Sequence record: NC_106721.1
Source of the DNA: Escherichia phage EC148
DNA: 64,000 nucleotides
Strand: one strand, 5' to 3'
This document shows positions 1-64,000 of the stretch, in pieces (the first letter of the stretch is position 1; each line of letters begins with the position of its first letter). A model generated the notes under the pieces. That model made no database searches. It was not told the DNA's origin and saw only the letters and a program-made list of their open reading frames with translations. The position numbers and the translations under genes are program-made.

Positions 1-19
1 ACAATTTCAACTTTAATTA

Positions 20-754
20 TTACGCAACTTTTAATTTCTCGATATATTGTTGCGGGCTGCAACTATATTCTGCGCGTTCTTCCTCGGTCATACCTTCCCA
101 ACATAATTTCAAACGATCAGCTAGGAATTGATAATCATTATCATCATCGAGGGATTCATCAATAAAGGTTTCACCTATCAATGCCACGCCGATTGATAGA
201 ATATCGTTAACGGCTTGCGCGTCCAGCGTTTTAAATCCGTATGATGCCGCCGCTGATAGTACACCCTTATGATCGTCAATCATTGTAAAATCAGCGTTCG
301 GATATAACTGTTTAAATAATTCAAAATAATAAGATTTATATACTGCGTCTTTGCTGTGGTATATTTCGCTAACTTTATCAGCTTCAAAATATTTGTGTAG
401 TGTATCACGGGAAAACACGCGGATATTACTATTACCACGACCGCGCAGACCTTGTTTACGCAAATAATAATAGTCCGACTTGCTCATTAGTCGAGCGGTA
501 CAAATAATGTTTAAAGTATTTGCGTCATTCATGCACTGGCGCATGTATTCAACTAATGGTAATAAAGTATCCTGCATTATTAAATGATGTTTGCAGGCTT
601 CATTTTTATACTTATTTAAATCTAAATTGCCCTCACTATCAAAGCAAGGCGCTACACGATGGAAAGAATTAACGATAGTGCCGTCTAAATCCCAAATCAT
701 GACGCGGGAAATATGCGGGAAGCTGCGGGAAAGATTCATGATAGCTTTATTCAT
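20..754 (-). CDS. dmp: 5'-deoxyribonucleotidase, HAD-family phosphatase (T5 dmp-like)
   Basis: 244 aa ORF with HAD motif I (WDLDGTIV) near the N-terminus; first gene of pre-early block. Confidence 0.65.
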   Translation of the reverse strand: MNKAIMNLSRSFPHISRVMIWDLDGTIVNSFHRVAPCFDSEGNLDLNKYKNEACKHHLIMQDTLLPLVEYMRQCMNDANTLNIICTARLMSKSDYYYLRKQGLRGRGNSNIRVFSRDTLHKYFEADKVSEIYHSKDAVYKSYYFELFKQLYPNADFTMIDDHKGVLSAAASYGFKTLDAQAVNDILSIGVALIGETFIDESLDDDNDYQFLADRLKLCWEGMTEEERAEYSCSPQQYIEKLKVA

Positions 755-833
755 TTGTTACGTTCTCCATTTAAGGGATTAGATTAATTCAGCATTACCC
801 GCTATTTATAAGCGGGTAATAATAAATTAACTA

Positions 834-1226
834 TTAAAGACCATAAGCCAACGCATCAGCGATAAAACTAACATCCTCACCGGATACGCTGGAACGAATA
901 CCCGCACAAGTATATACTTTCGCACTCGTTAGCTGATCATCAAGGCAAGCGGGGCAAGGCGCGACAACTGCAAAGGCTAGACCAGATTTTACCGCGTCAA
1001 TAATGATTGTTTCTTGTTTCATCGTGTCAACATAAACGCCTTTTGCTTTAATATGGCTTGTTAGTTTGCCTTGCATATATGCAAATGTTGTAACCTGCAT
1101 CGCATCATTGAAATCTAACAATTCATCAATAACGTGCCCCGCCTCGACGTGATAACGTTCACCATTAGAATAAACCAGAACAATGGAAGACTGAGCGCGA
1201 TCGAATGGAATATTTTGCTTTTTCAT
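834..1226 (-). CDS. hypothetical protein with HxE ... PCxxC zinc-binding signature
   Basis: 130 aa ORF; HVEAGH and APCPAC motifs resemble a deaminase-type zinc site but spacing (about 70 aa) is atypical. Confidence 0.4.
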   Translation of the reverse strand: MKKQNIPFDRAQSSIVLVYSNGERYHVEAGHVIDELLDFNDAMQVTTFAYMQGKLTSHIKAKGVYVDTMKQETIIIDAVKSGLAFAVVAPCPACLDDQLTSAKVYTCAGIRSSVSGEDVSFIADALAYGL

Positions 1227-1264
1227 ATTTATAAAACCCCAATTAGTTTAATAATGGATTTAAA

Positions 1265-1522
1265 TTATTTGATAATAATCTGCATCTGGTACGGCGTTAA
1301 TTCACCGTTTACGGGTAGATTATTATCACTTAGCCACTCATAAAAAGCGCTATCGTCATCAAAAGGAACAACATCATTATCACGGTAATCTACGGAAATA
1401 ACGCCATCAGTATTAGTTTTAGCGGCTAGGATAGGCCCGAAGCTGTAAACTTTATCAGATTCCATTTCATCCGGTGAAATGAATACTTTTTCGTCCAGTG
1501 TTTTGGGTAATGTAACTTTCAT
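1265..1522 (-). CDS. hypothetical protein
   Basis: 85 aa ORF co-directional with dmp/A1. Confidence 0.4.
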   Translation of the reverse strand: MKVTLPKTLDEKVFISPDEMESDKVYSFGPILAAKTNTDGVISVDYRDNDVVPFDDDSAFYEWLSDNNLPVNGELTPYQMQIIIK

Positions 1523-1577
1523 TTTTGTGACTCCTGAAATAGCGGCTATATTTCAAGCCGCTAGGGAAATAATTTAA

Positions 1578-3242
1578 TTACGCAAAGAATTTACCGTTTT
1601 TAAAGTCAATCAAAGTGCGCTGACCGTTTGCATAGGTAATTAAATGCGTCTGCGTCCAGCTTGACGCGCCAACGTTGTAACCCATATCCAGACTACCAGC
1701 TACGCCAGCGGTGTATACGCCGCCGTAAATGCTGGCGGTATGCGTATGCCCCGTGTTTAACTTGCCCAATTTCTTAAATTGTTTCGGGTTGCCACGGCTG
1801 CCGTTAATGCCGTTGTGACCGTGTACGCCGCATTCAATACCTGCAATCTTGAAAGATTGGTCAGTGGTTAGGAAAATGGCGTTAAACTCACAACCTGCAA
1901 CCTTGCGCAACGCATAATCTAGCACGTTGAAAGTATCGTCATGCTCACCGATTGCCGCGTAAATTGCAGCATTTAGGCGGTGATATAGTTCGGCGTTGGC
2001 GGGATCGTCTTTAATGTTAGCATTACGATCATCAAGCCAGCGGGATAGCGCCAAATCGTGATTCGATTCTACGATGATTGTTTGACTAAAATCACGTTCC
2101 ATTGATTCCAGCACGCGCCCCGTATCGATAAGATCATCCAGAACTTTATCACGTCCGGCGGCATACTGTTTCGCTAGGAATACACCGGATGCACGGTTAT
2201 GATGATTGCGCGATGTAAAATCATGCACGTCATGAATAAGCTGATATTTTGGTTTAAGAATATCAAGCAAACTATTCTCGCCAGCCCATGACGCAACGGC
2301 ACAATCATCATCTAATTTTTCGGCGTGAATATCGCCATACTGCAAGCCTAAAACATGCCCCGATGTTTCATAGCATCCGGCAGGAGTAGCGCAAACGTTC
2401 AGATCATAAAACACCCCGCTTTCGTCCATCGTTTCAAGCTGGCGTACAAAAAATTCCCCGTCGTCGTCGAACTCAACAATAAGCGCACCGAAGTTATGCA
2501 GCGCCTCGGCCTTTTGTCCTGCTTTCTGCTGAATGTAGTTTTTGAGCGTTGCCGTTCCGGTTGAATACATACGGCGCACTACTTCACCTTTTAAAGCTGG
2601 CACACTTTCAGCGGTGATTTTAGCGTGACCAATTGCCAGACCTTCAATATTTAAAGCCGTTGCAGTTTCTGCGAATCCAGAAAGCGGATAATCTGCGGTT
2701 GGCAAAACATTAATTTCAGCCATGAAAGCGAAACGGCGGTTATTTAAAAACACGTTTTTGCTGCAAATATATTTATCAAACGCGGAATCATATTTGATTC
2801 CATCCGCACCTTCCCCATTTTGAAAACCGTTTTTATTATAAATATACTTAGAAACGAGCAAATCAGCGCCGATAAATTTGGCATATTGTTCAAGTGAGGC
2901 CAAAAAGTTTTTATGCGGGAAAGTATTATTCTGAATCGATGTAATAATAAAGCGTTTGCCTTGTTTTACTTCCCACTGTTCAACCGTGCTAGAAACAACC
3001 CCCGCCGCTTCTGGGCGCTCGTCGTTTTTAATGGCTTTTGCTACTTTCGCCGCTTTCGGTTTCGCTGGTTTATTTGCTTCCAACCAATCACAAATGGCGG
3101 TGGAGTGTTTCGTTGTATCGTAGACCGCTTTTGATATATCGTCGCAGACTTCCAGTTTAGTAGCGCGCAGACGTTTACCATAGAAATTAAAGTCAGCGGC
3201 CATTTTCAGGATAACGGTTTGTTTTTCTGCGGAAATAATCAT
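1578..3242 (-). CDS. A1: A1-like pre-early protein, calcineurin-type metallophosphoesterase
   Basis: 554 aa ORF; phosphoesterase motifs GDIH, HDVHDF, ESNHD, GHNG/GHTH; position after dmp matches T5 pre-early order. Confidence 0.65.
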   Translation of the reverse strand: MIISAEKQTVILKMAADFNFYGKRLRATKLEVCDDISKAVYDTTKHSTAICDWLEANKPAKPKAAKVAKAIKNDERPEAAGVVSSTVEQWEVKQGKRFIITSIQNNTFPHKNFLASLEQYAKFIGADLLVSKYIYNKNGFQNGEGADGIKYDSAFDKYICSKNVFLNNRRFAFMAEINVLPTADYPLSGFAETATALNIEGLAIGHAKITAESVPALKGEVVRRMYSTGTATLKNYIQQKAGQKAEALHNFGALIVEFDDDGEFFVRQLETMDESGVFYDLNVCATPAGCYETSGHVLGLQYGDIHAEKLDDDCAVASWAGENSLLDILKPKYQLIHDVHDFTSRNHHNRASGVFLAKQYAAGRDKVLDDLIDTGRVLESMERDFSQTIIVESNHDLALSRWLDDRNANIKDDPANAELYHRLNAAIYAAIGEHDDTFNVLDYALRKVAGCEFNAIFLTTDQSFKIAGIECGVHGHNGINGSRGNPKQFKKLGKLNTGHTHTASIYGGVYTAGVAGSLDMGYNVGASSWTQTHLITYANGQRTLIDFKNGKFFA

Positions 3243-3581
3243 GATAATAAAACTCCATTAAAGGGATTAGATTAATAACGGCAATATTGCCAAATATAAC
3301 GCCTCGAATAATAGGCGTTATAATTTGCAACATTAATTTAAAGGCATAAGGCTAGAACTAACACCACAAGCAACGGCGGCAATAAAACAAATAATACGAA
3401 TCTAAATCATTTTGAAAATAAGCGAACAATAACGAGGCCGCCATAATAAACAAGCCTAGAATTAATGATTCAGTAGGATAAAAGATCATTTTAAAAACTC
3501 CTGATTTAAGGGAAGAAAATAACTATCGCTAAACAGTTATATTATTGCCCCCTCACTAAAAAAGGGGGCAAGGTATAACTA

Positions 3582-3989
3582 TTATTCGCCTGCGGCTTGT
3601 TTTACTTCATCGGCAACGCCTAACAATTGCGCTACTGCGTCCAGCGTTTCAAGTTTTGCACTTTCAAGGCTTGCCAGATCATCGGCATCTTTGATAATGC
3701 CGGAATCGATAGCGTGTTTTGCAATAACGCGTACATAATGAGCTTTGCGGATTGAACTACCGCCGCCAACTTTGCGAGGCTTATCGCTTTTTTGATATGC
3801 TTTTGCGCTGGTCAATTTTGACCGAACGGATACGGGAGAAGCCGCGCCCACTGCTTTTGCAATCTCTTTTAAACCGTCGCTATTTGCGAAATCTAAACCG
3901 TTTTCATTAATTAACTGTTGATACATGGAAACAGCTTTCTGAGTGTTTTCTTCATTCCATGCGAATTTTGCGATTTTAGCGTTAGTCAT
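3582..3989 (-). CDS. A2: A2-like pre-early protein
   Basis: 135 aa ORF downstream of A1 with the same conserved upstream leader motif as dmp and A1; size and position fit T5 A2. Confidence 0.45.
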   Translation of the reverse strand: MTNAKIAKFAWNEENTQKAVSMYQQLINENGLDFANSDGLKEIAKAVGAASPVSVRSKLTSAKAYQKSDKPRKVGGGSSIRKAHYVRVIAKHAIDSGIIKDADDLASLESAKLETLDAVAQLLGVADEVKQAAGE

Positions 3990-4085
3990 GATGTAACTCC
4001 TATTAGTTTAATTTAAGGGATTAGATTAACTTAATGTTAATCGTTATATCCCCCTGAAATAAGGGGATATAAAGTTAACACTAAT

Positions 4086-4337
4086 TTACAATACAGCTTC
4101 CCATTTTTCGTTGCGTTGAACAACCTTTACAACATCGCCGGATTTAACGCGAACGCTAAAAACGGGCTTGCCGTTGTTACTACGTTCATTTTCAGCGTAT
4201 ACCGCGTCGATTGTATCGAACGGCATAAGCGCCGCACCTTTAATACGTTCGGCCTTTCCGGTTAATTCATCCGTTTTAGTAACGAAAGGAATGAAGACGG
4301 ATTGACCAACTTTCGGCGCGGTAATAACGTTTTGCAT
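4086..4337 (-). CDS. hypothetical protein
   Basis: 83 aa ORF, co-directional pre-early block. Confidence 0.4.
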   Translation of the reverse strand: MQNVITAPKVGQSVFIPFVTKTDELTGKAERIKGAALMPFDTIDAVYAENERSNNGKPVFSVRVKSGDVVKVVQRNEKWEAVL

Positions 4338-5218
4338 AATATAAACTCCTAGTTATTTGGGGATTGTTCCGCATTACCTGCTAGAAAGTAACAGCAGGTA
4401 ATAAGTAACAATCCGCTCGCCAATATAATCAATTTTAAAGAACTCCACGTAGGCCGCTATATCCCGTTAGGGGGCGGGATGCATTATGGTAAGCACCGAC
4501 CGTCAAATTTTATCAAGTTATCGCTCTTATCGAACTGGGTACATCTTAAAACCTATCGGCTAGGTTGTCAAACAATTTTTTGCAATTTTTTATGATTTTC
4601 TTTTAGGTCAATCATAATATTTCGCCAGATCATTTCCAGACCTTGCTGGCGACCTTTCTTGTACTGCGTGAATCTATATCTTACTGATCTTTGAGCTACT
4701 GTCAACAAATTTTTTGTTTTGCTATCTAGTGCCTTAATAGGCTTGCCAGTGATCAAAAGCGTTTGTTTCATATCGTCGATTCCTTATAATGAATAAGTTT
4801 ACCGCCGATAGGCTTTAAGATGTACCCAATTTTTAAAGAGCGTGGCGGTAAACTTCCCGCCGTGTAGTTCGTCATTGCCGCCCTACGAGATAAATAATAG
4901 GGGATTCCCGAAAATGGCGCAACCTTATTTTTGTAAAGAAATGTAAAGGTAAAACTCACCGGACACCGTGCGGCGACGGCCTAAAATTAAAAGAAACGGG
5001 CGCGCGAATACCACAAAATAAAGCAAATAGGCAAGTAATTTTTTCATTTATATTTGCTTTGCCCTACTTGACAAAATCTAAAAAGCTCGTGGTAATGATA
5101 AACGGCTTATCCCCTTATGATGGGATGGCTAAAAACTTTATTGCGTTCTGGAGCGTTTTAGGCGCATTCTAGCCTTGTTGATAACTTATCCCCAAAAGCA
5201 AAAATGAAATTTTCCTAG

Positions 5219-5251
5219 TTATCCACTTGACTTTTATTTTCCAGTGGATAA
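5219..5251. promoter_or_regulatory. inverted pair of DnaA-box-like 9-mers (TTATCCACT / AGTGGATAA)
   Basis: 8/9 matches to TTATCCACA on both strands, 15 bp apart, in an ORF-free AT-rich region. Confidence 0.45.
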
Positions 5252-5505
5252 CTACTTATTTTATGAAATAAATTAATTGACTTTTATTTGTTAGTATGCA
5301 TCGGAAAGATAGCAGACTAATAATTGCTAGAATGATAATCATGCTGGTGGATTGTAACGACCTGAATTATTAGCAGACTATTAATCACGGAAAAATCTCA
5401 TTAGCCAACTAACTATTTCATGATATATAATATACATATAAATTAATGAGAAATAATAACTATAAGAAATCATCTAGCTAAGTGAGAACCACTATCATTT
5501 AAGTT

Positions 5506-5514
5506 ATACACAAA
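5506..5514 (+). promoter_or_regulatory. DnaA box (TTATCCACA)
   Basis: perfect 9-mer consensus read directly. Confidence 0.5.
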
Positions 5515-5576
5515 GTTATCCACAGCACTTTTTGACTTGACACGATAGGCGGCGATATAAGGACTTTTACACAGAC

Positions 5577-5585
5577 TTATCCACA
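5577..5585 (+). promoter_or_regulatory. DnaA box (TTATCCACA)
   Basis: perfect 9-mer consensus read directly. Confidence 0.5.
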
Positions 5586-5877
5586 GGTTATCCTACTGTA
5601 TATTTATACAGGGTAAAAAGGTAGTGTTAACAACTGCAATCAATTTTAAGCGGCTTAAATCGCATTCTAACGAGCTAAACGCTGTAAGGTAATATTAAAG
5701 TAAAGCCTCAATGCGTCGGCCTGGTGGCTTCGCCGTGGTTTGCTCTTTATTGCACCGCTGCGCGGTTATCATAAAAATAGGCGCTAGGCAAGGAAAATAA
5801 AAAGGTAAAATAATATTTGCCTATGCTAGAAATTTACCTTTATCATTCACTCACCGATTAACGAGGAGGCCGAACAA

Positions 5878-6888
5878 ATGAGGCTGTATAAACCTGATAA
5901 TGCCACCGTATTAAAGGGTGCATTGCGCAACCTGCTAGACGGTAGCAAGTCAACCAGCATTAAACATTTTATTAACAAGATTGAAACTATTCATCAAAAC
6001 TTTTTTGATGATTATGACGCTTATGATATGGATAGTTTTCTACCCTTATATAGACAAGGGGCAACGCTAGTTTTATATAATCGGGATTGCCATATCTTTA
6101 CAGGCAGGGGAGCGGGGCCGGATACCGATTTTATTGTTGCGCAGGGTAATAATATTGTTGCGTATCATAGCAATTCAGGCCGTCAATCATTTAATATAAA
6201 TAGTTTTGAGCTTATTGGACTTGATCTGATAAATGGACTTTCTAGCATTGAGGGATTTTTAGATGTTATCTGGAAGTATTTACCCGCTGGATGGCATAAG
6301 CCGGATAACGACGGATCTCAATATACCGGTATAATGGCTTTTGATGGCGACGGTAATTTTTTGTTACCACGGGAGCTATACCCATATATTTATGATGGGG
6401 ATATAGAAAGCGCTGGTTTTTCTTTCTGGAAAGATGAAGATCAGATTATTGACAGCGTAGAAAACCATGCTGTAAATTCTAACACTCAAAGCGTTAACAC
6501 TCAAACTACTGAAAACAAAGGAAAAAACACCATGACCAAGATTGCTAACATCGTTGCCGCCAATAAATCCGCTGTTGTAAATGCTGCAAAACTGGAGGCG
6601 GGTAAAATTGCATTAACTCAAATTACGAAAGTAGCGGCTAAAAAAGCACCATTCATGATCAAAGGTTATATCGATACACCTATTGGTCGTGTAGTGATCG
6701 CTAACCTGCTGAGTGTAGCGGTTGACCAGTACGCACCGACTAACCAAAAGGCGAAAGCGGTAGCGGGGGCGGCTATGGAAGCGGCAATGCTGGAAATGGT
6801 GCAAAGTTTTAACATCGCTGAAATGATTGATGAAATGGTGAAAGGTATTGATATTTCTACTTTTACCACTAACACCGAAAGCGAGTAA
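5878..6888 (+). CDS. hypothetical protein
   Basis: 336 aa ORF preceded by GAGGAGG RBS; Ala/Lys-rich C-terminal half; hairpin terminator follows. Confidence 0.5.
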   Translation: MRLYKPDNATVLKGALRNLLDGSKSTSIKHFINKIETIHQNFFDDYDAYDMDSFLPLYRQGATLVLYNRDCHIFTGRGAGPDTDFIVAQGNNIVAYHSNSGRQSFNINSFELIGLDLINGLSSIEGFLDVIWKYLPAGWHKPDNDGSQYTGIMAFDGDGNFLLPRELYPYIYDGDIESAGFSFWKDEDQIIDSVENHAVNSNTQSVNTQTTENKGKNTMTKIANIVAANKSAVVNAAKLEAGKIALTQITKVAAKKAPFMIKGYIDTPIGRVVIANLLSVAVDQYAPTNQKAKAVAGAAMEAAMLEMVQSFNIAEMIDEMVKGIDISTFTTNTESE

Positions 6889-6896
6889 TAATATTT

Positions 6897-6925
6897 AGCG
6901 GGGATTATTTCCCCGCTTTACTACT
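6897..6925 (+). terminator. hairpin terminator candidate
   Basis: stem AGCGGGGA/TCCCCGCT followed by T-rich tract directly after the 336 aa ORF. Confidence 0.45.
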
Positions 6926-6953
6926 CCCTTGTTAATTAATAGGAGGCTAATAA

Positions 6954-7448
6954 ATGGCTGAGGAAAAATACGGCTTCTCGCTAGGGGAAGTGAGCACGGC
7001 TAAACATGATATGATCATTTTAGTCGATTGTCATACTGGCTATTGCGGGGAAGGGAATACCGAGGAATACTTTGTTCCTGCTGGTACGGATCTGGACGCT
7101 TTCGCTCATGAAATGGCTATTGATAATGCTTCTCGTTTTGGTAGCGATGGCTATGAAGACGAAGAAACTGGCGAATGGTATGAAAATGAAAACGTATATG
7201 CTGGCCTTTATCATTATCAATTAAGTAAATCCGGCACATATGTAAACGGCGGCGATCCTATTAATTCCGTCATGAAATTAATTATTAAATATGGTGGCGT
7301 CGAAATAATTGATAATAAAGCGGTAATATACGCAAATCGATTAAAACAGCTTGTTTATATTCCTGATAATACCCGATGGGAGGAATACGCTGTTTTACAT
7401 GATGAATTAAAACGATGTTTCAATGTTGAATCCTTACAGGTAGTTTAA
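6954..7448 (+). CDS. hypothetical acidic protein
   Basis: 164 aa ORF with AGGAGG RBS. Confidence 0.5.
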   Translation: MAEEKYGFSLGEVSTAKHDMIILVDCHTGYCGEGNTEEYFVPAGTDLDAFAHEMAIDNASRFGSDGYEDEETGEWYENENVYAGLYHYQLSKSGTYVNGGDPINSVMKLIIKYGGVEIIDNKAVIYANRLKQLVYIPDNTRWEEYAVLHDELKRCFNVESLQVV

Positions 7449-7552
7449 TGTAAAGTTTTGTAAAGGTCGCCTTTTATGGTGGCCTTTTTTGTTATAATGC
7501 TTTTACACCAAAACGGTGGATTAAAAATTTCCCAAAAATTTGGAGGCTTAAA

Positions 7553-7783
7553 ATGGTTGCTTACTCTTCTGCTACTCATCTGTTCACCGCTCAAGGCTGG
7601 GTATCTAACCGCGCCATTATTCATGAAATGGTGCAGGAGTTCGGCATTGCTAAAACTTATAACACCATCCAAGAACTATACAACGCCGATAAAATCGATC
7701 AGCAAACGGCGGGCTTTTTGCTGGACACGCTGAAAGCGGAACACTGTACTAAAAAACAAGCTGCAAAAATTGTTTTAATGTAA
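7553..7783 (+). CDS. hypothetical protein
   Basis: 76 aa ORF with GGAGG RBS. Confidence 0.4.
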   Translation: MVAYSSATHLFTAQGWVSNRAIIHEMVQEFGIAKTYNTIQELYNADKIDQQTAGFLLDTLKAEHCTKKQAAKIVLM

Positions 7784-7830
7784 TTAGTAACGGGGGATAT
7801 TATATCCCCCACTGACTAGGAGAATAAAAA

Positions 7831-7980
7831 ATGGTTATTTTTCGAGCTATTCTGGCGGGTATCTTGGGCGCTATTTTATCGTTGTTTGCAATAGCTTTTG
7901 GCGTTCACGCCGTTATTATTGGCGCTGGCATTGCTGCGTTTTCTTATCTGCTGGGCTGCATGACTAGTAAAGGAGAATAA
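7831..7980 (+). CDS. small hydrophobic membrane peptide (49 aa)
   Basis: own translation: MVIFRAILAGILGAILSLFAIAFGVHAVIIGAGIAAFSYLLGCMTSKGE; RBS AGGAGAA upstream; below the 60 aa cutoff of the ORF track. Confidence 0.4.
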   Translation: MVIFRAILAGILGAILSLFAIAFGVHAVIIGAGIAAFSYLLGCMTSKGE

Positions 7981-7982
7981 AA

Positions 7983-8195
7983 ATGATCCGCAACGTTTCC
8001 CTTGCACGTTCGAAAGGCTTTAAGCTGGTGGATGTTAACACGTTCGAGCGGGAAGATTGTAAAATCGAATATGTAGCACGTAACAAAAATGCCTTTCGTG
8101 TTACCGAGAAAAAATTTGATAAGCGCGGCAACGTGATAGCTGAAACAGTTAAACACTTTGCCACCTTTTACGCTGCGTTTCGTGGGGTACTATGA
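7983..8195 (+). CDS. hypothetical protein
   Basis: 70 aa ORF, start 3 nt after previous stop. Confidence 0.4.
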   Translation: MIRNVSLARSKGFKLVDVNTFEREDCKIEYVARNKNAFRVTEKKFDKRGNVIAETVKHFATFYAAFRGVL

Positions 8196-8335
8196 AAAGC
8201 GTTATTGTTATTATCCTTGCAATGGCTGGCGGTTTTATCGCCACCTTATTTAAAAATGACCCCATTTCATTGGGGATCTTTATGCTTTTATCTGGCTATC
8301 TAATCGGGAGGCTAACAAATGATTCAGCAAATTAA
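8192..8335 (+). CDS. small hydrophobic membrane peptide (47 aa)
   Basis: own translation MKSVIVIILAMAGGFIATLFKND...; ATGA start/stop overlap with upstream gene. Confidence 0.4.
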   Translation: MKSVIVIILAMAGGFIATLFKNDPISLGIFMLLSGYLIGRLTNDSAN

Positions 8336-8441
8336 AACGGCTTTTCGTTTTTGGGGCGTCCTGCCTTCAATTGGTTTTATTCTGATAATTATTAGTCAGC
8401 TAATGATCATCGGCGGAACTATTTGGGAGCTATGCAAATGA
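8319..8441 (+). CDS. small hydrophobic membrane peptide (40 aa)
   Basis: own translation MIQQIKTAFRFWGVLPSIGFILIIISQLMIIGGTIWELCK; overlaps the previous peptide gene in another frame. Confidence 0.35.
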   Translation: MIQQIKTAFRFWGVLPSIGFILIIISQLMIIGGTIWELCK

Positions 8442-8782
8442 TAATTTATGAAGGCAATCGTTTTGTTGCTAATTGCCGCCCAGCATTATTAGCAAACTAT
8501 TTAAATCAGCTTTCCCCAGCTTATAAGGGCGTTATTAATATTTATGAGGGCAAGGCACATTATAAAATTAATGCGGTCGTTGCCCGTGAACTAGCGTTTC
8601 AATTTTTGACCTTTGCATCTTGTGACGTTCAGGTTATGGGTGAAGCATTAATTGCAGAAAATGAAGATGATTTTATTAATATTTTCCGCAAGGTATGTAC
8701 CGAGCGCCTGATAATGAAAGGCGCATATATTCAATCCACTGCGGATAGTATTGAAACAGCGTTTCGAAAGGTGGCGCAATGA
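8438..8782 (+). CDS. hypothetical protein
   Basis: ORF track 8423..8782; start moved to ATG at 8438 (ATGA overlap with upstream stop). Confidence 0.45.
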   Translation: MIIYEGNRFVANCRPALLANYLNQLSPAYKGVINIYEGKAHYKINAVVARELAFQFLTFASCDVQVMGEALIAENEDDFINIFRKVCTERLIMKGAYIQSTADSIETAFRKVAQ

Positions 8783-8883
8783 GATTATATATTTTCGTTG
8801 GTAATAGTAAGGCCGCTAATGATTCCGCTGGTGGCGATAACATTCGCCACTATTGGCAAAAATATATTTACTAGGGAGTTATT

Positions 8884-9078
8884 ATGAGTAATAAAATAGT
8901 TGTAACCAAGATCAGTACAATGGTTGATGTTTTTTACGTGCCAGATACGCCGGAGAATCGGCAAGCGGTCGAGCGTGGCGAATATGATAAAGTGATTTAT
9001 GATCACGATGGTTATTATCAGTATTTGGTGGATTCCTACGGGGAGGAGGAAAAAATCACGCATCGACTACCAGACTAA
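8884..9078 (+). CDS. hypothetical protein
   Basis: 64 aa ORF with GGGAG RBS. Confidence 0.4.
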   Translation: MSNKIVVTKISTMVDVFYVPDTPENRQAVERGEYDKVIYDHDGYYQYLVDSYGEEEKITHRLPD

Positions 9079-9119
9079 TAATCACGGGGCGCAACTATCA
9101 GGGAGTGCCCCCAATTTTC

Positions 9120-9140
9120 AAATGAGAATGATTCTCATTT
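9120..9140. repeat. palindrome AAATGAGAATGATTCTCATTT
   Basis: near-perfect 21 bp inverted repeat; second copy at 9616-9635. Confidence 0.6.
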
Positions 9141-9435
9141 AACCGCGCCCGCGATGGTTAGCCTGCTAATGATTAGGGTGTTACGTGTCGCCTTGTGTGA
9201 TCGTTAGCTCGCTAACTAATTTCTAAGCCTCCTCCAATTTTACCCGTGTTTTAGTATCCCCAACAAAATTAAACGCGTTAGAATGCGTTTGAGAGCGTTT
9301 TAGCTGTATATTAGAATTATTCACTGCATAGGAATACTGTATATTTATACAGTAGGATAAGCTGTTGATAAGTCTGTTGATAACGCCTCAAAATGGCTAG
9401 GATTTTGTCAAGTCAAATCGTGCTGTTGATAAGTC

Positions 9436-9444
9436 TGTGGATAA
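9436..9444 (-). promoter_or_regulatory. DnaA box (TGTGGATAA, reverse orientation)
   Basis: perfect reverse complement of TTATCCACA next to two TGTTGATAA half-matches. Confidence 0.45.
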
Positions 9445-9615
9445 CTTAAATAATAGTGTTTCTCACTTCCATTCTTAAATACGAATCAGTATCATTCGCA
9501 TTTCACTATCTAACTAATAATCATTCCACTTTTTAAATGAGAATCGTTTCACTTCCTGAATAATTCTCATTTCCATTCTTAAATGCGAATTATTATCATT
9601 CACATTCCGCTTTTT

Positions 9616-9635
9616 AAATGAGAATGATTCTCATT
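9616..9635. repeat. palindrome AAATGAGAATGATTCTCATT (copy 2)
   Basis: same inverted repeat as 9120-9140, inside a block of tandem 30-50 bp repeats (9440-9650). Confidence 0.6.
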
Positions 9636-9677
9636 ATCATTCGTATTCAGGCAAGCAGGGCAATTGCCCTGCGCTTT

Positions 9678-10278
9678 TGTGCAAATCCGACATTTGCCCC
9701 CATGGATTACGCGTGGGCGTGTATGTGCGAATCCGACAATTTTTGGTAGTGTGCAAATCCGACCCGAAAAATTTTTATAATGTGCGGATCCGACAATGAA
9801 TTTTCCTAAAAACTCCAGCAATCCGATGCTGCGCATCAATCCTGTGGAATTAACTAGAATATGTGCAAATCCGACATGGGTTTATTTGTGCGAATCCGAC
9901 AAGATTTTTGTGACTTCGATTGGAGAGTGTGTGATTGTAAGAGTTTGGGGAGAAGTTGAGAGATCGAGAAAAATTTGAGGGAACTGCGAGAGGGGCGCAT
10001 GTTTGGTGCGTAGCACCTGATTTGCGGGGATTTTGGGGAAGAGTTGAGAAGATTTGGGTTAATTTGAGATTAGTGCAGATAAAGTAAAATCTTATTAGCT
10101 AAATGGGGCAAAATAGCTTGACAAGTGAAAGTTTCTGTGGCTCTAAAAACTCAGGCAATCATGGGCCTTCGGCCCGAAATAATGCTGCCATTTTCAAGAG
10201 ATTATATGTTCCTAAAAACTTAGGCAATTGTGCAAATCCGACCATAAATTTCTAGAAACACAATGTGCAAATCCGACA
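9678..10278 (+). repeat. dispersed direct repeats TGTGCRRATCCGACA, 8 copies
   Basis: copies read at about 9678, 9724, 9751, 9781, 9862, 9887, 10229 and 10264; irregular spacing, no ORF. Confidence 0.7.
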
Positions 10279-10320
10279 GTAATTTCTGGAAATGTGTTTT
10301 CAAAAAATGTCTCCTAGAAA

Positions 10321-10400
10321 TAACCGCCCTCCCCATAACCGCCCTGTATTAAACCGCCTAGTATATGTTCCTAGAAACTTAGGAGAACCGCCCTAGAAAG
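10321..10400 (+). repeat. short direct repeats AACCGCCCT (x4) interleaved with CTAGAAA motifs
   Basis: read directly; same ORF-free repeat region. Confidence 0.5.
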
Positions 10401-10814
10401 AGTGAGTATTTCGTGAGAACTCTGGAGTTTCTAGGAAAGTGTTGTGCCATCCTAGCAGATGAGCGGCAACAGGTGTATCATCTTGAATGTAAATTATGTG
10501 GTCAAAAGTTTTACTTTTATTTTAAATATAAGATCCCCCAGGGTTCTCATATAGAGCTTTGCCCCCGCCAGAAGGTCTCGTGATGTTTCTAGCAATTTAT
10601 ATTAAATTACTTATTAACTTGTCCTGTCGCTCCGTATCCTCCGCTACAAGTTAGTAATTTTAAATTACTGAACCACCACACCTTCTGTGTGGCAACTCTA
10701 AATGGTTAATTCTATTAACTCATAGAGTTATGATAACATACATTTAGCTATCTGTCAACGAGAGTTTGTATTTGAGTCTCGGTACAGGTATTGTGCACCG
10801 AGACATGCAGGATC

Positions 10815-11699
10815 TTACAGTAACTCTTGGTATGCTTTTTGGTACGCCTCAGTGTCAGTAGGTGTATCTTTTGCTAGTGCAATTAGTTCATCTGTTATCT
10901 GAATGTTCGTATTATAACGTGTGTGGAACTCGTTAGGAATTTCTAGGTATCTATTGATGAATGCTGCAGCAAGCGGTGTGACTAAACCAATCTCTAGAGA
11001 TAGCTTAACTTGTTTTTCGTAGATTAAATATTGAGAATCAGATGGGGTTGGTGGGGTTACATCAATTTTCTCGGGTTCTTTTTCTGGAAGCAATGGATTA
11101 TTATATAATGCTTCATCTGGAAGCACAGATTTACGCTCTTTAAATATATAAGTTTCTAGATCCGATGCTTTAGATCCTGAGTATACCGCAAAGATGCTAG
11201 CTTTACCCTGTGATGCCCTAACTGGTAAATAACTAGTAGGATAGCTTCTTAATGCATCATGGAATGGACTTCCTGAGTACTTGTATGTATCTCCATAGAG
11301 ATCATCAATATTCATTCGTTCATCTTCAAAGATGTGAAATGACTTAAATGGTGGAATGGTGAAGTATTCCATCTGTAACCCATAAACTAAGAAACGATGT
11401 GCATATGCACTGATTTTTAAGACTGTGAATGCTTTTTCACCTTCTTTATGGGCGTTGCCTTTTGAAGTAACTTGGTAACGTTTACAAAACATCTCTACTA
11501 GACGTTTCTCATTAATACTAAGGGTGGAGTACAGTCGTCCACTTAATCCTATAAGTGCATCGAACATAAATGCTAGTTTATCTTTTTCTTCCTGGGTTAG
11601 TTCAGGAAATGGAAGTACTTTAGCATCAGGAACACTATTATTTTCCTTAGGTTTTGTTTTACCAGCGTTTTGTCTTAGTTTATCTTTAAAGTTATACAT
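10815..11699 (-). CDS. hypothetical protein
   Basis: 294 aa ORF, first gene of the minus-strand early block. Confidence 0.5.
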   Translation of the reverse strand: MYNFKDKLRQNAGKTKPKENNSVPDAKVLPFPELTQEEKDKLAFMFDALIGLSGRLYSTLSINEKRLVEMFCKRYQVTSKGNAHKEGEKAFTVLKISAYAHRFLVYGLQMEYFTIPPFKSFHIFEDERMNIDDLYGDTYKYSGSPFHDALRSYPTSYLPVRASQGKASIFAVYSGSKASDLETYIFKERKSVLPDEALYNNPLLPEKEPEKIDVTPPTPSDSQYLIYEKQVKLSLEIGLVTPLAAAFINRYLEIPNEFHTRYNTNIQITDELIALAKDTPTDTEAYQKAYQELL

Positions 11700-11776
11700 T
11701 ATTATCTCCCATTTTTAAGGTCTGGATGACCTTCTTTTTATTTTAGAGCCTCCGTAGAGGCTCATGTATTAGAGGA

Positions 11777-12391
11777 TTAGCTACCTCTCTTATCTTCATT
11801 AATAGCAGCTCCCAACGCCTCCATAATAGCATCCTCTAAACTTCCATGTTTACCAGGATTATTAAAATGAATAGTACAAACAGAACTCCTAGAAACTCCA
11901 GCATCCGCAGGTGCTACGCTTCGCATATCAGATTCAAAAGCTTCTTGAGTATGTTTTAGCTGTACAGATGGGCCGTAATCTTCCACAAACTTATATGACT
12001 GCGTACTACTTACCACACCCCCACAAGGAATATTGTGCATATCCGACATTAATCTTTTATCGGAGTTATTCAGCATTGCGATTGGTCCGGACGGCCATGA
12101 ATCTCGAATAGTTACTGGAGCACTAGGACGGTTCACCTCAGTCTTCACGAGTTTATAACCAGCGTCTATTAGTGCATTAATCAGGTTATCAGCCGGGATG
12201 CGAGCCGTGCCAAAAATCTTACGAGCATCTTCGAGCTTACTCTCAAGATCTTTACAGGCTTTAAGGTCGGTGTGTGCAAATGTTAGCTTCATAGATTTGA
12301 ATTGTACAGTAGCAGTTAAATCTTTAAAGCTGTAATCCCATGTGTTCAGTTCATGGTCTGGTACTACTTGAATAGGCTGTTGTGTAAACAT
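11777..12391 (-). CDS. hypothetical protein
   Basis: 204 aa ORF. Confidence 0.5.
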   Translation of the reverse strand: MFTQQPIQVVPDHELNTWDYSFKDLTATVQFKSMKLTFAHTDLKACKDLESKLEDARKIFGTARIPADNLINALIDAGYKLVKTEVNRPSAPVTIRDSWPSGPIAMLNNSDKRLMSDMHNIPCGGVVSSTQSYKFVEDYGPSVQLKHTQEAFESDMRSVAPADAGVSRSSVCTIHFNNPGKHGSLEDAIMEALGAAINEDKRGS

Positions 12392-12576
12392 TATTTATTC
12401 TCCAGTTTGTCTAACAGTTTATGGGCTGCTAGATTATATTGTTTAAGTTCACGGTTAAGGATTTGGTTCTCACACTTTAACTCTAGATTCTTGTTGTTAA
12501 GAATGTTGCAGATTAGTAGAAGTGCTAGTATTAGTAACAGAGAACCTACGAGCATTAAAAGAAAAAGAGTTTCCAT
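12391..12576 (-). CDS. small membrane protein
   Basis: 61 aa, single hydrophobic helix. Confidence 0.35.
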   Translation of the reverse strand: METLFLLMLVGSLLLILALLLICNILNNKNLELKCENQILNRELKQYNLAAHKLLDKLENK

Positions 12577-12809
12577 TATTTGATTCCCATGTAACGTTTA
12601 AGATATACGATGAAGTCTTCTGCTGTATGCTCTACACTACCTTGAGCTACGAATAGCTTGAGAGCTTCACGTTGTAGTTTGAGCCCCGCTACCTCACCAC
12701 GTAATTTTACTACATCTTCTGCTAATTCTCTGGCTCTACGCATAATAGCAAAAGATACAAGTACTATGATGAATAACATAACTACTAAAATAATTGCTAT
12801 GATTTCCAT
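12576..12809 (-). CDS. small membrane protein
   Basis: 77 aa, N-terminal hydrophobic helix. Confidence 0.4.
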   Translation of the reverse strand: MEIIAIILVVMLFIIVLVSFAIMRRARELAEDVVKLRGEVAGLKLQREALKLFVAQGSVEHTAEDFIVYLKRYMGIK

Positions 12810-13087
12810 ACTAACATCCAGCTTTTATCACACATTTGGGCATGATCTATCAATTCATTCATTGATGTATTGTTATCATAAATGCACTCTAGTATATACC
12901 TTCTGTCAAATTCGTCAACCAAATATTCTACGTTATTTATTACTACTTTATACAGATCTGGGACTAGAGAGCATGTATTTGGTATGGGGCGGCTGCTTAA
13001 TTCTATTTCATTATAGCCCCATGTTGTTTTAAATAGTTTGTTACTAAGTGCTGCTAATGGATTTGACCATATAATATAGCTACTCAC
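12797..13087 (-). CDS. hypothetical protein
   Basis: 96 aa ORF. Confidence 0.4.
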   Translation of the reverse strand: MSSYIIWSNPLAALSNKLFKTTWGYNEIELSSRPIPNTCSLVPDLYKVVINNVEYLVDEFDRRYILECIYDNNTSMNELIDHAQMCDKSWMLVWKS

Positions 13088-13526
13088 TATTTATCTCCAT
13101 TCTTAACTTTGAAAACTTATTATACCAAACTATATGATTATCGTCAATTACAAATTTATGATAACATGCTGGTACGGTATAAGTTCCATAATCCGTGACA
13201 CGCTGCACAACCTTGTGTGCGCACAGTCGACAACCATGCCCTTCTAAATGAGATCTAGCAGTTTGCCAGTAATAACCATCATGATCTGGACAATAGATCT
13301 CGACTTGCTGTTGCATTGTTTTATAATTTACATGCTCATATCCAAAGAAAGCTCCATGAACTGCAACAGCTTTCTTGATAAATATAATATTTAGTGCTTC
13401 TTGTTGAAAGTCGGGATGTAGCTGCTTAATCTTGGTTCTATTAATAGACCCATCCGATTTGATAAACCTATTTATTGGGAAGTTGTTAGCTTCCTCGATT
13501 AATAATTCATTTATTTTATCACGCAT
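13080..13526 (-). CDS. hypothetical Cys/His-rich protein
   Basis: 148 aa; cluster YCPDH ... HGCRLCAH ... PAC suggests a zinc site; nuclease identity not established. Confidence 0.4.
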   Translation of the reverse strand: MRDKINELLIEEANNFPINRFIKSDGSINRTKIKQLHPDFQQEALNIIFIKKAVAVHGAFFGYEHVNYKTMQQQVEIYCPDHDGYYWQTARSHLEGHGCRLCAHKVVQRVTDYGTYTVPACYHKFVIDDNHIVWYNKFSKLRMEINSE

Positions 13527-13527
13527 G

Positions 13528-13746
13528 TTACTTATTAAATAACTTATTTAGTTTGCAGTATAAGTCTTTTGCTTGTTCTTCGGATAGCCAAATAATATTG
13601 GGGGATGTTCCTCCACCTTTTTGAGCTAATCGTACTGTTTTATTTTTGCTTATTTCACAGGTTACAGCAGATTGATCTTCCGTAGGGCTATATCTAGCCT
13701 TTAGGTAGTTATCTAATGTTTTCATACTAAGTTCCTTGAAACACAA
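13528..13746 (-). CDS. hypothetical protein
   Basis: 72 aa ORF. Confidence 0.35.
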   Translation of the reverse strand: MCFKELSMKTLDNYLKARYSPTEDQSAVTCEISKNKTVRLAQKGGGTSPNIIWLSEEQAKDLYCKLNKLFNK

Positions 13747-13776
13747 AAGGCCAGAACAATTAAGTCCTGGCCTCTA
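13745..13776 (-). terminator. rho-independent terminator candidate
   Basis: stem AGGCCAG/CTGGCCT; minus-strand reading gives U-tract after the stem. Confidence 0.5.
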
Positions 13777-13779
13777 GAA

Positions 13780-14151
13780 TTAGTGGAGTTGTTTACCACT
13801 TCTTAAAATAGTGGCCGTTTCCATAAGATTTAACGTTATATCACGCTTTTTGATTTGTTTGTCCAGTTCATCGGTACGTTTGCCAATGTAAGCGTTAATA
13901 GCCATATTCATAGCTGAGGCGAGATCTTCTTTGGTTATCTCTTCATTATCTAAAGCTAATTTAGCTAAAGAATCGAAAGTACTAGAAAGTCCTATAAGAT
14001 CTGAGGTTTCACTGGCCAAAATAGGGTTAATATTATCTATTGTTACTTCCAACATAGAGTTAACAATATCTTCTCCGTCTACTAGACCAGATTCAATATT
14101 ACTCTCCCATTCCTTCATCTGCTCCAGCAATGGATTTTTCTTTTCTGTCAT
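13780..14151 (-). CDS. hypothetical protein
   Basis: ORF track 13780..14217; start probably the internal Met (MTEKKNP) to limit overlap with the upstream gene. Confidence 0.4.
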   Translation of the reverse strand: MTEKKNPLLEQMKEWESNIESGLVDGEDIVNSMLEVTIDNINPILASETSDLIGLSSTFDSLAKLALDNEEITKEDLASAMNMAINAYIGKRTDELDKQIKKRDITLNLMETATILRSGKQLH

Positions 14152-14560
14152 GGTAGAGGTTTCCTGTGTCAGTTGGTAAGAAAGCCGATTGAGCTTTAGG
14201 TGGATGTTGTTTAGCAATCCAGTTAAGAATCAGTACACGACTAGGAACAATATCGGTATTATACCAGAAATCATGAACCCATTGACGAGCATCCTCAAAC
14301 TTACCAAATTTATACGCTTTCTTAAACAATTCAAACCCAAAACAATCTGGTGTAAAATCTACTTCACGATATTGAATTACTTTAGAACCAGTTAAATCTT
14401 GGATAGCTGCATTAATTTCTGTATGGGAGAATTTTGTTTCGTGAAACTTATTAAAGAATCGGTAGTTGAAACGTCCGTTCGTTTCGACAAATAACTGGAT
14501 AAAGAGATCGTTAAATTGGTTATCAAACCAGTAATTCTGTAGTTGTTGTAGTGCTGTCAT
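14099..14560 (-). CDS. hypothetical protein
   Basis: 153 aa ORF. Confidence 0.45.
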   Translation of the reverse strand: MTALQQLQNYWFDNQFNDLFIQLFVETNGRFNYRFFNKFHETKFSHTEINAAIQDLTGSKVIQYREVDFTPDCFGFELFKKAYKFGKFEDARQWVHDFWYNTDIVPSRVLILNWIAKQHPPKAQSAFLPTDTGNLYHDRKEKSIAGADEGMGE

Positions 14561-14757
14561 TTACGAACTCCGTTAATTGCCACGATGATGCCTTCGTACA
14601 TAAAAGGAAGTAGTTTAGAAGTGTAGAAGATATTTTCCGTTATTCCTAGATGTCGAAAAAGTATATTAAATAATGCTGTTAGAAATACAATCTGAGGCAG
14701 TAATACAAAATACTCAGTTACAATCTTTGGTGCCTGATAAACAAGACGTTTTATCAT
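14557..14757 (-). CDS. small membrane protein
   Basis: 66 aa, hydrophobic. Confidence 0.3.
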   Translation of the reverse strand: MIKRLVYQAPKIVTEYFVLLPQIVFLTALFNILFRHLGITENIFYTSKLLPFMYEGIIVAINGVRK

Positions 14758-14856
14758 TGTTTTTAAGTCTCCTTATTACTTTGGCCTGCTCCACAATAAT
14801 AAAAACTGCGAGCACTAATAGTGCTAGTAGCCCCGCAGTAATTGGTACTAAATCAA

Positions 14857-15183
14857 TCATGGGAGACGCCATACGTAATTAGCTGTCTGTAGGATCTTAG
14901 GTGTGTCATCATGATACATTACTACAGACTTTGGTGAATAACTATCAGCTAGTTCTTTACGAATCATTTCACACTCTTCACCAGTATCAATATTTTTAAC
15001 TATCACTTTCATATTAAGTGGTGTTAATACAGAAAGTGGTTTCCAAGAGTCCTCAATCTCAATTCCTACCTTTTTCTCAATTATCATGAGAACTTCCAAT
15101 GTATCATCTGGAATACTAATATTATTATTCACAAACTGTAATATCTCATGTAAGGTATTTAATTCATTAAAATTAAGCTTCAT
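14857..15183 (-). CDS. hypothetical protein
   Basis: 108 aa ORF. Confidence 0.4.
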   Translation of the reverse strand: MKLNFNELNTLHEILQFVNNNISIPDDTLEVLMIIEKKVGIEIEDSWKPLSVLTPLNMKVIVKNIDTGEECEMIRKELADSYSPKSVVMYHDDTPKILQTANYVWRLP

Positions 15184-15418
15184 CTTTAATAATATCCTCT
15201 ACCATATCACAAGACTGTTGCAATTCATCAGCAATACGTTTAACATCGGTTTTTGTTACTTTACCGATTAGCATTACCAGTAACATAGAAAAGATAATAA
15301 AAGGTACTGGAATAACAAATAATGCTACCTTAGCTACATTCTTTGGTGTCCATGTATGGTACTTAGTAACTAGTACACCAACCACAACTAAATAAAATGC
15401 GAGAATAAACATCATCAT
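15173..15418 (-). CDS. membrane protein
   Basis: 81 aa, two hydrophobic helices. Confidence 0.4.
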   Translation of the reverse strand: MMMFILAFYLVVVGVLVTKYHTWTPKNVAKVALFVIPVPFIIFSMLLVMLIGKVTKTDVKRIADELQQSCDMVEDIIKDEA

Positions 15419-15696
15419 TTTTTAATCTCCGTAATTATCTGTGCACGCATTACTTTATTAGGTAGTTTTGTATTCCCAGCTATTGCTTCAATATTGTTTA
15501 GTTTTTCTTTTAGAATATCTGAGCGTCTTTGCGTTAGCTCAATATCTTGTTCTTGTTCTATTAAGCGACAGTGGAGTCCACTATTAGTAATACGCATACT
15601 CTCCATATTTTTTCGTATGCTTACAATACCAATAACCCCACCAATCGCTGCTAGTGTCATAAGCACTAGCAGTCCAATAAGAATTTCTATAATCAT
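15415..15696 (-). CDS. membrane protein
   Basis: 93 aa, N-terminal helix then charged coiled region. Confidence 0.4.
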   Translation of the reverse strand: MIIEILIGLLVLMTLAAIGGVIGIVSIRKNMESMRITNSGLHCRLIEQEQDIELTQRRSDILKEKLNNIEAIAGNTKLPNKVMRAQIITEIKK

Positions 15697-16118
15697 TTGT
15701 CCGTTACTCCATTACTACATTTAATGTAGGGGCTTACAGTTTCGTAGAATTTAATCTTGACTAAAGATCCGTTAACTGCTCTACAAAATCTCTTACCCTC
15801 TTCAATTTGAAGTTTGGCCTCAATTGAATCTTCCATTTTGTAGGCATCTACTACTTCAACCCCAGAATCTTTAGATAAGGCTTCATCTAGTTTTATTTGC
15901 CTGAGCACAAGGTCTGCTTCTGCAAGCATTATTTTATGTTTTGATAGTAACTTATTGCTTTCTGCCCTAGCTTTAATTTCTGGACTGATATGTTCCTCTA
16001 TTACAACTTCCTTCACTTCGTCACGTTGATTAAGTATATAGTCGGTAACACCAATCGATATTGCTAAAGAAAGCAGCGAGTTAACTGCTATAGTATAGAA
16101 AAATTGGCCATTAGTCAT
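15693..16118 (-). CDS. membrane-anchored protein
   Basis: 141 aa, N-terminal hydrophobic segment. Confidence 0.4.
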   Translation of the reverse strand: MTNGQFFYTIAVNSLLSLAISIGVTDYILNQRDEVKEVVIEEHISPEIKARAESNKLLSKHKIMLAEADLVLRQIKLDEALSKDSGVEVVDAYKMEDSIEAKLQIEEGKRFCRAVNGSLVKIKFYETVSPYIKCSNGVTDK

Positions 16119-16369
16119 TATTTCTTACCTTTCAGTTGCTTAACTTCACGCTCAAAAGATGCTGCACGACGTTCGGCAGTTGCCTGATGCTCTTTCGCAA
16201 AACGTGCTTCCTGTTTTGCGAGGTTGAACGCCATAGCATTCTTATTCAGAGAATCATACATCTTTTTCATTGCCGGAATAGACATCTTCATGAGCTGACC
16301 CTCAAAACCCTGCATGTCGAGGAGAATTGCCAGAACGTTAGCCATTTCATTTTTAGTCATGTTTTCCAT
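16118..16369 (-). CDS. hypothetical protein
   Basis: ORF track 16118..16387 starts at an ATG inside the conserved leader; true start taken as the next Met (MENMTKNEM). Confidence 0.4.
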   Translation of the reverse strand: MENMTKNEMANVLAILLDMQGFEGQLMKMSIPAMKKMYDSLNKNAMAFNLAKQEARFAKEHQATAERRAASFEREVKQLKGKK

Positions 16370-16401
16370 TAGAATTTCCTCTCTCATTAATTTATGAACT
16401 T

Positions 16402-16430
16402 ATTATACAGAATTTTAAGGCTTAAAGCAA
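16402..16430 (-). promoter_or_regulatory. early promoter, TTGCTT-17-TATAAT
   Basis: minus-strand hexamers with 17 bp spacer, followed by conserved leader AATTAATGAGAGAGG. Confidence 0.6.
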
Positions 16431-16447
16431 CTGAATTTTTTAATTAC

Positions 16448-16879
16448 TTACCAATCGTTAACAACGCCGGAGAACTCAGAAGCAAAAACCTTTTCAAATT
16501 TCTCTGCAATTTCAGGATGATCTTTGCAGATCAGCTCAATACATGCTTCTGGAGTCATTCCTTCATCTTCAGGATCACCGTAGTATTTGTCCCAAAGATC
16601 ATCAGGGATGATATGCTCCGCCAAATCTTGGAAAGAGATTAACTGATAACGTTCTGCTTCCTCAGCGATAAGAATTTCGCACAGATCTTTATCTATATCG
16701 CTACGATAATCCGCAATTAATAGGGCATTGCAAGCATGGCATTCCCAGACCATCAAACGTTCAGAGATAGGATTAGACTTATCTTGAACGTAAGACTGGA
16801 ACAAGGTTCGGAAAGTTGCCTTAACTTGTTCAAACTTATCTGCTGCTGCGAAAACTAGAGCTTTATCAACTTTGTTCAT
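16448..16879 (-). CDS. hypothetical acidic protein
   Basis: 143 aa ORF. Confidence 0.45.
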   Translation of the reverse strand: MNKVDKALVFAAADKFEQVKATFRTLFQSYVQDKSNPISERLMVWECHACNALLIADYRSDIDKDLCEILIAEEAERYQLISFQDLAEHIIPDDLWDKYYGDPEDEGMTPEACIELICKDHPEIAEKFEKVFASEFSGVVNDW

Positions 16880-16909
16880 TTTGATTCCTTCTCATCAATT
16901 TATAAAGTA

Positions 16910-16938
16910 ATTATACAGAAACTTAGGCATTTTAGCAA
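16910..16938 (-). promoter_or_regulatory. early promoter, TTGCTA-17-TATAAT
   Basis: same cassette architecture as 16402-16430. Confidence 0.55.
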
Positions 16939-17046
16939 ATAAAACTTTTAATTAAAATGCCTAATCCTGTACCAATAGCAATACAAATGATTATAAGTAT
17001 TGCTATCGCTTGTATAATTCGTTTAATAATAGCCTCAGCTATATAC

Positions 17047-17637
17047 TCAGACATTTATATCACCACGCAATACAGCAGCTACGTCTTCCCCTATTTGTAA
17101 TACCTCGCCGGTAGTACAATTAACTACTCTATCGTAACTAGTAAACTTACCAGACACAATATCTTCTAGTGGAATTGGAGTTTTACTCATTTCAAATGAG
17201 ACATTGATATAACGTGGATCACGTAGAGAAGTAGTATGTACGTGTCCGTGAATATTTAGTTTGCCACGAAGTTCATTAGGGTGCAAAGGGCAGTGAGATA
17301 GCCAAAACTTTTTGCCACCTCCAGTCTGTTTACCTAGAGCCTGAATATCGTCATAAACTTCCGCCAAGTCCCTAATGCTCAGTCCCTGACGTTCTGCATC
17401 ATGATTACCCATAATCAGTTGATTAGGAACATTGTGGATAACCGACTTTAATTTAGCTAGACCTTCACGACCTACTGCAATATCTCCTAGCAAAATAAGT
17501 TTTGTTCGTTTACCAATATGCTTGGACAAAGTATCTAGAATATACTCATCGTGCTCTTTCATGTTCTTAAACCACGGACGGAAACGTAACGCTCCAGGGT
17601 GGTCTAGGTGCAAGTCTGACCAGAATTTAACTTTCAT
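17047..17637 (-). CDS. calcineurin-like metallophosphoesterase
   Basis: 196 aa; motifs SDLHLD, GDIA, GNHD, GHVH. Confidence 0.6.
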   Translation of the reverse strand: MKVKFWSDLHLDHPGALRFRPWFKNMKEHDEYILDTLSKHIGKRTKLILLGDIAVGREGLAKLKSVIHNVPNQLIMGNHDAERQGLSIRDLAEVYDDIQALGKQTGGGKKFWLSHCPLHPNELRGKLNIHGHVHTTSLRDPRYINVSFEMSKTPIPLEDIVSGKFTSYDRVVNCTTGEVLQIGEDVAAVLRGDINV

Positions 17638-17926
17638 TACTCTTTTCCTTATTCTGTATTAAACTATCAACCCAAGAGGTTAACACTTTGGTTTTAAACT
17701 CCTCGGAAGTCTCTCCTTCCTTAAGGTCTACCTCATTAAGATAGGTAGTAAGCCTTGTTTCTACCTCTATTTCAGTAGGAGAATTAAAACAAAAATTGAC
17801 TGCTATCCCAGAATATATTACCCCCGTATCTCCTTTGACGAAAGCATTAACTAATGCCCTCCAACGAAGGGCATCAATACGCATTGCTCGTAATTCTTCT
17901 CGTACTTCTTTCATTCTATCATTCAT
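17627..17926 (-). CDS. hypothetical protein
   Basis: 99 aa ORF. Confidence 0.4.
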   Translation of the reverse strand: MNDRMKEVREELRAMRIDALRWRALVNAFVKGDTGVIYSGIAVNFCFNSPTEIEVETRLTTYLNEVDLKEGETSEEFKTKVLTSWVDSLIQNKEKSNES

Positions 17927-18801
17927 TAAAGAATCCTCTGTACACCACAGCTATCTTCCCGGAGTGTAGTAAATGTGGTGATTTTGCCCGTTTCATCATT
18001 AACTTGCGCAACCGTCAACTGCCCGTTGAAAACACCGCCAGTATCAAGGTAAACACGGTTTTTATAAAGAAGTGGGTAAGGTACTCCAGTATGCCCATGA
18101 AACACGAAATCTACCCCTTTAACTTCTGGCACTTCTACCATATATTTTTCTTTAAATCCTGAATAACGCTGGAAATACGGGTGTTCCTCACCATTTTTGG
18201 ACAAGTAGAAGCCTATTTCTTGGATTACATCTCGATCCCATAAATATGGTTCAATATGGTATCCAGGATGGTCATGTGGGTCTTCCTTAGCTGCTTCTAC
18301 TTGTGCAATAAGATTATCCCATACTGGGGTTTCTACTTCATTACCACATTCTTTGTACGTAAAAGGTACACCACCATGAACAACACCATACTTCTTACCA
18401 CGATGCCTAACAGTTAGGAATACTGGCATTTTTTCAGCCATATCTTCGGCGATATTTTTAATGGTGTCTGCATCCAGCTCTTCCATAGCCCATATACCAC
18501 CGTTATACATCCAATTAGCCCAATCTCCTGCAATCATAAATTGGTCGTGATTACCACGGACACTGATAAAATGTGGATTATACAGGAATTGGGCTAAAAC
18601 TTGTAGGTTTTGTGTGCCTCGGTCAATTAAGTCACCAACACATACTAAGCAATCTTTCTTGCTATTATACCCAGCTAATTTCAACGCATCTTCCAGCAAA
18701 TCATTGCATCCATGAATATCACCAACGAAAAACAAGTTGGCATCATCTGGCACTACTAGAGTTTTATGTACATTAAATTCTTTTTTCATAATTATTCCCA
18801 A
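17926..18801 (-). CDS. Ser/Thr protein phosphatase (PPP family)
   Basis: 291 aa; motifs GDIHGC, GDLIDRG, GNHD, HGG. Confidence 0.7.
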   Translation of the reverse strand: MGIIMKKEFNVHKTLVVPDDANLFFVGDIHGCNDLLEDALKLAGYNSKKDCLVCVGDLIDRGTQNLQVLAQFLYNPHFISVRGNHDQFMIAGDWANWMYNGGIWAMEELDADTIKNIAEDMAEKMPVFLTVRHRGKKYGVVHGGVPFTYKECGNEVETPVWDNLIAQVEAAKEDPHDHPGYHIEPYLWDRDVIQEIGFYLSKNGEEHPYFQRYSGFKEKYMVEVPEVKGVDFVFHGHTGVPYPLLYKNRVYLDTGGVFNGQLTVAQVNDETGKITTFTTLREDSCGVQRIL

Positions 18802-19037
18802 ATAACAGTTAAAATAGTTGTGCCATACTCATTAGATAGTTGGAGAGTATAACCCTCTTTATAGAGGGCTTTTATAGCTTCATAACTAATTTCATCACGA
18901 TTAAACTGTACAAAAGAACCTCCAATCTCCACAGAAGAAACTATTCTCTTTTTAACATACTTATATGGTTTCTTTCTGCTCTTAAGAATTGCAGCTCTAT
19001 TTATCCTAGCTAAACGTTTTGCTTGTTCCGCTAACAT
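18792..19037 (-). CDS. hypothetical protein
   Basis: 81 aa ORF. Confidence 0.4.
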   Translation of the reverse strand: MLAEQAKRLARINRAAILKSRKKPYKYVKKRIVSSVEIGGSFVQFNRDEISYEAIKALYKEGYTLQLSNEYGTTILTVIWE

Positions 19038-19041
19038 TTAA

Positions 19042-19419
19042 TTATCTCCAGTGGTTAGTATGCTTCTCAGCTTCCTCATCGTTAGGCTCAAAGACAACAT
19101 GGCAGTCAACTGCTTCCCAAAAAGCCTCACGGATTAAAGAGTTTTTAGCTGAAATGTCTAATTCTCCCCACTCTTCTAAAGTCTCTAGGTCTGTATCAAC
19201 TTCGGTATCACAGCCAACCAGCCCCAAAGAGACAACAATAGTAACGCGATCTTCACGCTGTTCGGGATAAACATCAGCATATTCCCAAGCAGCTTCTTCA
19301 ACATAATATTGTTGTTCCTTTTCTGGAAGTGACTTATACTTTTCTTCTGTAATACCCATCTCAACGGCGCGAGTACCACAAACTACATTGTTATTAATAA
19401 TTAGATATGCATAGTTCAT
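19042..19419 (-). CDS. hypothetical acidic protein
   Basis: 125 aa ORF. Confidence 0.4.
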   Translation of the reverse strand: MNYAYLIINNNVVCGTRAVEMGITEEKYKSLPEKEQQYYVEEAAWEYADVYPEQREDRVTIVVSLGLVGCDTEVDTDLETLEEWGELDISAKNSLIREAFWEAVDCHVVFEPNDEEAEKHTNHWR

Positions 19420-19530
19420 CGTAATACTCCTATTTCTTGAGTGGCAAAGATGTCCATTAATATGGCTAAAATCCCTGCAAAGATAGGTGGCGTAAGCATA
19501 TTAATGGCTCTCTTATCAATTTATATAAGT

Positions 19531-19559
19531 ATTATACCAAAATTTTTAGCAAAAAGCAA
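19531..19559 (-). promoter_or_regulatory. early promoter, TTGCTT-17-TATAAT
   Basis: conserved cassette; a 26 aa hydrophobic mini-ORF lies between it and the 125 aa gene. Confidence 0.5.
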
Positions 19560-19561
19560 GT

Positions 19562-19602
19562 AAAATAAAAGCCTGATCTGCTAAGATCAGGCTTTGTTTA
19601 TT
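19562..19602. terminator. bidirectional hairpin terminator candidate
   Basis: stem AAGCCTGATC/GATCAGGCTT with T-rich tracts on both sides. Confidence 0.5.
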
Positions 19603-19891
19603 AGTCCTCTGGATTATCATCCAGGAAATTTTTAATAGCTTCGTGCATAGTTTCTTTACGAAGCTGACGTCCAATCAAAATATGGTTAGCTTCTACTCGA
19701 CCATTAGGTAAGCGATCTGCCAGAACTACTACAGGAACTTGGCGCACACCAAATTTCTGCATTAATTCTGTATTATCAGTCTCTTTATGGATTTCCAAAT
19801 TATAGTCATTGACTACTTTATCAAATACTGGCTCAAACATTTTGCAAGGATTGCAAGTGGAACCTTTTAATAGGTATACTAATTTACTCAT
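19601..19891 (-). CDS. thioredoxin/glutaredoxin-like redoxin
   Basis: 96 aa with CNPC active-site-like motif. Confidence 0.5.
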   Translation of the reverse strand: MSKLVYLLKGSTCNPCKMFEPVFDKVVNDYNLEIHKETDNTELMQKFGVRQVPVVVLADRLPNGRVEANHILIGRQLRKETMHEAIKNFLDDNPED

Positions 19892-20315
19892 AGTTATTAA
19901 TGGCCTCTAAGAAGTTTTTCATAGTTTTTACGGTTGCGGTGCTCAGATCAAGATTTACACCCAAACACTCGGTTAATGCTTCCTGATAAGGAGCTTTTAA
20001 TCTGCCTTCCGGGACTTCTACCTTCTTATATTCTTTATTTTTGACCTTTTTAATCATAGTCTCTAGTACAAGAAGCGGTAATTTAGCACCTTCAATATCA
20101 GTACCCAAAAGTTCAGTTAAAATTTTATTAAGATCAAGACGAGTTAACTTTTTGCCCTTAGACATAGATGCACCTACCTTTGTATCAATAGATTTTTCCG
20201 CTTTCTTTTCGAGCTTTTTGTACTCAGGAGAGTCATGATCACGGAGTGCAATGTTTAGCTCGTAATGTGGTATACGAAAATGTTCCGCCATTTGAGTATA
20301 GAAACGATCAGACAT
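19884..20315 (-). CDS. hypothetical protein
   Basis: 143 aa ORF. Confidence 0.45.
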   Translation of the reverse strand: MSDRFYTQMAEHFRIPHYELNIALRDHDSPEYKKLEKKAEKSIDTKVGASMSKGKKLTRLDLNKILTELLGTDIEGAKLPLLVLETMIKKVKNKEYKKVEVPEGRLKAPYQEALTECLGVNLDLSTATVKTMKNFLEAINNYE

Positions 20316-20390
20316 AATATATACCTCTCTTAACTAATTTATGTATATATAATATAATAACTAGGGCTAAAAGTCAACTACTTTTTTATC

Positions 20391-20807
20391 TTAATCTACT
20401 GCATGTATAAATTTTTTCCTAACTAGATACATAGTTATTGGGTAAATTGAGTACATAAGTATCGGGGAGAAAAGGGTGAAATACGCTGTAACTCCCCCAG
20501 CTAACATCAAAGGTATTAATGCTAGAGTAAGGGCCATAAGAATCATACCGAATGAAACAGCCAAAGCTATGGATATAGGATTCTCTAGTTCCATCCATAA
20601 CCAACAATATTTCGTATCTCTATGGCAATTGCATTTACAAACGCCGAATGAACCCATAATTATATACTCTAGTCCGTGAATAACCTTTATTAATAAGCTA
20701 TTTCGGGTAGTTAATGCAATGATAGTAAAGACTATCATTAAAACGAATACTACTAGACTTATTTTCCAGATACCTAGCAGCATCATAGTGAATAGTTCTG
20801 CAAACAT
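20391..20807 (-). CDS. multi-pass membrane protein
   Basis: 138 aa with 3-4 hydrophobic segments. Confidence 0.45.
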   Translation of the reverse strand: MFAELFTMMLLGIWKISLVVFVLMIVFTIIALTTRNSLLIKVIHGLEYIIMGSFGVCKCNCHRDTKYCWLWMELENPISIALAVSFGMILMALTLALIPLMLAGGVTAYFTLFSPILMYSIYPITMYLVRKKFIHAVD

Positions 20808-20835
20808 GGCTTTCTCCTATCTTCAAAAATTATTA

Positions 20836-20874
20836 AAGCCCCCTTTGCCTAAAAAGGCGGGAATATTCCCGCCT
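20836..20874 (-). terminator. rho-independent terminator candidate
   Basis: stem GCGGGAATATTCCCGC followed by U-tract on the minus strand, directly after the endolysin stop. Confidence 0.5.
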
Positions 20875-20884
20875 CAGTTATTAA

Positions 20885-21298
20885 TTAAACTAGTTCGACA
20901 TGACCGCCATCATAGGTACCACGTTTTATTTCGTCGTGATAATCTCCCGAAGCATTCCAATCAGCACCAAAACGAAGTTTAATGCCTAGTTCTTTACCCG
21001 CTTGTTCAAAAGCCTTTTTAACTGCCCAAAATGCTTCTAAATCATTCCAATCAATTTTGCCATTAATGTATGGAGCAAAATCAAGGGCATCCCCAGTAAT
21101 ATGCTTGCTTTTACTAGGATCTTTTAAAAATGAAGTACCATTAGCAATATTCTGGGCACTTTGTGCTACTGTACGAATACCCTGTACGATCGTGAAATCA
21201 TATGGAGATAATTCTAAAGCTCTACGAGCTACTTTTTGTAGCTCTGGCTTAACGGTAGCTAATTGTTTTTCGCTATTTTTACCAAATTTAAAACTCAT
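20885..21298 (-). CDS. lys: endolysin, L-alanyl-D-glutamate peptidase (M15 family)
   Basis: 137 aa; H...D...H zinc-peptidase pattern (SKHITGD ... DGGHVEL); from memory the sequence looks near-identical to the T5 endolysin. Confidence 0.8.
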   Translation of the reverse strand: MSFKFGKNSEKQLATVKPELQKVARRALELSPYDFTIVQGIRTVAQSAQNIANGTSFLKDPSKSKHITGDALDFAPYINGKIDWNDLEAFWAVKKAFEQAGKELGIKLRFGADWNASGDYHDEIKRGTYDGGHVELV

Positions 21299-21951
21299 AT
21301 TGATCTACCTAAAGATCTCTGTTGTGGGGAACAGAGCTTTGTTAAATATTCCTTAAATTTCTCAGAATCGGCTGCATCTACAGGATTATCTTTCCAAGCA
21401 ATACCAATATATCCAGCATAGATATTGTTTAGATTGAAATATGGACAAGTGTATATGTAATTAAAAGTAACGTTCTTAAACGCAGGTATATTTAACCCCG
21501 TATATTTATTTACTCTTACACTTAAATCCGATGCGTAGTTAAAGCCCTCTAAGTGACGTCTGTATAGCTCAGACGTTTTATTTACTGCTTTATCGGCCAA
21601 GTCAGCCCTATCTAATTGCGCATTGCTTTCCCATGCAATAATGTTAGAATAATCATTAATGGCATCGGGTTTATACTTGACTACAAAAACAGCATCCGCA
21701 CCCGTTTGAGAAAAGAGTACCATGCTCTTTTCTCTAGCTACATTAGGAAAGTTATCTATCCTTTGAGTTTGAACATCCTGTAGAACCGCAGACGTGGAGA
21801 AAGTCTTTAAGAATGACATCACCTCGCTAGTATTACTAACAAATAAGAAAATAATGACAGCAACTAAGATAGTTAGCAGACGTTTAAGAAGCGATGCTGG
21901 ATCTTTCGCTTCTTGGAGCAGTACCGTTAATAATTGTAAGAACTTTTCCAA
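21295..21951 (-). CDS. hol: holin
   Basis: 218 aa with N-terminal TM helix, immediately upstream of and overlapping the endolysin gene. Confidence 0.6.
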   Translation of the reverse strand: MEKFLQLLTVLLQEAKDPASLLKRLLTILVAVIIFLFVSNTSEVMSFLKTFSTSAVLQDVQTQRIDNFPNVAREKSMVLFSQTGADAVFVVKYKPDAINDYSNIIAWESNAQLDRADLADKAVNKTSELYRRHLEGFNYASDLSVRVNKYTGLNIPAFKNVTFNYIYTCPYFNLNNIYAGYIGIAWKDNPVDAADSEKFKEYLTKLCSPQQRSLGRSI

Positions 21952-22065
21952 TTGTAACCTCCTCTAACCAGTACCATTATACTAATTTTGGAGGAAAATT
22001 ACAATGTGTTTTTAAAGATTTTCTTTGGAGCACAAAATTTTGTCGTTGTCAAGAAGAATTTTAGA

Positions 22066-22099
22066 TAAAAGAAAAGCCAGGGTCGTTAAACCCTGGCTT
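22066..22099 (-). terminator. rho-independent terminator candidate
   Basis: stem AGCCAGGGT/ACCCTGGCT with U-tract on minus strand. Confidence 0.55.
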
Positions 22100-22107
22100 A
22101 AAACTAC

Positions 22108-22707
22108 TTACTCTTCTTTATGCTCCTCTGATTGAGGTAACTGGGCTTTATTATACTGCTCAGATCGATATTTTGCCAAGATTTCAATACGCTTATGGAT
22201 TTCTTTGCTATCTAGATAGATATTTTTGTTGTCTTTTACCATCTCATCGATTTCGTCTATTGAGAAAAACGGATAGTAGACATCTAGCATCATATCTTCT
22301 ACGAACTTGTTGTAAGATTCATAGGCTTTCTTGATTTCTTGACCCTTCTCACAGAATCCGCCAGAGAACGTGTGTCCCATTAGTGTAGCATGTGGATGTA
22401 CTACCCACCCATGACAGGATAGGAAAATTGTGCAGTAAGCAGAAGCACTAGGACCAACCAGATGTCCTATAACTGTTCCACGGCAATTAGCAATTAAGTT
22501 AGATAACTGTGCAGCAGTATCAACATAACCACCAGGGCCATTAATCATCAGATTAATTTCGTCGTCCTCATTTGCTTGCATAAGTACCATTGATAAATCA
22601 CGGTATTCATCCGGCGGGCCTAATTCTTCATCAAAGAAAAAGGTATACTCATTAGATTGGCGAATGGAGTGAAACAGGTTAGTCTTTTCTTCTTTTTTAT
22701 TAGTCAT
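22108..22707 (-). CDS. ClpP-like serine peptidase (putative)
   Basis: 199 aa; GPGGYVD ... GPSASAY ... H pattern resembles S14/S49 peptidases. Confidence 0.4.
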   Translation of the reverse strand: MTNKKEEKTNLFHSIRQSNEYTFFFDEELGPPDEYRDLSMVLMQANEDDEINLMINGPGGYVDTAAQLSNLIANCRGTVIGHLVGPSASAYCTIFLSCHGWVVHPHATLMGHTFSGGFCEKGQEIKKAYESYNKFVEDMMLDVYYPFFSIDEIDEMVKDNKNIYLDSKEIHKRIEILAKYRSEQYNKAQLPQSEEHKEE

Positions 22708-22719
22708 AGTGATCCTTGA

Positions 22720-23472
22720 TTATCCAACTAGTGGTTCTAGCTCTAAGTCACAGAAGTTATAAACTTCTAGTTTAAGGTTATTGATACCATCGAATTTATT
22801 AACTAATTCGTGAGTAATATATTTTGCAGGAATACCACTTTCAGATGGATGATCTGATTTAATAGTGAACTTCTGCTCAGCGGGTACTACATTTACTATC
22901 AAAGAATCCATATCTAAATGGTTTGTTTCTCTGAGTAACTCTCCTTCATTGGGGAATCTAACATCTGTTATTACGGCGACATCTGGGTCGTCTTTAGCGA
23001 TGGATTGCTCCAGAATTATGAGCCAAATGCGTTCATGCACCAGCTGCCTTCCTAGCTCTGTCCCTACGAGCTGTAACATTTTTCTCGGAGAAATAAATAA
23101 GCTATAAAGACCGTCTTCTTTATTCTCTGATATAAGTTGTTGAGGATTAAGATATTTTTCCTCAAAAATAGGCCAAACGTACGAGAAGTCTTCAAACTTA
23201 TCGATACCGTACTTAAACCACACATCCCTGGCTCGTTCCAACTGAGATTGTGTGACCGTAAACCATTGGTCAATCTCTTTTCCCCTGCGCTCTCCTAGAA
23301 ACTCTGGAGTTACACCGAGGATTACGGATGCAAGTTCATAAACGGGCTTAGCAAAACTATAACGACGAGATAAACACGTTGGATACGTGTCATTACACCA
23401 ATCGATAATTAATTTTGCAACGGTATCTTTTCCCGAACCAGCTTCACCATGTAAACCGACTAATACTGACAT
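22720..23472 (-). CDS. dnk: deoxynucleoside monophosphate kinase (P-loop)
   Basis: 250 aa; N-terminal Walker A GLHGEAGSGKDT. Confidence 0.55.
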   Translation of the reverse strand: MSVLVGLHGEAGSGKDTVAKLIIDWCNDTYPTCLSRRYSFAKPVYELASVILGVTPEFLGERRGKEIDQWFTVTQSQLERARDVWFKYGIDKFEDFSYVWPIFEEKYLNPQQLISENKEDGLYSLFISPRKMLQLVGTELGRQLVHERIWLIILEQSIAKDDPDVAVITDVRFPNEGELLRETNHLDMDSLIVNVVPAEQKFTIKSDHPSESGIPAKYITHELVNKFDGINNLKLEVYNFCDLELEPLVG

Positions 23473-23825
23473 TAATCTTTCCTATTGTTAATTGGTGGAT
23501 AGTAAACTAAGCAACGTTTTTCTTGTAAATCTTGACGATAGAAGCAGACCATACCAGTCAGTCGTGAAATGTAAGAGTAAACTGCTTCCTCACATTTTGC
23601 TTTTGCATTCCAATCTTTGTATGGTATAACAACTACTACGCCATCTTCTCCATTTGTAGCTAATTTCTTTTCAAACTTAAAGTCAAAGCTACAAGGTTGA
23701 AGTCCTTTAGGCCAGTCTACATGAGCTTGCTTTAACTCATGAGATGGCTCTGGTTTTATTTCTTCTGCACAGCCTGTGATTGTGATTGTGGCTGCGAGCA
23801 GTACTCCAAGTTTCCAGTTAAACAC
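23472..23825 (-). CDS. lipoprotein, outer-membrane spanin candidate
   Basis: 117 aa; signal peptide plus lipobox ITGC; overlaps upstream membrane protein gene. Confidence 0.45.
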   Translation of the reverse strand: MFNWKLGVLLAATITITGCAEEIKPEPSHELKQAHVDWPKGLQPCSFDFKFEKKLATNGEDGVVVVIPYKDWNAKAKCEEAVYSYISRLTGMVCFYRQDLQEKRCLVYYPPINNRKD

Positions 23826-24205
23826 GCTAATCTTTCCTCGAACTCTTTATTCTGCTTTTTAGCAATCAATGTTACCAATCCAGGTTTTGCAGCGATAACA
23901 TCTTGACGACTAAGAGCTTTATCTAGCTGCTTAATCTTTTTGTCTAGATCTGCTTGAGAAATATTATTCATCGTGAAATACTGATTCATTCTAGTCTCAC
24001 GAAGTTCACTTTCAGCTTTCACCTTATTAAGGGAAGTCTCTAGAGAAGAGATCTTTTTAGTAGCTACTGCAAGATCTCCCGCTAAAGTCTCCACTTTATC
24101 TACTAAGTGATAAGCACCGAATCCGATGCCTATCGCTAGACCTGCTCCCAGGATATACCACTTACCGTGCCATATTCCTGAAAGAAGTTTTTGTATCAAA
24201 TCCAT
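23756..24205 (-). CDS. inner-membrane spanin candidate
   Basis: 149 aa; N-terminal TM helix then coiled-coil; 3' end overlaps the lipoprotein gene. Confidence 0.45.
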   Translation of the reverse strand: MDLIQKLLSGIWHGKWYILGAGLAIGIGFGAYHLVDKVETLAGDLAVATKKISSLETSLNKVKAESELRETRMNQYFTMNNISQADLDKKIKQLDKALSRQDVIAAKPGLVTLIAKKQNKEFEERLACLTGNLEYCSQPQSQSQAVQKK

Positions 24206-24860
24206 GCGCTGCTAACCTGTCTTTATCTGATACTTTAATCATATCAGGCTCACCAGTTCCTAGTACTCCAAAGATATACTGTTCGAGAACTTGGTGTAAA
24301 CGGTATAAGTTACTTTCAATTTCCTGCCACGGAATACCTGATTGATGGAAACGAATGTTAGTCTGAATCACGAAGTTACGAACATCATCGTTATCGTTCT
24401 TTTTAATACCTTTCACATATGCAATCGGTACACGCAGTTCGGATAAGATACGTTCTGCTTTAGGTTTTGCTTCCGCGAGCAAATCACGCATTGTTTCACG
24501 AACATCTCCGCGACTCTTATCCATTAAATAAGAGCGAGCATGCAATCCCATCTCTTCCATTTTATCGAACATAGTGTCGAGGTTGAACGTTTTGAAGCTA
24601 AATGCTGGATGCCAGCAGTACAGCTCGTGTAACCAGTAAACTTCACCTGCAACAAATAGTGGGTTTACAAAATATTCGAAATCACCACGGAAAGATAGCG
24701 AACCATCACGAAATACCTGGCGAGTATGCACAATGTTCTTTTCTGCATCATCGGTTACTTTGACCAGCAACTCTTCAGTTTTACGTTCCCAAACACGATC
24801 TGGGTCGAACAAACTGTTCTGCAAGTCATACACATCGGCGAACTTAGAAATAATCCTCAT
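24162..24860 (-). CDS. hypothetical protein
   Basis: 232 aa ORF. Confidence 0.5.
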   Translation of the reverse strand: MRIISKFADVYDLQNSLFDPDRVWERKTEELLVKVTDDAEKNIVHTRQVFRDGSLSFRGDFEYFVNPLFVAGEVYWLHELYCWHPAFSFKTFNLDTMFDKMEEMGLHARSYLMDKSRGDVRETMRDLLAEAKPKAERILSELRVPIAYVKGIKKNDNDDVRNFVIQTNIRFHQSGIPWQEIESNLYRLHQVLEQYIFGVLGTGEPDMIKVSDKDRLAAHGFDTKTSFRNMAR

Positions 24861-24891
24861 ATTTAATCCTCTTGCCTCAATCTATAAACAT

Positions 24892-24920
24892 ATTATACAA
24901 AAGTTTGGGCATCTAAGCAA
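24892..24920 (-). promoter_or_regulatory. early promoter, TTGCTT-17-TATAAT
   Basis: conserved cassette. Confidence 0.55.
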
Positions 24921-25014
24921 CTAAAATTTTATTATAAAAATAGCCCAGTCGCAAAAGTGCAGGCTGGGCTTTGTCATTATTTGCTTTTGCTAGTAAGTTG
25001 ATTTAGTATCAATC

Positions 25015-25395
25015 TTATGTAATATTAGTTTCTCTAGCTTTGCGTAGTACCCCTGCGTTTCTCCACAATTTGATGTCGGCAACTGTTTCTTTATATGGAG
25101 CAATGGTAGAACCAATTGGGCCAGCAACTAATAGTCCAAAGAACCCTACAATACGCATGTAGAACAAGCATTCTTTGGCTGTCATATTATTTACTGCTTT
25201 TTTCTGCTTTTCATCTTTAAACTTCTGTTCTTGATCATCAATACGTAGATACTTAACAAACCATTCAGCAGAATGTTCATCCAAATGTCTAATAATAGCT
25301 ATCGCATATCCAGCACCGATTAAAAACCAAGTTGTAACAAGAATTAGTAATATAGTCATATTATCTCCAGTTATGGCTAGCAGCCACCTCACCAC
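25015..25395 (-). CDS. membrane protein
   Basis: 126 aa, several hydrophobic segments. Confidence 0.4.
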   Translation of the reverse strand: MVRWLLAITGDNMTILLILVTTWFLIGAGYAIAIIRHLDEHSAEWFVKYLRIDDQEQKFKDEKQKKAVNNMTAKECLFYMRIVGFFGLLVAGPIGSTIAPYKETVADIKLWRNAGVLRKARETNIT

Positions 25396-25469
25396 TTACC
25401 GCACTAAGGGGCACGACTCCCTTATCCGTAACAGTTGCAGGTGACGCAACTCGGTCCTACGCGAGTTCT

Positions 25470-25754
25470 TTAGGTATTCTGCATTTCAGCTTTAAATTTT
25501 TTCATATTACGAGTCTTTCTATAAAAGAAAAACACAGATGTTGGGCCTAGAAGAATATCCACAATAAATATCATAGATCTAGCACATCTGAGTAATGTTT
25601 TATCATCAAGAGGAGGCAGATCTAACGGTCGAGTTTTATGTATAACGTATAATATTACATCTTTATTCTTAGAAATATACAGATCATCAACCAAGCTGTA
25701 AATAGCTACTATAGATCCAATGACGAACCAAAGGGCAAATGGAGAGATAATCAT
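25470..25754 (-). CDS. membrane protein
   Basis: 94 aa, hydrophobic. Confidence 0.4.
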   Translation of the reverse strand: MIISPFALWFVIGSIVAIYSLVDDLYISKNKDVILYVIHKTRPLDLPPLDDKTLLRCARSMIFIVDILLGPTSVFFFYRKTRNMKKFKAEMQNT

Positions 25755-26047
25755 TTCAGATCCTTTTCATTAATTAGAATATTAGTAAACAGTGGAGTAA
25801 CTCCTAGACTCATAGTAGGTCCAAACGTATTCATGGCTACCCACAATTGCATAGTAATCATCCCATCTTTAATCTCTGGATCTTTATATTCTTCGATACG
25901 TTTTTTAGCAAAGGCAACTACATCTGGAGTACTACCGTTCTTTACAACATGATCATGCCAAAACTGAGCGTTTTCACTCCGTAGGAATGTTAAAACATCC
26001 TTAGTTGCTGGAATCTGCACTGTGCTATTGATGTTTAGTCTTTTCAC
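25751..26047 (-). CDS. hypothetical protein
   Basis: 98 aa ORF. Confidence 0.4.
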   Translation of the reverse strand: MKRLNINSTVQIPATKDVLTFLRSENAQFWHDHVVKNGSTPDVVAFAKKRIEEYKDPEIKDGMITMQLWVAMNTFGPTMSLGVTPLFTNILINEKDLK

Positions 26048-26444
26048 GTTCTTCTCTCCGACGTTTAGATTCTTTCATCATATGAGCTGCTACAACTTCG
26101 TGGTAGTAGTCATTAATGTTATCTTCTGGCAAGAAATGCTTAATAGTCTCTAGCTGACAAATAACTCGATGAAGATGGTTATTTGGTAGACACAATTTTA
26201 TGCCTGCAACAAATCCAGAGAAGCCTGGAACACTGAACATGGGTTGGGCTTCTACTCTACCTTCAGGGTTGATATTAAGCTCAATTGAGATACCCATTTT
26301 CATACTATAAAGCTGGCAATATTCTCCATTACCAGACCTTGACCAAACAGTGAAATCCTCATCAATTTGATCTTGGATTTCTGTAATTGCAAATTTAATT
26401 CTAGGGTCTAAATTATTCATCTTCACCTTCAAAGTCGCAATCAT
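26025..26444 (-). CDS. hypothetical protein
   Basis: 139 aa ORF. Confidence 0.45.
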   Translation of the reverse strand: MIATLKVKMNNLDPRIKFAITEIQDQIDEDFTVWSRSGNGEYCQLYSMKMGISIELNINPEGRVEAQPMFSVPGFSGFVAGIKLCLPNNHLHRVICQLETIKHFLPEDNINDYYHEVVAAHMMKESKRRREEREKTKHQ

Positions 26445-26715
26445 AACGACAAGTAAAAGAACTGGAGCTATTAGTACGTTGGGTGGTTATTTCACCGCGT
26501 TTGCTAATAGTAATGGCTGGAGTAGAGAAGTTTTTATTAGTATAGATTTCTACTTTACCATTACGTTCCTTAACATCACGAACTTTACCATACTCGGTAA
26601 TAATGCCGTTCTGTTGGACTTTAACATTACCATTTTTCATAGAAACTTTGGTAGACGCCAGAGAACCGAAACTAACTGCGGAGATCATCAGTGCAATAAT
26701 AAACTTATTCATCTT
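26413..26715 (-). CDS. secreted protein (signal peptide)
   Basis: start taken at MKMNKFIIALMISAVSFGSLA, a typical signal peptide. Confidence 0.4.
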   Translation of the reverse strand, partial: KMNKFIIALMISAVSFGSLASTKVSMKNGNVKVQQNGIITEYGKVRDVKERNGKVEIYTNKNFSTPAITISKRGEITTQRTNSSSSFTCRYDCDFEGEDE

Positions 26716-26986
26716 CATCCTCCCCACTACAATCACGACATACATCATAATCATTGAAAGAACGTTCGTGAGCTTCACACCACCAAGAACAAGAATTGCA
26801 GAGGAACATTTCGGTTTTCTCCAGTGCTTGACCTAAAAGATCATCAGCTTCCTCAGCAGTAATCTTCAATCCGCACACATCTGCCACACGTTCTTTAATT
26901 AAACGACCTGCTTCGTGGTAAGACATACAGGTTCCAGCAACATCATGCTCAAGAACATGAACAGCACAGTCTAGACGAGTTTTCAT
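26705..26986 (-). CDS. Cys-rich zinc-ribbon-like protein
   Basis: 93 aa; CNSCSWWC ... CRDC. Confidence 0.4.
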   Translation of the reverse strand: MKTRLDCAVHVLEHDVAGTCMSYHEAGRLIKERVADVCGLKITAEEADDLLGQALEKTEMFLCNSCSWWCEAHERSFNDYDVCRDCSGEDEDE

Positions 26987-27016
26987 TTCAAACCTCTCTC
27001 ATCAATTTATAAACAT

Positions 27017-27045
27017 ATTATAGCAAGAAAAGAGAGGTTTAGCAA
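27017..27045 (-). promoter_or_regulatory. early promoter, TTGCTA-17-TATAAT
   Basis: conserved cassette. Confidence 0.55.
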
Positions 27046-27062
27046 ATGAATTATTTCAGAAT

Positions 27063-27410
27063 TTAGTCATAGCACCACCATAACCCACGCTTACGCATGT
27101 CATGATCGCGATTATAGTCGTAATTTTCTGGATCTTTCATCACGCGGTGAAGTTCTTGACGATTCCCTTGACGAACCATTTTATTAGAGTGCCACTTAAC
27201 ATTCTTACTAATGGAATTCCAGTTATAACCATCCTTTTTCTCATTACGAATGGTTGCTTCCTTCATTTCTTTTTTGATGTCGTCCCAGGATTTGGCATAA
27301 ATAACACGAATCCAGTAGCCATTTTCTTTGAAGAAAGAATATTCTTGAGAGAAGTGTTCTTTAGACTTCCACCACTGATCACCAGATTGTTTACGATAAG
27401 TACGGCTCAT
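27063..27410 (-). CDS. hypothetical basic protein
   Basis: 115 aa, Trp/Lys-rich. Confidence 0.4.
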   Translation of the reverse strand: MSRTYRKQSGDQWWKSKEHFSQEYSFFKENGYWIRVIYAKSWDDIKKEMKEATIRNEKKDGYNWNSISKNVKWHSNKMVRQGNRQELHRVMKDPENYDYNRDHDMRKRGLWWCYD

Positions 27411-27531
27411 ATTACCTCCATTAAGTCTTTTAAATTAACCTAATGTGGATGAATTTTATTATACATATATTATGTACCTTTATACAGAAAAACCCCAGAC
27501 TACTTATTCAATAGCTGGGGTTTGTTATTAA

Positions 27532-27846
27532 TTACAGATCGGGGCGTTCATCTTCGGAATAGCCTGAGCTGATTCCTTCTCCGAATCCTACAAAGCCATC
27601 AAATTCATCATTTGAGATGCCCATAATCATTGCTTCCATTTTCCTAATCTCCGAAATTTTCATGCCTGCTTTACTATTCTTATAATATTTGCGAGGGTTC
27701 CCGCACATCCAACAAGAACAGATGCAAGGAGTAGTAATGATAATACCTAACCGCTTAGGGCTTTCTTCATGTGGAAAGACTGTCCAATACTTCTTGCGGT
27801 TGTTCTTCACACGTTGCCGGTGATGGCGTCTTAATGCTCGATCCAC
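27532..27846 (-). CDS. hypothetical protein
   Basis: 104 aa, basic N-terminus and Cys cluster. Confidence 0.4.
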   Translation of the reverse strand: MDRALRRHHRQRVKNNRKKYWTVFPHEESPKRLGIIITTPCICSCWMCGNPRKYYKNSKAGMKISEIRKMEAMIMGISNDEFDGFVGFGEGISSGYSEDERPDL

Positions 27847-27927
27847 ACATTTCTCCTAAAACTTGGGAGATAAACGGAGTTTGCTCGACTACCTCACGTA
27901 GTTCGGAGAAATCGTACCCAAACCCCA

Positions 27928-28296
27928 TTACATCGCCTGAGTAAATGTACGACTAATAACGTCGTTCTGTTGTTCACGAGTCAGTGCGTTAAATCGAACA
28001 GCGTAGCCAGAGACACGGATGGTCAACTGAGGATATTTTTCAGGATGTTTCTGCGCATCCAAAAGCTGATCACAGCTTAACACATTGACATTTAGGTGCT
28101 GACCACCTTCGATTTGAGGGGCGACTTCCACTTTGACTTCACGGAAGGCTTCGGGATCGAATTGTGGTGTGATACCTTCTAGATCTTCAACTAGAACTTT
28201 CTGTTTAAGTTCACCGTTGTCGGAGTATAGCTGAATAATCTGATTTTCATGAACAAGGTTAATTACGCCAGATTTAAGATTTTGATATGCTTTCAT
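27928..28296 (-). CDS. grcA: autonomous glycyl-radical cofactor (GrcA/YfiD-like)
   Basis: 122 aa; C-terminal [10 protein letters not shown] ... [24 protein letters not shown] ... RTF matches the GrcA / PFL C-terminal glycyl-radical signature (RVSGY). Confidence 0.75.
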
Positions 28297-28338
28297 TAGA
28301 TCTCCCCGATGTTAGAATTTGGCTCAGCTATTTATTCT

Positions 28339-28533
28339 TTATACTTTTCCATAGTATACGGAAACTGTCTTACCAGTTTGGTTCATGACATATGCTACTT
28401 CATCTTCTTTTAAAAAGATGGCTTGGTCTACTCCAACTATAGCCAATCTTTTATTTCTAGGATTAAAGCTTACACTTTTGCCTGTATGAATCTGTTCCCC
28501 ATTCTTGGCTGACATTATTTTAATTGTTAACAT
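28339..28533 (-). CDS. hypothetical protein
   Basis: 64 aa ORF. Confidence 0.35.
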   Translation of the reverse strand: MLTIKIMSAKNGEQIHTGKSVSFNPRNKRLAIVGVDQAIFLKEDEVAYVMNQTGKTVSVYYGKV

Positions 28534-28570
28534 AGCTGCTCCTAAAGTTAGCTATCTCTAGCTCTTTTAA

Positions 28571-28646
28571 TGGTAGTTAGTAGTGGATTTGAACCACTGT
28601 AGTCGCTCCGTATGAAGGAGGTGCATAACCACTCTGCCAACTAACT
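28571..28646 (-). tRNA. tRNA, anticodon CAU (Met or Ile-lysidine)
   Basis: 76 nt; paired acceptor ends, T-arm GGATTTGAACC, anticodon loop TTCATAC, encoded CCA. Confidence 0.6.
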
Positions 28647-28813
28647 AGTTAATTCTTTATAGGTTAGATCTAGAAGATCTTTCTTACTGATAAGTCCTTC
28701 TCTATATTGGTCAATAAACATATCTATTCTAGAGTTCTCTGAGACTTCTATATCAGAAAGTTCAGCAAATATTTTTGCAAGTTTATCAATATCTTCCATA
28801 CATAACCTTAATT

Positions 28814-28890
28814 TGGTACTCCGGGAGGGATTTAAACCCCCGGTCTCTCGGTTATCAGCCGAGTGCTTTAGCTCGCTAAGCTACCGAAGC
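28814..28890 (-). tRNA. tRNA-Ile (GAU)
   Basis: 77 nt cloverleaf by hand; anticodon loop CTGATAA; encoded CCA. Confidence 0.6.
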
Positions 28891-28891
28891 A

Positions 28892-29119
28892 TTAACATTT
28901 TGCAGCAGAACGTTTGCCATTTCTAGGTGCACCTGGAAGTCGTGCACGTTCTGCCATTCTTCGCTTAATCTTTGAGATATTTTCTAGTGTTTGTTCTTCA
29001 GGCTTAATACCTGAAACACTACACCACTGATTACCATCCCATGCGGTAATGATCATAACACCATTACTCATGATCTTTTCTGTAAAAGTAATCCTCATTA
29101 TAGCAACTCGTCTAAGCAA
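28892..29119 (-). CDS. hypothetical protein
   Basis: 75 aa ORF between tRNAs. Confidence 0.3.
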   Translation of the reverse strand: MLRRVAIMRITFTEKIMSNGVMIITAWDGNQWCSVSGIKPEEQTLENISKIKRRMAERARLPGAPRNGKRSAAKC

Positions 29120-29391
29120 GAGGTATATTTAAGTTTACCATCTTTATCTACTTTGATTTCGACTTCCGCTCGTGGTACTTGACGAACTACACCATGAATC
29201 ATCTTATAGCGAATGCCTTTAGCTGGTTCATGCTCTTTTGGAAATACTTGCTTAACCGTTACTACCTTAAAACCCTCACGCGGTGTTAACACTACTACTT
29301 GATCACCTTCTTTGATCTTCCAAGAGCCAGGAAATTCATAGGTATAGCGTTGACCACCAGTTTGGAACACAACAGAAAGATAACGTTTCAT
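29098..29391 (-). CDS. hypothetical protein
   Basis: 97 aa ORF directly downstream of a conserved promoter/leader. Confidence 0.45.
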   Translation of the reverse strand: MKRYLSVVFQTGGQRYTYEFPGSWKIKEGDQVVVLTPREGFKVVTVKQVFPKEHEPAKGIRYKMIHGVVRQVPRAEVEIKVDKDGKLKYTSCLDELL

Positions 29392-29421
29392 TTGGCTTCC
29401 CTCTCATTAATTTATATAAAT

Positions 29422-29450
29422 ATTATAACAATAAATAAGAGAGAAAGCAA
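29422..29450 (-). promoter_or_regulatory. early promoter, TTGCTT-17-TATAAT
   Basis: conserved cassette; leader ...AATTAATGAGAGGGAAGCCAAATG. Confidence 0.6.
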
Positions 29451-29640
29451 ATGAATTTTTAATAAAGTTTAGTCACTTCATAAACTATACTACGAGATTC
29501 TTTATTACGTTCTATTAAATTAGAATATGCTTTTTCAGCTTCATTTTTAGTATTAAAGTCTATAACGTGGGAGGTATTCGCTCTATTTGATTGACTATAC
29601 CAGATAACTACTAATAATTTAAACATAATAGTCCTTAAGT

Positions 29641-29727
29641 TGGTGCTGGGCACAGGATTCGAACCTGTAACGGGATTACTCCTCCTGATTACAAATCAGG
29701 TGCATTCAACCATTCTGCCAACCCAGC
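29641..29727 (-). tRNA. type II tRNA (long variable arm), anticodon loop TTTGTAA (reads as UGU), identity unresolved
   Basis: 87 nt; Ser/Leu-like body (3 bp D-stem, 15 nt variable arm) but anticodon not Ser/Leu/Tyr. Confidence 0.45.
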
Positions 29728-29892
29728 AGAACCCGTTATTTCAACGGGATTTCTTTTTCAATAACAGGAGACTTATCAGTCATAACCGCCATTGCCATTT
29801 GTTGTAGAAATTCAAAGGTGAAGGCTACACGTTCTTCACCAATCTCTACTTCTACACGTTTCTTTTGTTTATCGATCTTGACTTTTAGGTTA

Positions 29893-30144
29893 TCAGCCAT
29901 TAGAGAGTACAGTACTGGTAGTTGGCAATACTACAGATGAAGCAACAGTGTTTAAATGCTTTCTCCAGTCTAGGTTAAATTGTTTTCGAAACTCTTCATA
30001 AGGTTCTTCTGGATAAAAGCTAAAACCTCCTTTCTCATCATTCAGGATAACAGAGCCGTCAGTTTGTTCGTATGCTCGGTATGTTTCTCCAATAACAATA
30101 ACTCGTTTTTCGGTACTTTTATTACGAAACTCAAAAACGTGCAT
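29893..30144 (-). CDS. hypothetical protein
   Basis: 83 aa ORF. Confidence 0.4.
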   Translation of the reverse strand: MHVFEFRNKSTEKRVIVIGETYRAYEQTDGSVILNDEKGGFSFYPEEPYEEFRKQFNLDWRKHLNTVASSVVLPTTSTVLSNG

Positions 30145-30160
30145 AATGTTTCCTTAAAGT

Positions 30161-30236
30161 TGGAGCGGCTAGAGGGAATCGAACCCTACTCAGCGAGGCT
30201 TGGAAGGCCTGCGGCACAACCCGTGTGCTTAACCGC
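30161..30236 (-). tRNA. tRNA-Gly (UCC)
   Basis: 76 nt; anticodon loop CTTCCAA; T-arm GGGAATCGAACCC. Confidence 0.6.
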
Positions 30237-30244
30237 TTATTGTT

Positions 30245-30320
30245 TGGCTGGAGAAGGAGGAATCGAACCTACCATTAACGGAGTCAAAGGCCGTTGTGCT
30301 AACCGTTACACTACTCTCCA
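30245..30320 (-). tRNA. tRNA-Gln (UUG)
   Basis: 76 nt; anticodon loop CTTTGAC. Confidence 0.55.
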
Positions 30321-30326
30321 ATTATT

Positions 30327-30402
30327 TGGCTGGGATGCCACGGATCGAACGTGGAACCTTCGGAGTCAGAGGCCGACGATCTGCCAATTGATCTACATCC
30401 CA
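30327..30402 (-). tRNA. tRNA-Gln (CUG)
   Basis: 76 nt; anticodon loop CTCTGAC. Confidence 0.55.
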
Positions 30403-30414
30403 ATAATTTTTATT

Positions 30415-30609
30415 CTACGGAAAAATTGTTGTTGGCTCAGATTCTTCCAAACGTTTGCCTTCATGATCAACACGAATAACGCCGCATCCTTCGCAAATCA
30501 CAACTGCACCATAACCTTCTTTGACCTCAGCTTCTGTAATCAAACCAGAAAGATCACCAGTATCTTTACCCCACATATCAATGGAGCATTGTTTGCAGAA
30601 ATCAGCCAT
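30415..30609 (-). CDS. small Cys-rich protein
   Basis: 64 aa; CxxC ... CxxC. Confidence 0.35.
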   Translation of the reverse strand: MADFCKQCSIDMWGKDTGDLSGLITEAEVKEGYGAVVICEGCGVIRVDHEGKRLEESEPTTIFP

Positions 30610-30632
30610 ATTTTATTTCCTATTTAAGTTAA

Positions 30633-30709
30633 TTTGGGGTGGCTAGTGGAATTCGAATCCACATAGGCCTGATTCACAATCAGGATCATTAACCAATTAT
30701 GATATAGCC
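30633..30709 (-). tRNA. tRNA-His (GUG)
   Basis: 77 nt (extra 5' G typical of His); anticodon loop TTGTGAA. Confidence 0.65.
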
Positions 30710-31077
30710 ACAATTGAAAACTCGCAGGGTTAGCGAAACCTTCCTCAATTAGCATGTTCTAGAATACTAATCAAGTTATCTCCTATTGCACGCAGCTCAA
30801 GACGAGTACGAATTTTCAATTGTGGCGGCTCTCAGAAACTCTTCTACTCTAGTCTTAGCAGCTTACTCCCGAACGCATGTCGGGGAAGTCTTACTAAGCG
30901 CATCAAATAGCACCGTTACACTTTGAGCCATTGGTGTATCAAGAAGCAGAAGGACTTGAACCTTCACGAGATAGACCATTTATCTCAGCCGCTTTATGAG
31001 GTATGTTGCAGGGAGTGGATGTTCCCTATAAACCTTTTAGGCAGCCCCGTCTACCGATTCCGGCATACTTCAGGATT

Positions 31078-31172
31078 TGGAGGTAGGTAAGGGGATCGAA
31101 CCCTTACACCGTATCACTACGATCAACCGATTTCAAGTCGGAGTCCAGCGCCAGCCATTGGATTGACCTACC
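31078..31172 (-). tRNA. tRNA-Ser (UGA), type II
   Basis: 95 nt; anticodon loop CTTGAAA; long variable arm. Confidence 0.5.
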
Positions 31173-31184
31173 ATATAAATTGTT

Positions 31185-31275
31185 TGGCGGAAGAGGAGAG
31201 ATTTGAACTCTCAAGCCGTTTTACCAGTCAGCCACTTTCCAAGCGGTTTTCGTCACCAATTCGATTTGCTCTTCC
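31185..31275 (-). tRNA. type II tRNA-like, anticodon unresolved
   Basis: 91 nt; perfect acceptor pairing and T-arm GAGAG-TTCAAAT-CTCTC but no canonical anticodon arm found by hand. Confidence 0.35.
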
Positions 31276-31311
31276 AATAACAAGATGATGCCTCTATCAC
31301 ACCAGGCAGTT

Positions 31312-31387
31312 ACGCCTCGCTGGGATTCGAACCCATTAAAACAGCTCAACCGAGATAGTAGGTTTAATTTACTCTGACCATCAAATT
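31312..31387 (-). tRNA. tRNA-like element, non-canonical
   Basis: T-arm GGGATTCGAACCC present but acceptor stem cannot be paired. Confidence 0.2.
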
Positions 31388-31464
31388 TGGTGCGTGACAA
31401 GGGATTCGAACCCTCAAAACCCGACTTCTAAGGACGGTATGTATGCCAATTCCATCAATCACGC
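31388..31464 (-). tRNA. tRNA, anticodon loop CTTAGAA (UAG, Leu by anticodon) on a class I body
   Basis: 77 nt; acceptor and T-arm clean; anticodon stem has one mismatch. Confidence 0.4.
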
Positions 31465-31469
31465 GTATT

Positions 31470-31548
31470 TGGTGGAGAATAACGGAATCGAACCGTTCTG
31501 ATGTCCTCGGTGCAAGCGAGGTGTCCACTCCATGCAGACCCATTCCCC
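31470..31548 (-). tRNA. tRNA-Ala (UGC)
   Basis: 79 nt; anticodon stem CCTCG/CGAGG, loop CTTGCAC. Confidence 0.55.
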
Positions 31549-31567
31549 AAATTATTTAGTTTACTAA

Positions 31568-31741
31568 GGCTATTAGCTCGGCGTAACTACAGCACCTTCG
31601 CTTCGAGCGGAAGGAACCGCGTCATCTCGCAAACCCGATACACTATTCAGTTGCCACTGAATCTAGTGGACTAATCTAGAACTTCTCCCGAATCGTAGGG
31701 ATCGTGCTTTTTGGCAGCCAGTCCTAGGTCGAGCTAATACC
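31568..31741 (-). ncRNA. structured RNA candidate closed by a 12 bp long-range stem
   Basis: GGCTATTAGCTCG at 31568 pairs with CGAGCTAATACC at 31730; internal GC-rich hairpins; no ORF; directly downstream of promoter 31787-31815. Confidence 0.3.
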
Positions 31742-31786
31742 TTAGTGAACTATGATGAGGATTTCTCCTCATCAATTTATATAAAT

Positions 31787-31815
31787 ATTATAACAAGAAA
31801 TTAAGCATTAAGCAA
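31787..31815 (-). promoter_or_regulatory. early promoter, TTGCTT-17-TATAAT, feeding the tRNA/structured-RNA unit
   Basis: conserved cassette; leader contains palindrome GATGAGGAGAAATCCTCATC. Confidence 0.55.
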
Positions 31816-31833
31816 CTGCGTTTTTCTTGAAAT

Positions 31834-31912
31834 TGGTAGATCGCCTGGGACTCGAACCCAGAACCTTCCGATTAAAAGTCGGATGCTACTAAACCTATTG
31901 AGCTAGCGATCT
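31834..31912 (-). tRNA. tRNA-Lys (UUU)
   Basis: 79 nt; anticodon stem TCCGA/TCGGA, loop CTTTTAA. Confidence 0.6.
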
Positions 31913-32101
31913 ATTAGTAACCATTATACACTTCTTTAATAGAGTGGACTTTTAAGTAAGGGTGATTAGTACTAAACTCTACCATTACTTCATCCCAATT
32001 TTTACCATAATGAGCGAGTAAGGATTTTGATGTATTCTTACCTAACCGTTTGTCACTTACTACTAATCGAAATACTTTCATTTCGAAATCCTCTATTAAA
32101 A

Positions 32102-32179
32102 TGGAAGCGGGTGCAGGAATCGAACCTACCTCTTTCTAGCTTATGAGACTAGCGATCTCTACCAGAGATCTAACCCGCA
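32102..32179 (-). tRNA. tRNA, anticodon CAU (Met or Ile-lysidine)
   Basis: 78 nt; D-stem GATC/GATC, anticodon loop CTCATAA. Confidence 0.6.
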
Positions 32180-32185
32180 ATTGTT

Positions 32186-32261
32186 TGGTCAGTGCGGCAG
32201 GACTCGAACCTGCGACCCGAAGCATCCAAGGCTCCCACGCTACCAACTGCGCTACGCACTG
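32186..32261 (-). tRNA. tRNA-Pro (UGG)
   Basis: 76 nt; anticodon loop CTTGGAT; T-arm GCAGG-TTCGAGT-CCTGC. Confidence 0.6.
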
Positions 32262-32270
32262 TTAATTCTT

Positions 32271-32468
32271 TTATTGTGGAGGAATATTAATAATTCGTCC
32301 GTCTACACAATAAACGGTACTAGGAATTGTACTATATATGTAGAAATTCTTTATATTACTCTCTCCGCCACAGAAATTTTTAGCAAATTCATACTCTTTA
32401 TTAATGGTTGAGTCAAGTTTAAAACAACCAGTAAGTAGGAATACAGACAGCAGTAAAACTTTTTTCAT
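32271..32468 (-). CDS. small lipoprotein
   Basis: 65 aa; signal peptide with lipobox LLTGC; own promoter upstream. Confidence 0.5.
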   Translation of the reverse strand: MKKVLLLSVFLLTGCFKLDSTINKEYEFAKNFCGGESNIKNFYIYSTIPSTVYCVDGRIINIPPQ

Positions 32469-32500
32469 TTTGCTTTCCTTCTCAACACTTTATAAGGTAT

Positions 32501-32529
32501 ATTATACAGAGAATTAAGCATAATAGCAA
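32501..32529 (-). promoter_or_regulatory. early promoter, TTGCTA-17-TATAAT
   Basis: conserved cassette upstream of the lipoprotein gene. Confidence 0.55.
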
Positions 32530-32679
32530 ATGAATTTTTAATAAATTTACTTATTGTGTAGGCCACCTGGAGGCTACCAACCCCACGGCTGACAAAGAAG
32601 TTTGCGAGACCTCTCTTAAGTGCCAGAATAGACCCGCCGATCTATCGGAACCTACATAATAAGTAAACTTTATAGTGTC

Positions 32680-32799
32680 ATTCTAGACAGGACTCGAACC
32701 TGTTATCACTTGTGCGGACTTACGAGAACCATTCTTTCACTCGAATCGAACGAGCTTCTGCCCTCGCCAAGCTGGTTTCCCCATCAACCACGCTAGAAT
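32680..32799 (-). tRNA. atypical 120 nt tRNA-like element (two T-arm-like hairpins)
   Basis: terminal 7 bp acceptor-like pairing ATTCTAG/CTAGAAT, T-arm ACAGG-TTCGAGT-CCTGT plus internal CTCG-TTCGATT-CGAG. Confidence 0.25.
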
Positions 32800-32810
32800 G
32801 TTTGATTGTT

Positions 32811-32915
32811 TTCAGTGCAAGAGTCCGAGTCTTGGACACGACCGCTTCGCAAGTACATAGGCAGCTTATCATGAGTCAGCACTTCCGAATTGCTAGCTCC
32901 GTGTTCTGCACTGAA
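32811..32915 (-). ncRNA. structured RNA candidate closed by TCAGTGCA/TGCACTGA
   Basis: 8 bp long-range inverted repeat enclosing about 85 nt of GC-richer sequence; overlapping plus-strand ORF looks spurious. Confidence 0.25.
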
Positions 32916-32921
32916 ATTTTA

Positions 32922-33269
32922 TTAGTTTAACCGTAAAGTATTATCTACTTCACCATTAATTGTTCGGCATTCTTCTGGGATTGCTGGTGTAGCCTTATAT
33001 TCCCACCATTCAGAACCGTCGTATTCACCACGTTCTAACCAAGTTCCATCAGTAAACCACACGTTACCATAAAGCAATTGCCCACCGAAACCAGAATCAT
33101 ATTTAAAGTCTAGATTATTTAGAAAATCTTCAATATCTTTTTCTGTATAACCTACGGGTAACACCCAAACTTCTTTGTCCCCATAATAACCGAATTCTAT
33201 CTTAATACACTTAACTTCAGAATTAATATTCTTTAAGGCAAGTAACAATTCTTCTTTAGCATTAATCAT
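32922..33269 (-). CDS. hypothetical protein
   Basis: 115 aa ORF. Confidence 0.45.
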   Translation of the reverse strand: MINAKEELLLALKNINSEVKCIKIEFGYYGDKEVWVLPVGYTEKDIEDFLNNLDFKYDSGFGGQLLYGNVWFTDGTWLERGEYDGSEWWEYKATPAIPEECRTINGEVDNTLRLN

Positions 33270-33295
33270 AGCATATTTCTCGTACTAGTTTAATT

Positions 33296-33372
33296 TGGCG
33301 CGACCGATGGGATTTGAACCCACATTCCCTCCCGTGACAGGGGAGTACCATTACCAAGCCAGCCCCGGTCGC
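33296..33372 (-). tRNA. tRNA-Asp (GUC)
   Basis: 77 nt; anticodon stem CTCCC/GGGAG, loop CTGTCAC. Confidence 0.65.
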
Positions 33373-33381
33373 ATAATTCAT

Positions 33382-33567
33382 TTACTCAGCTTTGAGTTTT
33401 TCAATAGCTGCATTAAGTTCTTTAAGAAACTTTTTTCGTACATTAAGACGGTTGAGACTTACTAGTATATCATGTTTAAGTTCTTCGATGTATTTCTTCT
33501 CAACTTCAATATTGTTGATAGTGCTATCACGATGAACTTCTAGCTGTGCAATTACATTCTTGGACAT
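33382..33567 (-). CDS. hypothetical coiled-coil protein
   Basis: 61 aa ORF. Confidence 0.3.
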   Translation of the reverse strand: MSKNVIAQLEVHRDSTINNIEVEKKYIEELKHDILVSLNRLNVRKKFLKELNAAIEKLKAE

Positions 33568-33669
33568 GCTTGTTTCCTCAGTTATTAATGAAAATGGTAT
33601 CTGTGACTGAATTCGATGTCAGCAATGATAGCTGGTTGGCTACCGGTTTACTTAACTCTACACAGAATT

Positions 33670-33752
33670 TGGCGGGCCGTGTAGGATTCGAACCTACGTT
33701 GTCTTTCGACATGGATTAACAGTCCACCGCCAAACCGCTTGGCTAACGACCC
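33670..33752 (-). tRNA. tRNA-Asn (GUU)
   Basis: 83 nt; anticodon loop CTGTTAA; unusually long (13 nt) variable region. Confidence 0.45.
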
Positions 33753-33904
33753 TAAATTTATATTGCTGACTAGGATTTTCACCTAGACGGAGTTAGCACC
33801 GTAGCGTGTAGCGGCATACCTCTCCAAACCGTGCCTCATCTTTCAATTACGGAGACAGTGTTCCTACGCGTGCCTGAATTGATTTAACAACTCTTTCAGC
33901 AAAT

Positions 33905-33980
33905 TGGACGACCGCATGAGATTTGAACTCACATAAAAAGGATTTGCAATCCTTCGCCTAAGCCATTCAGCCAACGGTCG
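33905..33980 (-). tRNA. tRNA-Cys (GCA)
   Basis: 76 nt; anticodon stem AAGGA/TCCTT, loop TTGCAAA. Confidence 0.6.
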
Positions 33981-34028
33981 ATTTATCTTGTTCTGTCATG
34001 TTGCTTCTCCAGTTCAATTTATGTAATT

Positions 34029-34057
34029 ATTATACAGAACTTTTGGAAACTAAGCAA
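34029..34057 (-). promoter_or_regulatory. early promoter, TTGCTT-17-TATAAT
   Basis: conserved cassette. Confidence 0.55.
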
Positions 34058-34337
34058 CTACATTTTTTAAAAATTTGATGCCTTTCTTTTTCTTCTTATA
34101 TTTCCACGTTAAGGGATTCTGTCGATTATGAACGCTTGAGATCTTTGTCTCGTCAAAGTTCTTCAATATCATGTAATCACAGGATAATTGTTCTAATGGA
34201 ATGTGATCACCGTCAAAAGCGTATACATAAGGCTGTTGACTAGCACGATAATGATAGACTTTGTTAATTCTACGCTTCAGCAACTTATCCGCGCAGTAAA
34301 TAAAGAAGTTTTCAGGATGCATCAGCAGCTCCCTCAA
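34050..34337 (-). CDS. hypothetical protein
   Basis: 95 aa ORF; 5' end may be shorter because the ORF start overlaps its own promoter. Confidence 0.3.
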   Translation of the reverse strand: MRELLMHPENFFIYCADKLLKRRINKVYHYRASQQPYVYAFDGDHIPLEQLSCDYMILKNFDETKISSVHNRQNPLTWKYKKKKKGIKFLKNVVA

Positions 34338-34339
34338 TT

Positions 34340-34414
34340 TGGTGCACCCTGTTCGTATCGAACGAACCTCTCAAGCTCTTCAGGCAAGCGCTAATCCATC
34401 TCAGCTAAAGGTGC
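34340..34414 (-). tRNA. tRNA-Phe (GAA), tentative
   Basis: 75 nt; anticodon loop CTGAAGA; anticodon stem has two U-U mismatches. Confidence 0.4.
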
Positions 34415-34420
34415 AAATTT

Positions 34421-34497
34421 TGGCAAACCTACTAGGACTCGAACCTAGACCGTACGGTTTTGGAGACCGACATGCTGTCCAGTAACACTCTAGGAAT
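34421..34497 (-). tRNA. tRNA-Trp (CCA)
   Basis: 77 nt; anticodon loop CTCCAAA; two acceptor mismatches. Confidence 0.45.
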
Positions 34498-34505
34498 GCA
34501 GGAAT

Positions 34506-34582
34506 TGGCGTCCTGTGCGGGGATCGAACCCACAAATCCTACCTTGAAAGGGTAGTGACTTTACCAGTTTGTCTAACAGGAC
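34506..34582 (-). tRNA. tRNA-Glu (UUC)
   Basis: 77 nt; anticodon stem CTACC/GGTAG, loop CTTTCAA. Confidence 0.6.
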
Positions 34583-34589
34583 TTAAATT

Positions 34590-34680
34590 TGGTGTTGGAT
34601 GATGGAGTCGAACCACCCGAGACCCTTCCGAGTCGGCAGATTTACAGTCTGCTTCGCTACCTCTACGATACTAATCCAAC
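34590..34680 (-). tRNA. tRNA-Tyr (GUA), type II
   Basis: 91 nt; anticodon stem GCAGA/TCTGC, loop CTGTAAA; long variable arm. Confidence 0.6.
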
Positions 34681-34761
34681 ATATTTAAAAGTATTCAAAT
34701 ACTAGTTTAAACACTTTTAGATATGTTTCCAAATTAGATAACTATTATATCAAGTTTTATG

Positions 34762-34800
34762 GCACTGAGCAAGTCAAATTTTAAAGAACTTGCTCAGTGC
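34762..34800 (-). terminator. 13 bp perfect hairpin (terminator or processing site)
   Basis: GCACTGAGCAAGT ... ACTTGCTCAGTGC immediately downstream of the TGA-containing ORF; no clear U-tract. Confidence 0.4.
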
Positions 34801-34808
34801 TGTATTAG

Positions 34809-35084
34809 TTAGTCGAACTTAGGAGCGACAGTTAAGGAGAATGGAAGTTCGAAAACTTCTTCGCCCTCATCACTAACAGTAATTACACGACCTTTAAGTT
34901 CAGACATTGAAATATCAATATCAGCTTTTGCATCTGGAGCCATGCCAGCTTCAATACATTTAGCTTTAACTTCCGGCAGAAGTTCTACATCGTAGAAATA
35001 AAGCCATTCAATCTCACCTTCCCAGCCTTCTCAGGATTTACAGATTGCACTTTCAATACCAGTTGCTATAACACGATTTTGCAT
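34809..35084 (-). CDS. early ORF interrupted by an in-frame TGA at codon 18
   Basis: promoter and conserved leader abut the ATG at 35084; 17 codons, then TGA (35031-35033), then 73 in-frame sense codons to TAA at 34809. Confidence 0.35.
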
Positions 35085-35114
35085 TCGTTAACTCCTTCAT
35101 CAATTTATATAACT

Positions 35115-35144
35115 ATTATACCAGAAATTTAAAGCAAAAGGCAA
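35115..35144 (-). promoter_or_regulatory. early promoter, TTGCCT-18-TATAAT
   Basis: conserved cassette with variant -35. Confidence 0.5.
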
Positions 35145-35174
35145 GTACATTTTTAAAAATTCTGTTTGGAGGAG

Positions 35175-35381
35175 CTAAACTCCAGATTCTTCAGCTAAGT
35201 CTAGGCTAATAAGAGATATAGCCATAATTGCTGCTCCGTGTTCTCTTTCTCCTGTCTCTTTAGCTAGGGTTATAATATCAAGAAATTGCTTATGAAAGTC
35301 TGCAACCTCTTGAGTCATACCTGCCTCAGCAATCATGCCTTTAAGCATGAAACGTTGTGCGGTAATTTCGGGATTAGCCAT
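35175..35381 (-). CDS. hypothetical protein
   Basis: 68 aa ORF. Confidence 0.4.
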   Translation of the reverse strand: MANPEITAQRFMLKGMIAEAGMTQEVADFHKQFLDIITLAKETGEREHGAAIMAISLISLDLAEESGV

Positions 35382-35556
35382 GTTGTTTCTCCAGTTTCAT
35401 GTTTAATAGTCTACAAATAAAATCAATGTCTTCATCTGTGCCTAGATCTCTATCTTCAAGAGTTGCCTTGAAGTTTTTCGTCAATTCCATGAGGATAACT
35501 TCTCTAGAACGACGTGTTGGCGGAGGTGGATGTCTATACATCTTATTTCCTTAAGT

Positions 35557-35633
35557 TGGTAGGGGTGGTGGGATTCGAACCCACAAAACCTGAATTTTAA
35601 GTCCAGTACCTATACCAATTCGATTACACCCCC
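35557..35633 (-). tRNA. tRNA, anticodon loop CTTAAAA (UAA, Leu by anticodon) on a class I body
   Basis: 77 nt; acceptor GGGGGTG, T-arm GTGGG-TTCGAAT-CCCAC; 5 nt variable loop. Confidence 0.4.
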
Positions 35634-35734
35634 ATGTAATCAGTTTATTAGTTGATACATATTATAGCCTAGTGAAAATCCTACTACTAGTCCCACAAAC
35701 CAACCAATATAATAATCTTTTAGTTTCACAGGTA

Positions 35735-35920
35735 TTATCCTCGTTCAATATCTAGGGAAACACCGCAGTTAGGATTAATACCTGTACCGTTGCAATTTGA
35801 ACAAATCCAGATATTGCAAAAAGTATCTCCTGCTTCTGCATCAGAACTTTCACCAATTCCCCTACACTCAGGGCAGGCACATTCTTCTAGCTCTTGCTTG
35901 AGTTCTTGAAACTTGGACAT
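35735..35920 (-). CDS. small Cys-rich protein
   Basis: 61 aa; CACPEC ... CSNCNG. Confidence 0.4.
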   Translation of the reverse strand: MSKFQELKQELEECACPECRGIGESSDAEAGDTFCNIWICSNCNGTGINPNCGVSLDIERG

Positions 35921-35929
35921 ATAGTCTCC

Positions 35930-36118
35930 TTAGTCAATTACTTTTGAGGCTTCAAGGGAGTCGATATAGTATACGTTTTCTACCATAATCATATAATCTG
36001 CCACTTTATCCATAGCTTGGGCCTCAGAGGTAGCTCTGGCTAACCTATATCCTTTTTTATATTCATCCGGGTATTCTCTATCTTGAATAAATACAACATA
36101 AACTATGTATAATTCCAC
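35930..36118 (-). CDS. hypothetical protein
   Basis: ORF track 35930..36265 runs into tRNA genes; start moved to a GTG with AGGGG RBS near 36118. Confidence 0.3.
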   Translation of the reverse strand: MELYIVYVVFIQDREYPDEYKKGYRLARATSEAQAMDKVADYMIMVENVYYIDSLEASKVID

Positions 36119-36138
36119 TTGTAATCCCCTAATTAAGT

Positions 36139-36216
36139 TGGTGGCTCCCCGAGGATTCGAACCTACGTACCTTCCGGTTATGAGCCGGGTGCTCATACCA
36201 TATGAGCTTGAGAACC
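36139..36216 (-). tRNA. tRNA, anticodon CAU (Met/fMet or Ile-lysidine)
   Basis: 78 nt; anticodon loop CTCATAA; third CAU tRNA in the cluster. Confidence 0.5.
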
Positions 36217-36222
36217 AGAATT

Positions 36223-36311
36223 TGGCGGAAGAAGTGGGAATCGAACCCACAAGGCTATATTTCAAACCGACAGATTAGCAATCTGCTGCAATACCGTTAT
36301 GCTATTCTTCC
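36223..36311 (-). tRNA. tRNA-Ser (GCU), type II
   Basis: 89 nt; anticodon loop TTGCTAA; long variable arm. Confidence 0.55.
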
Positions 36312-36332
36312 GAATTTATAAGATATATTATA

Positions 36333-36851
36333 TTAGAAATTTAGCTTCATAGCAAGAAAATTTTTCAAGTTTTCGGTAGACATCTCATCCACATCTACGG
36401 GAGAAACAAAGCCGTTTAATTTTCTAGCAAATTTTTCACCCGCAGGATCGTTGTCTCCGACAGCTACCAATTTAAAAGGTAATAATTTCAGTTGCTTTAA
36501 TAACGCTTTTCCTGGAGAAGAACCTAACATTGCCAGGGCTGGATAACCAGCGTTATGTAGCGCAACTGCCTTAAATACAGATTCAGCGATCAATACTACT
36601 TTTTCATCTCCATTGAGAGTTTCTAGTCCCCATACACACTGGGTAGTAGAATAAGTAAAATATTTAGCTTCAAAGGGACACTTACCATGACCTTTTGGAG
36701 CAGAAGGATTATACGTCTGATAGCCTCGCAACATCCCGGAGAAGTCATACAACGGGACTGTTAGCCATCCTTCCGGACTTAACCAGCAATGATATTTATC
36801 TGTATCAAATCCTCTGGATAAGAGGTGCTGTGTTAGCTCATCAACATTCAT
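36333..36851 (-). CDS. Toprim-like domain protein (putative)
   Basis: start taken at MNVDELT; C-terminal E ... VGDNDPAG resembles a Toprim acidic motif. Confidence 0.3.
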   Translation of the reverse strand: MNVDELTQHLLSRGFDTDKYHCWLSPEGWLTVPLYDFSGMLRGYQTYNPSAPKGHGKCPFEAKYFTYSTTQCVWGLETLNGDEKVVLIAESVFKAVALHNAGYPALAMLGSSPGKALLKQLKLLPFKLVAVGDNDPAGEKFARKLNGFVSPVDVDEMSTENLKNFLAMKLNF

Positions 36852-36881
36852 ATTTGGTTCCTCTCTCAAATTTATAGATAT

Positions 36882-36910
36882 ATTATACAGAGAATTTAGC
36901 ATTCAAGCAA
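36882..36910 (-). promoter_or_regulatory. early promoter, TTGCTT-17-TATAAT
   Basis: conserved cassette. Confidence 0.55.
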
Positions 36911-37026
36911 TCAAATTTTTTAACTTTTTAGAGGAAAATCATAGGGCACTTAAGGGTAGCAGATAAGTGGGGAGGACCAAAATTTGTGACCCCACTAAAA
37001 ATCCGGGGGCAATTTTTAAAGACCCC

Positions 37027-37055
37027 TTGACATTTTCGCTGGGGTAGTGTAAAGT
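37027..37055 (+). promoter_or_regulatory. plus-strand sigma70-type promoter (TTGACA-17-TAAAGT)
   Basis: consensus -35; differs from the TTGCTT-TATAAT early cassette; precedes the plus-strand three-gene cassette. Confidence 0.45.
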
Positions 37056-37117
37056 ATATGTTATGGATGAGTGATCAAAGAGACACACATTTTCTATATA
37101 CTAGGAGGTGTCAAAAT

Positions 37118-38107
37118 ATGACAGAAGAAGTAGCTAAGAGTCCTGAGACCGTCGCTAGCGTTGCAGCAGAACTGCACAGTCACGAGGAATCAGATAAGAA
37201 AAAGTGGGAGAAGGTCAGAGCCTACGAAGAAAAACATCGTGAACACGATGATGAAGAAGAAGATGACGATGATGAACATTGTCATAAATATGGAAAACAT
37301 AAAATGCAAGAACCAGTAAACGTATTCACTAGTGGCTTCCCTGGCCTACTGGGTGGTTACCCAGCAAACGCAGGTGCTTTCGGTGGTGAAGGTATGGGAC
37401 TATTCGGAGCTATCCTAATCGGTGCTCTATTAACCGGCGGATTCGGTGGTTTCGGTGGATTCGGTGGACGTGGTGTAGTTGGTGAAGGTACCGCAGTTGA
37501 TGCAGTACTTCAGAACCAAGATACCGCTAGTATTCTAGCAGCTATCAACACTACTCGTACAGAGGCTAACCAGGGTACTGGAGCTGTTTTAAGCGCAGTT
37601 AACAATGGTTTTAGCCAGACAACCCAAAACCAGAGCCGTGATACTCAGTCTGTACTAACTACGATCTACGGTACAGGTGCTAATCTGTCTAATCAGATCT
37701 GCCAGGAAACTCGCAACGTTATTCAGGGTCAGTTCGATCTTTCTCGCCAGATTGATCAATCTTTCGCAGCTAACCAGATAGCTCGTGCACAAGATAAGTT
37801 TGATTCTGCACAGATCGCTTTCCAGCAGACTTTACAAACTAATAACCAGTTTGCCGCTGTTCAGGCTCAGATGTGTGCTAACCAGAACTCTCTGGAACGT
37901 CAGATCGCTGAATGTTGCTGTGAACTTCAGACTGCGATCGCTGGTGTAACTACTGCGCGTATCCAGGATGAGTTAGACGCATGTCGCCTACGTGAAGCAA
38001 TCGCTGCGGGTAGCGGTGCTAACGGTCAGGTAATTAATCAAATCGCTTTAAGTCTTGGTGCTATCACTCAGACTCTGGCTGGTCTGCAGGCTAAACTGCC
38101 GGCTTAA
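37118..38107 (+). CDS. membrane-anchored Gly-zipper / Gln-Asn-rich protein
   Basis: start moved to ATG with AGGAGG RBS; acidic N-terminus, GLFGAILIGALLTGGFGGFGGFGG hydrophobic Gly-rich segment, then Q/N/T-rich repeats and a CCC motif. Confidence 0.55.
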   Translation: MTEEVAKSPETVASVAAELHSHEESDKKKWEKVRAYEEKHREHDDEEEDDDDEHCHKYGKHKMQEPVNVFTSGFPGLLGGYPANAGAFGGEGMGLFGAILIGALLTGGFGGFGGFGGRGVVGEGTAVDAVLQNQDTASILAAINTTRTEANQGTGAVLSAVNNGFSQTTQNQSRDTQSVLTTIYGTGANLSNQICQETRNVIQGQFDLSRQIDQSFAANQIARAQDKFDSAQIAFQQTLQTNNQFAAVQAQMCANQNSLERQIAECCCELQTAIAGVTTARIQDELDACRLREAIAAGSGANGQVINQIALSLGAITQTLAGLQAKLPA

Positions 38108-38128
38108 TATTAAGGGGAGGAGCCCATT

Positions 38129-38545
38129 ATGAGTAAATATGGTTTTGTAAATAACGGACTTAATCAAAGTATGGGCTCCCAGCAGCCCATTCCGGGTCTG
38201 GATAACCCCTACTTACAACAGTTGCAACAGCGTTTAGCAGAAGCGCAACAGATGCAGCAACAACTCCAGCAAAACCCTGGAAGTGTGAGTCCTATGCAAA
38301 TGATGCAGCAAATGAGCGGGCAGTCGCAAATGCCTCAACAAATGCAGCAACAGGTGCCTCAGCAGCAAGTTCAGCAACAAACCCAACAACCGCAGGTTTC
38401 TGCGGAAGGACAGGCAGTACTAGCCCTTTTCGAAGACTTCGCAAAGACAGAGGATGGGAAACAGCTTGTATCACTTATGGGTAAGTTTAATAGCTTCTGC
38501 CAAAGCCAAGTTGCAAAAGCTCAAAATGGGGGTAGTAACTCCTAA
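38129..38545 (+). CDS. Gln-rich low-complexity protein
   Basis: 138 aa; GGGGAGG RBS; poly-Q/M tracts. Confidence 0.5.
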   Translation: MSKYGFVNNGLNQSMGSQQPIPGLDNPYLQQLQQRLAEAQQMQQQLQQNPGSVSPMQMMQQMSGQSQMPQQMQQQVPQQQVQQQTQQPQVSAEGQAVLALFEDFAKTEDGKQLVSLMGKFNSFCQSQVAKAQNGGSNS

Positions 38546-38554
38546 GGAGGAAAT

Positions 38555-38749
38555 ATGTGTTGCAGAAAATCTGTTTCGTGCTGCCCAGTGCCTGTAGCAC
38601 GTTGTTGCTCTCCAGCAATGTTTACGCAAATACCGGCGTTCAATCCCTTTGCCTTTAAGCCTACTCTTATCCTGCCCCCTAGAGTAGATTTTCAGTCAAG
38701 ATTGGCCTCCCGTATGGGTGGTTGCTGTACACCGAGAGTATGGTTCTAA
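38555..38749 (+). CDS. Cys-rich peptide with four CC doublets
   Basis: 64 aa; AAGGAGG RBS; MCCRKSVSCCPVPVARCCSP ... GGCCTPRVWF. Confidence 0.45.
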   Translation: MCCRKSVSCCPVPVARCCSPAMFTQIPAFNPFAFKPTLILPPRVDFQSRLASRMGGCCTPRVWF

Positions 38750-38757
38750 ACCAAAAA

Positions 38758-38796
38758 CAAAAGCCCCTGCCGAAAGGTAAGGGGCTTTTTCTTTTG
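38758..38796 (+). terminator. rho-independent terminator
   Basis: stem AGCCCCT/AGGGGCT followed by TTTTTCTTTT. Confidence 0.65.
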
Positions 38797-38804
38797 CCTT
38801 AAAT

Positions 38805-38842
38805 ACAGAAAAGCCCGCGCTCTCGTAGGAAACGCGGGCTTG
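38805..38842 (-). terminator. rho-independent terminator
   Basis: stem AGCCCGCG/CGCGGGCT with U-tract on the minus strand after the SPFH gene stop. Confidence 0.6.
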
Positions 38843-38864
38843 GTTCGAAGATTACGTGTAACTA

Positions 38865-39812
38865 TTACTTGTTACGCATATCCATGATCATTTGACCATC
38901 GTAGCCAGTACCTACCACAGTCTGAGGTACACCACCTTGATACTTCTGAGCACGGATCATTTCAACTTCCAGTTGTTTCCAACGAATCATTTCAGGAGTA
39001 ATGGTACGTTGCAATGCGGCGTTAGCTTCAGCTTCTTTCTTAGCTGCGTACAGTTTAGCATCTGCGTCACGTTCATTAGCAATAGCTTGGTTGTTACGAG
39101 CTTCACGATCTGCTTCTGCTTGTTTAACTTTTTGCTGTGCTTCCTGTTCAACGCGAGCAAGTTCAGCTTTCGCAGCATTAACTTGCTCTTCACGAACTTT
39201 GGTATTCTGTACCTGTTCCATGATTACTGGCGGCAAGGTAATATCCTGAAGGAATACCTGCTTAACTGTGTAACCATATGGGCGCGCATACTCTTCAACT
39301 TCCTGTTGAATTGCAGTTTGCAATTGAGCCTGAATTTTAGCATCAAATAAATCTTGTGCTTTAGGTACAGACTTACCAAACTCACGAATAGTAGACAGTA
39401 ATTTTTCAGTTACATACTTGTCTAGTGCCTGATCCTGAGTACCTGCGTTAATACGGTTAATCGGTGCTTTAGAACCATCAAACTGCAACATAACAGTCAG
39501 GTCAACAGTGGATTTAAACTTATCCTGGCTAGGAACCTGAAGTTTATCTAATTTTACAGCAATATCTTTTGTACTAAAAGTATCGAAAGATGCAAACGGG
39601 TTTACAAGATGGAAGCCCGGCAATACTGGATTAGGGTCTACTTTACCCAGGAATGTTTGGGTTTTAACCGTACCATCAGAAACAATAGTATATGAATTAA
39701 AAGCTAGGATTAAACCTGCTAAACCAACTACAGCACCAATACCCCAACGTTTAATAGTACGAATTACTTTCTGCTCAGAAGTCAGTTCTTTCATATTTTT
39801 AGTAGCAAACAT
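38865..39812 (-). CDS. SPFH/band-7 (prohibitin/HflKC-like) membrane protein
   Basis: 315 aa; N-terminal TM helix, SPFH-like core, Ala/Glu/Gln coiled coil, prohibitin-like C-terminus. Confidence 0.55.
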   Translation of the reverse strand: MFATKNMKELTSEQKVIRTIKRWGIGAVVGLAGLILAFNSYTIVSDGTVKTQTFLGKVDPNPVLPGFHLVNPFASFDTFSTKDIAVKLDKLQVPSQDKFKSTVDLTVMLQFDGSKAPINRINAGTQDQALDKYVTEKLLSTIREFGKSVPKAQDLFDAKIQAQLQTAIQQEVEEYARPYGYTVKQVFLQDITLPPVIMEQVQNTKVREEQVNAAKAELARVEQEAQQKVKQAEADREARNNQAIANERDADAKLYAAKKEAEANAALQRTITPEMIRWKQLEVEMIRAQKYQGGVPQTVVGTGYDGQMIMDMRNK

Positions 39813-39846
39813 ATATTTCCTTTGTTTTAGTTACAGTTAATAAAAT

Positions 39847-39921
39847 TGGCCGAGGTGACAGGATTCGAACCTGCATAAAGGAATTTAGAAGACTCCTGCC
39901 TCTCCCTTAGACTACACCCCG
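39847..39921 (-). tRNA. tRNA-Arg (UCU)
   Basis: 75 nt; anticodon loop CTTCTAA; T-arm ACAGG-TTCGAAT-CCTGC. Confidence 0.5.
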
Positions 39922-40423
39922 TTTAAGTATTTTTAAGAACTCTCGTAAAAACTCTTAAAAATACAGACGATACCGGGAGAGTCATAAGTCTCACTCATTA
40001 AGTATTTCAAGACAAAATACAGTAACGTCTATTATTTTCCAGTTTAAGTCAGGGTGACTTAGTGGTTATGTCCTGCGGTATATTGAGGACTCGGTTAGGC
40101 TTGGGGTCATGACTTCCCACCTTTTGCTGCTACTCAACAGGAGTTATCGCGAATTACCTGTGCTATTGTGCACCATTAGTGACATCTCTCATGTCAGCAT
40201 TTCCCACTTTGTGGATAGCTTGAAAAACTACTCCGATATGGAGAAAGAACTTCACTATCCTAGAATACCTTCTAAAGTTCTTCTTTAGCCTGGACATAGT
40301 TAAATCGTAATAAAACTATTCAGCAGACTGGTTGGTTAGTCTGGAACCAACTACCGCGTGGTTTAGGCAGTGCGCAACTAACCTCGGAAGCTTTTATGTT
40401 AAAAGCATCAGTTATCCAGTTCT

Positions 40424-40493
40424 TACCGACCGTAGGATTCGAACCTACATCTTCCACCAGTTACGGCTTGATAATACCAATTATACTAGGACG
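40424..40493 (-). tRNA. tRNA-like element, anticodon unresolved
   Basis: T-arm GTAGG-ATTCGAA-CCTAC and plausible acceptor pairing; internal arms not resolved. Confidence 0.25.
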
Positions 40494-40718
40494 GCAGTGT
40501 TACTACATAAGTGATTTCCACACCCCACTATTTATAAATCAGAGAAGAGTTTAGGGGAGAGGTTTCAGACGCCTCATTTTACACGTTCTAGCCACTAACC
40601 GGGATTGCCGCCCCCTGTGTACTAGTTTTACAACTAACCCACCGACTCTATTCAATGCGCTCCGGTTGGGATTCTGCACTCAGCGTAATCGGCTCGCTGT
40701 TCCCTAATTTATGAATAT

Positions 40719-40747
40719 ATTATACAGAATTTATAAGCATTTAGCAA
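40719..40747 (-). promoter_or_regulatory. early promoter, TTGCTA-17-TATAAT
   Basis: conserved cassette. Confidence 0.55.
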
Positions 40748-40755
40748 ATGAATTT

Positions 40756-41190
40756 TTAGAAAAATTCACTAGCAATCAAAGCAGTTGTTTTACCGTCATA
40801 ACGTCCGGGAAATTCTGCCTTAATAGTTTTCATTAATAGAGCTTTGGTAATACCTGGGTTTAATTTAACCAGTTCTGCAAAATACTCACGAATCTGAACC
40901 TCAGTCAGTTGACTTGGCTGATACTCTTGCAGCATGGAATAAAGCAGTTGCTCATAGTCTACATCAGTAGGAACTTCCATACCAACTTTAATAGCGCGTT
41001 GTTTTGCATTTTCTAGAGCCTTAATCTGAGCTTTCAGATAGGCTACGAACTCGGTTCGAGTAACAATGTCTTTATCAATACGTTGCAGATCACCAATCAT
41101 GGTCTGAAGATTAAGTGCCCGTTCCTTATCACCGTGAGTACGTGCTAGACTAAGTAGTCCACGAAGGGTCATTAGAATATTTTCACCCAT
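40756..41190 (-). CDS. hypothetical protein
   Basis: 144 aa ORF. Confidence 0.45.
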   Translation of the reverse strand: MGENILMTLRGLLSLARTHGDKERALNLQTMIGDLQRIDKDIVTRTEFVAYLKAQIKALENAKQRAIKVGMEVPTDVDYEQLLYSMLQEYQPSQLTEVQIREYFAELVKLNPGITKALLMKTIKAEFPGRYDGKTTALIASEFF

Positions 41191-41194
41191 TATT

Positions 41195-41362
41195 TCATCC
41201 CCAATGCTTGGTTAAAAGATTGTTCTGTCATAACTGCTGAGACTTTGGCGAAATCAAACTTTTTAGGGTTCGTAGTTATTTCAGCAACGTTAGAAGTTTT
41301 AACAGTTTTCGTAGTACGAATACCGCGAGTGTTAACACCAATAATTACAACTGATTTCATAT
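41195..41362 (-). CDS. hypothetical small protein (55 aa)
   Basis: own translation MKSVVIIGVNTRGIRTTKTVK...; directly behind promoter 41392-41420; stop overlaps next start. Confidence 0.35.
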
Positions 41363-41391
41363 TTCGCTTCCTCTCATTAATTTATGAAAGT

Positions 41392-41420
41392 ATTATACAG
41401 AAATTTAAGTAGCTAAGCAA
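41392..41420 (-). promoter_or_regulatory. early promoter, TTGCTT-17-TATAAT
   Basis: conserved cassette. Confidence 0.55.
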
Positions 41421-41428
41421 GTAAATTT

Positions 41429-41896
41429 TTAAGTTTTAGTGACAACAGGTTTATAGAATGTATGTCCCTTAATCTTAGTTGTTTTCTTAAACTTCTTTGT
41501 CCAGTAAGGTTTATCTTTACCACTATGGAAGTATAGTGCTCCATATGTAGGATCTTGTGGTAAATCAACGTAGTATATCACTCTAGCTAAATTCTTAGCA
41601 GTTTGCCAAGCCTCATCAGTTTTATCAACTTTTGGTCTCTTAGATACCCAAGAGAACTGGTTAGACTGATATACTACTTTACAGTAGGAATCTGGGAATT
41701 TACCGGAGTTTACACGGTTTTTAGTAACATGTGCAATCGCCGTCATTCCCTTTATGCCCTCACCACGACTTTCGAAATAGATATTTTTAGCAATGCAATC
41801 TATTTCTTTTGCATCGTGCGATGCCTGACTACTAAAGCTGAAGGTAAGGGCAGCTACTAAAAGCAAAGCTGCCTTCATTCTTTTTACTCCTGCCAA
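41429..41896 (-). CDS. secreted cell-wall hydrolase, SleB/Hydrolase_2-like
   Basis: 155 aa; signal peptide; ESRGEG ... AIAHVTKNRVNSGKFP ... QSNQFSW matches the SleB-family signature. Confidence 0.5.
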   Translation of the reverse strand: MAGVKRMKAALLLVAALTFSFSSQASHDAKEIDCIAKNIYFESRGEGIKGMTAIAHVTKNRVNSGKFPDSYCKVVYQSNQFSWVSKRPKVDKTDEAWQTAKNLARVIYYVDLPQDPTYGALYFHSGKDKPYWTKKFKKTTKIKGHTFYKPVVTKT

Positions 41897-42201
41897 TCAT
41901 ATTCAACACGATTGGGATTTTCTTTATACCCTAAGTCAAGCAAATCATTACGCATATTTTGCTTAGCTACTGGGTTCGAGGTTACTAGTACCACTTTCTT
42001 TGGTCTCTGCCCAAATTCTAAGAGTAAACGAAGAATTTGATAACCTTCCATACCATCTACAGCCAAGTCATTATCCATATAAACGAAATGGCCGGTGGTA
42101 TCAGTTTTATTCAGAAACTCTACAGCGGCTTCTGGGGTTCGAATGATAATGTCCATTCCGTGAAGATTACGCACATCATCAATCAAAATATGAAAAGTCA
42201 T
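41884..42201 (-). CDS. CheY-like receiver-domain protein (tentative)
   Basis: 105 aa; HILIDDV, YMDNDL, VVLVTS pattern resembles receiver beta1/beta3/beta4 motifs. Confidence 0.3.
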   Translation of the reverse strand: MTFHILIDDVRNLHGMDIIIRTPEAAVEFLNKTDTTGHFVYMDNDLAVDGMEGYQILRLLLEFGQRPKKVVLVTSNPVAKQNMRNDLLDLGYKENPNRVEYDWQE

Positions 42202-42231
42202 AATAGCCTCGTTTCATCAATTTAAAAATAT

Positions 42232-42260
42232 ATTATACAGATAACTTAGTAAATTAGCAA
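42232..42260 (-). promoter_or_regulatory. early promoter, TTGCTA-17-TATAAT
   Basis: conserved cassette. Confidence 0.55.
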
Positions 42261-42643
42261 ATACATTTTTAAATTGTGAAACTAGTAAACCGATAAACAG
42301 CCTAGAGGCGCCACAGGCCATATCTTATGAGCCATGTACCTTTGATCTAGGGTTTGAATCATCAACGAATACTTTGCATCTTTTAGCTTTAGAAGTTTAG
42401 AAGTTTGAGTTCTTTAAACTTTTCAGCTTTCATACTTAAATGTTGATCTTTGAAGTTGTGTCGGTAATATCAACGACGCTTTGTTCTTACGTGTCAGCTT
42501 AAAAGGCTGGTGTAATAAACATAATCTCCAATAGATTATACTTTATAGTATGGTCAGCGGTCTTATTTAACCTCGTATTTCAACCGCTGCTGCGAGGTAA
42601 GATGCTTGGGCTTTCGTCTACCGATTTACTAGCTTTTAAATTA

Positions 42644-43282
42644 TTACTCTACTTCAATGAAGGTAGAGGCGTTAGACTCGGACAGAACAAAGTCAACATT
42701 TGTTGCAAAGTCCTGGTATTCCTCGTCATGCTGCTTAATCAACTTCTCCAGTTCCAGCGGATCAATCAAGAATGGAGTATTCTTGAGTTCCAGCAGGTTG
42801 AGTTGCATTTTAACTTCATCTTCGGAAGTTTTCTTATCACGGGTAGCCATGCTATCCTGCAAACGCTCATATTTAGCATCAAACTGTGCTTTCTGCGTAT
42901 TAAACTTAACCGTAGCGGCATGGAACTGCTTACGCATGTTAGCCAGCAGTTGAGCTTTAAGCTCCATAGAACGCTTAGCTTCAATTGCTTCCGCAACAGT
43001 CATTTTACGAGAACCGATCTCAACGATTGTTTCTGCATTGCTCTTAATCAGAGCAGATTTAATACGATCACGCTGAGACATCATATCCAGCAGAGACTGG
43101 AAATCAGTCTTAATACGAGTAGACAGATCAGCTACTTCGATTGCAGCGCCAACTACAACCTGGTTTTTATCCTTACCTTCACCAACAGCGATCAGAAGCT
43201 GCTGTTCAGTAGCTTTACGGATTTTAGCTTCCAGAGATTTGATAGTTGCTAGAGCGCGAGTTTTAGAAATACGAGTAGTCAT
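42644..43282 (-). CDS. hypothetical protein
   Basis: 212 aa; strongly biased codons (CGT, CTG, GGT); overlapping plus-strand ORF 42602..43252 judged spurious. Confidence 0.5.
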   Translation of the reverse strand: MTTRISKTRALATIKSLEAKIRKATEQQLLIAVGEGKDKNQVVVGAAIEVADLSTRIKTDFQSLLDMMSQRDRIKSALIKSNAETIVEIGSRKMTVAEAIEAKRSMELKAQLLANMRKQFHAATVKFNTQKAQFDAKYERLQDSMATRDKKTSEDEVKMQLNLLELKNTPFLIDPLELEKLIKQHDEEYQDFATNVDFVLSESNASTFIEVE

Positions 43283-43335
43283 TATTTGTTTCCTTATATG
43301 AGGTTTGAGATTTGAATTTGTTTAAAGTTGGTCTA

Positions 43336-43518
43336 TTACAGACCAATTGCCAGCAGAGTGCGCAGAACAGTATCGTTACTGTTATCAATTTTAGGATTAG
43401 CACGATTTAGCAGATCAAAGATTTTCTGGACACCTGATTGACGTTCAGCCATACGACGGATACCCAGATTACGAGTAGCTTTCTTACCATTTTTACGAAC
43501 ATTTTTAGATACTGGCAT
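43336..43518 (-). CDS. small basic protein
   Basis: 60 aa, Lys/Arg-rich. Confidence 0.4.
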   Translation of the reverse strand: MPVSKNVRKNGKKATRNLGIRRMAERQSGVQKIFDLLNRANPKIDNSNDTVLRTLLAIGL

Positions 43519-43558
43519 ATTTGTTTTCCTTTTATTGTTTTCTCAAATTTATGAATAT

Positions 43559-43587
43559 ATTATACAGAATTTTGGAGCCGGAAGCAA
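43559..43587 (-). promoter_or_regulatory. early promoter, TTGCTT-17-TATAAT
   Basis: conserved cassette. Confidence 0.55.
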
Positions 43588-43588
43588 A

Positions 43589-44290
43589 TCAAATTTTCAT
43601 TTTTTCGATCATAGCTGCAACACAATAGCTTTCAACTAAGGCATCAAATGCAGGATCATGCTTAACCGGATAGATCCCATAACGAATGGTGTCCATCTTC
43701 TCCATTTTAGCTTTTGCCCAGCTAATACCTTCAGCCTCTAGATCTTTGTAACTATAATCAGCTTGCATCCAGAGATTACGAAGAGATCGAACATTGCCCA
43801 AATTCCAGAATTTCCACGGAACTACCTCTTCATTGGTTCCAGCATGGAATGTGTTTGCAGAGTAGATAGTCATATCAAACTCTGGGCCATTACCATAATA
43901 CAAAGCATTTTCGCCTAGAGCCAACTCCATAATATTTTGAGCCATAGAGAAGGCAGCATAGTTTGAGCCAAATTTATTAGTGCAATGATGTTTACCATTT
44001 TGGAAGGCAATCAGTTTTGGATTACGTTCCTTCATAGCTTCCATAATGTGAATAGCAGACGGGCTATTTTTAGCTTGATCCATCCAGAATGCTAGAGTAG
44101 ATGCTGTAACTTTAGCACCAGAATTAAGCTGATCTTGTACATCCAAAGTAACAAATACTAGATCAGGGTCTTTATCAATTCCATGCATAGCCACAAAAGC
44201 GAAAGAAGGCATTGCGATATGAGTAGTACCACAATCTCCTGGAGTTCCCAGAGATTCAATATCTAGCATACCAAATGGTTTTACTTTCAT
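43589..44290 (-). CDS. hypothetical protein, possible DEDD-type exonuclease
   Basis: 233 aa; N-terminal MLDIESLGT resembles Exo I motif (D-x-E); other motifs not confirmed. Confidence 0.3.
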   Translation of the reverse strand: MKVKPFGMLDIESLGTPGDCGTTHIAMPSFAFVAMHGIDKDPDLVFVTLDVQDQLNSGAKVTASTLAFWMDQAKNSPSAIHIMEAMKERNPKLIAFQNGKHHCTNKFGSNYAAFSMAQNIMELALGENALYYGNGPEFDMTIYSANTFHAGTNEEVVPWKFWNLGNVRSLRNLWMQADYSYKDLEAEGISWAKAKMEKMDTIRYGIYPVKHDPAFDALVESYCVAAMIEKMKI

Positions 44291-44318
44291 AAGTTATCCT
44301 TTATTGTGTAGAAAACTA

Positions 44319-44555
44319 TTAAAGAGCTGTCTCTTTAATAGACTCCCACTTCTTGGGGTCTTTAAAACCAGGGAGCATATCCTCACTGACATCCCAGTTC
44401 TCTTCCATAGAGAAGTCGGGCCATTCATCCCAACTACCTTCCAACTCTTCATAACAGGTATCCATTACCTCATGACTAGAAAGTCGTGTATAATCCCTAG
44501 CTGACTTATGGGTGGTAGCACGGTTAAAATCATTCTTTGCCACAAAATTACGCAT
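44319..44555 (-). CDS. hypothetical acidic protein
   Basis: 78 aa ORF. Confidence 0.4.
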   Translation of the reverse strand: MRNFVAKNDFNRATTHKSARDYTRLSSHEVMDTCYEELEGSWDEWPDFSMEENWDVSEDMLPGFKDPKKWESIKETAL

Positions 44556-44561
44556 AGTTTC

Positions 44562-44590
44562 TCCAAATAAGAGGGGCTTTCGCCCCCTGA
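44562..44590 (-). terminator. rho-independent terminator candidate
   Basis: stem AGGGGC/GCCCCT with UUCG-like loop and U-tract on minus strand. Confidence 0.5.
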
Positions 44591-44596
44591 TTTAAA

Positions 44597-44812
44597 TCAC
44601 TTGCCCAGCAGTTTAAGGATATTTTCCATAATAGTTTGGGCAGATTTTTCACTCTTGTTGGTTTCAGCCAACTTTAAAGCGAGTTCTTCCTGCTGTTTCT
44701 GAATATCAGCTGCGATTTTTTGATCAGCCTCAATACGAGCTTGAAGCTCATCAGTGATAGTGGTAAAGGAAGCAACGATTTCAGTAACAGAACGTGGTTT
44801 CTTAGAGAACAT
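44597..44812 (-). CDS. hypothetical coiled-coil protein
   Basis: 71 aa ORF. Confidence 0.4.
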   Translation of the reverse strand: MFSKKPRSVTEIVASFTTITDELQARIEADQKIAADIQKQQEELALKLAETNKSEKSAQTIMENILKLLGK

Positions 44813-44876
44813 AAAAAATATCCTTGATTAGTTAGAGAATTAGTGGATTGTAGGGGCTTCTGCCCCTATTTATCTA

Positions 44877-45392
44877 TTACTTCGCTTTACGCTTGCGAGC
44901 TGGTTTAGCAGATTTACGAGCAGAATCACCAGTGAACTTAATGCCTACACCGTAACACAGAGCGCGAACATTATCTTTACTATACTCTACGCCAAAGATA
45001 TTTGGCTTAACAGAACCAAACTGTCCACGAGTATCGCGCAATACATCTGCTGTTGGTTTACGCTTCTGGTTAACTGCCTTCTCGTAGTCTTTCATAGACA
45101 TACCATTACGAGAGAACAATTCAGCCCCAGCGTTGAAACTCAAAGATACTGGGACAGATTTGTGGCCGTAATTTTCTACATACATAACCATTTTGTAGGA
45201 TTTACGGGTGGCATTTTTAGCTTTAGGCTTCTTACGAATCGGAGCCGGATTATTCAATGCTTGCGCAGCCTGAGCATCGGTAGGATGCTTACGCAGGTGA
45301 CGTTCCAGACGAGCTTTGCGATTAGCCTCGGTCTGCGGGAAAGTTTTAACTGCCGGGGCTGCTTGAGTTTTTGCGTTTTTCTGCTTAGCCAT
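44877..45392 (-). CDS. basic protein, possible nucleic-acid-binding
   Basis: 171 aa; Lys/Arg-rich termini. Confidence 0.45.
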   Translation of the reverse strand: MAKQKNAKTQAAPAVKTFPQTEANRKARLERHLRKHPTDAQAAQALNNPAPIRKKPKAKNATRKSYKMVMYVENYGHKSVPVSLSFNAGAELFSRNGMSMKDYEKAVNQKRKPTADVLRDTRGQFGSVKPNIFGVEYSKDNVRALCYGVGIKFTGDSARKSAKPARKRKAK

Positions 45393-45430
45393 TATTTGTT
45401 TTCCTTTTTGTTTATCAATTTATGAAGTAT

Positions 45431-45459
45431 ATTATACGAGAATTTGAAGCGTTTAGCAA
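45431..45459 (-). promoter_or_regulatory. early promoter, TTGCTA-17-TATAAT
   Basis: conserved cassette. Confidence 0.55.
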
Positions 45460-45467
45460 ATGAATTT

Positions 45468-45917
45468 TTAATTTATTAACTGTAAGCTTCTTTTAATTTC
45501 AGACCTTACTTGCATCAAAAGGACTCCTAAAGTATTATCCCCGATGCCTCGGCAAACACCCCAATATGTATCTCCCCAGGTATTTCCTTCGATCAAAGTT
45601 GCATTTTCTGTTGCTAACAGTTTATCTCTTAAATCAGGAATTGCAAACTTTAATCGTAAAAGCTCTAGCATTACATCATCTTTTACTTTATCCCAGTCAG
45701 AGCGTAGGGTTAATTTACGTCCTCTACGTTTAGCAACTCCTGCATTTAGGGAGCGGAGTACATGAGCTACATCATCTTTTTGGTCGGATTTCATAGCCTG
45801 AAAAGCATGTTCTACAGTATCAGCATGCCATATCTCATTTAGATATTCGAAAGTAATTGGTGATAAATAAAAGTTAGATAAGAAACTATAAGTACCTTTA
45901 AATTCAGTAATCTTCAT
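45468..45917 (-). CDS. NADAR / YbiA-like (DUF1768) domain protein
   Basis: 149 aa; LSNFY ... EHAFQA ... GR ... W ... ENxWGDxxWG ... G.GxNxLG ... VR matches the NADAR family pattern. Confidence 0.65.
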   Translation of the reverse strand: MKITEFKGTYSFLSNFYLSPITFEYLNEIWHADTVEHAFQAMKSDQKDDVAHVLRSLNAGVAKRRGRKLTLRSDWDKVKDDVMLELLRLKFAIPDLRDKLLATENATLIEGNTWGDTYWGVCRGIGDNTLGVLLMQVRSEIKRSLQLIN

Positions 45918-46198
45918 TTTTTACGCCCCGCATCTTTAGCCTCCTCGGCTGTATAGATATACTGATAAGCCCCTTTGGAGTAGGCTGGAGCAGTACACAT
46001 TTTCTTACGCTCAATCTCTTCTTGAGCTTTTCTTTCGCGTTCCGCTAATTCTTCGTCCAAATAAACTAAACGTTGTTCTGGAGGAGGTGGAAGACGTGTT
46101 TCTGGCTCGCCAATATTAGCCTTTCTTATTTGACGAGGTGATTGTGCACGTTTTCTCAATGGTTTAAATCCTAATGAATTTGAGTTATAGATCCGCAT
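45914..46198 (-). CDS. hypothetical protein
   Basis: 94 aa ORF. Confidence 0.4.
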   Translation of the reverse strand: MRIYNSNSLGFKPLRKRAQSPRQIRKANIGEPETRLPPPPEQRLVYLDEELAERERKAQEEIERKKMCTAPAYSKGAYQYIYTAEEAKDAGRKK

Positions 46199-46225
46199 AA
46201 AGCCCTCCTCACTTTCAATACGAAT

Positions 46226-46254
46226 ATTATACTAAATTATAGGGCTTTAAGCAA
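46226..46254 (-). promoter_or_regulatory. early promoter, TTGCTT-17-TATAAT
   Basis: conserved cassette. Confidence 0.55.
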
Positions 46255-46275
46255 GAGAATTTTTTAATTTATTTA

Positions 46276-46764
46276 TCACATCTCAGCCATTTCAGCTTCA
46301 GTAATAACTGTATTACATAAGGCGTCTACAGCCTCATTACCACTAATACCAGAATGTCCTTTAACCTTAATAAAGGTAGGGTTAGTATTATGAAAGTTGA
46401 TATACTGCTGTGTTAATTTAAATGCTTCCTGCCAAAGTTCTAGATTAAGAGGAACTTCACCATCTGCTTTCTTCCAGCCTTTCCTTTGCCAAGAAAACAT
46501 CCAACTTTCCATGCCATTTTTGCAATAAGCAGAGTCAGTATAGATAGCAATTGGTCTATTATCTTTTTTAACAGACCAACGTAGGGCTTCTACGATAGCT
46601 GTGAGTTCCATCTCATTATTTGTAGTTTTAGGATTATAACCAGATTTAGAACCTAAACGATCGTCGTTATCATCATAGACAATAAAACCCCAAGCACCTG
46701 GACCTGGATTAGACTTACAAGCACCATCTGTGTAAATGTGGAAAACCGACATTATACCTCCCAA
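46276..46764 (-). CDS. rnh: ribonuclease H
   Basis: 162 aa; RNase HI motifs YTDGAC, GPG, TNNxxEL, YTDS, KVKGHSG..GNE..D. Confidence 0.7.
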   Translation of the reverse strand: MGGIMSVFHIYTDGACKSNPGPGAWGFIVYDDNDDRLGSKSGYNPKTTNNEMELTAIVEALRWSVKKDNRPIAIYTDSAYCKNGMESWMFSWQRKGWKKADGEVPLNLELWQEAFKLTQQYINFHNTNPTFIKVKGHSGISGNEAVDALCNTVITEAEMAEM

Positions 46765-47033
46765 CTAATTTTAAGACCCATGTCTACAAAGGCGGCTTCT
46801 CGGTAGTATTGAGAGAGATGATACCCCTTATCCGATAAGGTTTTTAGTACCGATTTAGCGGCTCCTGGCATTTCTCTAGGATTATATAGCCACCTAGCGT
46901 AAGGATTATCTCGAATAATTACTTCTGTATTTCCAGACTTAGCAGCTTCTACAATCTTTTCTTCTATAAACTTTAGAAAAGCGGGTACTTCTGTTAATCC
47001 TGCAAGTTCTTGGGCTTCTTTGGCTGAAATCAT
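46752..47033 (-). CDS. hypothetical protein
   Basis: 93 aa ORF. Confidence 0.4.
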   Translation of the reverse strand: MISAKEAQELAGLTEVPAFLKFIEEKIVEAAKSGNTEVIIRDNPYARWLYNPREMPGAAKSVLKTLSDKGYHLSQYYREAAFVDMGLKISWEV

Positions 47034-47233
47034 GGCTTTTCACCTTCTGCTACACTTCTGGTTTTTGGTGGGATGGGAGGGTTAGGTTTTATAGCCGCTA
47101 ATTCCCTATCTAAGAATTCCTCTATTGCTCTATCTACAAAGTAGTCATAGGGTAAATGATAATGTTCTGATAGAGTAAGAAGTTTGTGCTCTTGGCTTTC
47201 TGTTAAATAAACTTTCTTTCTAAAGAGTCCCAT
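47030..47233 (-). CDS. hypothetical protein
   Basis: 67 aa ORF. Confidence 0.35.
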   Translation of the reverse strand: MGLFRKKVYLTESQEHKLLTLSEHYHLPYDYFVDRAIEEFLDRELAAIKPNPPIPPKTRSVAEGEKP

Positions 47234-47280
47234 ATGTGTATCTCCAATCTATAAAATATATTATATTTAAATTTCGAAAT

Positions 47281-47308
47281 TTAAATATAATAGCCCCGAA
47301 GGGCTATT
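47281..47308 (-). terminator. rho-independent terminator candidate
   Basis: stem TAGCCC/GGGCTA with CGAA loop and U-tract on minus strand after the thyA stop. Confidence 0.5.
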
Positions 47309-47312
47309 TAAA

Positions 47313-48167
47313 TTACACAGTGAATGGATATGCAATAGCAGGATGGTGTTCGTAACCACGAACAGTAAAATCATCCTTATTTACCCAGGTCAATACATCC
47401 TCCAGAGTTCGGATATTTGGATTGATTTCTAGAGTAGGAGGTGCAAAGGGTTCACGATCAAATTGCTTATGCTCCATCAAAACATTATACTGATCCTCAT
47501 AGATATGAAGATTGATAATCTTCTGGCGTGCAATCCCTGGTTTAAGGCCTGTAATCTGTGCCATTAATGCTAGAAGCGTATAGCACTGAACCATGTTAAA
47601 TACTTGGCCTAACAGGAAGTCATTAGATCTCTGGAAAGAGTTCAGATATAATGTATCTCCCAAAATAGAGAACTGATGAGTATGCATACATGGACGTAAG
47701 CAACCCTTTGAGAACTCCCCCGGATTCCAGAAGGTTAGAATTTCCCCACGATCATCAATGCCCTTTTTCAGATTATGATAAATCTTGGCTAGTTGGTCAA
47801 ACATAAGACCATCGGAATTAGTCCACTGACGTCCTTGAACACCATAGACTCGTCCCATATCATCCTCACCTTTACGGTATGGATTGTCTAGCCAAGCTAA
47901 GTTTTCATTTGCATTAGCATTCCATGTGTTAACACCAATAGCGCGGAATTGTGCTGCTGAATCATACCCACGTAGATACCCAATCATTTCCATTATTGCT
48001 TGTTTTGCAAACGCCTTACGAGTAGTAATAAGTGGGAATTCACCTGCACCTACGTTAAAAGTAAAATCTGCATCAATAATGGTGAGGCAACGAACCCCTG
48101 TTCTGGGATTCGTTACCCACTGACCTTCTGATAGAATACGTTTTCCAACTTCTATATACTGATCCAT
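47313..48167 (-). CDS. thyA: thymidylate synthase
   Basis: 284 aa; FPLITTRK and PCMHTHQF ... QRSNDFLLG ... FN ... Y.LL..M.AQ pattern typical of ThyA. Confidence 0.7.
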
Positions 48168-48700
48168 TAATAAGTAACCAATTCCTGTACAAATCGCAGG
48201 CTGTTATCACTGTTTGCGCCAGTTGCGTAAACTAAACGAGTAGATTCATAGTTGTAATCTAGAATCGTATTATCCAGATATACATCTGCCTCTAGTTTTT
48301 GATTACTAAAGATTGTGGATACAAAAGCACTTTCAATATGACCATATTGATACATTTCTAGAAGAAGGTTAGCACCACCTAGAACTACTGTCTGCTGATC
48401 TTTCAGAAATGTAGGTAAAGCATCCCCAATCTTAGAAATTGGGGTGTAAATATCATGTGTAATATCATCTGGCAGTGGACGATCAGCACGAATAAATAGG
48501 TCAGAAGCTCCAATCATACGTTCTCTAACGGCGTATGGAAGAGCTAAATAAGTACCCGCACCAATGATGATGTTATCTGGATTCAACACGTCCAGTTGAG
48601 AATAGAAAGCATCTAGTTCTTCTTTGAAGGAACCCCATGGAAGTTTACCGCGGAGGCCGAACTCCCCATTCGGCCCAACTGCATACATTGCTGTAATCAT
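48167..48700 (-). CDS. dihydrofolate reductase
   Basis: 177 aa; N-terminal [22 protein letters not shown] resembles the DHFR signature; adjacent to thyA. Confidence 0.55.
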
Positions 48701-49842
48701 AAGAAATCTCCAAATTCATTACCCAGATCTTTCAGAGTATCAGTAGAGGTCTCAGTTACCTGACCTACACGGTAGGCTGCACCAATCTGGATTTCTTGTG
48801 GAGCAGGCTGTAGAGAAGTAGTATCCAACCAGTTCATAATCCACGGAATAGGGTTTTTGGTGATTACTGGTAAATGACTAGGCCATTCTACACCGATGTG
48901 CATAAATGCATTACGTCCCACAAAATACAGATATTCTTCTAGAAGTTCTGCATTCAAGCCAATCAGACTACGACCTTTGAAAATGAAATGACCCCATTCA
49001 ATTTCAGTTTTCAGAGTTTTCAGGAGCTGTGCTGGTGCTTTAGCCACTGCTTCATCTACCAGATCTTTGTCAAATTGCTGAAACATAATCTGGATGATTG
49101 CTTTGGACATCTGAGTGTGCAGAGCTTCATCTTTAGCGATTAATTGCAGATTTTTAGCAATACCTTGCAGAATATCGTTCTCTGCTAATGCAAAGGTACA
49201 TGCAAAGGATGCGTAAAACTGCATTGCTTCCAGACCATAGATCGCAAAGTAAGCGTCTAATAGTTTAGCCTGAGTTTCACGTTTAACTTCAGGGAACTCA
49301 GTTTCTGGATATGTATTGTCGCCACGATGATCGCGTACTGCGATGAAATACTGACCTAACTGGTACAGTTCATCGAATAGTTCAACAGAATCAGCGATGC
49401 GCGCGAATGCTTCTTGGTTTTTGGTTACAGAATCAATAAATTCTGCTGGATCAGTCAGCACATTACGAATAATATTGCTATAAGCACGACTATGCAGGTC
49501 TTCAAAATAGCTCCACTGTTTGAGCATACCTTCCAATTCTGGACGACTTACAAGCGGCATAATAGCTGCTTCAGGGGCACGACTGATAAAGGAATCAGTT
49601 TGAGTTTGCCATGCTAAGTTCAGGAGTGTAATTTCCTGAATTTCTCGTGGGAGATTAGGCCATTGTTTCTTATCTGCTTCCAGACTGATTTCAGTTTCAG
49701 TCCAAAATTGAGAGCGCTGCAGAAGTGCCAGACGTTCTAGTTCTGGATGTGCTACACGTACATAATCTGCGATACCGAGAGAATCTCCCAGGAAAAGGTC
49801 GGCGTTAGTATGATCCCAATTCAGGTTTAGTAAAGTAGTCAT
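48697..49842 (-). CDS. nrdB: ribonucleotide reductase class I small subunit
   Basis: 381 aa immediately downstream of NrdA; size and position typical. Confidence 0.65.
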   Translation of the reverse strand: MTTLLNLNWDHTNADLFLGDSLGIADYVRVAHPELERLALLQRSQFWTETEISLEADKKQWPNLPREIQEITLLNLAWQTQTDSFISRAPEAAIMPLVSRPELEGMLKQWSYFEDLHSRAYSNIIRNVLTDPAEFIDSVTKNQEAFARIADSVELFDELYQLGQYFIAVRDHRGDNTYPETEFPEVKRETQAKLLDAYFAIYGLEAMQFYASFACTFALAENDILQGIAKNLQLIAKDEALHTQMSKAIIQIMFQQFDKDLVDEAVAKAPAQLLKTLKTEIEWGHFIFKGRSLIGLNAELLEEYLYFVGRNAFMHIGVEWPSHLPVITKNPIPWIMNWLDTTSLQPAPQEIQIGAAYRVGQVTETSTDTLKDLGNEFGDFL

Positions 49843-49873
49843 TGATTTTCCTCTTTCTCACTATTTCAGGAAT

Positions 49874-49902
49874 ATTATAGCAAATCTGGTAGCGATTAGC
49901 AA
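49874..49902 (-). promoter_or_regulatory. early promoter, TTGCTA-17-TATAAT
   Basis: conserved cassette between nrdA and nrdB. Confidence 0.5.
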
Positions 49903-49948
49903 GTAAAATTTCAAAGAAAAAGGAGACCCGAAGATCTCCTTGTTTTTA

Positions 49949-52384
49949 TTAAATAGTACAACCGCCTGATGCACAACCAGCTGCTTCTTCTCCAGCACCA
50001 CCACCATTTGCGGTGTTGAAGTTAGCATAATACCAAGTTTTCCACCCGTATTTAACAGCAGTCATGAAATCACGAACTACTACTGGGCCAGGAATAATTT
50101 CATTCTCAAACTTGGTGTAGTCGTAGTACATATTAGTACTAACAGACTGGCTGAAGAATTTCTGCATAGTTGCTACCCATTTGATCCACTCGATACGATC
50201 TACATCATAAGCCAATTTATAGCTCATTAACGTTTCCCAATCGGTTGCACCTGGAGCAATTGCAATTACTTTATTTACTGCACTACCCTTGATAGATACA
50301 ATCTTACGAGGTGGTTCGATAGAGTTAGTAACACCTAACAGAACAGAAGAACTTTCTCCCGGCATCTGAGCAGTCAGAACAGAGTTACGCATACCATATT
50401 TCAGAATATCTGCACGCAGAGACTCCCAGTCCATTTCTAGACCTACGGATACCAGCTCATCAACAGTTTTCTTGTACGTGTCGATTACCAGAATTCCTTT
50501 AGATGGTTTAGTACGATCAAACCACTCACATGCACCCTGTTCCTTAGCCAGGCGTACAGAGGCTTTATGCAGGAAGTAAGACAGTTTTTCAGCCTCACGG
50601 TGGATCCAGTTACGAGCTTCAATACCTTCGTAAGCCAGACCTTCTGCTGCCATTGCACCTGCTGCGTTCATTAGGCCAATACCGACATTACGACGTTTCT
50701 TAGCCGTATATTCCATAGTTGGGAACGGATAATCCTGAATTTCAATAATTGTATCAACGAATTTCAGAAGGATGTAGCAAGTTTTTTCCCACTCAGCCAG
50801 AGATTCCATGCGTCCAAGTACAACACCACCTAAGTTACACAGAGATACTTCACCAATATCCTCCGGCTTCATTTGATCAAGCTGCTCTTTTGTCTTGTAC
50901 AGCTCTGTAATGTGATGGAACGGGCGTGTAGGCTGAGTAATTTCAACACAAAGGTTTGTCATACGGATCGGATCAAGGAAGTTACCGTGACGATTAGATT
51001 CCCCAATGTGGTGAGCATACATACGTCCTGTTTCCATTCGGATACGTAGCCAAGTATCTAGGATTTCTTTTGCAGAGACTTTAGGAGCTGCAGGAACTGT
51101 TTTTCCTTCGTGGTCGATCTTTGTAAGAGATGCCACACGTTTCTCCGCTGCCACGTAGATTTCTTCAAATTTAGCCTCGTCATCACTATAAAACGCTTCA
51201 TGAACTTCTGGAGCATAGAAGTATGACATTAGCGTAATATCTTCGTTTTTAAGATAACGTTTTAACAAAAGATTGTTAAAGCTCAGAGAATAATCCATCT
51301 TATCGATTTTATTCTCATCTGTAGCACGTTGTTGCTTAACCTGCATCAATTGAATGATTTCAGGGTCGAAGTATGGATAAGACACTGTAGCAGAACCACC
51401 ACGAGTTTGCTGAGTATTGGCCTTTACTGAGCGGTCAATGTGTCGATAATACGGCAGTTTTCCGGAATGCGGGAATGCCCCATTTCGCACCGGATCAGCA
51501 ATTGATCGGCTTTCAAGATGATACCCGATTCCCGCTCTGGCTGCGACCATTTTGAAGACGATGTGCTCGGCGGTGTCGATTGAATCCAACGTGTCAGTGG
51601 AATCCACGAGACAGCAACTAGCAAATCCACGGTCACTAGAGCGCAGACCAACCAGTGGCGGCGTAGGAACGTTGATTTTGTGGAGCGACATTGCGTTGTA
51701 GAGGTCGATTGCATCTAGAATTGTCCAGTTAGGTTGAGATAACATCGCCATTGCCATACCCATGTAGGCGAATTGCGGGGTTTCATAAATTTCACCAGTG
51801 GCTATATTACGACGGGAATACTTATCAAAGAACTGCTTCAGCCCACCACTAGTAAAAAGACGGTCACGATCATGGTCGATAACCTGATTCAGAGCTTCAA
51901 ATTGCTCATCGGTAATCCATGCACTCATGTCTTCCCATGCACCTACGCTAACCATGTGGTCATGGAAGAAGCGTAAAGAAGGTGGTTCGAAAGAGTCATA
52001 AAGGCGTTTACGCATTTGCGCAAGACGTAATTCCTTTGCTGGCACATCGTATGCTGGATTATCTTTAATAAGACTTTCAGCAGCTTTAATTAATGCATCC
52101 ATCAGAGTGTCGGAATCTACAACCCCTTTAGGCAGAGTTTTTTGAGCAGCCATAGTAATGGCTGACCAGCTTACATCAACTGTTTTGCAACCATACTCTG
52201 CCCAACCATTGATTTTTTCAGGAGCAAAGTCTTCTACAGTACCGTCACGTTTAATTACTTTTTCAATGCGATGGCTCATTTGGCTTTCCTTTTTATAGTT
52301 ATCAGGATTTAAGGAATATTCTACTTTATTATCGGTCATTAGGCAAATAAAATTTTCTGATAGAAAAGGCCCGAGTATTTTCAT
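49949..52384 (-). CDS. nrdA: ribonucleotide reductase class I large subunit
   Basis: 811 aa (true start probably an internal Met); ATP-cone-like N-terminus, active-site NLCVEI, C-terminal Cys pair. Confidence 0.8.
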   Translation of the reverse strand: MKILGPFLSENFICLMTDNKVEYSLNPDNYKKESQMSHRIEKVIKRDGTVEDFAPEKINGWAEYGCKTVDVSWSAITMAAQKTLPKGVVDSDTLMDALIKAAESLIKDNPAYDVPAKELRLAQMRKRLYDSFEPPSLRFFHDHMVSVGAWEDMSAWITDEQFEALNQVIDHDRDRLFTSGGLKQFFDKYSRRNIATGEIYETPQFAYMGMAMAMLSQPNWTILDAIDLYNAMSLHKINVPTPPLVGLRSSDRGFASCCLVDSTDTLDSIDTAEHIVFKMVAARAGIGYHLESRSIADPVRNGAFPHSGKLPYYRHIDRSVKANTQQTRGGSATVSYPYFDPEIIQLMQVKQQRATDENKIDKMDYSLSFNNLLLKRYLKNEDITLMSYFYAPEVHEAFYSDDEAKFEEIYVAAEKRVASLTKIDHEGKTVPAAPKVSAKEILDTWLRIRMETGRMYAHHIGESNRHGNFLDPIRMTNLCVEITQPTRPFHHITELYKTKEQLDQMKPEDIGEVSLCNLGGVVLGRMESLAEWEKTCYILLKFVDTIIEIQDYPFPTMEYTAKKRRNVGIGLMNAAGAMAAEGLAYEGIEARNWIHREAEKLSYFLHKASVRLAKEQGACEWFDRTKPSKGILVIDTYKKTVDELVSVGLEMDWESLRADILKYGMRNSVLTAQMPGESSSVLLGVTNSIEPPRKIVSIKGSAVNKVIAIAPGATDWETLMSYKLAYDVDRIEWIKWVATMQKFFSQSVSTNMYYDYTKFENEIIPGPVVVRDFMTAVKYGWKTWYYANFNTANGGGAGEEAAGCASGGCTI

Positions 52385-52421
52385 ACCCAGGCCCTGTATA
52401 TTACCAGTCTAGCTTTTTAGC

Positions 52422-52644
52422 TTATTCAATTACTTTAGTTCTAGCTACTTCTTTTAATAGAATATCTATGGAGGTGCTCAACTCGTTATAATTGAATGGT
52501 TTATTTGGATTTGAGGTTACAATTTTCCACGCTAGGGTTGTCTTAGGACTTTCTTCCCCTTCCTTACGTGTAATCATATTAGCAGCACTCAGTGAAGTAC
52601 GATGTATTTTAGTTTTACGGCTCAGATGAACGACGTTTCCCATA
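52422..52644 (-). CDS. hypothetical protein
   Basis: ORF track 52422..52712 overlaps phoH; start moved to ATG at 52644 with GGAAGGTG RBS. Confidence 0.35.
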
Positions 52645-53406
52645 TTACACCTTCCCCATGTCTTTAAAGATGTCATAGAATGCTTTAGACTCAACAGAAC
52701 GAACGTTATCAATCAATTCGATCATTGAGAATGGGGCATTTTCGTATTTCTCATAGACTTCCATAAGGAGTGCTAGACCTGAGTCACCTTTAATGTCTTT
52801 CTGAGCTATATCTCCGCAGATAATTAAACGGCAGTCTTGCCCTACACGAGTTAGAAGACAAATCATTGCCTCAACGGAAATATTCTGAGCTTCATCGACA
52901 ATTACATAGGAGTTGTTGAAAGTTCTGCCACGAGCATGTTCGACAGCCAAAAATTTAATTTTCTGACGTTCGACATATCCCTTATAGGCATGATCGCCGA
53001 TGGCCCATTTCATACCATCAGCTATTGGCTCCAACCAAGGCTCTAGCTTTTCTGCTAGATCACCAGGAAGCATACCAAGAGACTTACCTAGAGGTTCATT
53101 AGGACGTACGAGGATCACTTGCTCAATATCTGAGTGAATGTCTACGAGTTCCTGAGCTGCAAGAACGGACGGAATAAAGGTTTTACCAGTACCTGGCTCA
53201 CCGATGCCCACAGTCACTGTGTTGTTCTTGATCATATTGATATATGATTTTTGCTCGCGGTTTTTACCTACTAGGGATTTAGCAACTGGGTTAGCGTAAT
53301 CATTAGAAAAATCAGCCTGAATTACGTTATTCTCATACTTGTTGCCACGCTTTCTTGAACCATTGCGGTTCTCTCTTTTTTGACGTGCTTTTCCCATAAA
53401 TAACAC
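52645..53406 (-). CDS. phoH: PhoH-like ATPase
   Basis: 253 aa; Walker A GEPGTGKTF and PhoH-like layout. Confidence 0.7.
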   Translation of the reverse strand: MLFMGKARQKRENRNGSRKRGNKYENNVIQADFSNDYANPVAKSLVGKNREQKSYINMIKNNTVTVGIGEPGTGKTFIPSVLAAQELVDIHSDIEQVILVRPNEPLGKSLGMLPGDLAEKLEPWLEPIADGMKWAIGDHAYKGYVERQKIKFLAVEHARGRTFNNSYVIVDEAQNISVEAMICLLTRVGQDCRLIICGDIAQKDIKGDSGLALLMEVYEKYENAPFSMIELIDNVRSVESKAFYDIFKDMGKV

Positions 53407-53470
53407 TCCTATAGTGTACTTCGCTAACAGAGGATCAACAAAAAGATCTTGTTTATCAACTTACAAATAT

Positions 53471-53499
53471 ATTATACCAATATATACAGTAAAAAGCAA
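53471..53499 (-). promoter_or_regulatory. early promoter, TTGCTT-17-TATAAT
   Basis: conserved cassette in the divergent intergenic region. Confidence 0.55.
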
Positions 53500-53691
53500 C
53501 TACAATTTTAAATAAGCCTATGATATTGCATTTAAATAAAAAATTTGCTTGCTTTTAACGTGAGATGTGTGATACTAGATAATCATTTTATATCGCGTGC
53601 ACGAGTGCGTGATTATACAATTTTTAATAGAGATTGGCAAATAAAATTTTTTGACTCAGATCATGTTACAGAACTTTATAGTAAAATATTG

Positions 53692-53720
53692 TTGACATCC
53701 ACCCTCGAATGAGTTATAAT
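53692..53720 (+). promoter_or_regulatory. plus-strand promoter, TTGACA-17-TATAAT
   Basis: perfect consensus hexamers 30 bp upstream of nrdD. Confidence 0.65.
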
Positions 53721-53749
53721 AGTAGTCTTAGTTAGAGAAGGAGAGTATA

Positions 53750-55624
53750 ATGAATCGCAATGAAGAACTAAAGTATAAAGAAATGCAGGCGTTAATTAGA
53801 AACTGCAAAGAGATTATCGAAGGGTCAGCAGATGAAGAGCTGCTGTTTAATAATGCCAATAAACCCTCAGAACGTTTCCCTACACAGAGGGATATGCTTG
53901 CAGGTGAATTGAGTAAGTATCTGATTCTAGAAGAAATGCCAATTCAGATTCGAAATGCTCATATGATTGGGGATATTCATTTCCATGATGCTGATTATGC
54001 TGCATTAGGCATGACTAATTGTTGTCTGGTAGCTCTGGAAGATATGTTGAAGAATGGTATGAAGGTTGGTAATGCTGAAATTAGCACTCCAAACTCTATC
54101 ACTACTGCGGCAGCTATTACAGCTCAGATTATCACACAGGTTAGCTCCCATCAGTATGGTGGTACTTCCGTGGATCGCCTTGATGAAGTATTAGCTCCTT
54201 ATGTTCGTAAATCCTATGACAAAAATCATGCGTTTGCAAAACGTTGGACTAAAGATGAGGCCAAAGCATCAGTAATGGCTACGGAGATGACTGAAAAAGA
54301 AGTTTATGATGCCTGTCAGGGTCTAGAATATGAAATCAATACCATGTTCAACTCTAATGGTCAGAGTCCATTTATTACCTTTGGTTTTGGTCTAGGAACT
54401 TCTTGGGAAGCACGTCTAGTACAGAAAGCAATACTGAAAGTACGCATGGATGGCTTAGGTATCAATAAACGTACAGCTATCTTCCCGAAACTGGTATTTG
54501 TACTTCGTGATGGCGTTAACATGAAACCAGGAGATGTTAATTATGACATCAAGAAGTTAGCTATGAAATGTACTGCTGAACGTATGTATCCAGATTATAT
54601 CAGCTATGATAAGGTTGTGGAAGTTACTGGTGACTATAAAGTTTCTATGGGCTGCCGTTCATTCCTAGCTGCTACAGAAGATGGTGAAACTGCCGGTCGT
54701 AATAACTTAGGTGTTGTTTCTGTAAACTTGCCTAGAATTGCTATCGAAGCTGAAGGAAATATTGATCTATTCTTTGATTTGCTTGAGCTACGTGTGGATA
54801 CAGCATTAAAAGCGTTGGAGTGGAGAGTTGATCGCTTAAAATACATTCAAGCTAAAGCTGCACCCATCCTCTATATGTCAGGAGCCTTTGGACTGCGCTT
54901 GGAGCCTGATGAATACGTATTCGATCATTTCTATAACCGTGCTTCTGTATCTCTAGGATATATTGGTTGTCATGAAATGCTACAGTTCATGTTTGGCAAA
55001 GATGTAGACACAATGTCCGAGACCAGCATCAAGTTTGTTCAGCGTGTATTGCAGTACATGCGAGATAGAGTCGATCAGAAGAAGGAAGAAACTAAGTTAG
55101 GTTATAGCCTGTATGCTACACCGTCAGAGTCCCTGTGTGATAGGTTTTGCCGTTTAGATCGTGAATATTTCCCGGAGCATGAAGATATTCTGTCCAAAGG
55201 ATACTACACTAACTCTCACCACCTTGATGTGGAACGTAAAGTTGCTCCCAATGTGAAATTTGATTATGAATCTAACTTTACTCCGATTGCTTCTGGTGGG
55301 TGTATTTCCTATGTAGAACTACCGGATATGAAACGATTCCCAGATGCACTAGAATGGGTTATTAATTATGCTGCTAGTAAAGTTCATTACTTCGGTATTA
55401 ATACTCCAGTGGATTCTTGTGGTAAATGTGGATTCTTAGGTGAAACAATAGCATCCGAAGATGGATTTAAGTGCCCTATCTGTGGTAATCATGACCCCGA
55501 AACTCTTGAAGTAACTCGTCGAGTTTGTGGGTATCTTGGAAATCCAGGTGCTCGTCCATTTAACCCAGGCAAACAGCATGAGGTTATGGGCAGGGTGAAA
55601 CATCAGGATATTCGAGCTAAGTAA
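53750..55624 (+). CDS. nrdD: anaerobic ribonucleoside-triphosphate reductase (class III)
   Basis: 624 aa; C-terminal zinc ribbon CGKCGF ... CPICG and glycyl-radical motif RVCGYLG. Confidence 0.8.
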   Translation: MNRNEELKYKEMQALIRNCKEIIEGSADEELLFNNANKPSERFPTQRDMLAGELSKYLILEEMPIQIRNAHMIGDIHFHDADYAALGMTNCCLVALEDMLKNGMKVGNAEISTPNSITTAAAITAQIITQVSSHQYGGTSVDRLDEVLAPYVRKSYDKNHAFAKRWTKDEAKASVMATEMTEKEVYDACQGLEYEINTMFNSNGQSPFITFGFGLGTSWEARLVQKAILKVRMDGLGINKRTAIFPKLVFVLRDGVNMKPGDVNYDIKKLAMKCTAERMYPDYISYDKVVEVTGDYKVSMGCRSFLAATEDGETAGRNNLGVVSVNLPRIAIEAEGNIDLFFDLLELRVDTALKALEWRVDRLKYIQAKAAPILYMSGAFGLRLEPDEYVFDHFYNRASVSLGYIGCHEMLQFMFGKDVDTMSETSIKFVQRVLQYMRDRVDQKKEETKLGYSLYATPSESLCDRFCRLDREYFPEHEDILSKGYYTNSHHLDVERKVAPNVKFDYESNFTPIASGGCISYVELPDMKRFPDALEWVINYAASKVHYFGINTPVDSCGKCGFLGETIASEDGFKCPICGNHDPETLEVTRRVCGYLGNPGARPFNPGKQHEVMGRVKHQDIRAK

Positions 55625-55630
55625 GCTAAT

Positions 55631-55666
55631 CAGCCGGGTTGCTAGTCGACCTGGCTTTTATTTTAT
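55631..55666 (+). terminator. terminator candidate
   Basis: imperfect stem AGCCGGG/CCTGGCT followed by TTTTATTTTATTT. Confidence 0.45.
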
Positions 55667-55695
55667 TTGCTTTCAGCCAAAAATTTATATATAAT
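55667..55695 (+). promoter_or_regulatory. plus-strand early promoter, TTGCTT-17-TATAAT
   Basis: same cassette as the minus-strand promoters, with leader ATTTATAAATTTGAGAGGAG. Confidence 0.55.
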
Positions 55696-55723
55696 AGATT
55701 TATAAATTTGAGAGGAGAAAGAT

Positions 55724-56104
55724 ATGGAATTAAAGCCCTATATAGTTGAATCTACATGTGGTAGTTTCCATCTGGGTGTAGATGATATTGCTGAGGCTGT
55801 CTTTGCTGCCACAGGTGATTACTCGCATATAGAGGGTGTTGGATACCCTACCATTATTGGCGATTGGGTGGGAACAAATCTAGATGTATCGCCTTATAAC
55901 CCATATTGCTTGTTTGATGAAGACAGAGATGAAGTAAAATGTAATCTTGAATTTGTGTATAATAGAGTGTTAAAAGTATACCAACGTAGCCCCAATGGGT
56001 ACGAAGATATTACTTGGAGTATTAAACAGTATCTTAAAGATGTATACTCTAGTTTTTCTGACGAAGACCTAGAAACAGTTGCAGTGGAGTTTAATAATGA
56101 CTAA
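55724..56104 (+). CDS. hypothetical protein
   Basis: 126 aa ORF. Confidence 0.45.
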   Translation: MELKPYIVESTCGSFHLGVDDIAEAVFAATGDYSHIEGVGYPTIIGDWVGTNLDVSPYNPYCLFDEDRDEVKCNLEFVYNRVLKVYQRSPNGYEDITWSIKQYLKDVYSSFSDEDLETVAVEFNND

Positions 56105-56303
56105 GAATGTGAAACACCTTAAATATCGCTTAATTTACAACGGACGTATGGAAACAGAAGATCTGGCCCAATTAGCTATTAACTCTAATGAGGTTACAGT
56201 GCGTGCACTGGCAATTGAAAAGTTGCGTGCCTCTTATGAAAATCGTGTTATGGAACTAGAGGAGAAACTTTATGGCATTCTCGAAGCCGATACTACCAGA
56301 TAA
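56079..56303 (+). CDS. hypothetical protein
   Basis: 74 aa ORF. Confidence 0.4.
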   Translation: MQWSLIMTKNVKHLKYRLIYNGRMETEDLAQLAINSNEVTVRALAIEKLRASYENRVMELEEKLYGILEADTTR

Positions 56304-56493
56304 GGGTTTAAACTCCGCTTTGGAAAATGCATTAATGCAGCAGTGGGAAACTGGCTATAAGGATGGTGTTGAATCCTGCGCTACTATGCTAGAAGTTATT
56401 GCTAATACCTTAATGGAGAAAGGCAATAAAGAATTAGCTGAGCTATTAGACAGTATTGGGCAAAACTTCAGAGAACAGGTGAAAAATGCGTAG
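56272..56493 (+). CDS. hypothetical protein
   Basis: 73 aa ORF. Confidence 0.4.
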   Translation: MAFSKPILPDKGLNSALENALMQQWETGYKDGVESCATMLEVIANTLMEKGNKELAELLDSIGQNFREQVKNA

Positions 56494-57322
56494 ATTAATT
56501 ATTATTAGTGGTGCGGGTTTGAGTGTTGAAAGTGGTGTACGAGCCTTCCGTACTGATACTGCTAGTGGTAAAGCATTGTGGGATGACTATGATCTAGAAG
56601 AAGTATGTAATATTCATGCCTTTCGTGGTAATTTTTATCATAAAACCCATATGTTTTACAACAAGCGTCGTGAAGAGCTAAAAACTGTTGAACCCAATCT
56701 TGCGCATTTGCGTATTGGTGAATGGTATAAACAATATCCAGGTCAAGTAGTAAACTTGACTACCAACGTTGATGACCTTATTGAGCGTGCTGGCGTTCCA
56801 CATAGTGACATTCTGCATATTCACGGATATTTAAAAGAGGTTGTTGTAGCTGATAGCTACAATAGTAGCAATAAACGGATTATTGATGTAGGATACAATT
56901 CTATTGATCCAGATGATTATAAATGGGTTAAACCTAATGTAATCTTCTTTGGAGAGCATGCTCCTGCATACGCAGAAATGTATAATGTTTTTGACGGTAT
57001 TACCAGTCAAGATATGATCATTGTGGTTGGTTGCTCTAACCAAGTAATTAACTTCTACTGGGAATTATTTCCTGTTCTTAATAGGACTGCTGCGAAATTT
57101 ATGGTAGTTAACTACTATGATAGTGCCCTCGCGGCGGAACCGGGCTATCAAGGTATGACTCGTAGTGAGATGTACCAGCTGGAAGAACGTGGTGTCCCTT
57201 ACTGGAGTAAAGGTGCGGTAGATGCTTTTAGTGATCCTGATTTTATTGCTCGTGTAGAAGCTCATTTAGAGGGTAGACCTTATGTGTCGAGAAGCAAGGG
57301 AAACAGATATGTCCATAGTTAA
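56486..57322 (+). CDS. Sir2-family (sirtuin-like) NAD-dependent enzyme lacking the zinc-ribbon module
   Basis: 278 aa; GAGLSVESGVRAFR, TTNVDDLIERAG, HIHG, VIFFGE match sirtuin NAD-binding motifs; no CxxC pairs. Confidence 0.6.
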   Translation: MRRLIIISGAGLSVESGVRAFRTDTASGKALWDDYDLEEVCNIHAFRGNFYHKTHMFYNKRREELKTVEPNLAHLRIGEWYKQYPGQVVNLTTNVDDLIERAGVPHSDILHIHGYLKEVVVADSYNSSNKRIIDVGYNSIDPDDYKWVKPNVIFFGEHAPAYAEMYNVFDGITSQDMIIVVGCSNQVINFYWELFPVLNRTAAKFMVVNYYDSALAAEPGYQGMTRSEMYQLEERGVPYWSKGAVDAFSDPDFIARVEAHLEGRPYVSRSKGNRYVHS

Positions 57323-57491
57323 ATCTGTGTATACACACCCCGATGATATATTTGTATGGGCGGATGGTAGTTGGTGCTATCGCTGTGAGCTGTGGGAGAT
57401 GGACTATAAATCCGATGACTATGGTGTTATATATGTTGATACGGTTGAGTATGATACGTTCTTAGAAAGGAACAAAAATGGAAATAAGTAA
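57282..57491 (+). CDS. hypothetical protein
   Basis: 69 aa ORF. Confidence 0.35.
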   Translation: MCREARETDMSIVKSVYTHPDDIFVWADGSWCYRCELWEMDYKSDDYGVIYVDTVEYDTFLERNKNGNK

Positions 57492-57984
57492 TACTCCAAT
57501 TATTTTTCTAGATATTGATGGGGTGCTCAATTCGAGCATCTCCCACCATCATGCACCTGATGACGAAAAGATTTTCTTTGGAAGTGATTGGGTTTTCAAA
57601 CCGCTTCTCAAGGCTTTTCAGGACTTTATTCGTCCTTCTCCGATAATGATTGTTGGAGTATCCTCATGGTTCTCTGTCAGGAATGAGATGGAGAACGTTC
57701 AGATTATGACCGGATTAGGTCTTATCGATCGTTTTCTTGGTACAACGGATTTTACTGGGGGTGGATTATCTAGGGGTAATTCTGTTCTTCGCTTCGTTGA
57801 AAAGCATAAGCTCAAACATTGGTGTGTTCTGGATGACGCTGGTGCTATGATGTACCAGTATCCAACGGTTATAGTCAACGGTAGAACTGGAATAAATCTT
57901 CAAGATTTAATGGCTGTTAGCTATATGCTAGAATTTAGTCCAGATCTTGAAATGTGTAAAGCCCTACAACAATTTAAGGTGTAA
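57478..57984 (+). CDS. HAD-superfamily phosphatase
   Basis: 168 aa; motif I FLDIDGVLN. Confidence 0.5.
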   Translation: MEISNTPIIFLDIDGVLNSSISHHHAPDDEKIFFGSDWVFKPLLKAFQDFIRPSPIMIVGVSSWFSVRNEMENVQIMTGLGLIDRFLGTTDFTGGGLSRGNSVLRFVEKHKLKHWCVLDDAGAMMYQYPTVIVNGRTGINLQDLMAVSYMLEFSPDLEMCKALQQFKV

Positions 57985-57986
57985 AT

Positions 57987-58415
57987 ATGTTCAATAATGT
58001 ATTCTCTAAAGAAGCTAACCCAATTTTGGTTAACTTTTGGCGTACTCTACCGGCTAGCCTGTATAATGAGGCTATTAACTCCTTGAAAATATGGTGTGAG
58101 AATAACGAAATCTCCTTTGCTTTTAAAGATGATATTGATGAGGCCCCCTGTATTGGTTTAATTGTGCAGGTAGAGGATGGTCTTGAAGAGATTGTGGGCT
58201 GGAAAGAGTTAGACGAAATGGGCTTAGTTTTTGCGTTAAATTATAAGCTGTTTATGCCTGCTAAGCATCGCCTTGTTGTTAACTATAAAACTAGTGAATC
58301 TCCTGGTTTTCAGGTTAATGAACGTTATGGTTGGTCTTACTCACCGGAAGAAGTAAATGAGGGGATTCAGAAACTTCGACGTTTCGGGTATATGATCCCA
58401 GGTTTAACTGCTTAA
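57987..58415 (+). CDS. hypothetical protein (paralog A)
   Basis: 142 aa; shares a domain with the next gene (C-x-G-[LV] ... W-x-ELD ... MGL[VI]-x-ALN ... P-GL). Confidence 0.45.
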   Translation: MFNNVFSKEANPILVNFWRTLPASLYNEAINSLKIWCENNEISFAFKDDIDEAPCIGLIVQVEDGLEEIVGWKELDEMGLVFALNYKLFMPAKHRLVVNYKTSESPGFQVNERYGWSYSPEEVNEGIQKLRRFGYMIPGLTA

Positions 58416-58424
58416 GGAGGCAGA

Positions 58425-58817
58425 ATGGAACAAGTATATTGGCGTCAGATTGATCCTAGTTTGGTGAAACGTGCGGAGAAGCTGCTACAACGTTGGTTGG
58501 GGGTAAGACAAGCCTCCTTCACTTTTCCGGAGCAGCAAATAGATGATCCCTGTGTTGGTGTTTTCCTATCCGGCTACGCGGGGGAATGGGAGTTGGATTG
58601 GAATGAGTTGTCTGCTATGGGTTTAATTGTTGCCCTAAATTTCTCTTTGTTCCACCCACGTGGTTTGGCCATATGTCGTGTGTCGGATGATGGTTGTTCG
58701 CCCCATCTTTTACAGGTGGAAGATGATATTTGGGAGTACACTCCAGATATTCTCAAAGAAGCTAAAGAACAATTAAACCGTGTTGGGATTTATGTTCCAG
58801 GCTTAAATGATGAATGA
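58425..58817 (+). CDS. hypothetical protein (paralog B)
   Basis: 130 aa tandem paralog of 57987..58415. Confidence 0.45.
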   Translation: MEQVYWRQIDPSLVKRAEKLLQRWLGVRQASFTFPEQQIDDPCVGVFLSGYAGEWELDWNELSAMGLIVALNFSLFHPRGLAICRVSDDGCSPHLLQVEDDIWEYTPDILKEAKEQLNRVGIYVPGLNDE

Positions 58818-58837
58818 TTTTTATTAGCTGAACTCTG

Positions 58838-58868
58838 ATTACCGAGTCATTTTGGCTCGGTTTTATCC
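58838..58868 (+). terminator. rho-independent terminator
   Basis: stem ACCGAG/CTCGGT followed by TTTTATCC. Confidence 0.55.
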
Positions 58869-58908
58869 GTACTCAAGACCAATGATAGCACCATCCGGAA
58901 AATTTTAC

Positions 58909-58937
58909 TTGCAGGATGCCCAAAATCTTGATATAAT
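58909..58937 (+). promoter_or_regulatory. plus-strand early promoter, TTGCAG-17-TATAAT
   Basis: conserved cassette and leader, but no ORF follows for about 480 nt. Confidence 0.5.
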
Positions 58938-58944
58938 ATTTATA

Positions 58945-59430
58945 TTGAATTGAGAGACATTAGTAAAAATTGATTTTGCTAATTTTTCTTGTTTACAATC
59001 CGCGATACGGAACAGTTAGGCTGCCCCATTAAGGGTTGTTTTAACTGTTACGTGTTAGTTTTTAAACAAATAGTTAATAGAATACTTAGCGATCTGCGTC
59101 CCATAGGAACCCTGGTAAGGCCTCGAAGCAACCTAGTATGAGGTGGTTGTGAAGTGAGATGGGAGGAGTGAAAAACTCCGAGACGTGATTCTGTAAGTTA
59201 TATTGCATCTAGTATGAGCTAGTATATGAAGCATTAGGTGAGCAAATCTGGCTTAGCGGCCATCCTCAAGGATTTGTGCGATATAGCAAAGCAGCAGCGC
59301 AGCGTGAAAGTGGAAGTTGCCACCCCCCTTCAGTATTTGCGATTAATTTGTTGAGAAATTGACAGTAACAGTTGTTCTATTCTTTCTGAATAGTCCTAAA
59401 GAAAACTTATTTTATTTCCAACACAGGAGT
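58945..59430 (+). ncRNA. promoter-driven ORF-free transcript (candidate ncRNA or long structured leader)
   Basis: only 4-10 codon ORFs in any frame; GC-richer than surroundings. Confidence 0.3.
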
Positions 59431-59436
59431 ATTGTT

Positions 59437-62226
59437 GTGTTCTCAATCCTACAAGGTCATGCAGGATTTCATCGCGATTTAGCCACAGGCAATTGGCGAG
59501 AAGTTAAAGCAGAAGACTATCTTTTTGCTAAAAGATTTTCCTCAAAGCATCCTGAAGGTAAACCAGCCTCAATGCCCTTCAAGTTTGATGTAATTGATGA
59601 AGTTGATCCTCAAACCCTAGTAGAAATGCTTCCTCTTATGAGACGTTTAACGTCTGACCCTCATATCGTTGCGGTACGAGGTCGATGTCTTGCACCTAAA
59701 AATAATGTGCGACGTAAGAAGGGCAACTTTAATGTATCTAATCCAAGTCATATAATTGCAATGGACGTGGATGGTATTGTAGATACAGGTGGTTGTAACA
59801 AGTTTGATCTTGTTGGCATGGCTCGACATATTATTAGGATGTTAAATAGTATTAGTGAGGATATGTTTCCTCTTGATGCAGGGTTTATCGCTCATGCATC
59901 GTCTTCGGCTGGGCTAAAACCAGGTATCCGAATGCACTTAATACTAGAATCTAATGTTAAAGTAACTCAGGGTCAAATCAAATTCTTATTTACATCTATC
60001 AATGAAAGTAGTAGACAAAAGTACGGCTTTGATATTGCCGACTTAGCTTATTACTCTTCCGTACAGCTCCATTATTTTGCAGATCCGTTATTTACTGATG
60101 GTATAGTAGATCCGTTTAAGGCGGAGGGTGCTTCACGTCTGGTATTTGTTAAAGGTTCTAAAGTAAATTTACCAAATAATCTGGTTGACTATGAAACAAC
60201 TAGAGGTGAGTTTAAGGAGGAGTTTTACTCTTTACTCGATCAAATTAAAGGTAAAAAAGCTGCCTCTGATAAAGTAGAGGAAACTATCAGCGAACTAGAA
60301 GAAGCTGAGGATGGGGTGTACTTGCGTATTATCCCCAAACTATACCATAGAGCATTAGAGGATGGTGTTGATTTTGCATGGCTAGAAAAAGAAATCCGTC
60401 CAGCCTTATCAGAATATATCGCAACTAAAGATAACAGTCGTAATATTCAAGATTATTTTAATAACGGTCGTAAGCAGGCTCTGAAAGCGTTTGTTAATAA
60501 TTCTAAACGCGATATACCCGATATTTTAAAAGGTATTCCACTTAAAAAGCTAGAAACTAATTCTCTAGAAACTGATAATTTCTTGAAACTAAATACTGTG
60601 CCACCAGAAGGTTATATGACTTTTGTAAAAGCGAGTTTAGGCACAGGTAAAACCACGGCGGTTGTGCGTTGGTTAGATTCAGGAGTTATTAAAGGTAATT
60701 TTTTAGCAATTACCAATACTAGAGCACTGGTATCTTCAAATGCTAAGAAATTTAGTGCAGGACAATACGATAAGTCTGTAGATATGCTTAATTTTAAGCG
60801 TGGTGCTATTGACCGTATGTCCACAACTATTCACTCTTTGCATAAGTTCAAGAGTTTTATTGGTCAAATTGATGCAATCTTTATCGATGAATGTGATGCA
60901 GTAATGAACGACCTATTATTCGCCCCGGTTGTTAAACAACGTCGTGAATGTATTCAGGTTCTTCGGGATATTCTTGCAACTGCAAAAATCATTATATTAT
61001 CTGATGGGGATATTAGTGCAGAAACAATTGAAGCATATGGTTCTTTGATTGAGTTTGATAAACCGGTTGCATTTTATAATCATCACCGTAAAATGCTATC
61101 AAAAGCTCATGCTTATGAGTTCCCTGATGAATCCAGTATTTGGGTTGCACTTCAGACTTCTCTAGAGATGGGTGAGAAATCTATCCTAGTATCTGACTGT
61201 GGGCCAGATGAACTGAATGAGAAGGGCATGGCATTGCGTCGTAATACGGGTGCGTTAGTTAAGGAAATCCACTCAAACTCTACATCTGATGTGGATATTA
61301 GACGTATTCTGGATTATACAACTAATGAGCTAATTGACCAACAAATTGATTGCTTATTATGTAGTCCATCCGTAACGAGTGGAGTTGACTTCAACTATTT
61401 TGATAACGTATTTGTTATTACTAGAACTAGTAACCAGGCGCCAAACATGCGTTTCCAAGCAATCAGGCGCGACCGTGGTGCTCAGAATATTTATTATTTT
61501 ATTGATAAATCTACGAGTGGATTCTCCGCAGGTTCTGAACAATATAACATTGATGAAGGTTGGCTGGAATTAGCACAGCAATTATACGCACGTCGTAGGG
61601 AGCTGGAGTCTAGGAACTATACTAGTACTTTACGTTATTACTTGCTTGATCAGGGTGCAACTATTGATATTTTCAGTGAAAGCTGGGGAAATATCGAAGG
61701 TGCAGGAAAAGAGTACACGGAAGAGCGAATCAAAGCCATTTTGTATTCAACTCCTGATTATTGTGCTCCACGCCATGCAGATGCGTATGAAGCTAAACTA
61801 CTTCTTGTTCGCTACTATCATCTTGAGTCTATCAAAGATGTAACAGTTGAGCATGTTGAACAATATATCAAGGATAAACCGAATGATCGAGCGGCATTCT
61901 TCCATAAGATGCACGAGATGTTCTGGGAGGATATTAAGAAGTGTTCAAATGTCACTATCAAACCATTCATAGAAGCTCTGAAAGGTAAGAAGAAAGATTT
62001 CTTCCTTAAAACAGGTCAAAGTGCTAACCCAAAATATGCCAGAATGTATCTTGGTATGATGGGTATTGGTAAGGATATGAACACGGAGAATATTGTAGAC
62101 TGGTACAGAACTTATTGTAAAATCGAGTGTATGCCAATCCCATATAAGTTTATGACTGATGAGGAAAAACATATGCATGATGAAGCAATGGCAGAGCTAG
62201 GTGCTAGAAATGACAGTGAAGAATAA
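59437..62226 (+). CDS. primase-helicase candidate (prim-pol-like N-terminus plus P-loop ATPase)
   Basis: ORF track 59359..62226; start moved to GTG with AGGAG RBS; IIAMDVDGI (D-x-D), Walker A GTGKTT, Walker B IFIDECDAV. Confidence 0.45.
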   Translation: MFSILQGHAGFHRDLATGNWREVKAEDYLFAKRFSSKHPEGKPASMPFKFDVIDEVDPQTLVEMLPLMRRLTSDPHIVAVRGRCLAPKNNVRRKKGNFNVSNPSHIIAMDVDGIVDTGGCNKFDLVGMARHIIRMLNSISEDMFPLDAGFIAHASSSAGLKPGIRMHLILESNVKVTQGQIKFLFTSINESSRQKYGFDIADLAYYSSVQLHYFADPLFTDGIVDPFKAEGASRLVFVKGSKVNLPNNLVDYETTRGEFKEEFYSLLDQIKGKKAASDKVEETISELEEAEDGVYLRIIPKLYHRALEDGVDFAWLEKEIRPALSEYIATKDNSRNIQDYFNNGRKQALKAFVNNSKRDIPDILKGIPLKKLETNSLETDNFLKLNTVPPEGYMTFVKASLGTGKTTAVVRWLDSGVIKGNFLAITNTRALVSSNAKKFSAGQYDKSVDMLNFKRGAIDRMSTTIHSLHKFKSFIGQIDAIFIDECDAVMNDLLFAPVVKQRRECIQVLRDILATAKIIILSDGDISAETIEAYGSLIEFDKPVAFYNHHRKMLSKAHAYEFPDESSIWVALQTSLEMGEKSILVSDCGPDELNEKGMALRRNTGALVKEIHSNSTSDVDIRRILDYTTNELIDQQIDCLLCSPSVTSGVDFNYFDNVFVITRTSNQAPNMRFQAIRRDRGAQNIYYFIDKSTSGFSAGSEQYNIDEGWLELAQQLYARRRELESRNYTSTLRYYLLDQGATIDIFSESWGNIEGAGKEYTEERIKAILYSTPDYCAPRHADAYEAKLLLVRYYHLESIKDVTVEHVEQYIKDKPNDRAAFFHKMHEMFWEDIKKCSNVTIKPFIEALKGKKKDFFLKTGQSANPKYARMYLGMMGIGKDMNTENIVDWYRTYCKIECMPIPYKFMTDEEKHMHDEAMAELGARNDSEE

Positions 62227-62443
62227 AAAATGGGAAACAAGGAAGTTCCCAGTAAAAGAACGTAAAGTTCCTGTTTACGACACTTCGGAAAAGCTATGTA
62301 GGGTGGTACCGCATAGATTAGCTGGCATCCCTAATATATCCGAATGGTTACTTAAACAACGGAAAACAAACGTGTCTCTTCGCATCGGCTTTGAGTTAGA
62401 TAAAGTCTATGCTGAACTTGCTTCTTTGCTCAAGGAATCGTAA
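62201..62443 (+). CDS. hypothetical protein
   Basis: 80 aa ORF. Confidence 0.4.
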   Translation: MLEMTVKNKKWETRKFPVKERKVPVYDTSEKLCRVVPHRLAGIPNISEWLLKQRKTNVSLRIGFELDKVYAELASLLKES

Positions 62444-62451
62444 AAATTTAT

Positions 62452-62480
62452 TTGCATAGTGCAAAAAATTTCTGTATAAT
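62452..62480 (+). promoter_or_regulatory. plus-strand early promoter, TTGCAT-17-TATAAT
   Basis: conserved cassette, leader ATTCATAAATTTGAGAGAGGAG before ATG 62512. Confidence 0.55.
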
Positions 62481-62511
62481 AGATTCATAAATTTGAGAGA
62501 GGAGTTTAAAT

Positions 62512-63216
62512 ATGGCTGGTTCTCGTAGAAAGAAACATATCCATGAAATCCCGGATGAAGTCTTTAAAAAGGTTATAGAGCATCTGGAGAACGGTGGTAC
62601 CAAGAAAGCAGCATGTGAAATGCTCGGCGTATCATCCAATCCAACTATGGAAAGGATGATTGAAGAATGGCAAGACCGCCAGATTCAAGTGGCTGAAATG
62701 AAGAAAAAGAAACGTGGCACACTCATTGAAGGCATTGAGTTAGCTAACGTTATTGAACAGTATTTGTCTGGTGATTCTTTTGAAGAAATTGCCGATCGTA
62801 ATTACCGCTCTGTAGCAATGGTTAAATCTGTTCTGGAACGATATGGTGCTCTGCTTCGTTTGAATGATATTGTAGATCCATTGAATCCTCCAATTATTCC
62901 TGATGATGCTGTAGCAGAAGAATTTGCAGTTGGTGAGCTTGTTTGGGTTCCTGGATACCAGTGTATCGGTGAAATCAAAAAAGCAATGGATAACCCTGTT
63001 GGTTGTTACCGTGTATGGCTTCTATCAGAAGGCAAACAACAGAACGTTCATTATATGAATTACGAGCTGGCTTCTGTTAAACATCTGGAAAAGTTAGGGG
63101 TAGACGTAAAATCTCTAGGATATAAGTGGACTCGTGAAGAAATTATTACGTTGATTAACGAAGCTGTTAAGGCTGCCCTGAAACTTGATAAAGAAAAAGG
63201 AAAACGCCGTGAGTAA
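62512..63216 (+). CDS. helix-turn-helix DNA-binding protein
   Basis: 234 aa; HTH-like GGTKKAACEMLGVSSN near N-terminus; could correspond to a D5-like regulator but unverified. Confidence 0.45.
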   Translation: MAGSRRKKHIHEIPDEVFKKVIEHLENGGTKKAACEMLGVSSNPTMERMIEEWQDRQIQVAEMKKKKRGTLIEGIELANVIEQYLSGDSFEEIADRNYRSVAMVKSVLERYGALLRLNDIVDPLNPPIIPDDAVAEEFAVGELVWVPGYQCIGEIKKAMDNPVGCYRVWLLSEGKQQNVHYMNYELASVKHLEKLGVDVKSLGYKWTREEIITLINEAVKAALKLDKEKGKRRE

Positions 63217-63460
63217 GCTAACAGATTTGCTTAAAGATGGGGAAGTAAAAACTCTATATCGTAGAAGCTGGGATAATGACAATAATGGCTTAGTGTTACT
63301 AACTTTAGACGCTGACTCAGATGTAGTTACCCAACATACCTGGGTAGCTGGTAATTATCCCTATAGTGAGGTTGTTACGTTAACAGTATGCGAAGCTATT
63401 GCTGACGATTGGGAGATTGCCAGCATTGATGATATGCTTGCTGTTGGCCTGGTGGAGTAA
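63185..63460 (+). CDS. hypothetical protein
   Basis: 91 aa ORF. Confidence 0.4.
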   Translation: MIKKKENAVSKLTDLLKDGEVKTLYRRSWDNDNNGLVLLTLDADSDVVTQHTWVAGNYPYSEVVTLTVCEAIADDWEIASIDDMLAVGLVE

Positions 63461-63477
63461 CTACAGAAAAATTTCAG

Positions 63478-63506
63478 TTGCTTAATCCTATAATTCTTGA
63501 TATAAT
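63478..63506 (+). promoter_or_regulatory. plus-strand early promoter, TTGCTT-17-TATAAT
   Basis: conserved cassette. Confidence 0.5.
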
Positions 63507-63563
63507 ATTCTCATAGTTTGAAAGAACTATTCTGTTTAATTCTTAATTAAGGAAATATAAAAT

Positions 63564-63974
63564 ATGACTACTCCAACTCAGTGGACTGATGAACTGTTCG
63601 AAAAAATGTCTTCCGAATACGTTGCTCGTATGGAGCAATTCCCAGAGGATGAACGTCCGGGTGTTAGCATGGAAATTGTTAGCGAAATTGCTCAGGAAAA
63701 TGGTGTAACTCCGAACGGTTTTCGTATGAAGTTGACCAAAGCAGGTGTATATATCAAGAAAGCTGCTGGCTCTGCTTCTAAATCTAGTGCATCTACTGGA
63801 GAAAAAGCTTCTGGTGGTTCTCGCACTTCCAAAGCCCAAGCTCATGCCGATCTTCGTTCAGCATTCTCTGATGCTGGCCTAGCACCAGATTTTCTGGATG
63901 ATGCAATTATCGACAAACTGACCGGTAAAGCGGCTGCTCATCTGGCAGAAGCAATCCGAGCTATCACTAAGTAA
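63564..63974 (+). CDS. hypothetical protein
   Basis: 136 aa ORF, Ala/Ser-rich C-terminal half. Confidence 0.45.
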   Translation: MTTPTQWTDELFEKMSSEYVARMEQFPEDERPGVSMEIVSEIAQENGVTPNGFRMKLTKAGVYIKKAAGSASKSSASTGEKASGGSRTSKAQAHADLRSAFSDAGLAPDFLDDAIIDKLTGKAAAHLAEAIRAITK

Positions 63975-64000
63975 TTTTTAGATAAATCCACCAACAAAAG

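What the first reader, a model, noticed from the sequence alone, without database searches (positions are those of the whole stretch)
28571..40493. tRNA cluster contains several non-canonical tRNA-like elements alongside about 22 standard tRNAs
Hand folding gives clean tRNAs for Ile, Gly, Gln (x2), His, Ser (x2), Ala, Lys, Pro, Asp, Asn, Cys, Glu, Tyr, Trp, Arg and three CAU tRNAs. Several elements do not fit: a Ser/Leu-type class II body whose anticodon loop reads UGU (29641-29727); two class I bodies carrying Leu anticodons UAG and UAA (31388-31464, 35557-35633); a 91 nt element with a good acceptor and T-arm but no foldable anticodon arm (31185-31275); a 120 nt element with two T-arm-like hairpins (32680-32799); and T-arm-only fragments (30940-30965, 31312-31387). 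Mismatched body and anticodon could mean non-standard decoding, tRNA decoys or mimics against host anticodon nucleases, or processing intermediates. No Val, Thr or class II Leu tRNA was identified, so some odd elements may simply be these, misfolded by me.
Basis: partly seen in the sequence, partly recalled or inferred. Interest (0 to 1): 0.6.

Follow-up and report, generated by a model that had tools for sequence, protein, structure and literature searches.

The report
T5-type phage tRNA gene cluster
This is the long-known tRNA gene block of a T5-like coliphage (25 tRNA genes plus T5's catalogued 'stable RNAs'); the odd-looking members are real but mostly ordinary, and the few tRNAs with an extra or missing arm still carry the signals for normal charging.

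Summary
The window is a T5-like Tequintavirus, 99.9% identical to phage T5_ev212. On the minus strand, 28571-40551 holds 25 tRNA genes that all encode CCA. They cover 19 amino acids; Val is absent.

- The 120-nt double-T-arm element is RNA2.
- The 30940-30965 fragment is the T arm of RNA1.
- RNAIII, RNAI, RNA2H, RNAIV, RNA3 and RNAX are also present.

The 91-nt element is a weak but foldable tRNA-Ser(GGA).

Four tRNAs do have non-textbook architecture. Thr(UGU) and Asn(GUU) carry a short variable arm. Leu(UAG) and Leu(UAA) lack one. All four keep the identity elements of their cognate synthetases. Three of the four replace canonical alleles at the same slot in sister phages (the fourth, Leu(UAA), has no counterpart in T5), and the Thr and Leu types belong to large families. 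I found 76 distinct viral V-armed Thr(UGU) sequences, with a covarying arm, and 113 chromosomal copies in Eremiobacterota, Kiritimatiellia and Cytophagales. I also found at least 167 distinct viral armless Leu tRNAs.

Non-standard decoding is therefore unlikely. A decoy role is untested. The cluster is already known. Only the arm-swapped architecture seems undescribed in the literature I could search.

The parts
28571..28646 (-). tRNA-Met(CAU), elongator; equals T5 T5t01
   Evidence: ARAGORN; Rfam 51.5 bits; 100% identical to the T5 gene
28814..28890 (-). tRNA-Ile(GAU)
29641..29727 (-). tRNA-Thr(UGU), 87 nt, class II-like: 3-bp D stem, 11-nt D loop, variable arm GGA-GUAA-UCC, A73, CCA
   Evidence: The MFE fold gives a five-arm cloverleaf, z = -2.25. 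The arm covaries in a 35-sequence alignment. T5 has a 75-nt class I allele at the same slot.
30161..30236 (-). tRNA-Gly(UCC), irregular D-arm junction
   Evidence: Found by ARAGORN only at ps95; 98.7% identical to T5 T5t04
30245..30320 (-). tRNA-Gln(UUG)
30327..30402 (-). tRNA-Gln(CUG)
30635..30711 (-). tRNA-His(GUG); base -1 (30712) is U
30713..30818 (-). T5 stable RNA III
   Evidence: 99.1% identical to T5 rnaIII; fold z = -2.92; 98-100% conserved in 21 loci
30823..30929 (-). T5 stable RNA I: terminal helix GGCUC/GAGCC followed by GCCA
   Evidence: 91.6% identical to T5 rnaI
30930..31073 (-). T5 RNA1, a tRNA-like stable RNA. It has an acceptor stem, a Leu-type D arm, a 6-bp variable arm and a T arm (30949-30965). 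About 40 nt of hairpin is inserted in the anticodon arm, and no CCA is encoded.
   Evidence: Eight of 38 pairs show compensatory changes and almost none are broken. ARAGORN -i calls it an intron-containing tRNA but with inconsistent anticodons.
31078..31172 (-). tRNA-Ser(UGA), 95 nt, 4-nt acceptor/D connector
   Evidence: ARAGORN ps95; Rfam tRNA-Sec model 37.6 bits, below gathering score
31185..31275 (-). tRNA-Ser(GGA), 91 nt, G73, CCA; a weak scorer
   Evidence: ARAGORN only at ps85; anticodon-stem pair covaries as G.U / A-U / G-C in 21 loci; positional homologue of T5 tRNASer2(GGA)
31276..31387 (-). 112-nt conserved spacer with one T-arm-like hairpin (31322-31336); nature unresolved
   Evidence: 96-99% identical in 18 related loci, absent from T5, which has the hegC HNH gene there. 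Fold z = -0.11. No parent tRNA was identifiable.
31388..31464 (-). tRNA-Leu(UAG), 77 nt, no variable arm; Leu-type D arm GAAUUGGCAUA, variable loop GUUUU, A73
   Evidence: the T5 allele at this slot is 85 nt and class II; 511 phage records hold relatives
31470..31548 (-). tRNA-Ala(UGC), 79 nt, G3.U70, 7-nt variable loop
   Evidence: ARAGORN; not found by Rfam at E<=10
31568..31739 (-). T5 stable RNA 2H
   Evidence: 97.7% identical to T5 rna2H
31834..31912 (-). tRNA-Lys(UUU), 79 nt
32102..32179 (-). tRNA-fMet(CAU), initiator per the T5 annotation
   Evidence: 100% identical to T5 T5t14
32186..32261 (-). tRNA-Pro(UGG)
32555..32657 (-). T5 stable RNA IV
   Evidence: 97.1% identical to T5 rnaIV
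32676..32800 (-). It has an 8-bp terminal helix, a D-like arm and two T-arm-like hairpins (32739-32755 and 32687-32703). Its 3' end is ACA.
   Evidence: 96.8% identical to T5 rna2; present in 477 phage records; fold
33296..33372 (-). tRNA-Asp(GUC)
33595..33667 (-). T5 RNA3, a degenerate tRNA-like RNA ending in ACCA
   Evidence: 98.6% identical to T5 rna3; fold z = -2.90
33670..33752 (-). tRNA-Asn(GUU), 83 nt, variable arm GUC-GAAA-GAC, G73
   Evidence: the T5 allele is 78 nt and class I
33905..33980 (-). tRNA-Cys(GCA)
34421..34497 (-). tRNA-Trp(CCA), with two U.U pairs in the acceptor stem
34506..34582 (-). tRNA-Glu(UUC)
34590..34680 (-). tRNA-Tyr(GUA), 91 nt, ordinary class II
35557..35633 (-). 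tRNA-Leu(UAA), 77 nt, no variable arm; D loop GAAUUGGUAUA, variable loop GUUUU, A73
   Evidence: absent from T5, which has the hegA HNH gene there; present in 18 related loci
36139..36216 (-). tRNA-Ile2(CAU) per the T5 annotation
   Evidence: 97.4% identical to T5 T5t23; Rfam 40.3 bits; an anticodon-stem pair shows a compensatory change
36223..36311 (-). tRNA-Ser(GCU), 89 nt
39847..39921 (-). tRNA-Arg(UCU)
39922..40551 (-). T5 RNAX region, holding a tRNA-like pseudo-element at 40424-40495 with no CCA and a poor anticodon arm
   Evidence: 91-98% identical to T5 rnaX; Rfam tRNA 35.5 bits; ARAGORN 'Ser(act)' only at ps95; conserved in 23 loci; fold z = +0.18

Best explanation
The region is the tRNA gene block of a T5-like phage. 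Early transcripts carry 25 CCA-encoding tRNA genes interleaved with small ORFs and eight structured 'stable RNAs'. Each stable RNA has paired 5' and 3' ends, so host tRNA-processing enzymes can cut them out; this step is inferred.

The tRNAs add to the host pool for codons this AT-rich phage uses heavily (CUA, UUA, ACA, AGA). For T5 tRNA-Lys and tRNA-Tyr, published work shows they also replace host tRNAs destroyed by defence nucleases.

The four architecturally odd tRNAs are normal decoders. Thr(UGU) and Asn(GUU) have a short hairpin variable arm. Leu(UAG) and Leu(UAA) have none. Each keeps the elements its cognate E. coli synthetase reads, so it should be charged according to its anticodon. 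The sequence features are shown here; the charging is inferred.

The remaining odd elements (RNA1, RNA2, RNA3, the RNAX pseudo-tRNA, the 112-nt spacer) are tRNA-derived RNAs, not decoding tRNAs. At least RNA1 is kept by selection on its structure. Their function is unknown.
For: Identity of the region:
- 99.9% identity to T5_ev212 over 13 kb.
- T5 reference features map one-to-one onto the window.

Thr(UGU):
- It has G1-C72, C2-G71 and anticodon U34 G35 U36. These are the kinds of elements the tRNA identity review PMC9976931 lists for ThrRS.
- All 76 distinct viral homologues keep G1-C72 and C2-G71.
- All three arm pairs change on both sides. The covariation score is 0.803 against 0.198 in shuffles, with 0 of 500 shuffles as high.
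- 113 chromosomal copies occur in bacterial genomes, often beside Tyr(GUA), Gly(UCC) and Thr(GGU).

Leu:
- Both genes have A73, the D loop G13 A14 A15 U16 U17 G18 G19 N A20a, and U48.
- PMC9976931 states that E. coli LeuRS needs A73, A15-U48, G18G19 and A20a but not the long variable arm.
- Of 167 distinct viral armless Leu tRNAs, 166 have A73 and 166 have U48.

Asn:
- It has GUU plus G73 (identity rule).

Allelic replacement:
- The same slots hold 75-nt or 87-nt Thr, 77-nt or 83-87-nt Leu(UAG), and 78-nt or 83-nt Asn, in every combination among 21 T5-like loci.

Codon use:
- CUA 16.4, UUA 19.4 and ACA 11.4 per thousand codons.

RNA1:
- Eight compensatory pairs and almost no broken pairs.
- Present in 491 phage records.

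Defence role of T5 tRNAs:
- PMC11464382.
Against: - No aminoacylation or expression data exist for these particular alleles; charging is inferred from E. coli identity rules.
- Four of the 25 genes (Gly, Ser UGA, Ser GGA, Ala) fall below Rfam's tRNA threshold, so some may work poorly.
- T5 GenBank notes say several T5 tRNAs could not be turned into amber suppressors.
- The T5-type Thr has A73 and a Ser/Tyr-like D arm, so weak mischarging by another class II-reading synthetase is not formally excluded.
- The RNA1 covariation comes from only two or three clades, so independent events are few.
- The function of every stable RNA remains unknown.
Confidence: 0.8

Rival explanations
1. Non-standard decoding. 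The class II-like UGU tRNA is charged by SerRS or LeuRS, or the armless UAG/UAA tRNAs are charged with something other than Leu, so the phage deliberately recodes ACA, CUA or UUA.
For: The UGU tRNA has a Ser/Tyr-type D arm (3-bp stem, loop GAAUGGUUGAA) and a variable arm. SerRS and LeuRS ignore the anticodon. Nematode nev-tRNAs are a precedent (PMC3333845).
Against: - The arm has only 3 bp. The acceptor is C2-G71 where bacterial tRNA-Ser keeps G2-C71, and the discriminator is A or U, not G.
- Most family members have U73, which excludes LeuRS.
- The same architecture occurs as a chromosomal Thr(UGU) gene in many MAGs of several bacterial phyla.
- Sister phages with near-identical proteins carry the canonical allele instead.
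- CUA is 16 per thousand codons, so misreading would be costly.
- The armless Leu tRNAs lack G3.U70 and lack a V arm, so AlaRS and SerRS are excluded.
Confidence: 0.04
2. Counter-defence. The arm gain or loss makes the phage tRNAs invisible to host tRNases or tRNA-modifying toxins that read tRNA shape, and the tRNA-like stable RNAs act as decoys for such enzymes.
For: T5 tRNA-Lys resists PARIS AriB, and T5 tRNA-Tyr counters PtuAB (PMC11464382). Schlafen-type nucleases target T5 and host tRNAs (PMC13056530). Human SLFN11 prefers type II tRNAs, according to a reference title seen. Armless Leu and V-armed Thr, Asn, Ile, Lys and Cys recur across unrelated phages. RNA1 is under structural selection and has an invariant 10-nt loop.
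Against: - No bacterial nuclease known to me reads the Leu variable arm.
- V-armed Thr(UGU) is also chromosomal in free-living bacteria, so the arm need not be an anti-defence device.
- Canonical and variant alleles coexist in phages of the same hosts.
- Nothing here links any stable RNA to a defence system.
Confidence: 0.15
3. The tRNA-like elements (RNA2, RNA3, the RNAX pseudo-tRNA, the 112-nt spacer) are decaying tRNA pseudogenes. They survive only as processing spacers or as leftovers of cassette exchange driven by homing endonucleases.
For: - The RNAX element and the spacer fold no better than shuffles (z = +0.18 and -0.11).
- RNA3 has a degenerate D arm.
- ARAGORN calls for RNA1 give inconsistent anticodons.
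- T5 carries the HNH genes hegA, hegC and hegD at the variable sites.
Against: These elements are 94-100% conserved across more than 20 loci, at least as well as the real tRNAs. RNA1 shows compensatory changes. RNA1 and RNA2 persist in about 480-490 genomes across several Demerecviridae genera.
Confidence: 0.2

Closest known systems
Bacteriophage T5 tRNA gene region (NC_005859 / AY543070): 25 tRNA genes plus stable RNAs III, I, 1, 2H, IV, 2, 3 and X
   Same: Same order and orientation. Thirteen tRNA genes are 96-100% identical, and all eight stable RNAs are present at 85-99% identity.
   Different: - Thr, Leu(UAG), Asn, Ala, Lys, Pro, Trp, Tyr, both Gln, Ser(UGA) and Ser(GGA) are replaced by divergent alleles.
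- Val is missing.
- Leu(UAA) is extra.
- The three HNH endonuclease genes are absent.
Phage T4 tRNA cluster with species 1 and species 2 stable RNAs (from my own knowledge; not checked here)
   Same: A phage tRNA operon that also yields small stable RNAs of unknown function, released by host tRNA processing.
   Different: No sequence relationship was tested. T4 has 8 tRNAs and 2 such RNAs, against 25 and 8 here.
Nematode nev-tRNAs (PMC3333845): class II tRNAs with anticodons that are neither Leu nor Ser
   Same: A variable arm on a tRNA whose anticodon belongs to a class I family.
   Different: nev-tRNAs keep a Leu body and, according to the paper's title and abstract, decode an alternative code for leucine. 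Here the acceptor and anticodon carry Thr or Asn identity elements and the arm is only 3 bp.
Animal mitochondrial tRNA-Leu, and minimal E. coli tRNA-Leu variants lacking the variable arm (PMC9976931)
   Same: Leucine tRNAs without a long variable arm that are still recognised through A73 and D/T-loop tertiary elements.
   Different: These are natural phage genes meant to work with a bacterial cytosolic LeuRS. They keep a full E. coli-type D arm.
Defence-evading T5 tRNAs: tRNA-Lys against PARIS, tRNA-Tyr against retron PtuAB (PMC11464382, PMC11555353)
   Same: Same gene cluster, and the same logic of phage tRNAs that differ from host tRNAs.
   Different: The published cases rest on anticodon stem-loop substitutions. 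No role has been shown for gain or loss of the variable arm.

Membership tests
Functional elongator tRNA gene | Cloverleaf with 7-bp acceptor, anticodon arm with a 7-nt loop and U33, T arm with a GTTCRA loop | tested here: met
   All 25 genes are folded by ARAGORN. Twenty-one reach the Rfam tRNA gathering score; Gly, Ser(UGA), Ser(GGA) and Ala do not.
Functional elongator tRNA gene | Mature, aminoacylated RNA present in infected cells | not testable with these tools
   Needs tRNA-seq or northern blots. There are only indirect T5 suppressor notes in GenBank, and those concern other alleles.
E. coli LeuRS substrate (the two 77-nt tRNAs) | Discriminator A73 | tested here: met
   Both genes have it, as do 166 of 167 viral relatives. 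Rule from PMC9976931.
E. coli LeuRS substrate (the two 77-nt tRNAs) | A15:U48 Levitt pair, G18G19 register and A20a in an 11-nt D loop | tested here: met
   D loops are GAAUUGGCAUA and GAAUUGGUAUA, and the variable loop is GUUUU. U48 is present in 166 of 167 relatives.
Class II tRNA (textbook bacterial Leu) | Variable region of 10 nt or more forming a stem-loop | tested here: not met
   Both Leu tRNAs have a 5-nt variable loop. T5 and seven other loci carry an 83-87-nt class II allele at the UAG slot.
ThrRS substrate (the 87-nt tRNA) | G1-C72, C2-G71 and anticodon G35 U36. The specific E. coli positions are from my memory; the review confirms only that acceptor pairs plus anticodon are read. 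| tested here: met
   The pairs are invariant in 76 viral sequences and in the 35-sequence alignment.
SerRS substrate (rival reading for the 87-nt tRNA) | Long variable arm, G2-C71 and G73 | tested here: not met
   The arm is 3 bp with a tetraloop, the acceptor is C2-G71, and the discriminator is A (U in 58 of 76 relatives). Rule.
Class II-like tRNA architecture (87-nt Thr, 83-nt Asn) | A base-paired variable arm maintained by covariation | tested here: met
   Thr: three of three arm pairs change on both sides and 87.6% of cells are paired. Loops are mostly GAAA, GUAA or UUCG. Asn: GUC-GAAA-GAC here, AGC-GAAA-GCU in L076; few sequences.
AsnRS substrate (83-nt tRNA) | Anticodon GUU plus G73 | tested here: met
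   rule from PMC9976931
T5 'stable RNAs' (RNA1, RNA2, RNA3, RNAI, RNAIII, RNAIV, RNA2H, RNAX) | Sequence homology and synteny with the annotated T5 features | tested here: met
   85-99% identity in the same order
T5 'stable RNAs' | Accumulation as discrete stable RNA species in infected cells | not testable with these tools
   Rests only on the depositors' T5 annotation.
Any Rfam family other than tRNA, for the stable RNAs | Score at or above the gathering threshold | tested here: not met
   Only tRNA hits at gathering score. Sub-threshold hits are scattered chance-level matches.

The most novel reading that the evidence does not exclude
Swapping the variable arm is a recurrent, adaptive phage strategy: losing it on Leu, gaining a tetraloop-capped mini-arm on Thr, Asn and, in other phages, Ile, Lys, Cys and Pro. 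It would change how host shape-reading tRNases, toxins or modification enzymes see the tRNA, without changing aminoacylation. In the same reading, the structurally conserved tRNA-scaffold RNAs (RNA1, RNA2) are decoys or regulators in that same conflict.
Probability: 0.15. Interest if true: 0.7.

Novelty: already known. Interest (0 to 1): 0.35.

Why it matters
For the finding as posed, little changes. The T5 tRNA block and its tRNA-like stable RNAs have been catalogued for decades, and the window is nearly identical to a deposited genome.

Two things are still worth recording.

1. The textbook rule that in bacteria only Leu, Ser and Tyr tRNAs carry a long variable arm is broken in both directions by large natural families.
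   - V-armed tRNA-Thr(UGU) occurs in phages and as a chromosomal gene in several bacterial phyla.
   - I found no description of either in seven literature searches. That matters for tRNA identity rules, for annotation pipelines and for orthogonal-tRNA design.
2. RNA1 is unannotated or mis-annotated in most genomes, variously as 'hypothetical protein', tRNA-Leu or tRNA-Phe. It is under clear structural selection across several Demerecviridae genera. That makes it a concrete target for the open question of what T5's stable RNAs do.

Tried and rejected
- BLAST of the 87-nt Thr and 77-nt Leu genes against 5,426 complete E. coli genomes gave no match. For such short queries this is uninformative beyond excluding near-identical host or prophage copies.
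- I searched for a target of RNA1's invariant loop. Its complement AGTGGATGTT is not enriched in the window: 4 hits against 4.3 expected.
- I searched for a parent tRNA of the 112-nt spacer and of RNA1, RNA2 and RNA3 among all T5-like tRNAs. Only generic T-arm matches appeared.
- Thermodynamic z-scores were not discriminating for the spacer, the RNAX pseudo-tRNA, RNA2 or RNAI.
- Rfam at E<=10 gave no credible family for any stable RNA.
- RNA2 is too conserved (96.8-100%) for a covariation test.
- Seven literature searches found no description of armless phage tRNA-Leu or V-armed tRNA-Thr. Most of the 1980s T5 tRNA papers are not in the searchable library.
- I considered a codon-by-codon comparison with T5 orthologues and dropped it as too weak a test of charging.

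Full report
**What the window is**

A 13-kb query covering the finding is 99.9% identical to Escherichia phage T5_ev212. It is 95-97% identical to many Tequintavirus genomes. The reference T5 record (NC_005859) annotates this region in detail. It lists 25 tRNA genes and eight 'stable RNAs': rnaIII, rnaI, rna1, rna2H, rnaIV, rna2, rna3 and rnaX. Three of these (rna1, rna2, rna3) are labelled tRNA-like or putative tRNA-like. BLAST of every T5 feature against the window maps them in the same order on the minus strand.

**Inventory**

- ARAGORN at default settings finds 21 tRNAs.
- Rfam at gathering score finds 22.
- Relaxed ARAGORN adds Gly(UCC), Ser(UGA) and the third CAU tRNA at ps95, and Ser(GGA) at ps85.
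- The union is 25 genes. All encode a 3' CCA. Together they cover every amino acid except Val.
- Rfam misses Ala(UGC), Gly, Ser(UGA) and Ser(GGA). Rfam does hit a CCA-less pseudo-tRNA inside RNAX, at 40424-40495.
- T5 and 13 other related loci carry a 74-nt Val(UAC) gene next to Lys. It is deleted in the window.

1. 29641-29727 is a high-scoring tRNA (60.3 bits) with anticodon UGU and a real fifth arm, GGA-GUAA-UCC. The unconstrained MFE fold gives the five-arm cloverleaf.
2. 31388-31464 and 35557-35633 are tRNAs with Leu anticodons UAG and UAA and a 5-nt variable loop.
3. 31185-31275 is the positional homologue of T5 tRNASer2(GGA).
   - It has a foldable anticodon arm, G73 and CCA.
   - One of its anticodon-stem pairs appears as G.U, A-U or G-C in different phages.
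4. 32680-32799 is T5 RNA2, at 96.8% identity.
5. 30940-30965 is the T arm of T5 RNA1.
6. 31312-31387 lies in a 112-nt spacer between Ser(GGA) and Leu(UAG).
   - The spacer is 96-99% conserved in 18 related loci.
   - T5 has the HNH gene hegC in its place.
   - Its only tRNA-like feature is one T-arm hairpin. I could not find a parent tRNA or a stable fold.
   - It stays unexplained.

**Is body and anticodon mismatched?**

The Thr(UGU) tRNA:
- It begins G1-C72, C2-G71 and has G35 U36. I recall these as the elements E. coli ThrRS reads. The identity review PMC9976931 confirms that ThrRS reads acceptor pairs plus anticodon.
- For SerRS it has the wrong 2-71 pair, the wrong discriminator and an arm of only 3 bp.

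The two Leu tRNAs:
- They have A73 and the exact E. coli tRNA-Leu D-loop layout, G13 A14 A15 U16 U17 G18 G19 N A20a, plus U48.
- The same review states that these elements, and not the long arm, define E. coli leucine identity. It also reports that arm-less variants stay active.
- They lack G3.U70 and lack a V arm, so AlaRS and SerRS, the other anticodon-blind enzymes, are excluded.

The Asn tRNA:
- It has GUU and G73, which are the AsnRS elements.

**Comparative evidence**

A protein-anchored scan fetched 33 related viral loci. Within the 21 near-complete T5-like tRNA regions, each of these slots holds either allele:
- Leu(UAG) is 77 nt or 83-87 nt.
- Thr is 75 nt or 87 nt.
- Asn is 78 nt or 83 nt.

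All combinations occur. Canonical and variant genes are therefore interchangeable in phages that share hosts and nearly identical proteins.

The variants are not confined to T5-like phages:
- The T4-like Aeromonas phage Ah1 has an 85-nt Thr(UGU) with arm CC-GAAA-GG and a 78-nt Leu(UAG).
- Phage BUCT-ZZ01 has an 86-nt Thr and 78-nt Leu(CAA) and Leu(UAA).

Armless Leu in viral contigs:
- It yielded 167 distinct parsed genes. Of these, 166 have A73 and 166 have U48.

V-armed Thr(UGU) in viral contigs:
- Together with the T5-like loci, Ah1 and BUCT-ZZ01, it gave 76 distinct sequences. All have G1-C72 and C2-G71. Arm stems are highly varied, and loops are mostly GAAA, GUAA or UUCG.
- On a gap-free 35-sequence alignment, all three arm pairs change on both sides. 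The covariation score is 0.803 against 0.198 in shuffles, with 0 of 500 shuffles as high. Versions with the partner slid by 1-3 columns collapse to about 0.1.

V-armed Thr(UGU) in bacterial genomes:
- A scan of one genome per bacterial species found 116 stretches with the same architecture.
- Most are in Eremiobacterota, Kiritimatiellia, Cytophagales, Lentisphaerae and Verrucomicrobia, several on megabase contigs.
- In the Eremiobacterota loci they often lie within a few kb of Tyr(GUA), Gly(UCC) and a normal 72-75-nt Thr(GGU).
- A V-armed Thr(UGU) therefore appears to be a housekeeping threonine tRNA in whole lineages. I did not check whether those genomes also hold a class I Thr(UGU) gene. 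I take the chromosomal copies as the strongest argument that the arm does not change identity.

**The tRNA-like RNAs**

- All eight T5 stable RNAs are present. All fold with paired 5' and 3' ends.
- RNA1 has an acceptor stem, a Leu-type D arm, a 6-bp variable arm and a T arm. Its anticodon arm carries a hairpin insertion of about 40 nt, and no CCA is encoded.
- ARAGORN's intron mode calls RNA1 a tRNA in six phages, but with different anticodons: Leu taa, Phe aaa and Val aac. Some GenBank records annotate it as tRNA-Leu(taa) or tRNA-Phe.
- In a 15-sequence alignment of RNA1, 8 of 38 pairs show compensatory double changes and almost none are broken.
- The apical loop AACAUCCACU is invariant from Tequintavirus to Klebsiella and Pectobacterium relatives, while its stem covaries.
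- RNA1 is therefore a selected structured RNA, not a decaying gene. Its function is unknown, and its loop complement is not enriched in the window.
- RNA2, RNA3 and the RNAX element are too conserved to test.
- None of the stable RNAs matches an Rfam family.

**Mechanism**

Shown here:
- gene content and structures;
- identity elements;
- allelic interchange;
- covariation;
- heavy phage use of CUA, UUA, ACA and AGA (the E. coli figures used for comparison are from my memory).

Taken from the literature:
- T5 tRNA-Lys neutralises PARIS, and T5 tRNA-Tyr counters PtuAB (PMC11464382).
- Schlafen nucleases cleave T5 and host tRNAs (PMC13056530).

Inferred:
- cognate charging of the four variant tRNAs;
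- excision of the stable RNAs by host tRNA-processing enzymes;
- any adaptive value of arm gain or loss.

**Verdict**

Its striking interpretation, recoding, is not supported, and the decoy idea is untested. The cluster and its tRNA-like RNAs are already known from T5. The arm-swapped tRNA families are, as far as my searches reach, undescribed. They are a modest but genuine addition.

Noticed in passing
L016 (IMGVR_UViG_2974654585), homologue of window 34421-34497: One T5-like phage carries the 77-nt Trp-body tRNA with anticodon CUA instead of CCA, a single C-to-T change. That makes it a natural amber-suppressor allele.
   Followed up: no
L049, L052, L058, L066, L078, L100, L111, L112 and others (IMG/VR contigs): At least 20 viral contigs carry 90-99-nt tRNA-Ile(UAU) genes with a long variable arm that holds a recurrent CCAGAUUAGCG or CUAGAUAAGG motif.
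   Followed up: no
L124, L043, L150, L062, L076 (IMG/VR contigs): Lys(UUU), Cys(GCA), Pro(UGG) and Asn(GUU) tRNAs with short variable arms, several capped by GNRA-type tetraloops, occur in unrelated phages.
   Followed up: no
L277-L392 (bacterial genome contigs): V-armed tRNA-Thr(UGU) of 82-91 nt is chromosomal in Eremiobacterota, Kiritimatiellia, Cytophagales, Lentisphaerae and Verrucomicrobia MAGs. The neighbouring Thr(GGU) is ordinary at 72-75 nt.
   Followed up: partly
window 31010-31025 (minus strand), inside RNA1: The apical loop AACAUCCACU of the RNA1 insertion hairpin is invariant across Tequintavirus, Sugarlandvirus and Hongcheonvirus, while the closing stem covaries (GGG/CCC, AGG/CCU, CAG/CUG). 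No target was found in the window.
   Followed up: partly
window 31276-31387, 35634-36138, 30327-30402 compared with L002: The T5 reference has HNH homing-endonuclease genes (hegC, hegA, hegD) at three variable sites. At those sites the window has the 112-nt spacer, Leu(UAA) plus two small ORFs, and an intact Gln(CUG). This suggests that endonuclease-driven cassette exchange shapes the tRNA repertoire.
   Followed up: no
window 30712: The base 5' of tRNA-His is U, not the G-1 that E. coli encodes opposite C73. The T5 annotation includes this extra base in the gene.
   Followed up: no
window 31078-31172 and 31185-31275: Both Ser tRNAs have a 4-nt connector (CAAU or CAAA) between acceptor and D stem instead of 2 nt. 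This is why they score better against Rfam's tRNA-Sec model than its tRNA model.
   Followed up: no
L014, tRNA-Glu: One T5-like phage has a 94-nt tRNA-Glu(UUC) containing a 19-nt internal tandem duplication that spans the 3' end of the anticodon stem, the variable loop and the 5' part of the T arm.
   Followed up: no
GenBank records JLBYU40 and JLBYU43, and many others: RNA1 is annotated inconsistently across deposited genomes: as tRNA-Leu(taa), as tRNA-Phe, as 'hypothetical protein', or not at all.
   Followed up: partly

What the first reader, a model, noticed from the sequence alone, without database searches (positions are those of the whole stretch)
31568..32915. Two ORF-free structured elements inside the tRNA cluster
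Elements at 31568-31741 and 32811-32915 are closed by 8-12 bp long-range inverted repeats, contain GC-rich internal hairpins, lie co-directional with the tRNAs and are not explained by tRNA folds. They could be tRNA-processing leaders, small regulatory RNAs or remnants of mobile introns.
Basis: seen in the sequence. Interest (0 to 1): 0.4.

Follow-up and report, generated by a model that had tools for sequence, protein, structure and literature searches.

The report
Phage T5 tRNA-cluster stable RNAs
The window is phage T5; the first element is T5's already-annotated 'RNA2H' stable RNA, shown here to be a conserved, pseudoknotted leader RNA ahead of a tRNA in many T5-like phages. The second is an unannotated, very conserved non-coding spacer next to a tRNA-like RNA. 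The function of both remains unknown.

Summary
Both elements are real, lie on the minus strand with the tRNAs, and are non-coding. The window is a phage T5 strain (100% identical to T5_ev212).

**Element 1 (31568-31741)** coincides with the misc_RNA "RNA2H, stable RNA with unknown functions" in the T5 GenBank record. It matches no Rfam family. A covariance model finds homologues in five further Demerecviridae lineages: Epseptimavirus, phage Eos, Klebsiella Sugarlandvirus, and Pectobacterium DU_PP_V and My1. Compensatory changes support a 17-20 bp closing helix, four hairpins and a pseudoknot. In five of the six lineages a T5-type early promoter lies directly upstream, and a tRNA normally follows within 4-11 nt. 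It is therefore the structured 5' leader of a tRNA transcription unit, presumably freed by RNase P.

**Element 2 (32805-32921)** lies in a gap of the T5 annotation, between the T5.067 stop codon and the tRNA-like RNA2. It is 98-100% identical across T5-like loci, more conserved than the adjacent gene. Natural variants break both ORFs that cross it. Only its 10-bp closing helix is certain, because too little variation exists for covariation.

Nothing links either element to introns. Element 1 is known; its family and fold, and element 2, are new descriptions.

The parts
31810..31815 (-). -35 hexamer TTGCTT of early promoter P13b
   Evidence: Read from the sequence. The region matches T5's annotated promoter P13b at 96%.
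31787..31792 (-). -10 hexamer TATAAT of P13b, 17-nt spacer, followed by ATT, giving the ATATT discriminator of T5 early promoters
   Evidence: Read from the sequence. The ATATT signature of T5 early promoters is stated in PMC7472727. The same promoter lies upstream of the homologues in Epseptimavirus, Eos, Klebsiella phages and My1.
31753..31774 (-). 5'-proximal hairpin UGAUGAGGA-GAAA-UCCUCAUCA between the presumed transcription start and RNA2H
   Evidence: One search reports the same hairpin on the + strand. Present in T5 and Epseptimavirus; My1 and DU_PP_V carry a different hairpin; absent in Klebsiella phages and Eos, where the RNA starts 9 nt after the -10 hexamer.
31560..31750 (-). Element 1: the RNA2H stable-RNA gene with the full closing helix. 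T5's annotated RNA2H corresponds to 31568-31739.
   Evidence: 97.7% identical over all 172 nt of misc_RNA rnaIIH (written 'rna2H') in AY543070. Covariance model R1 scores 237 bits here and 39-83 bits in five other lineages.
31730..31746 (-). P1, 5' strand (ACUAAGGUAUUAGCUCG). The lower part, UAAGG, is sequence-invariant.
   Evidence: Pairs with 31563-31580. The two P1 segments have 96% and 95% of cells paired, and 10 of 17 pairs show compensatory changes.
31563..31580 (-). P1, 3' strand (CGAGCUAAU-A-GCCUUAGU) with a conserved G-bulge or G.U next to the invariant GCCUUA
31720..31724 (-). Pseudoknot strand PKa (GGACU)
   Evidence: Pairs with 31668-31672. The pairing covaries across lineages: GGACU:AGUCC, GAGUC:GACUC, GAGCC:GGCUC, UGAACC:GGUUCA, GAACC:GGUUC, GAGUC:GGCUC.
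31702..31719 (-). Conserved, apparently single-stranded motif GGCUGCCAAAAAGCACGA (family consensus GGC..CCAAAAA.CACG)
   Evidence: Near-invariant across lineages.
31686..31701 (-). Hairpin H2 (UCCC-UACGAUUC-GGGA), replaced wholesale by other hairpins in relatives
31662..31680 (-). Hairpin P3 (UCUAG-AUUAGUCCA-CUAGA). Its loop carries PKb (AGUCC, 31668-31672).
   Evidence: 47/47 canonical cells and 3 of 5 pairs compensatory in the manual structural alignment.
31647..31660 (-). Hairpin P4 (UCAG-UGGCAA-CUGA). The loop is CUGGUAA in the Klebsiella and DU_PP_V lineages.
   Evidence: 46/46 canonical cells and 4 of 4 pairs compensatory.
31627..31644 (-). Conserved junction AGUGUA followed by UCGGGUUUGCGA (family motif UUUG.GA)
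   Evidence: AGUGUA is invariant in all 15 aligned sequences.
31585..31623 (-). Hairpin P6, found in two interchangeable types (T5/Eos type and Epseptimavirus/Klebsiella type)
31470..31548 (-). tRNA-Ala(UGC), 11 nt downstream of RNA2H. Its RNase P site would define the 3' end of the leader.
32805..32921 (-). Element 2: unannotated, non-coding, highly conserved spacer RNA between the T5.067 stop codon and RNA2
   Evidence: 99.2% identical to the unannotated 121-nt gap in AY543070. 218 phage records, all >= 93.9% identical. Mean identity 99.4%, against 94.1% for the adjacent CDS.
32907..32916 (-). Element 2 closing helix, 5' strand (UUUCAGUGCA)
   Evidence: Perfect 10-nt inverted repeat. Unchanged in 19 of 20 variants; one variant carries a disruptive U to C change here. 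The A to G change in NBEco001 lies one position beyond the helix.
32810..32819 (-). Element 2 closing helix, 3' strand (UGCACUGAAA)
32922..33269 (-). CDS T5.067 homologue (115 aa). Its stop codon abuts element 2.
32676..32800 (-). RNA2, T5's annotated 'tRNA-like stable RNA', immediately 3' of element 2
   Evidence: 96.8% identical to misc_RNA rna2 of AY543070. Folds as a separate domain in the centroid structure.
32555..32657 (-). RNAIV, T5's annotated stable RNA, the last product before promoter P13a
   Evidence: 97.1% identical to misc_RNA rnaIV.

Best explanation
**What the two elements are.** Both are genes, or transcript modules, for small structured non-coding RNAs of phage T5. They are made as parts of the polycistronic early transcripts that also carry the phage tRNAs.

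**Element 1 (RNA2H).**
- Shown: it is the first thing encoded after the strong early promoter P13b.
- Shown: it folds on its own into a compact RNA. The 5' and 3' ends form a 17-20 bp helix (P1). The lower part of P1 (UAAGG/GCCUUA with a bulged G) is sequence-invariant.
- Shown: P1 encloses hairpins H2, P3, P4 and P6, invariant single-stranded motifs (CCAAAAAGCACG, AGUGUA, UUUG.GA), and a pseudoknot between the P3 loop and a strand just after P1.
- Inferred: RNase P cutting at the 5' end of tRNA-Ala, 11 nt downstream, releases it. The long terminal helix then protects it from exonucleases, so it accumulates as the 'stable RNA' recorded in the T5 GenBank entry.
- Inferred: the invariant bulged helix and junction motifs, next to freely swapped peripheral hairpins, suggest it works by binding a protein partner, in trans or while still nascent. 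It would be an accessory function, not an essential one.

**Element 2.**
- Shown: it is a separate non-coding module of about 105 nt, closed by a 10-bp helix.
- Inferred: it is transcribed after the T5.067 coding region and separated from the tRNA-like RNA2 by the RNase P-type cut at RNA2's 5' end.
- Inferred: it serves either as the protective 3'-terminal structure of the T5.067 message or as a further free small RNA.
For: **Identity.**
- The window is 100% identical to T5_ev212.
- Element 1 equals the annotated RNA2H, 'stable RNA with unknown functions'.
- Element 2 equals the unannotated gap between RNA2 and T5.067.

**RNA2H family.**
- Model R1 finds homologues in Epseptimavirus, Eos, DU_PP_V, My1 and Sugarlandvirus at E from 1e-9 to 1e-60.
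- It finds none in 593 kb of bacterial candidate loci. Candidate loci from IMG/VR and metagenomes yielded only T5-like, Klebsiella-like and DU_PP_V copies.

**Structure.**
- 81.6% of cells are paired, against 31-42% when partners are slid, and 0 of 500 shuffles reach the observed values.
- P1 is 95-96% paired, with 10 of 17 pairs compensatory.
- The pseudoknot is 96% paired, with 4 of 5 pairs compensatory.
- In the manual structural alignment, PK is 61/61, P3 47/47 and P4 46/46 canonical.
- Cognate strands pair much better than non-cognate strands from other lineages.
- The nested P2 helix of T5's minimum-free-energy fold is not conserved outside T5 and Epseptimavirus.

**Strand.** Many conserved G.U pairs would be A.C mismatches on the other strand. 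The promoter also points this way.

**Leader position.** TTGCTT-17-TATAAT-ATT lies directly upstream in five of the six lineages (not evident in DU_PP_V), and a tRNA follows 4-11 nt downstream.

**Dispensability.**
- The published T5 deletions 29191-32442 and 30661-38625 (PMC11464382) remove RNA2H, which lies at 31808-31979 in the T5 record, without killing the phage.
- Phage FFH_1 carries a natural internal deletion of the RNA.

**Element 2.**
- Non-coding.
- 99.4% mean identity against 94.1% for the neighbouring CDS.
- It occurs without T5.067 in two Epseptimaviruses, still directly 5' of RNA2.
- It folds as its own domain.
Against: - No expression data were available. 'Stable RNA' rests only on the GenBank note, and I could not read the primary papers.
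- The RNA ends are inferred from sequence, not mapped.
- A cis role for RNA2H (stabilising the transcript, helping RNA polymerase read through, or helping tRNA maturation) fits the promoter-proximal position equally well.
- No partner protein is known.
- For element 2, only the closing helix is secure. Its folding z-score is unremarkable. There is no compensatory change, only three wobble-compatible changes, and at least two changes would break predicted pairs.
- Element 2's extreme sequence conservation could instead reflect recent spread or a DNA-level constraint.
Confidence: 0.55

Rival explanations
1. RNA2H acts only in cis, as the leader of the P13b transcription unit. It could be a 5' structure that shields the polycistronic tRNA/mRNA precursor from 5'-end-dependent decay. 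It could also be a put-like RNA that modifies the transcribing RNA polymerase, so that it reads through the many hairpins and terminator-like sites of the tRNA cluster.
For: - It is promoter-proximal in every lineage where a promoter is evident. In Klebsiella phages and Eos it begins about 9 nt after the -10 hexamer.
- In some Epseptimaviruses an ORF with a ribosome-binding site, not a tRNA, follows it directly.
- Terminator-like hairpins lie further down the same strand, at 30965-30949 and 30737-30721.
Against: - About 190 nt with a pseudoknot and invariant junctions is far more than a 5' stabiliser needs.
- No boxA-like or put-like sequence is recognisable, and no Rfam cis-regulatory family matches.
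- The GenBank note says the RNA is stable, meaning it persists after processing.
Confidence: 0.25
2. RNA2H is a tRNA mimic or decoy derived from a tRNA gene. P3 and P4 would imitate the D arm and the anticodon arm, and the RNA would soak up a host tRNA-targeting defence nuclease or a tRNA-binding enzyme.
For: - In DU_PP_V and Eos the P3 loop reads A-R-G-U-G-G-U-U-C-A, which resembles a D loop.
- P4 carries a 7-nt loop, CUGGUAA, in the Klebsiella and DU_PP_V lineages, which resembles a tRNA-Thr(GGU) anticodon loop.
- ARAGORN at 75% thresholds calls DU_PP_V positions 69-141 'tRNA-Thr (ggt)'.
- T5 tRNAs are known to counter the PARIS system and retron defences (PMC11464382 and PMC11555353).
- Neighbouring T5 RNAs (RNA1, RNA2, RNA3) are annotated as tRNA-like.
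Against: - No tRNA model matches at any lenient threshold in most lineages.
- There is no T arm and no acceptor end.
- The 'anticodon' differs between lineages. In T5 itself P4 is a 6-bp stem with a tetraloop.
- The resemblance was noticed by eye.
Confidence: 0.1
3. The elements are DNA-level features or decaying remnants with no RNA function. Examples are homing-endonuclease target or recombination sites, or leftovers of deleted genes or introns.
For: - The tRNA cluster is a mosaic. It is rich in HNH endonuclease genes and is a known deletion hotspot.
- Hairpins of RNA2H are swapped as blocks.
- Element 2 is present or absent as a cassette, and its conservation shows no covariation.
Against: - For RNA2H, compensatory changes in six helices, strand-specific G.U pairs and a dedicated promoter argue for selection on an RNA fold.
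- No intron model matches.
- Element 2 is more conserved than the coding sequence beside it, which a decaying remnant would not be.
- For element 2, a DNA-level constraint cannot be excluded.
Confidence: 0.1

Closest known systems
Phage T5 misc_RNA 'RNA2H' (GenBank AY543070 31808-31979, also AY692264), together with T5's other tRNA-region stable RNAs (RNAI, RNAIII, RNAIV, RNA1, RNA2, RNA3)
   Same: - Element 1 is this RNA: 97.7% identical over its full length, in the same place between promoter P13b and tRNA-Ala.
- Element 2 sits in the same run of small RNAs (element 2, RNA2, RNAIV) and resembles them in size, GC content and domain-like folding.
   Different: - The record gives only coordinates and 'unknown functions'. 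It gives no structure, family or distribution.
- The closing helix extends about 8 nt beyond the annotated ends on each side.
- Element 2 is not annotated in either of the two annotated T5 records examined (AY543070, AY692264), or in the T5_ev212 record.
Phage T4 'species 1' and 'species 2' stable RNAs (rnaC, rnaD) in the T4 tRNA gene cluster (from my own knowledge, not tested here)
   Same: These are small stable RNAs of unknown function, encoded among phage tRNA genes, co-transcribed with them, cut out of the tRNA precursors, and dispensable in the laboratory.
   Different: No sequence or structure comparison was made. T4 and T5 are unrelated phages, and homology is neither expected nor shown.
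Structured spacers and leaders of bacterial tRNA operons that persist and act as RNAs, such as the 3' external transcribed spacer of the E. coli glyW-cysT-leuZ operon, which acts as an sRNA sponge (from my own knowledge)
   Same: A by-product of tRNA precursor processing survives and could have a trans function. RNase P or RNase E cleavage defines its ends.
   Different: Those spacers are short and act by base-pairing. RNA2H is about 190 nt, pseudoknotted and has its own promoter. No target complementarity was found, and there is no similarity to E. coli DNA.
put RNAs of phage HK022 (cis-acting, promoter-proximal RNAs that make RNA polymerase resistant to termination; from my own knowledge)
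   Same: A promoter-proximal structured phage RNA with no ORF, lying ahead of a long transcription unit rich in hairpins.
   Different: put RNAs are about 70 nt with two stem-loops. There is no sequence or structural similarity, and antitermination was not tested.

Membership tests
T5 RNA2H (misc_RNA of GenBank AY543070 / AY692264) | Sequence identity and colinearity with the annotated RNA | tested here: met
   97.7% identical over 172/172 nt, at window 31568-31739. 97.9% over the 191-nt extended element.
T5 RNA2H (misc_RNA of GenBank AY543070 / AY692264) | Location between promoter P13b and tRNA-Ala, on the tRNA strand | tested here: met
   P13b maps to 31761-34 (31761-31834) and tRNA-Ala to 31470-31548, both on the minus strand.
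T5 RNA2H (misc_RNA of GenBank AY543070 / AY692264) | Accumulates as a stable RNA in infected cells | not testable with these tools
   Only the GenBank note is available. No expression data or primary paper could be reached.
tRNA (Rfam RF00005 / ARAGORN) | Cloverleaf with acceptor stem, D, anticodon and T arms | tested here: not met
   Neither element matches at the gathering score, at E <= 5 on 13 kb, or at E <= 10 on the isolated segments. ARAGORN finds nothing at default or 95% thresholds, and only inconsistent calls at 75-85%.
Group I / group II intron remnants | Match to conserved intron core models | tested here: not met
   No significant intron hit. The only intron-model matches are 14-bit, E about 3 hits of plastid group II domain-5 models to the 16-18 nt promoter-proximal hairpin. 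Nothing matches in element 2.
Riboswitch / cis-regulatory leader | Conserved structured domain in a 5' leader directly after a promoter | tested here: met
   Promoter-proximal in five of the six lineages, with conserved junctions and a covarying P1 helix.
Riboswitch / cis-regulatory leader | Expression platform: a terminator/antiterminator switch or sequestration of a ribosome-binding site overlapping P1 | tested here: not met
   No terminator-like site after P1. P1 is followed by AAA, a 4-11 nt AU-rich spacer and then a tRNA.
H-type pseudoknotted RNA | Hairpin-loop nucleotides paired with a strand outside the hairpin, supported by covariation | tested here: met
   PK helix 96% paired with 4 of 5 pairs compensatory on the MAFFT alignment. 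61/61 canonical cells in the manual alignment.
RNase III processing stem (as in rRNA precursors or T7 early RNA sites) | About 20 bp of double-stranded RNA formed by the flanks of the excised RNA | tested here: inconclusive
   P1 is 17-20 bp with one bulge, which is borderline for RNase III. Cleavage itself cannot be tested here.
Intrinsic terminator (considered for element 2) | GC-rich hairpin followed by a U tract | tested here: not met
   No terminator-like site at 32805-32921 on the minus strand. The closing helix is followed by AAAACAAUCAAAC.
Known bacterial or phage stable RNAs in Rfam (6S, Y RNA/YrlA, tmRNA, SRP, RNase P, GOLLD, ROOL, HEARO and others) | Match to the family covariance model | tested here: not met
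   All 4227 Rfam 15 models were scanned, with no hit to either element. ARAGORN finds no tmRNA.
Protein-coding gene | ORF maintained across relatives | tested here: not met
   Element 1: indels of 23, 7 and 1 nt and block replacement of hairpins. Element 2: stop codons in both ORFs, or loss of the ATG, in natural variants.

The most novel reading that the evidence does not exclude
RNA2H is a new class of phage effector RNA. In this reading, a promoter-proximal, pseudoknotted RNA uses its invariant bulged helix and junction motifs to bind and neutralise a host protein. That protein could be a tRNA-targeting defence nuclease, with P3 and P4 mimicking the D and anticodon arms. Alternatively, the RNA could reprogramme the transcribing RNA polymerase, in the manner of put RNA. 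Either way, the T5 tRNA island would be a mixed tRNA-plus-decoy-RNA counter-defence locus, and element 2 and the other 'stable RNAs' could be further members.
Probability: 0.12. Interest if true: 0.75.

Novelty: new member of a known kind. Interest (0 to 1): 0.35.

Why it matters
The tRNA island of T5-like phages has recently been shown to be a counter-defence locus: phage tRNAs rescue infection from PARIS and retron systems. The same island also encodes at least seven small stable RNAs whose function has been listed as unknown for about 20 years and which are absent from Rfam.

This work gives one of them (RNA2H) a covariation-supported fold with a pseudoknot. It also gives it a defined family spanning three or more Demerecviridae groups, and a fixed promoter-RNA-tRNA architecture. 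It flags a further unannotated, unusually conserved element.

That turns 'unknown stable RNA' into testable hypotheses: specific helices to break and restore, and specific processing enzymes and defence systems to test. If the answer is simply 'structured processing by-products', the result is ordinary.

Tried and rejected
- **Rfam.** Gathering and lenient scans of the whole window, of the 13-kb cluster and of each element alone found only tRNAs and noise.
- **Host mimicry or host origin.** Blastn of both elements against 5,426 E. coli genomes gave no match.
- **Wider distribution of RNA2H.** I ran degenerate-pattern scans of IMG/VR, metagenomes and GTDB genomes, then searched the candidates with the model.
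  - Only T5-like, Klebsiella-like and DU_PP_V copies turned up.
  - None appeared in bacterial genomes.
  - The pattern required TAAGG and CAAAAA.CAC, so My1-like variants would have been missed.
- **Distant homologues of element 2.** Blastn and nhmmer found none beyond the >= 94% identical copies.
- **T5's minimum-free-energy fold.** Its nested helix CUAGGACU:AGUUCUAG and CACUA:UAGUG are not conserved outside T5 and Epseptimavirus. I rejected them in favour of P3 plus the pseudoknot.
- **RNA2H as a paralogue of RNA2 ('H' for homologue).** Model R1 finds nothing at RNA2 or elsewhere in the window.
- **tRNA-likeness.** Relaxed ARAGORN runs gave inconsistent calls.
- **Coding potential.** Rejected for both elements.
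- **Literature.** Six full-text searches found no accessible paper describing RNA2H or the T5 stable RNAs. The original Ksenzenko-laboratory papers are not in the library.
- **A first column-wise conservation profile** was spoiled by large indels. I replaced it with per-feature BLAST identities.
Full report
**Where we are.** The 3.5 kb around the finding is 100% identical to Escherichia phage T5_ev212. It is 95-99.9% identical to many Tequintavirus genomes. All 21 tRNA genes found by ARAGORN lie on the minus strand, so the elements must be read on that strand.

The reference T5 record AY543070 annotates seven misc_RNAs among the tRNA genes: RNAIII, RNAI, RNA1, RNA2H, RNAIV, RNA2 and RNA3. Most are described as 'stable RNA with unknown functions' or 'tRNA-like stable RNA' (the st0 record agrees). 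BLAST of those features onto the window gave these positions:

| T5 feature | Window coordinates | Identity |
|---|---|---|
| RNA2H | 31568-31739 | 97.7% |
| Promoter P13b | 31761-31834 | 95.9% |
| RNAIV | 32555-32657 | 97.1% |
| RNA2 | 32676-32800 | 96.8% |
| Unannotated 121-nt gap between RNA2 and CDS T5.067 | 32801-32921 | 99.2% |

Element 1 of the finding (31568-31741) is therefore RNA2H almost to the base. Element 2 (32811-32915) lies in a stretch that the two annotated T5 records examined leave blank.

**Checking the observation.**
- Element 1: the inverted repeats are present and together form a 17-20 bp terminal helix. The minus-strand RNA folds at -69.3 kcal/mol, z = -3.7.
- Element 2: it has a perfect 10-nt inverted repeat 87 nt apart. 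Its overall fold is not unusual, z = -1.7.
- Both have tRNA-like GC content (about 0.5) in an AT-rich context.
- Neither is a tRNA. Neither matches any of the 4227 Rfam models, even at E <= 10 on the isolated segments.
- Mechanical ORFs cross both, and one pipeline annotated two of them. They are not maintained. RNA2H relatives differ by indels of 23, 7 and 1 nt and by block replacement of hairpins. In element 2, the common G-to-T variant creates a stop codon in both overlapping frames. Phage TrudiGerster lacks the ATG and has further stops.

**RNA2H is a conserved structured RNA family.**

Blastn finds the element in 425 phage records, in three identity bands: >= 95%, 80-90% and 60-80%. An alignment of Tequintavirus and Epseptimavirus copies shows an almost invariant core. 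Two hairpins (H2 and P6) are replaced wholesale by different hairpins.

A covariance model built from that alignment (R1) detects full-length homologues elsewhere:

| Phage | Group | Score (bits) |
|---|---|---|
| Eos | unclassified Markadamsvirinae | 82.6 |
| Pectobacterium DU_PP_V | Hongcheonvirus | 67 |
| Five Klebsiella phages | Sugarlandvirus | 52-58 |
| Pectobacterium My1 | Myunavirus | 39 |

About 79 Klebsiella phage records carry the Sugarlandvirus version. Pattern scans of IMG/VR, metagenomes and GTDB genomes, followed by model searches, added only T5-like, Klebsiella-like and DU_PP_V copies. They added nothing from bacterial genomes.

**The fold.**

With these divergent members the helices covary. 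On a 15-sequence MAFFT alignment (A3), I tested a structure made of P1, H2, P3, P4, P6 and a pseudoknot:
- 81.6% of cells are paired, against 31-42% when partners are slid by 1-3 columns.
- No shuffle out of 500 reaches the observed values for paired cells, compensatory pairs or covariation score.
- The two segments of P1 are 96% and 95% paired, and 10 of 17 pairs show compensatory changes.

The pseudoknot joins the strand just 5' of the conserved GGC..CCAAAAA.CACG motif to the loop of hairpin P3. It is 96% paired, with 4 of 5 pairs compensatory. The pairing reads:
- GGACU:AGUCC in T5
- GAGUC:GACUC and GAGCC:GGCUC in Klebsiella phages
- UGAACC:GGUUCA in Eos
- GAACC:GGUUC in DU_PP_V
- GAGUC:GGCUC in My1

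In a hand-made structural alignment, PK, P3 and P4 are canonical in 61/61, 47/47 and 46/46 cells. Cognate strands pair much better than strands taken from different lineages.

The nested helix predicted by T5's minimum-free-energy fold (CUAGGACU:AGUUCUAG) is not conserved outside T5 and Epseptimavirus, so I reject it. Conserved G.U pairs and the promoter orientation fix the functional strand as the tRNA strand.

Three stretches appear single-stranded and are nearly invariant: CCAAAAAGCACG, AGUGUA and UUUG.GA. The lower part of P1 (UAAGG / GCCUUA with a bulged G or G.U) is also sequence-invariant, while the upper part of P1 covaries freely. Invariant junctions and a bulged helix beside freely exchangeable peripheral hairpins are what one expects of an RNA recognised by a specific partner. 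That reading is an inference.

**Genomic grammar of RNA2H.**

A near-consensus sigma-70 promoter lies directly upstream in T5, Epseptimavirus, Eos, the Klebsiella phages and My1. It reads TTGCTT/TTGCTA, a 17-nt spacer, then TATAAT followed by ATT. ATATT in the discriminator region is the published signature of T5 early promoters (PMC7472727). In the window the -35 hexamer is at 31815-31810 and the -10 hexamer at 31792-31787.

- In the Klebsiella phages and Eos the RNA begins 9 nt after the -10 hexamer, essentially at the transcript's 5' end.
- In T5, Epseptimavirus, My1 and DU_PP_V a short hairpin is interposed (window 31753-31774).
- Downstream, a tRNA (Ala or Leu) starts 4-11 nt after the helix. 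In two Epseptimaviruses a small ORF has been inserted there.

RNA2H is thus the structured 5' leader of an early tRNA transcription unit. The natural inference is that RNase P cleavage at the tRNA's 5' end frees it, and that the long terminal helix protects it. This would explain the 'stable RNA' label.

It is not essential. The published viable T5 deletions 29191-32442 and 30661-38625 (PMC11464382) span its T5 coordinates 31808-31979. Phage FFH_1 retains only positions 1-22 and 143-191.

**Element 2.**

Blastn finds it in 218 phage records, all >= 93.9% identical. No more distant relative was found by blastn or nhmmer. Mean identity to T5 across 22 T5-like loci:

| Feature | Mean identity |
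|---|---|
| Element 2 | 99.4% (minimum 98.3%) |
| Adjacent CDS T5.067 | 94.1% |
| RNA2 | 96.7% |
| RNAIV | 97.2% |
| Promoter P13a | 91.2% |

- **Position.** It starts right after the T5.067 stop codon. It ends 4 nt before RNA2's annotated start, about 14 nt before RNA2's acceptor stem.
- **Cassette behaviour.** In Epseptimaviruses KKP 3953 and TrudiGerster it occurs without T5.067. There it follows an unannotated tRNA-like element ending in CCA, and it is still joined to RNA2. In other Epseptimaviruses a different hairpin of about 50 nt takes its place. It therefore behaves as a cassette tied to RNA2.
- **Folding.** The centroid fold of 32550-32925 shows element 2, RNA2 and RNAIV as three separate domains, each with its own closing helix.
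- **Variation.** The few substitutions fall mostly in predicted loops or are wobble-compatible (A15G with U103, C21U with G83, C69U with G40). At least two would break predicted pairs, and none is compensatory.

Only the closing helix can be asserted. The internal structure, and whether a free RNA accumulates, remain open. Such strong sequence conservation without covariation is also compatible with recent spread or with a DNA-level constraint.

**How it most likely works.**

*RNA2H.*
- Shown: it is a real, conserved, pseudoknotted RNA domain encoded on the tRNA strand, promoter-proximal and directly ahead of a tRNA.
- Inferred: RNase P releases it and the terminal helix stabilises it.
- Inferred: it binds a protein through the invariant motifs and has an accessory role.
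- I cannot decide between a trans-acting role and a cis role (transcript protection, polymerase modification, or help with tRNA maturation).
- A resemblance of P3 and P4 to D and anticodon arms is only a lead. It rests on a D-loop-like AAGUGGUUCA in DU_PP_V and Eos and a CUGGUAA loop in the Klebsiella and DU_PP_V lineages. tRNA detectors do not support it.

*Element 2.* The most economical reading is a structured module that becomes the 3' end of the T5.067 message, or a free small RNA, once the tRNA-like RNA2 is processed.

**Comparison with what is known, and novelty.**
- The existence of RNA2H is already recorded in GenBank.
- Its fold, pseudoknot, family distribution and promoter-RNA-tRNA grammar are not curated in Rfam. 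I could not find them in the accessible literature.
- The closest analogues are T5's other tRNA-region RNAs and T4's species 1 and 2 RNAs (the latter from my own knowledge). These are stable, dispensable RNAs of unknown function, cut from phage tRNA precursors.
- Element 2 would be one more member of that kind.
- Nothing supports intron remnants.

I rate the finding as modestly interesting. The features are real, one of them is already known, and the function is still open.

Noticed in passing
window 30713-31067: Three more T5 'stable RNAs' lie back to back between tRNA-His and tRNA-Ser: RNAIII (99% identical to T5), RNAI (92%) and RNA1 (86%). None matches an Rfam family. Two terminator-like hairpins on the minus strand (30965-30949 and 30737-30721) fall inside or at the ends of them.
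   Followed up: partly
window 31082-31172, 31189-31275, 30164-30237, 36142-36216, 40424-40495: ARAGORN missed several tRNA genes. The first three appear only as sub-threshold tRNA-Sec-model hits; other records annotate them as two tRNA-Ser and one tRNA-Gly. The last two reach the Rfam tRNA gathering score.
   Followed up: partly
window 31742-31834, 31068-31081, 31276-31387 and 33753-33904, compared with AY543070: This strain lacks tRNA-Val, CDS T5.063, the HNH endonuclease gene hegC and CDS T5.069, all present in reference T5. The tRNA island is a mosaic of insertions and deletions around the RNA genes.
   Followed up: partly
window 33753-33904: A 152-nt stretch between tRNA-Asn and tRNA-Cys has no ORF longer than about 36 aa and a GC content of about 0.45-0.48. 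Reference T5 carries CDS T5.069 at this position. It could be another structured RNA or a deletion scar.
   Followed up: no
window 31276-31387: The spacer between tRNA-Ser and tRNA-Leu contains a T-arm-like GGGATTCGAACCC. It looks like a tRNA remnant, or the 5' extension of the longer tRNA-Leu annotated in T5. In T5 the HNH gene hegC sits here.
   Followed up: no
L040:496-588 (Salmonella phage KKP 3953) and L201:~313-398 (Escherichia phage TrudiGerster): Directly upstream of element 2 lies an unannotated tRNA-like sequence. It has a GGGGUCU/AGACUCC acceptor-type pairing and an encoded ACCA end.
   Followed up: no
L026:6415-6479 (Escherichia phage FFH_1) and H79 (Salmonella phage SP76): These are natural RNA2H deletion variants. 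FFH_1 keeps only positions 1-22 and 143-191, joined at a 6-nt overlap. SP76 keeps only positions 1-124.
   Followed up: partly
L039:2501-2699 (Salmonella phage S126): A 7-nt tandem duplication (TGAATAG) sits on the 3' side of hairpin P4 of RNA2H.
   Followed up: no
L044:4907-5088 (Pectobacterium phage DU_PP_V): A weak second match to the RNA2H model (13 bits, E about 0.07) lies elsewhere in the same tRNA cluster. It could be a diverged paralogue or noise.
   Followed up: no
L038-L043, upstream of RNA2 (for example L042:519-590): Most Epseptimaviruses carry a different conserved hairpin of about 50 nt (AGAGUAAAGGCUACAGUAGGUGCACCCUUACGGACUGCUACACCGGACUCU) where T5 has element 2. In those genomes RNA2 is followed by a tRNA-Gly(GCC).
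   Followed up: partly
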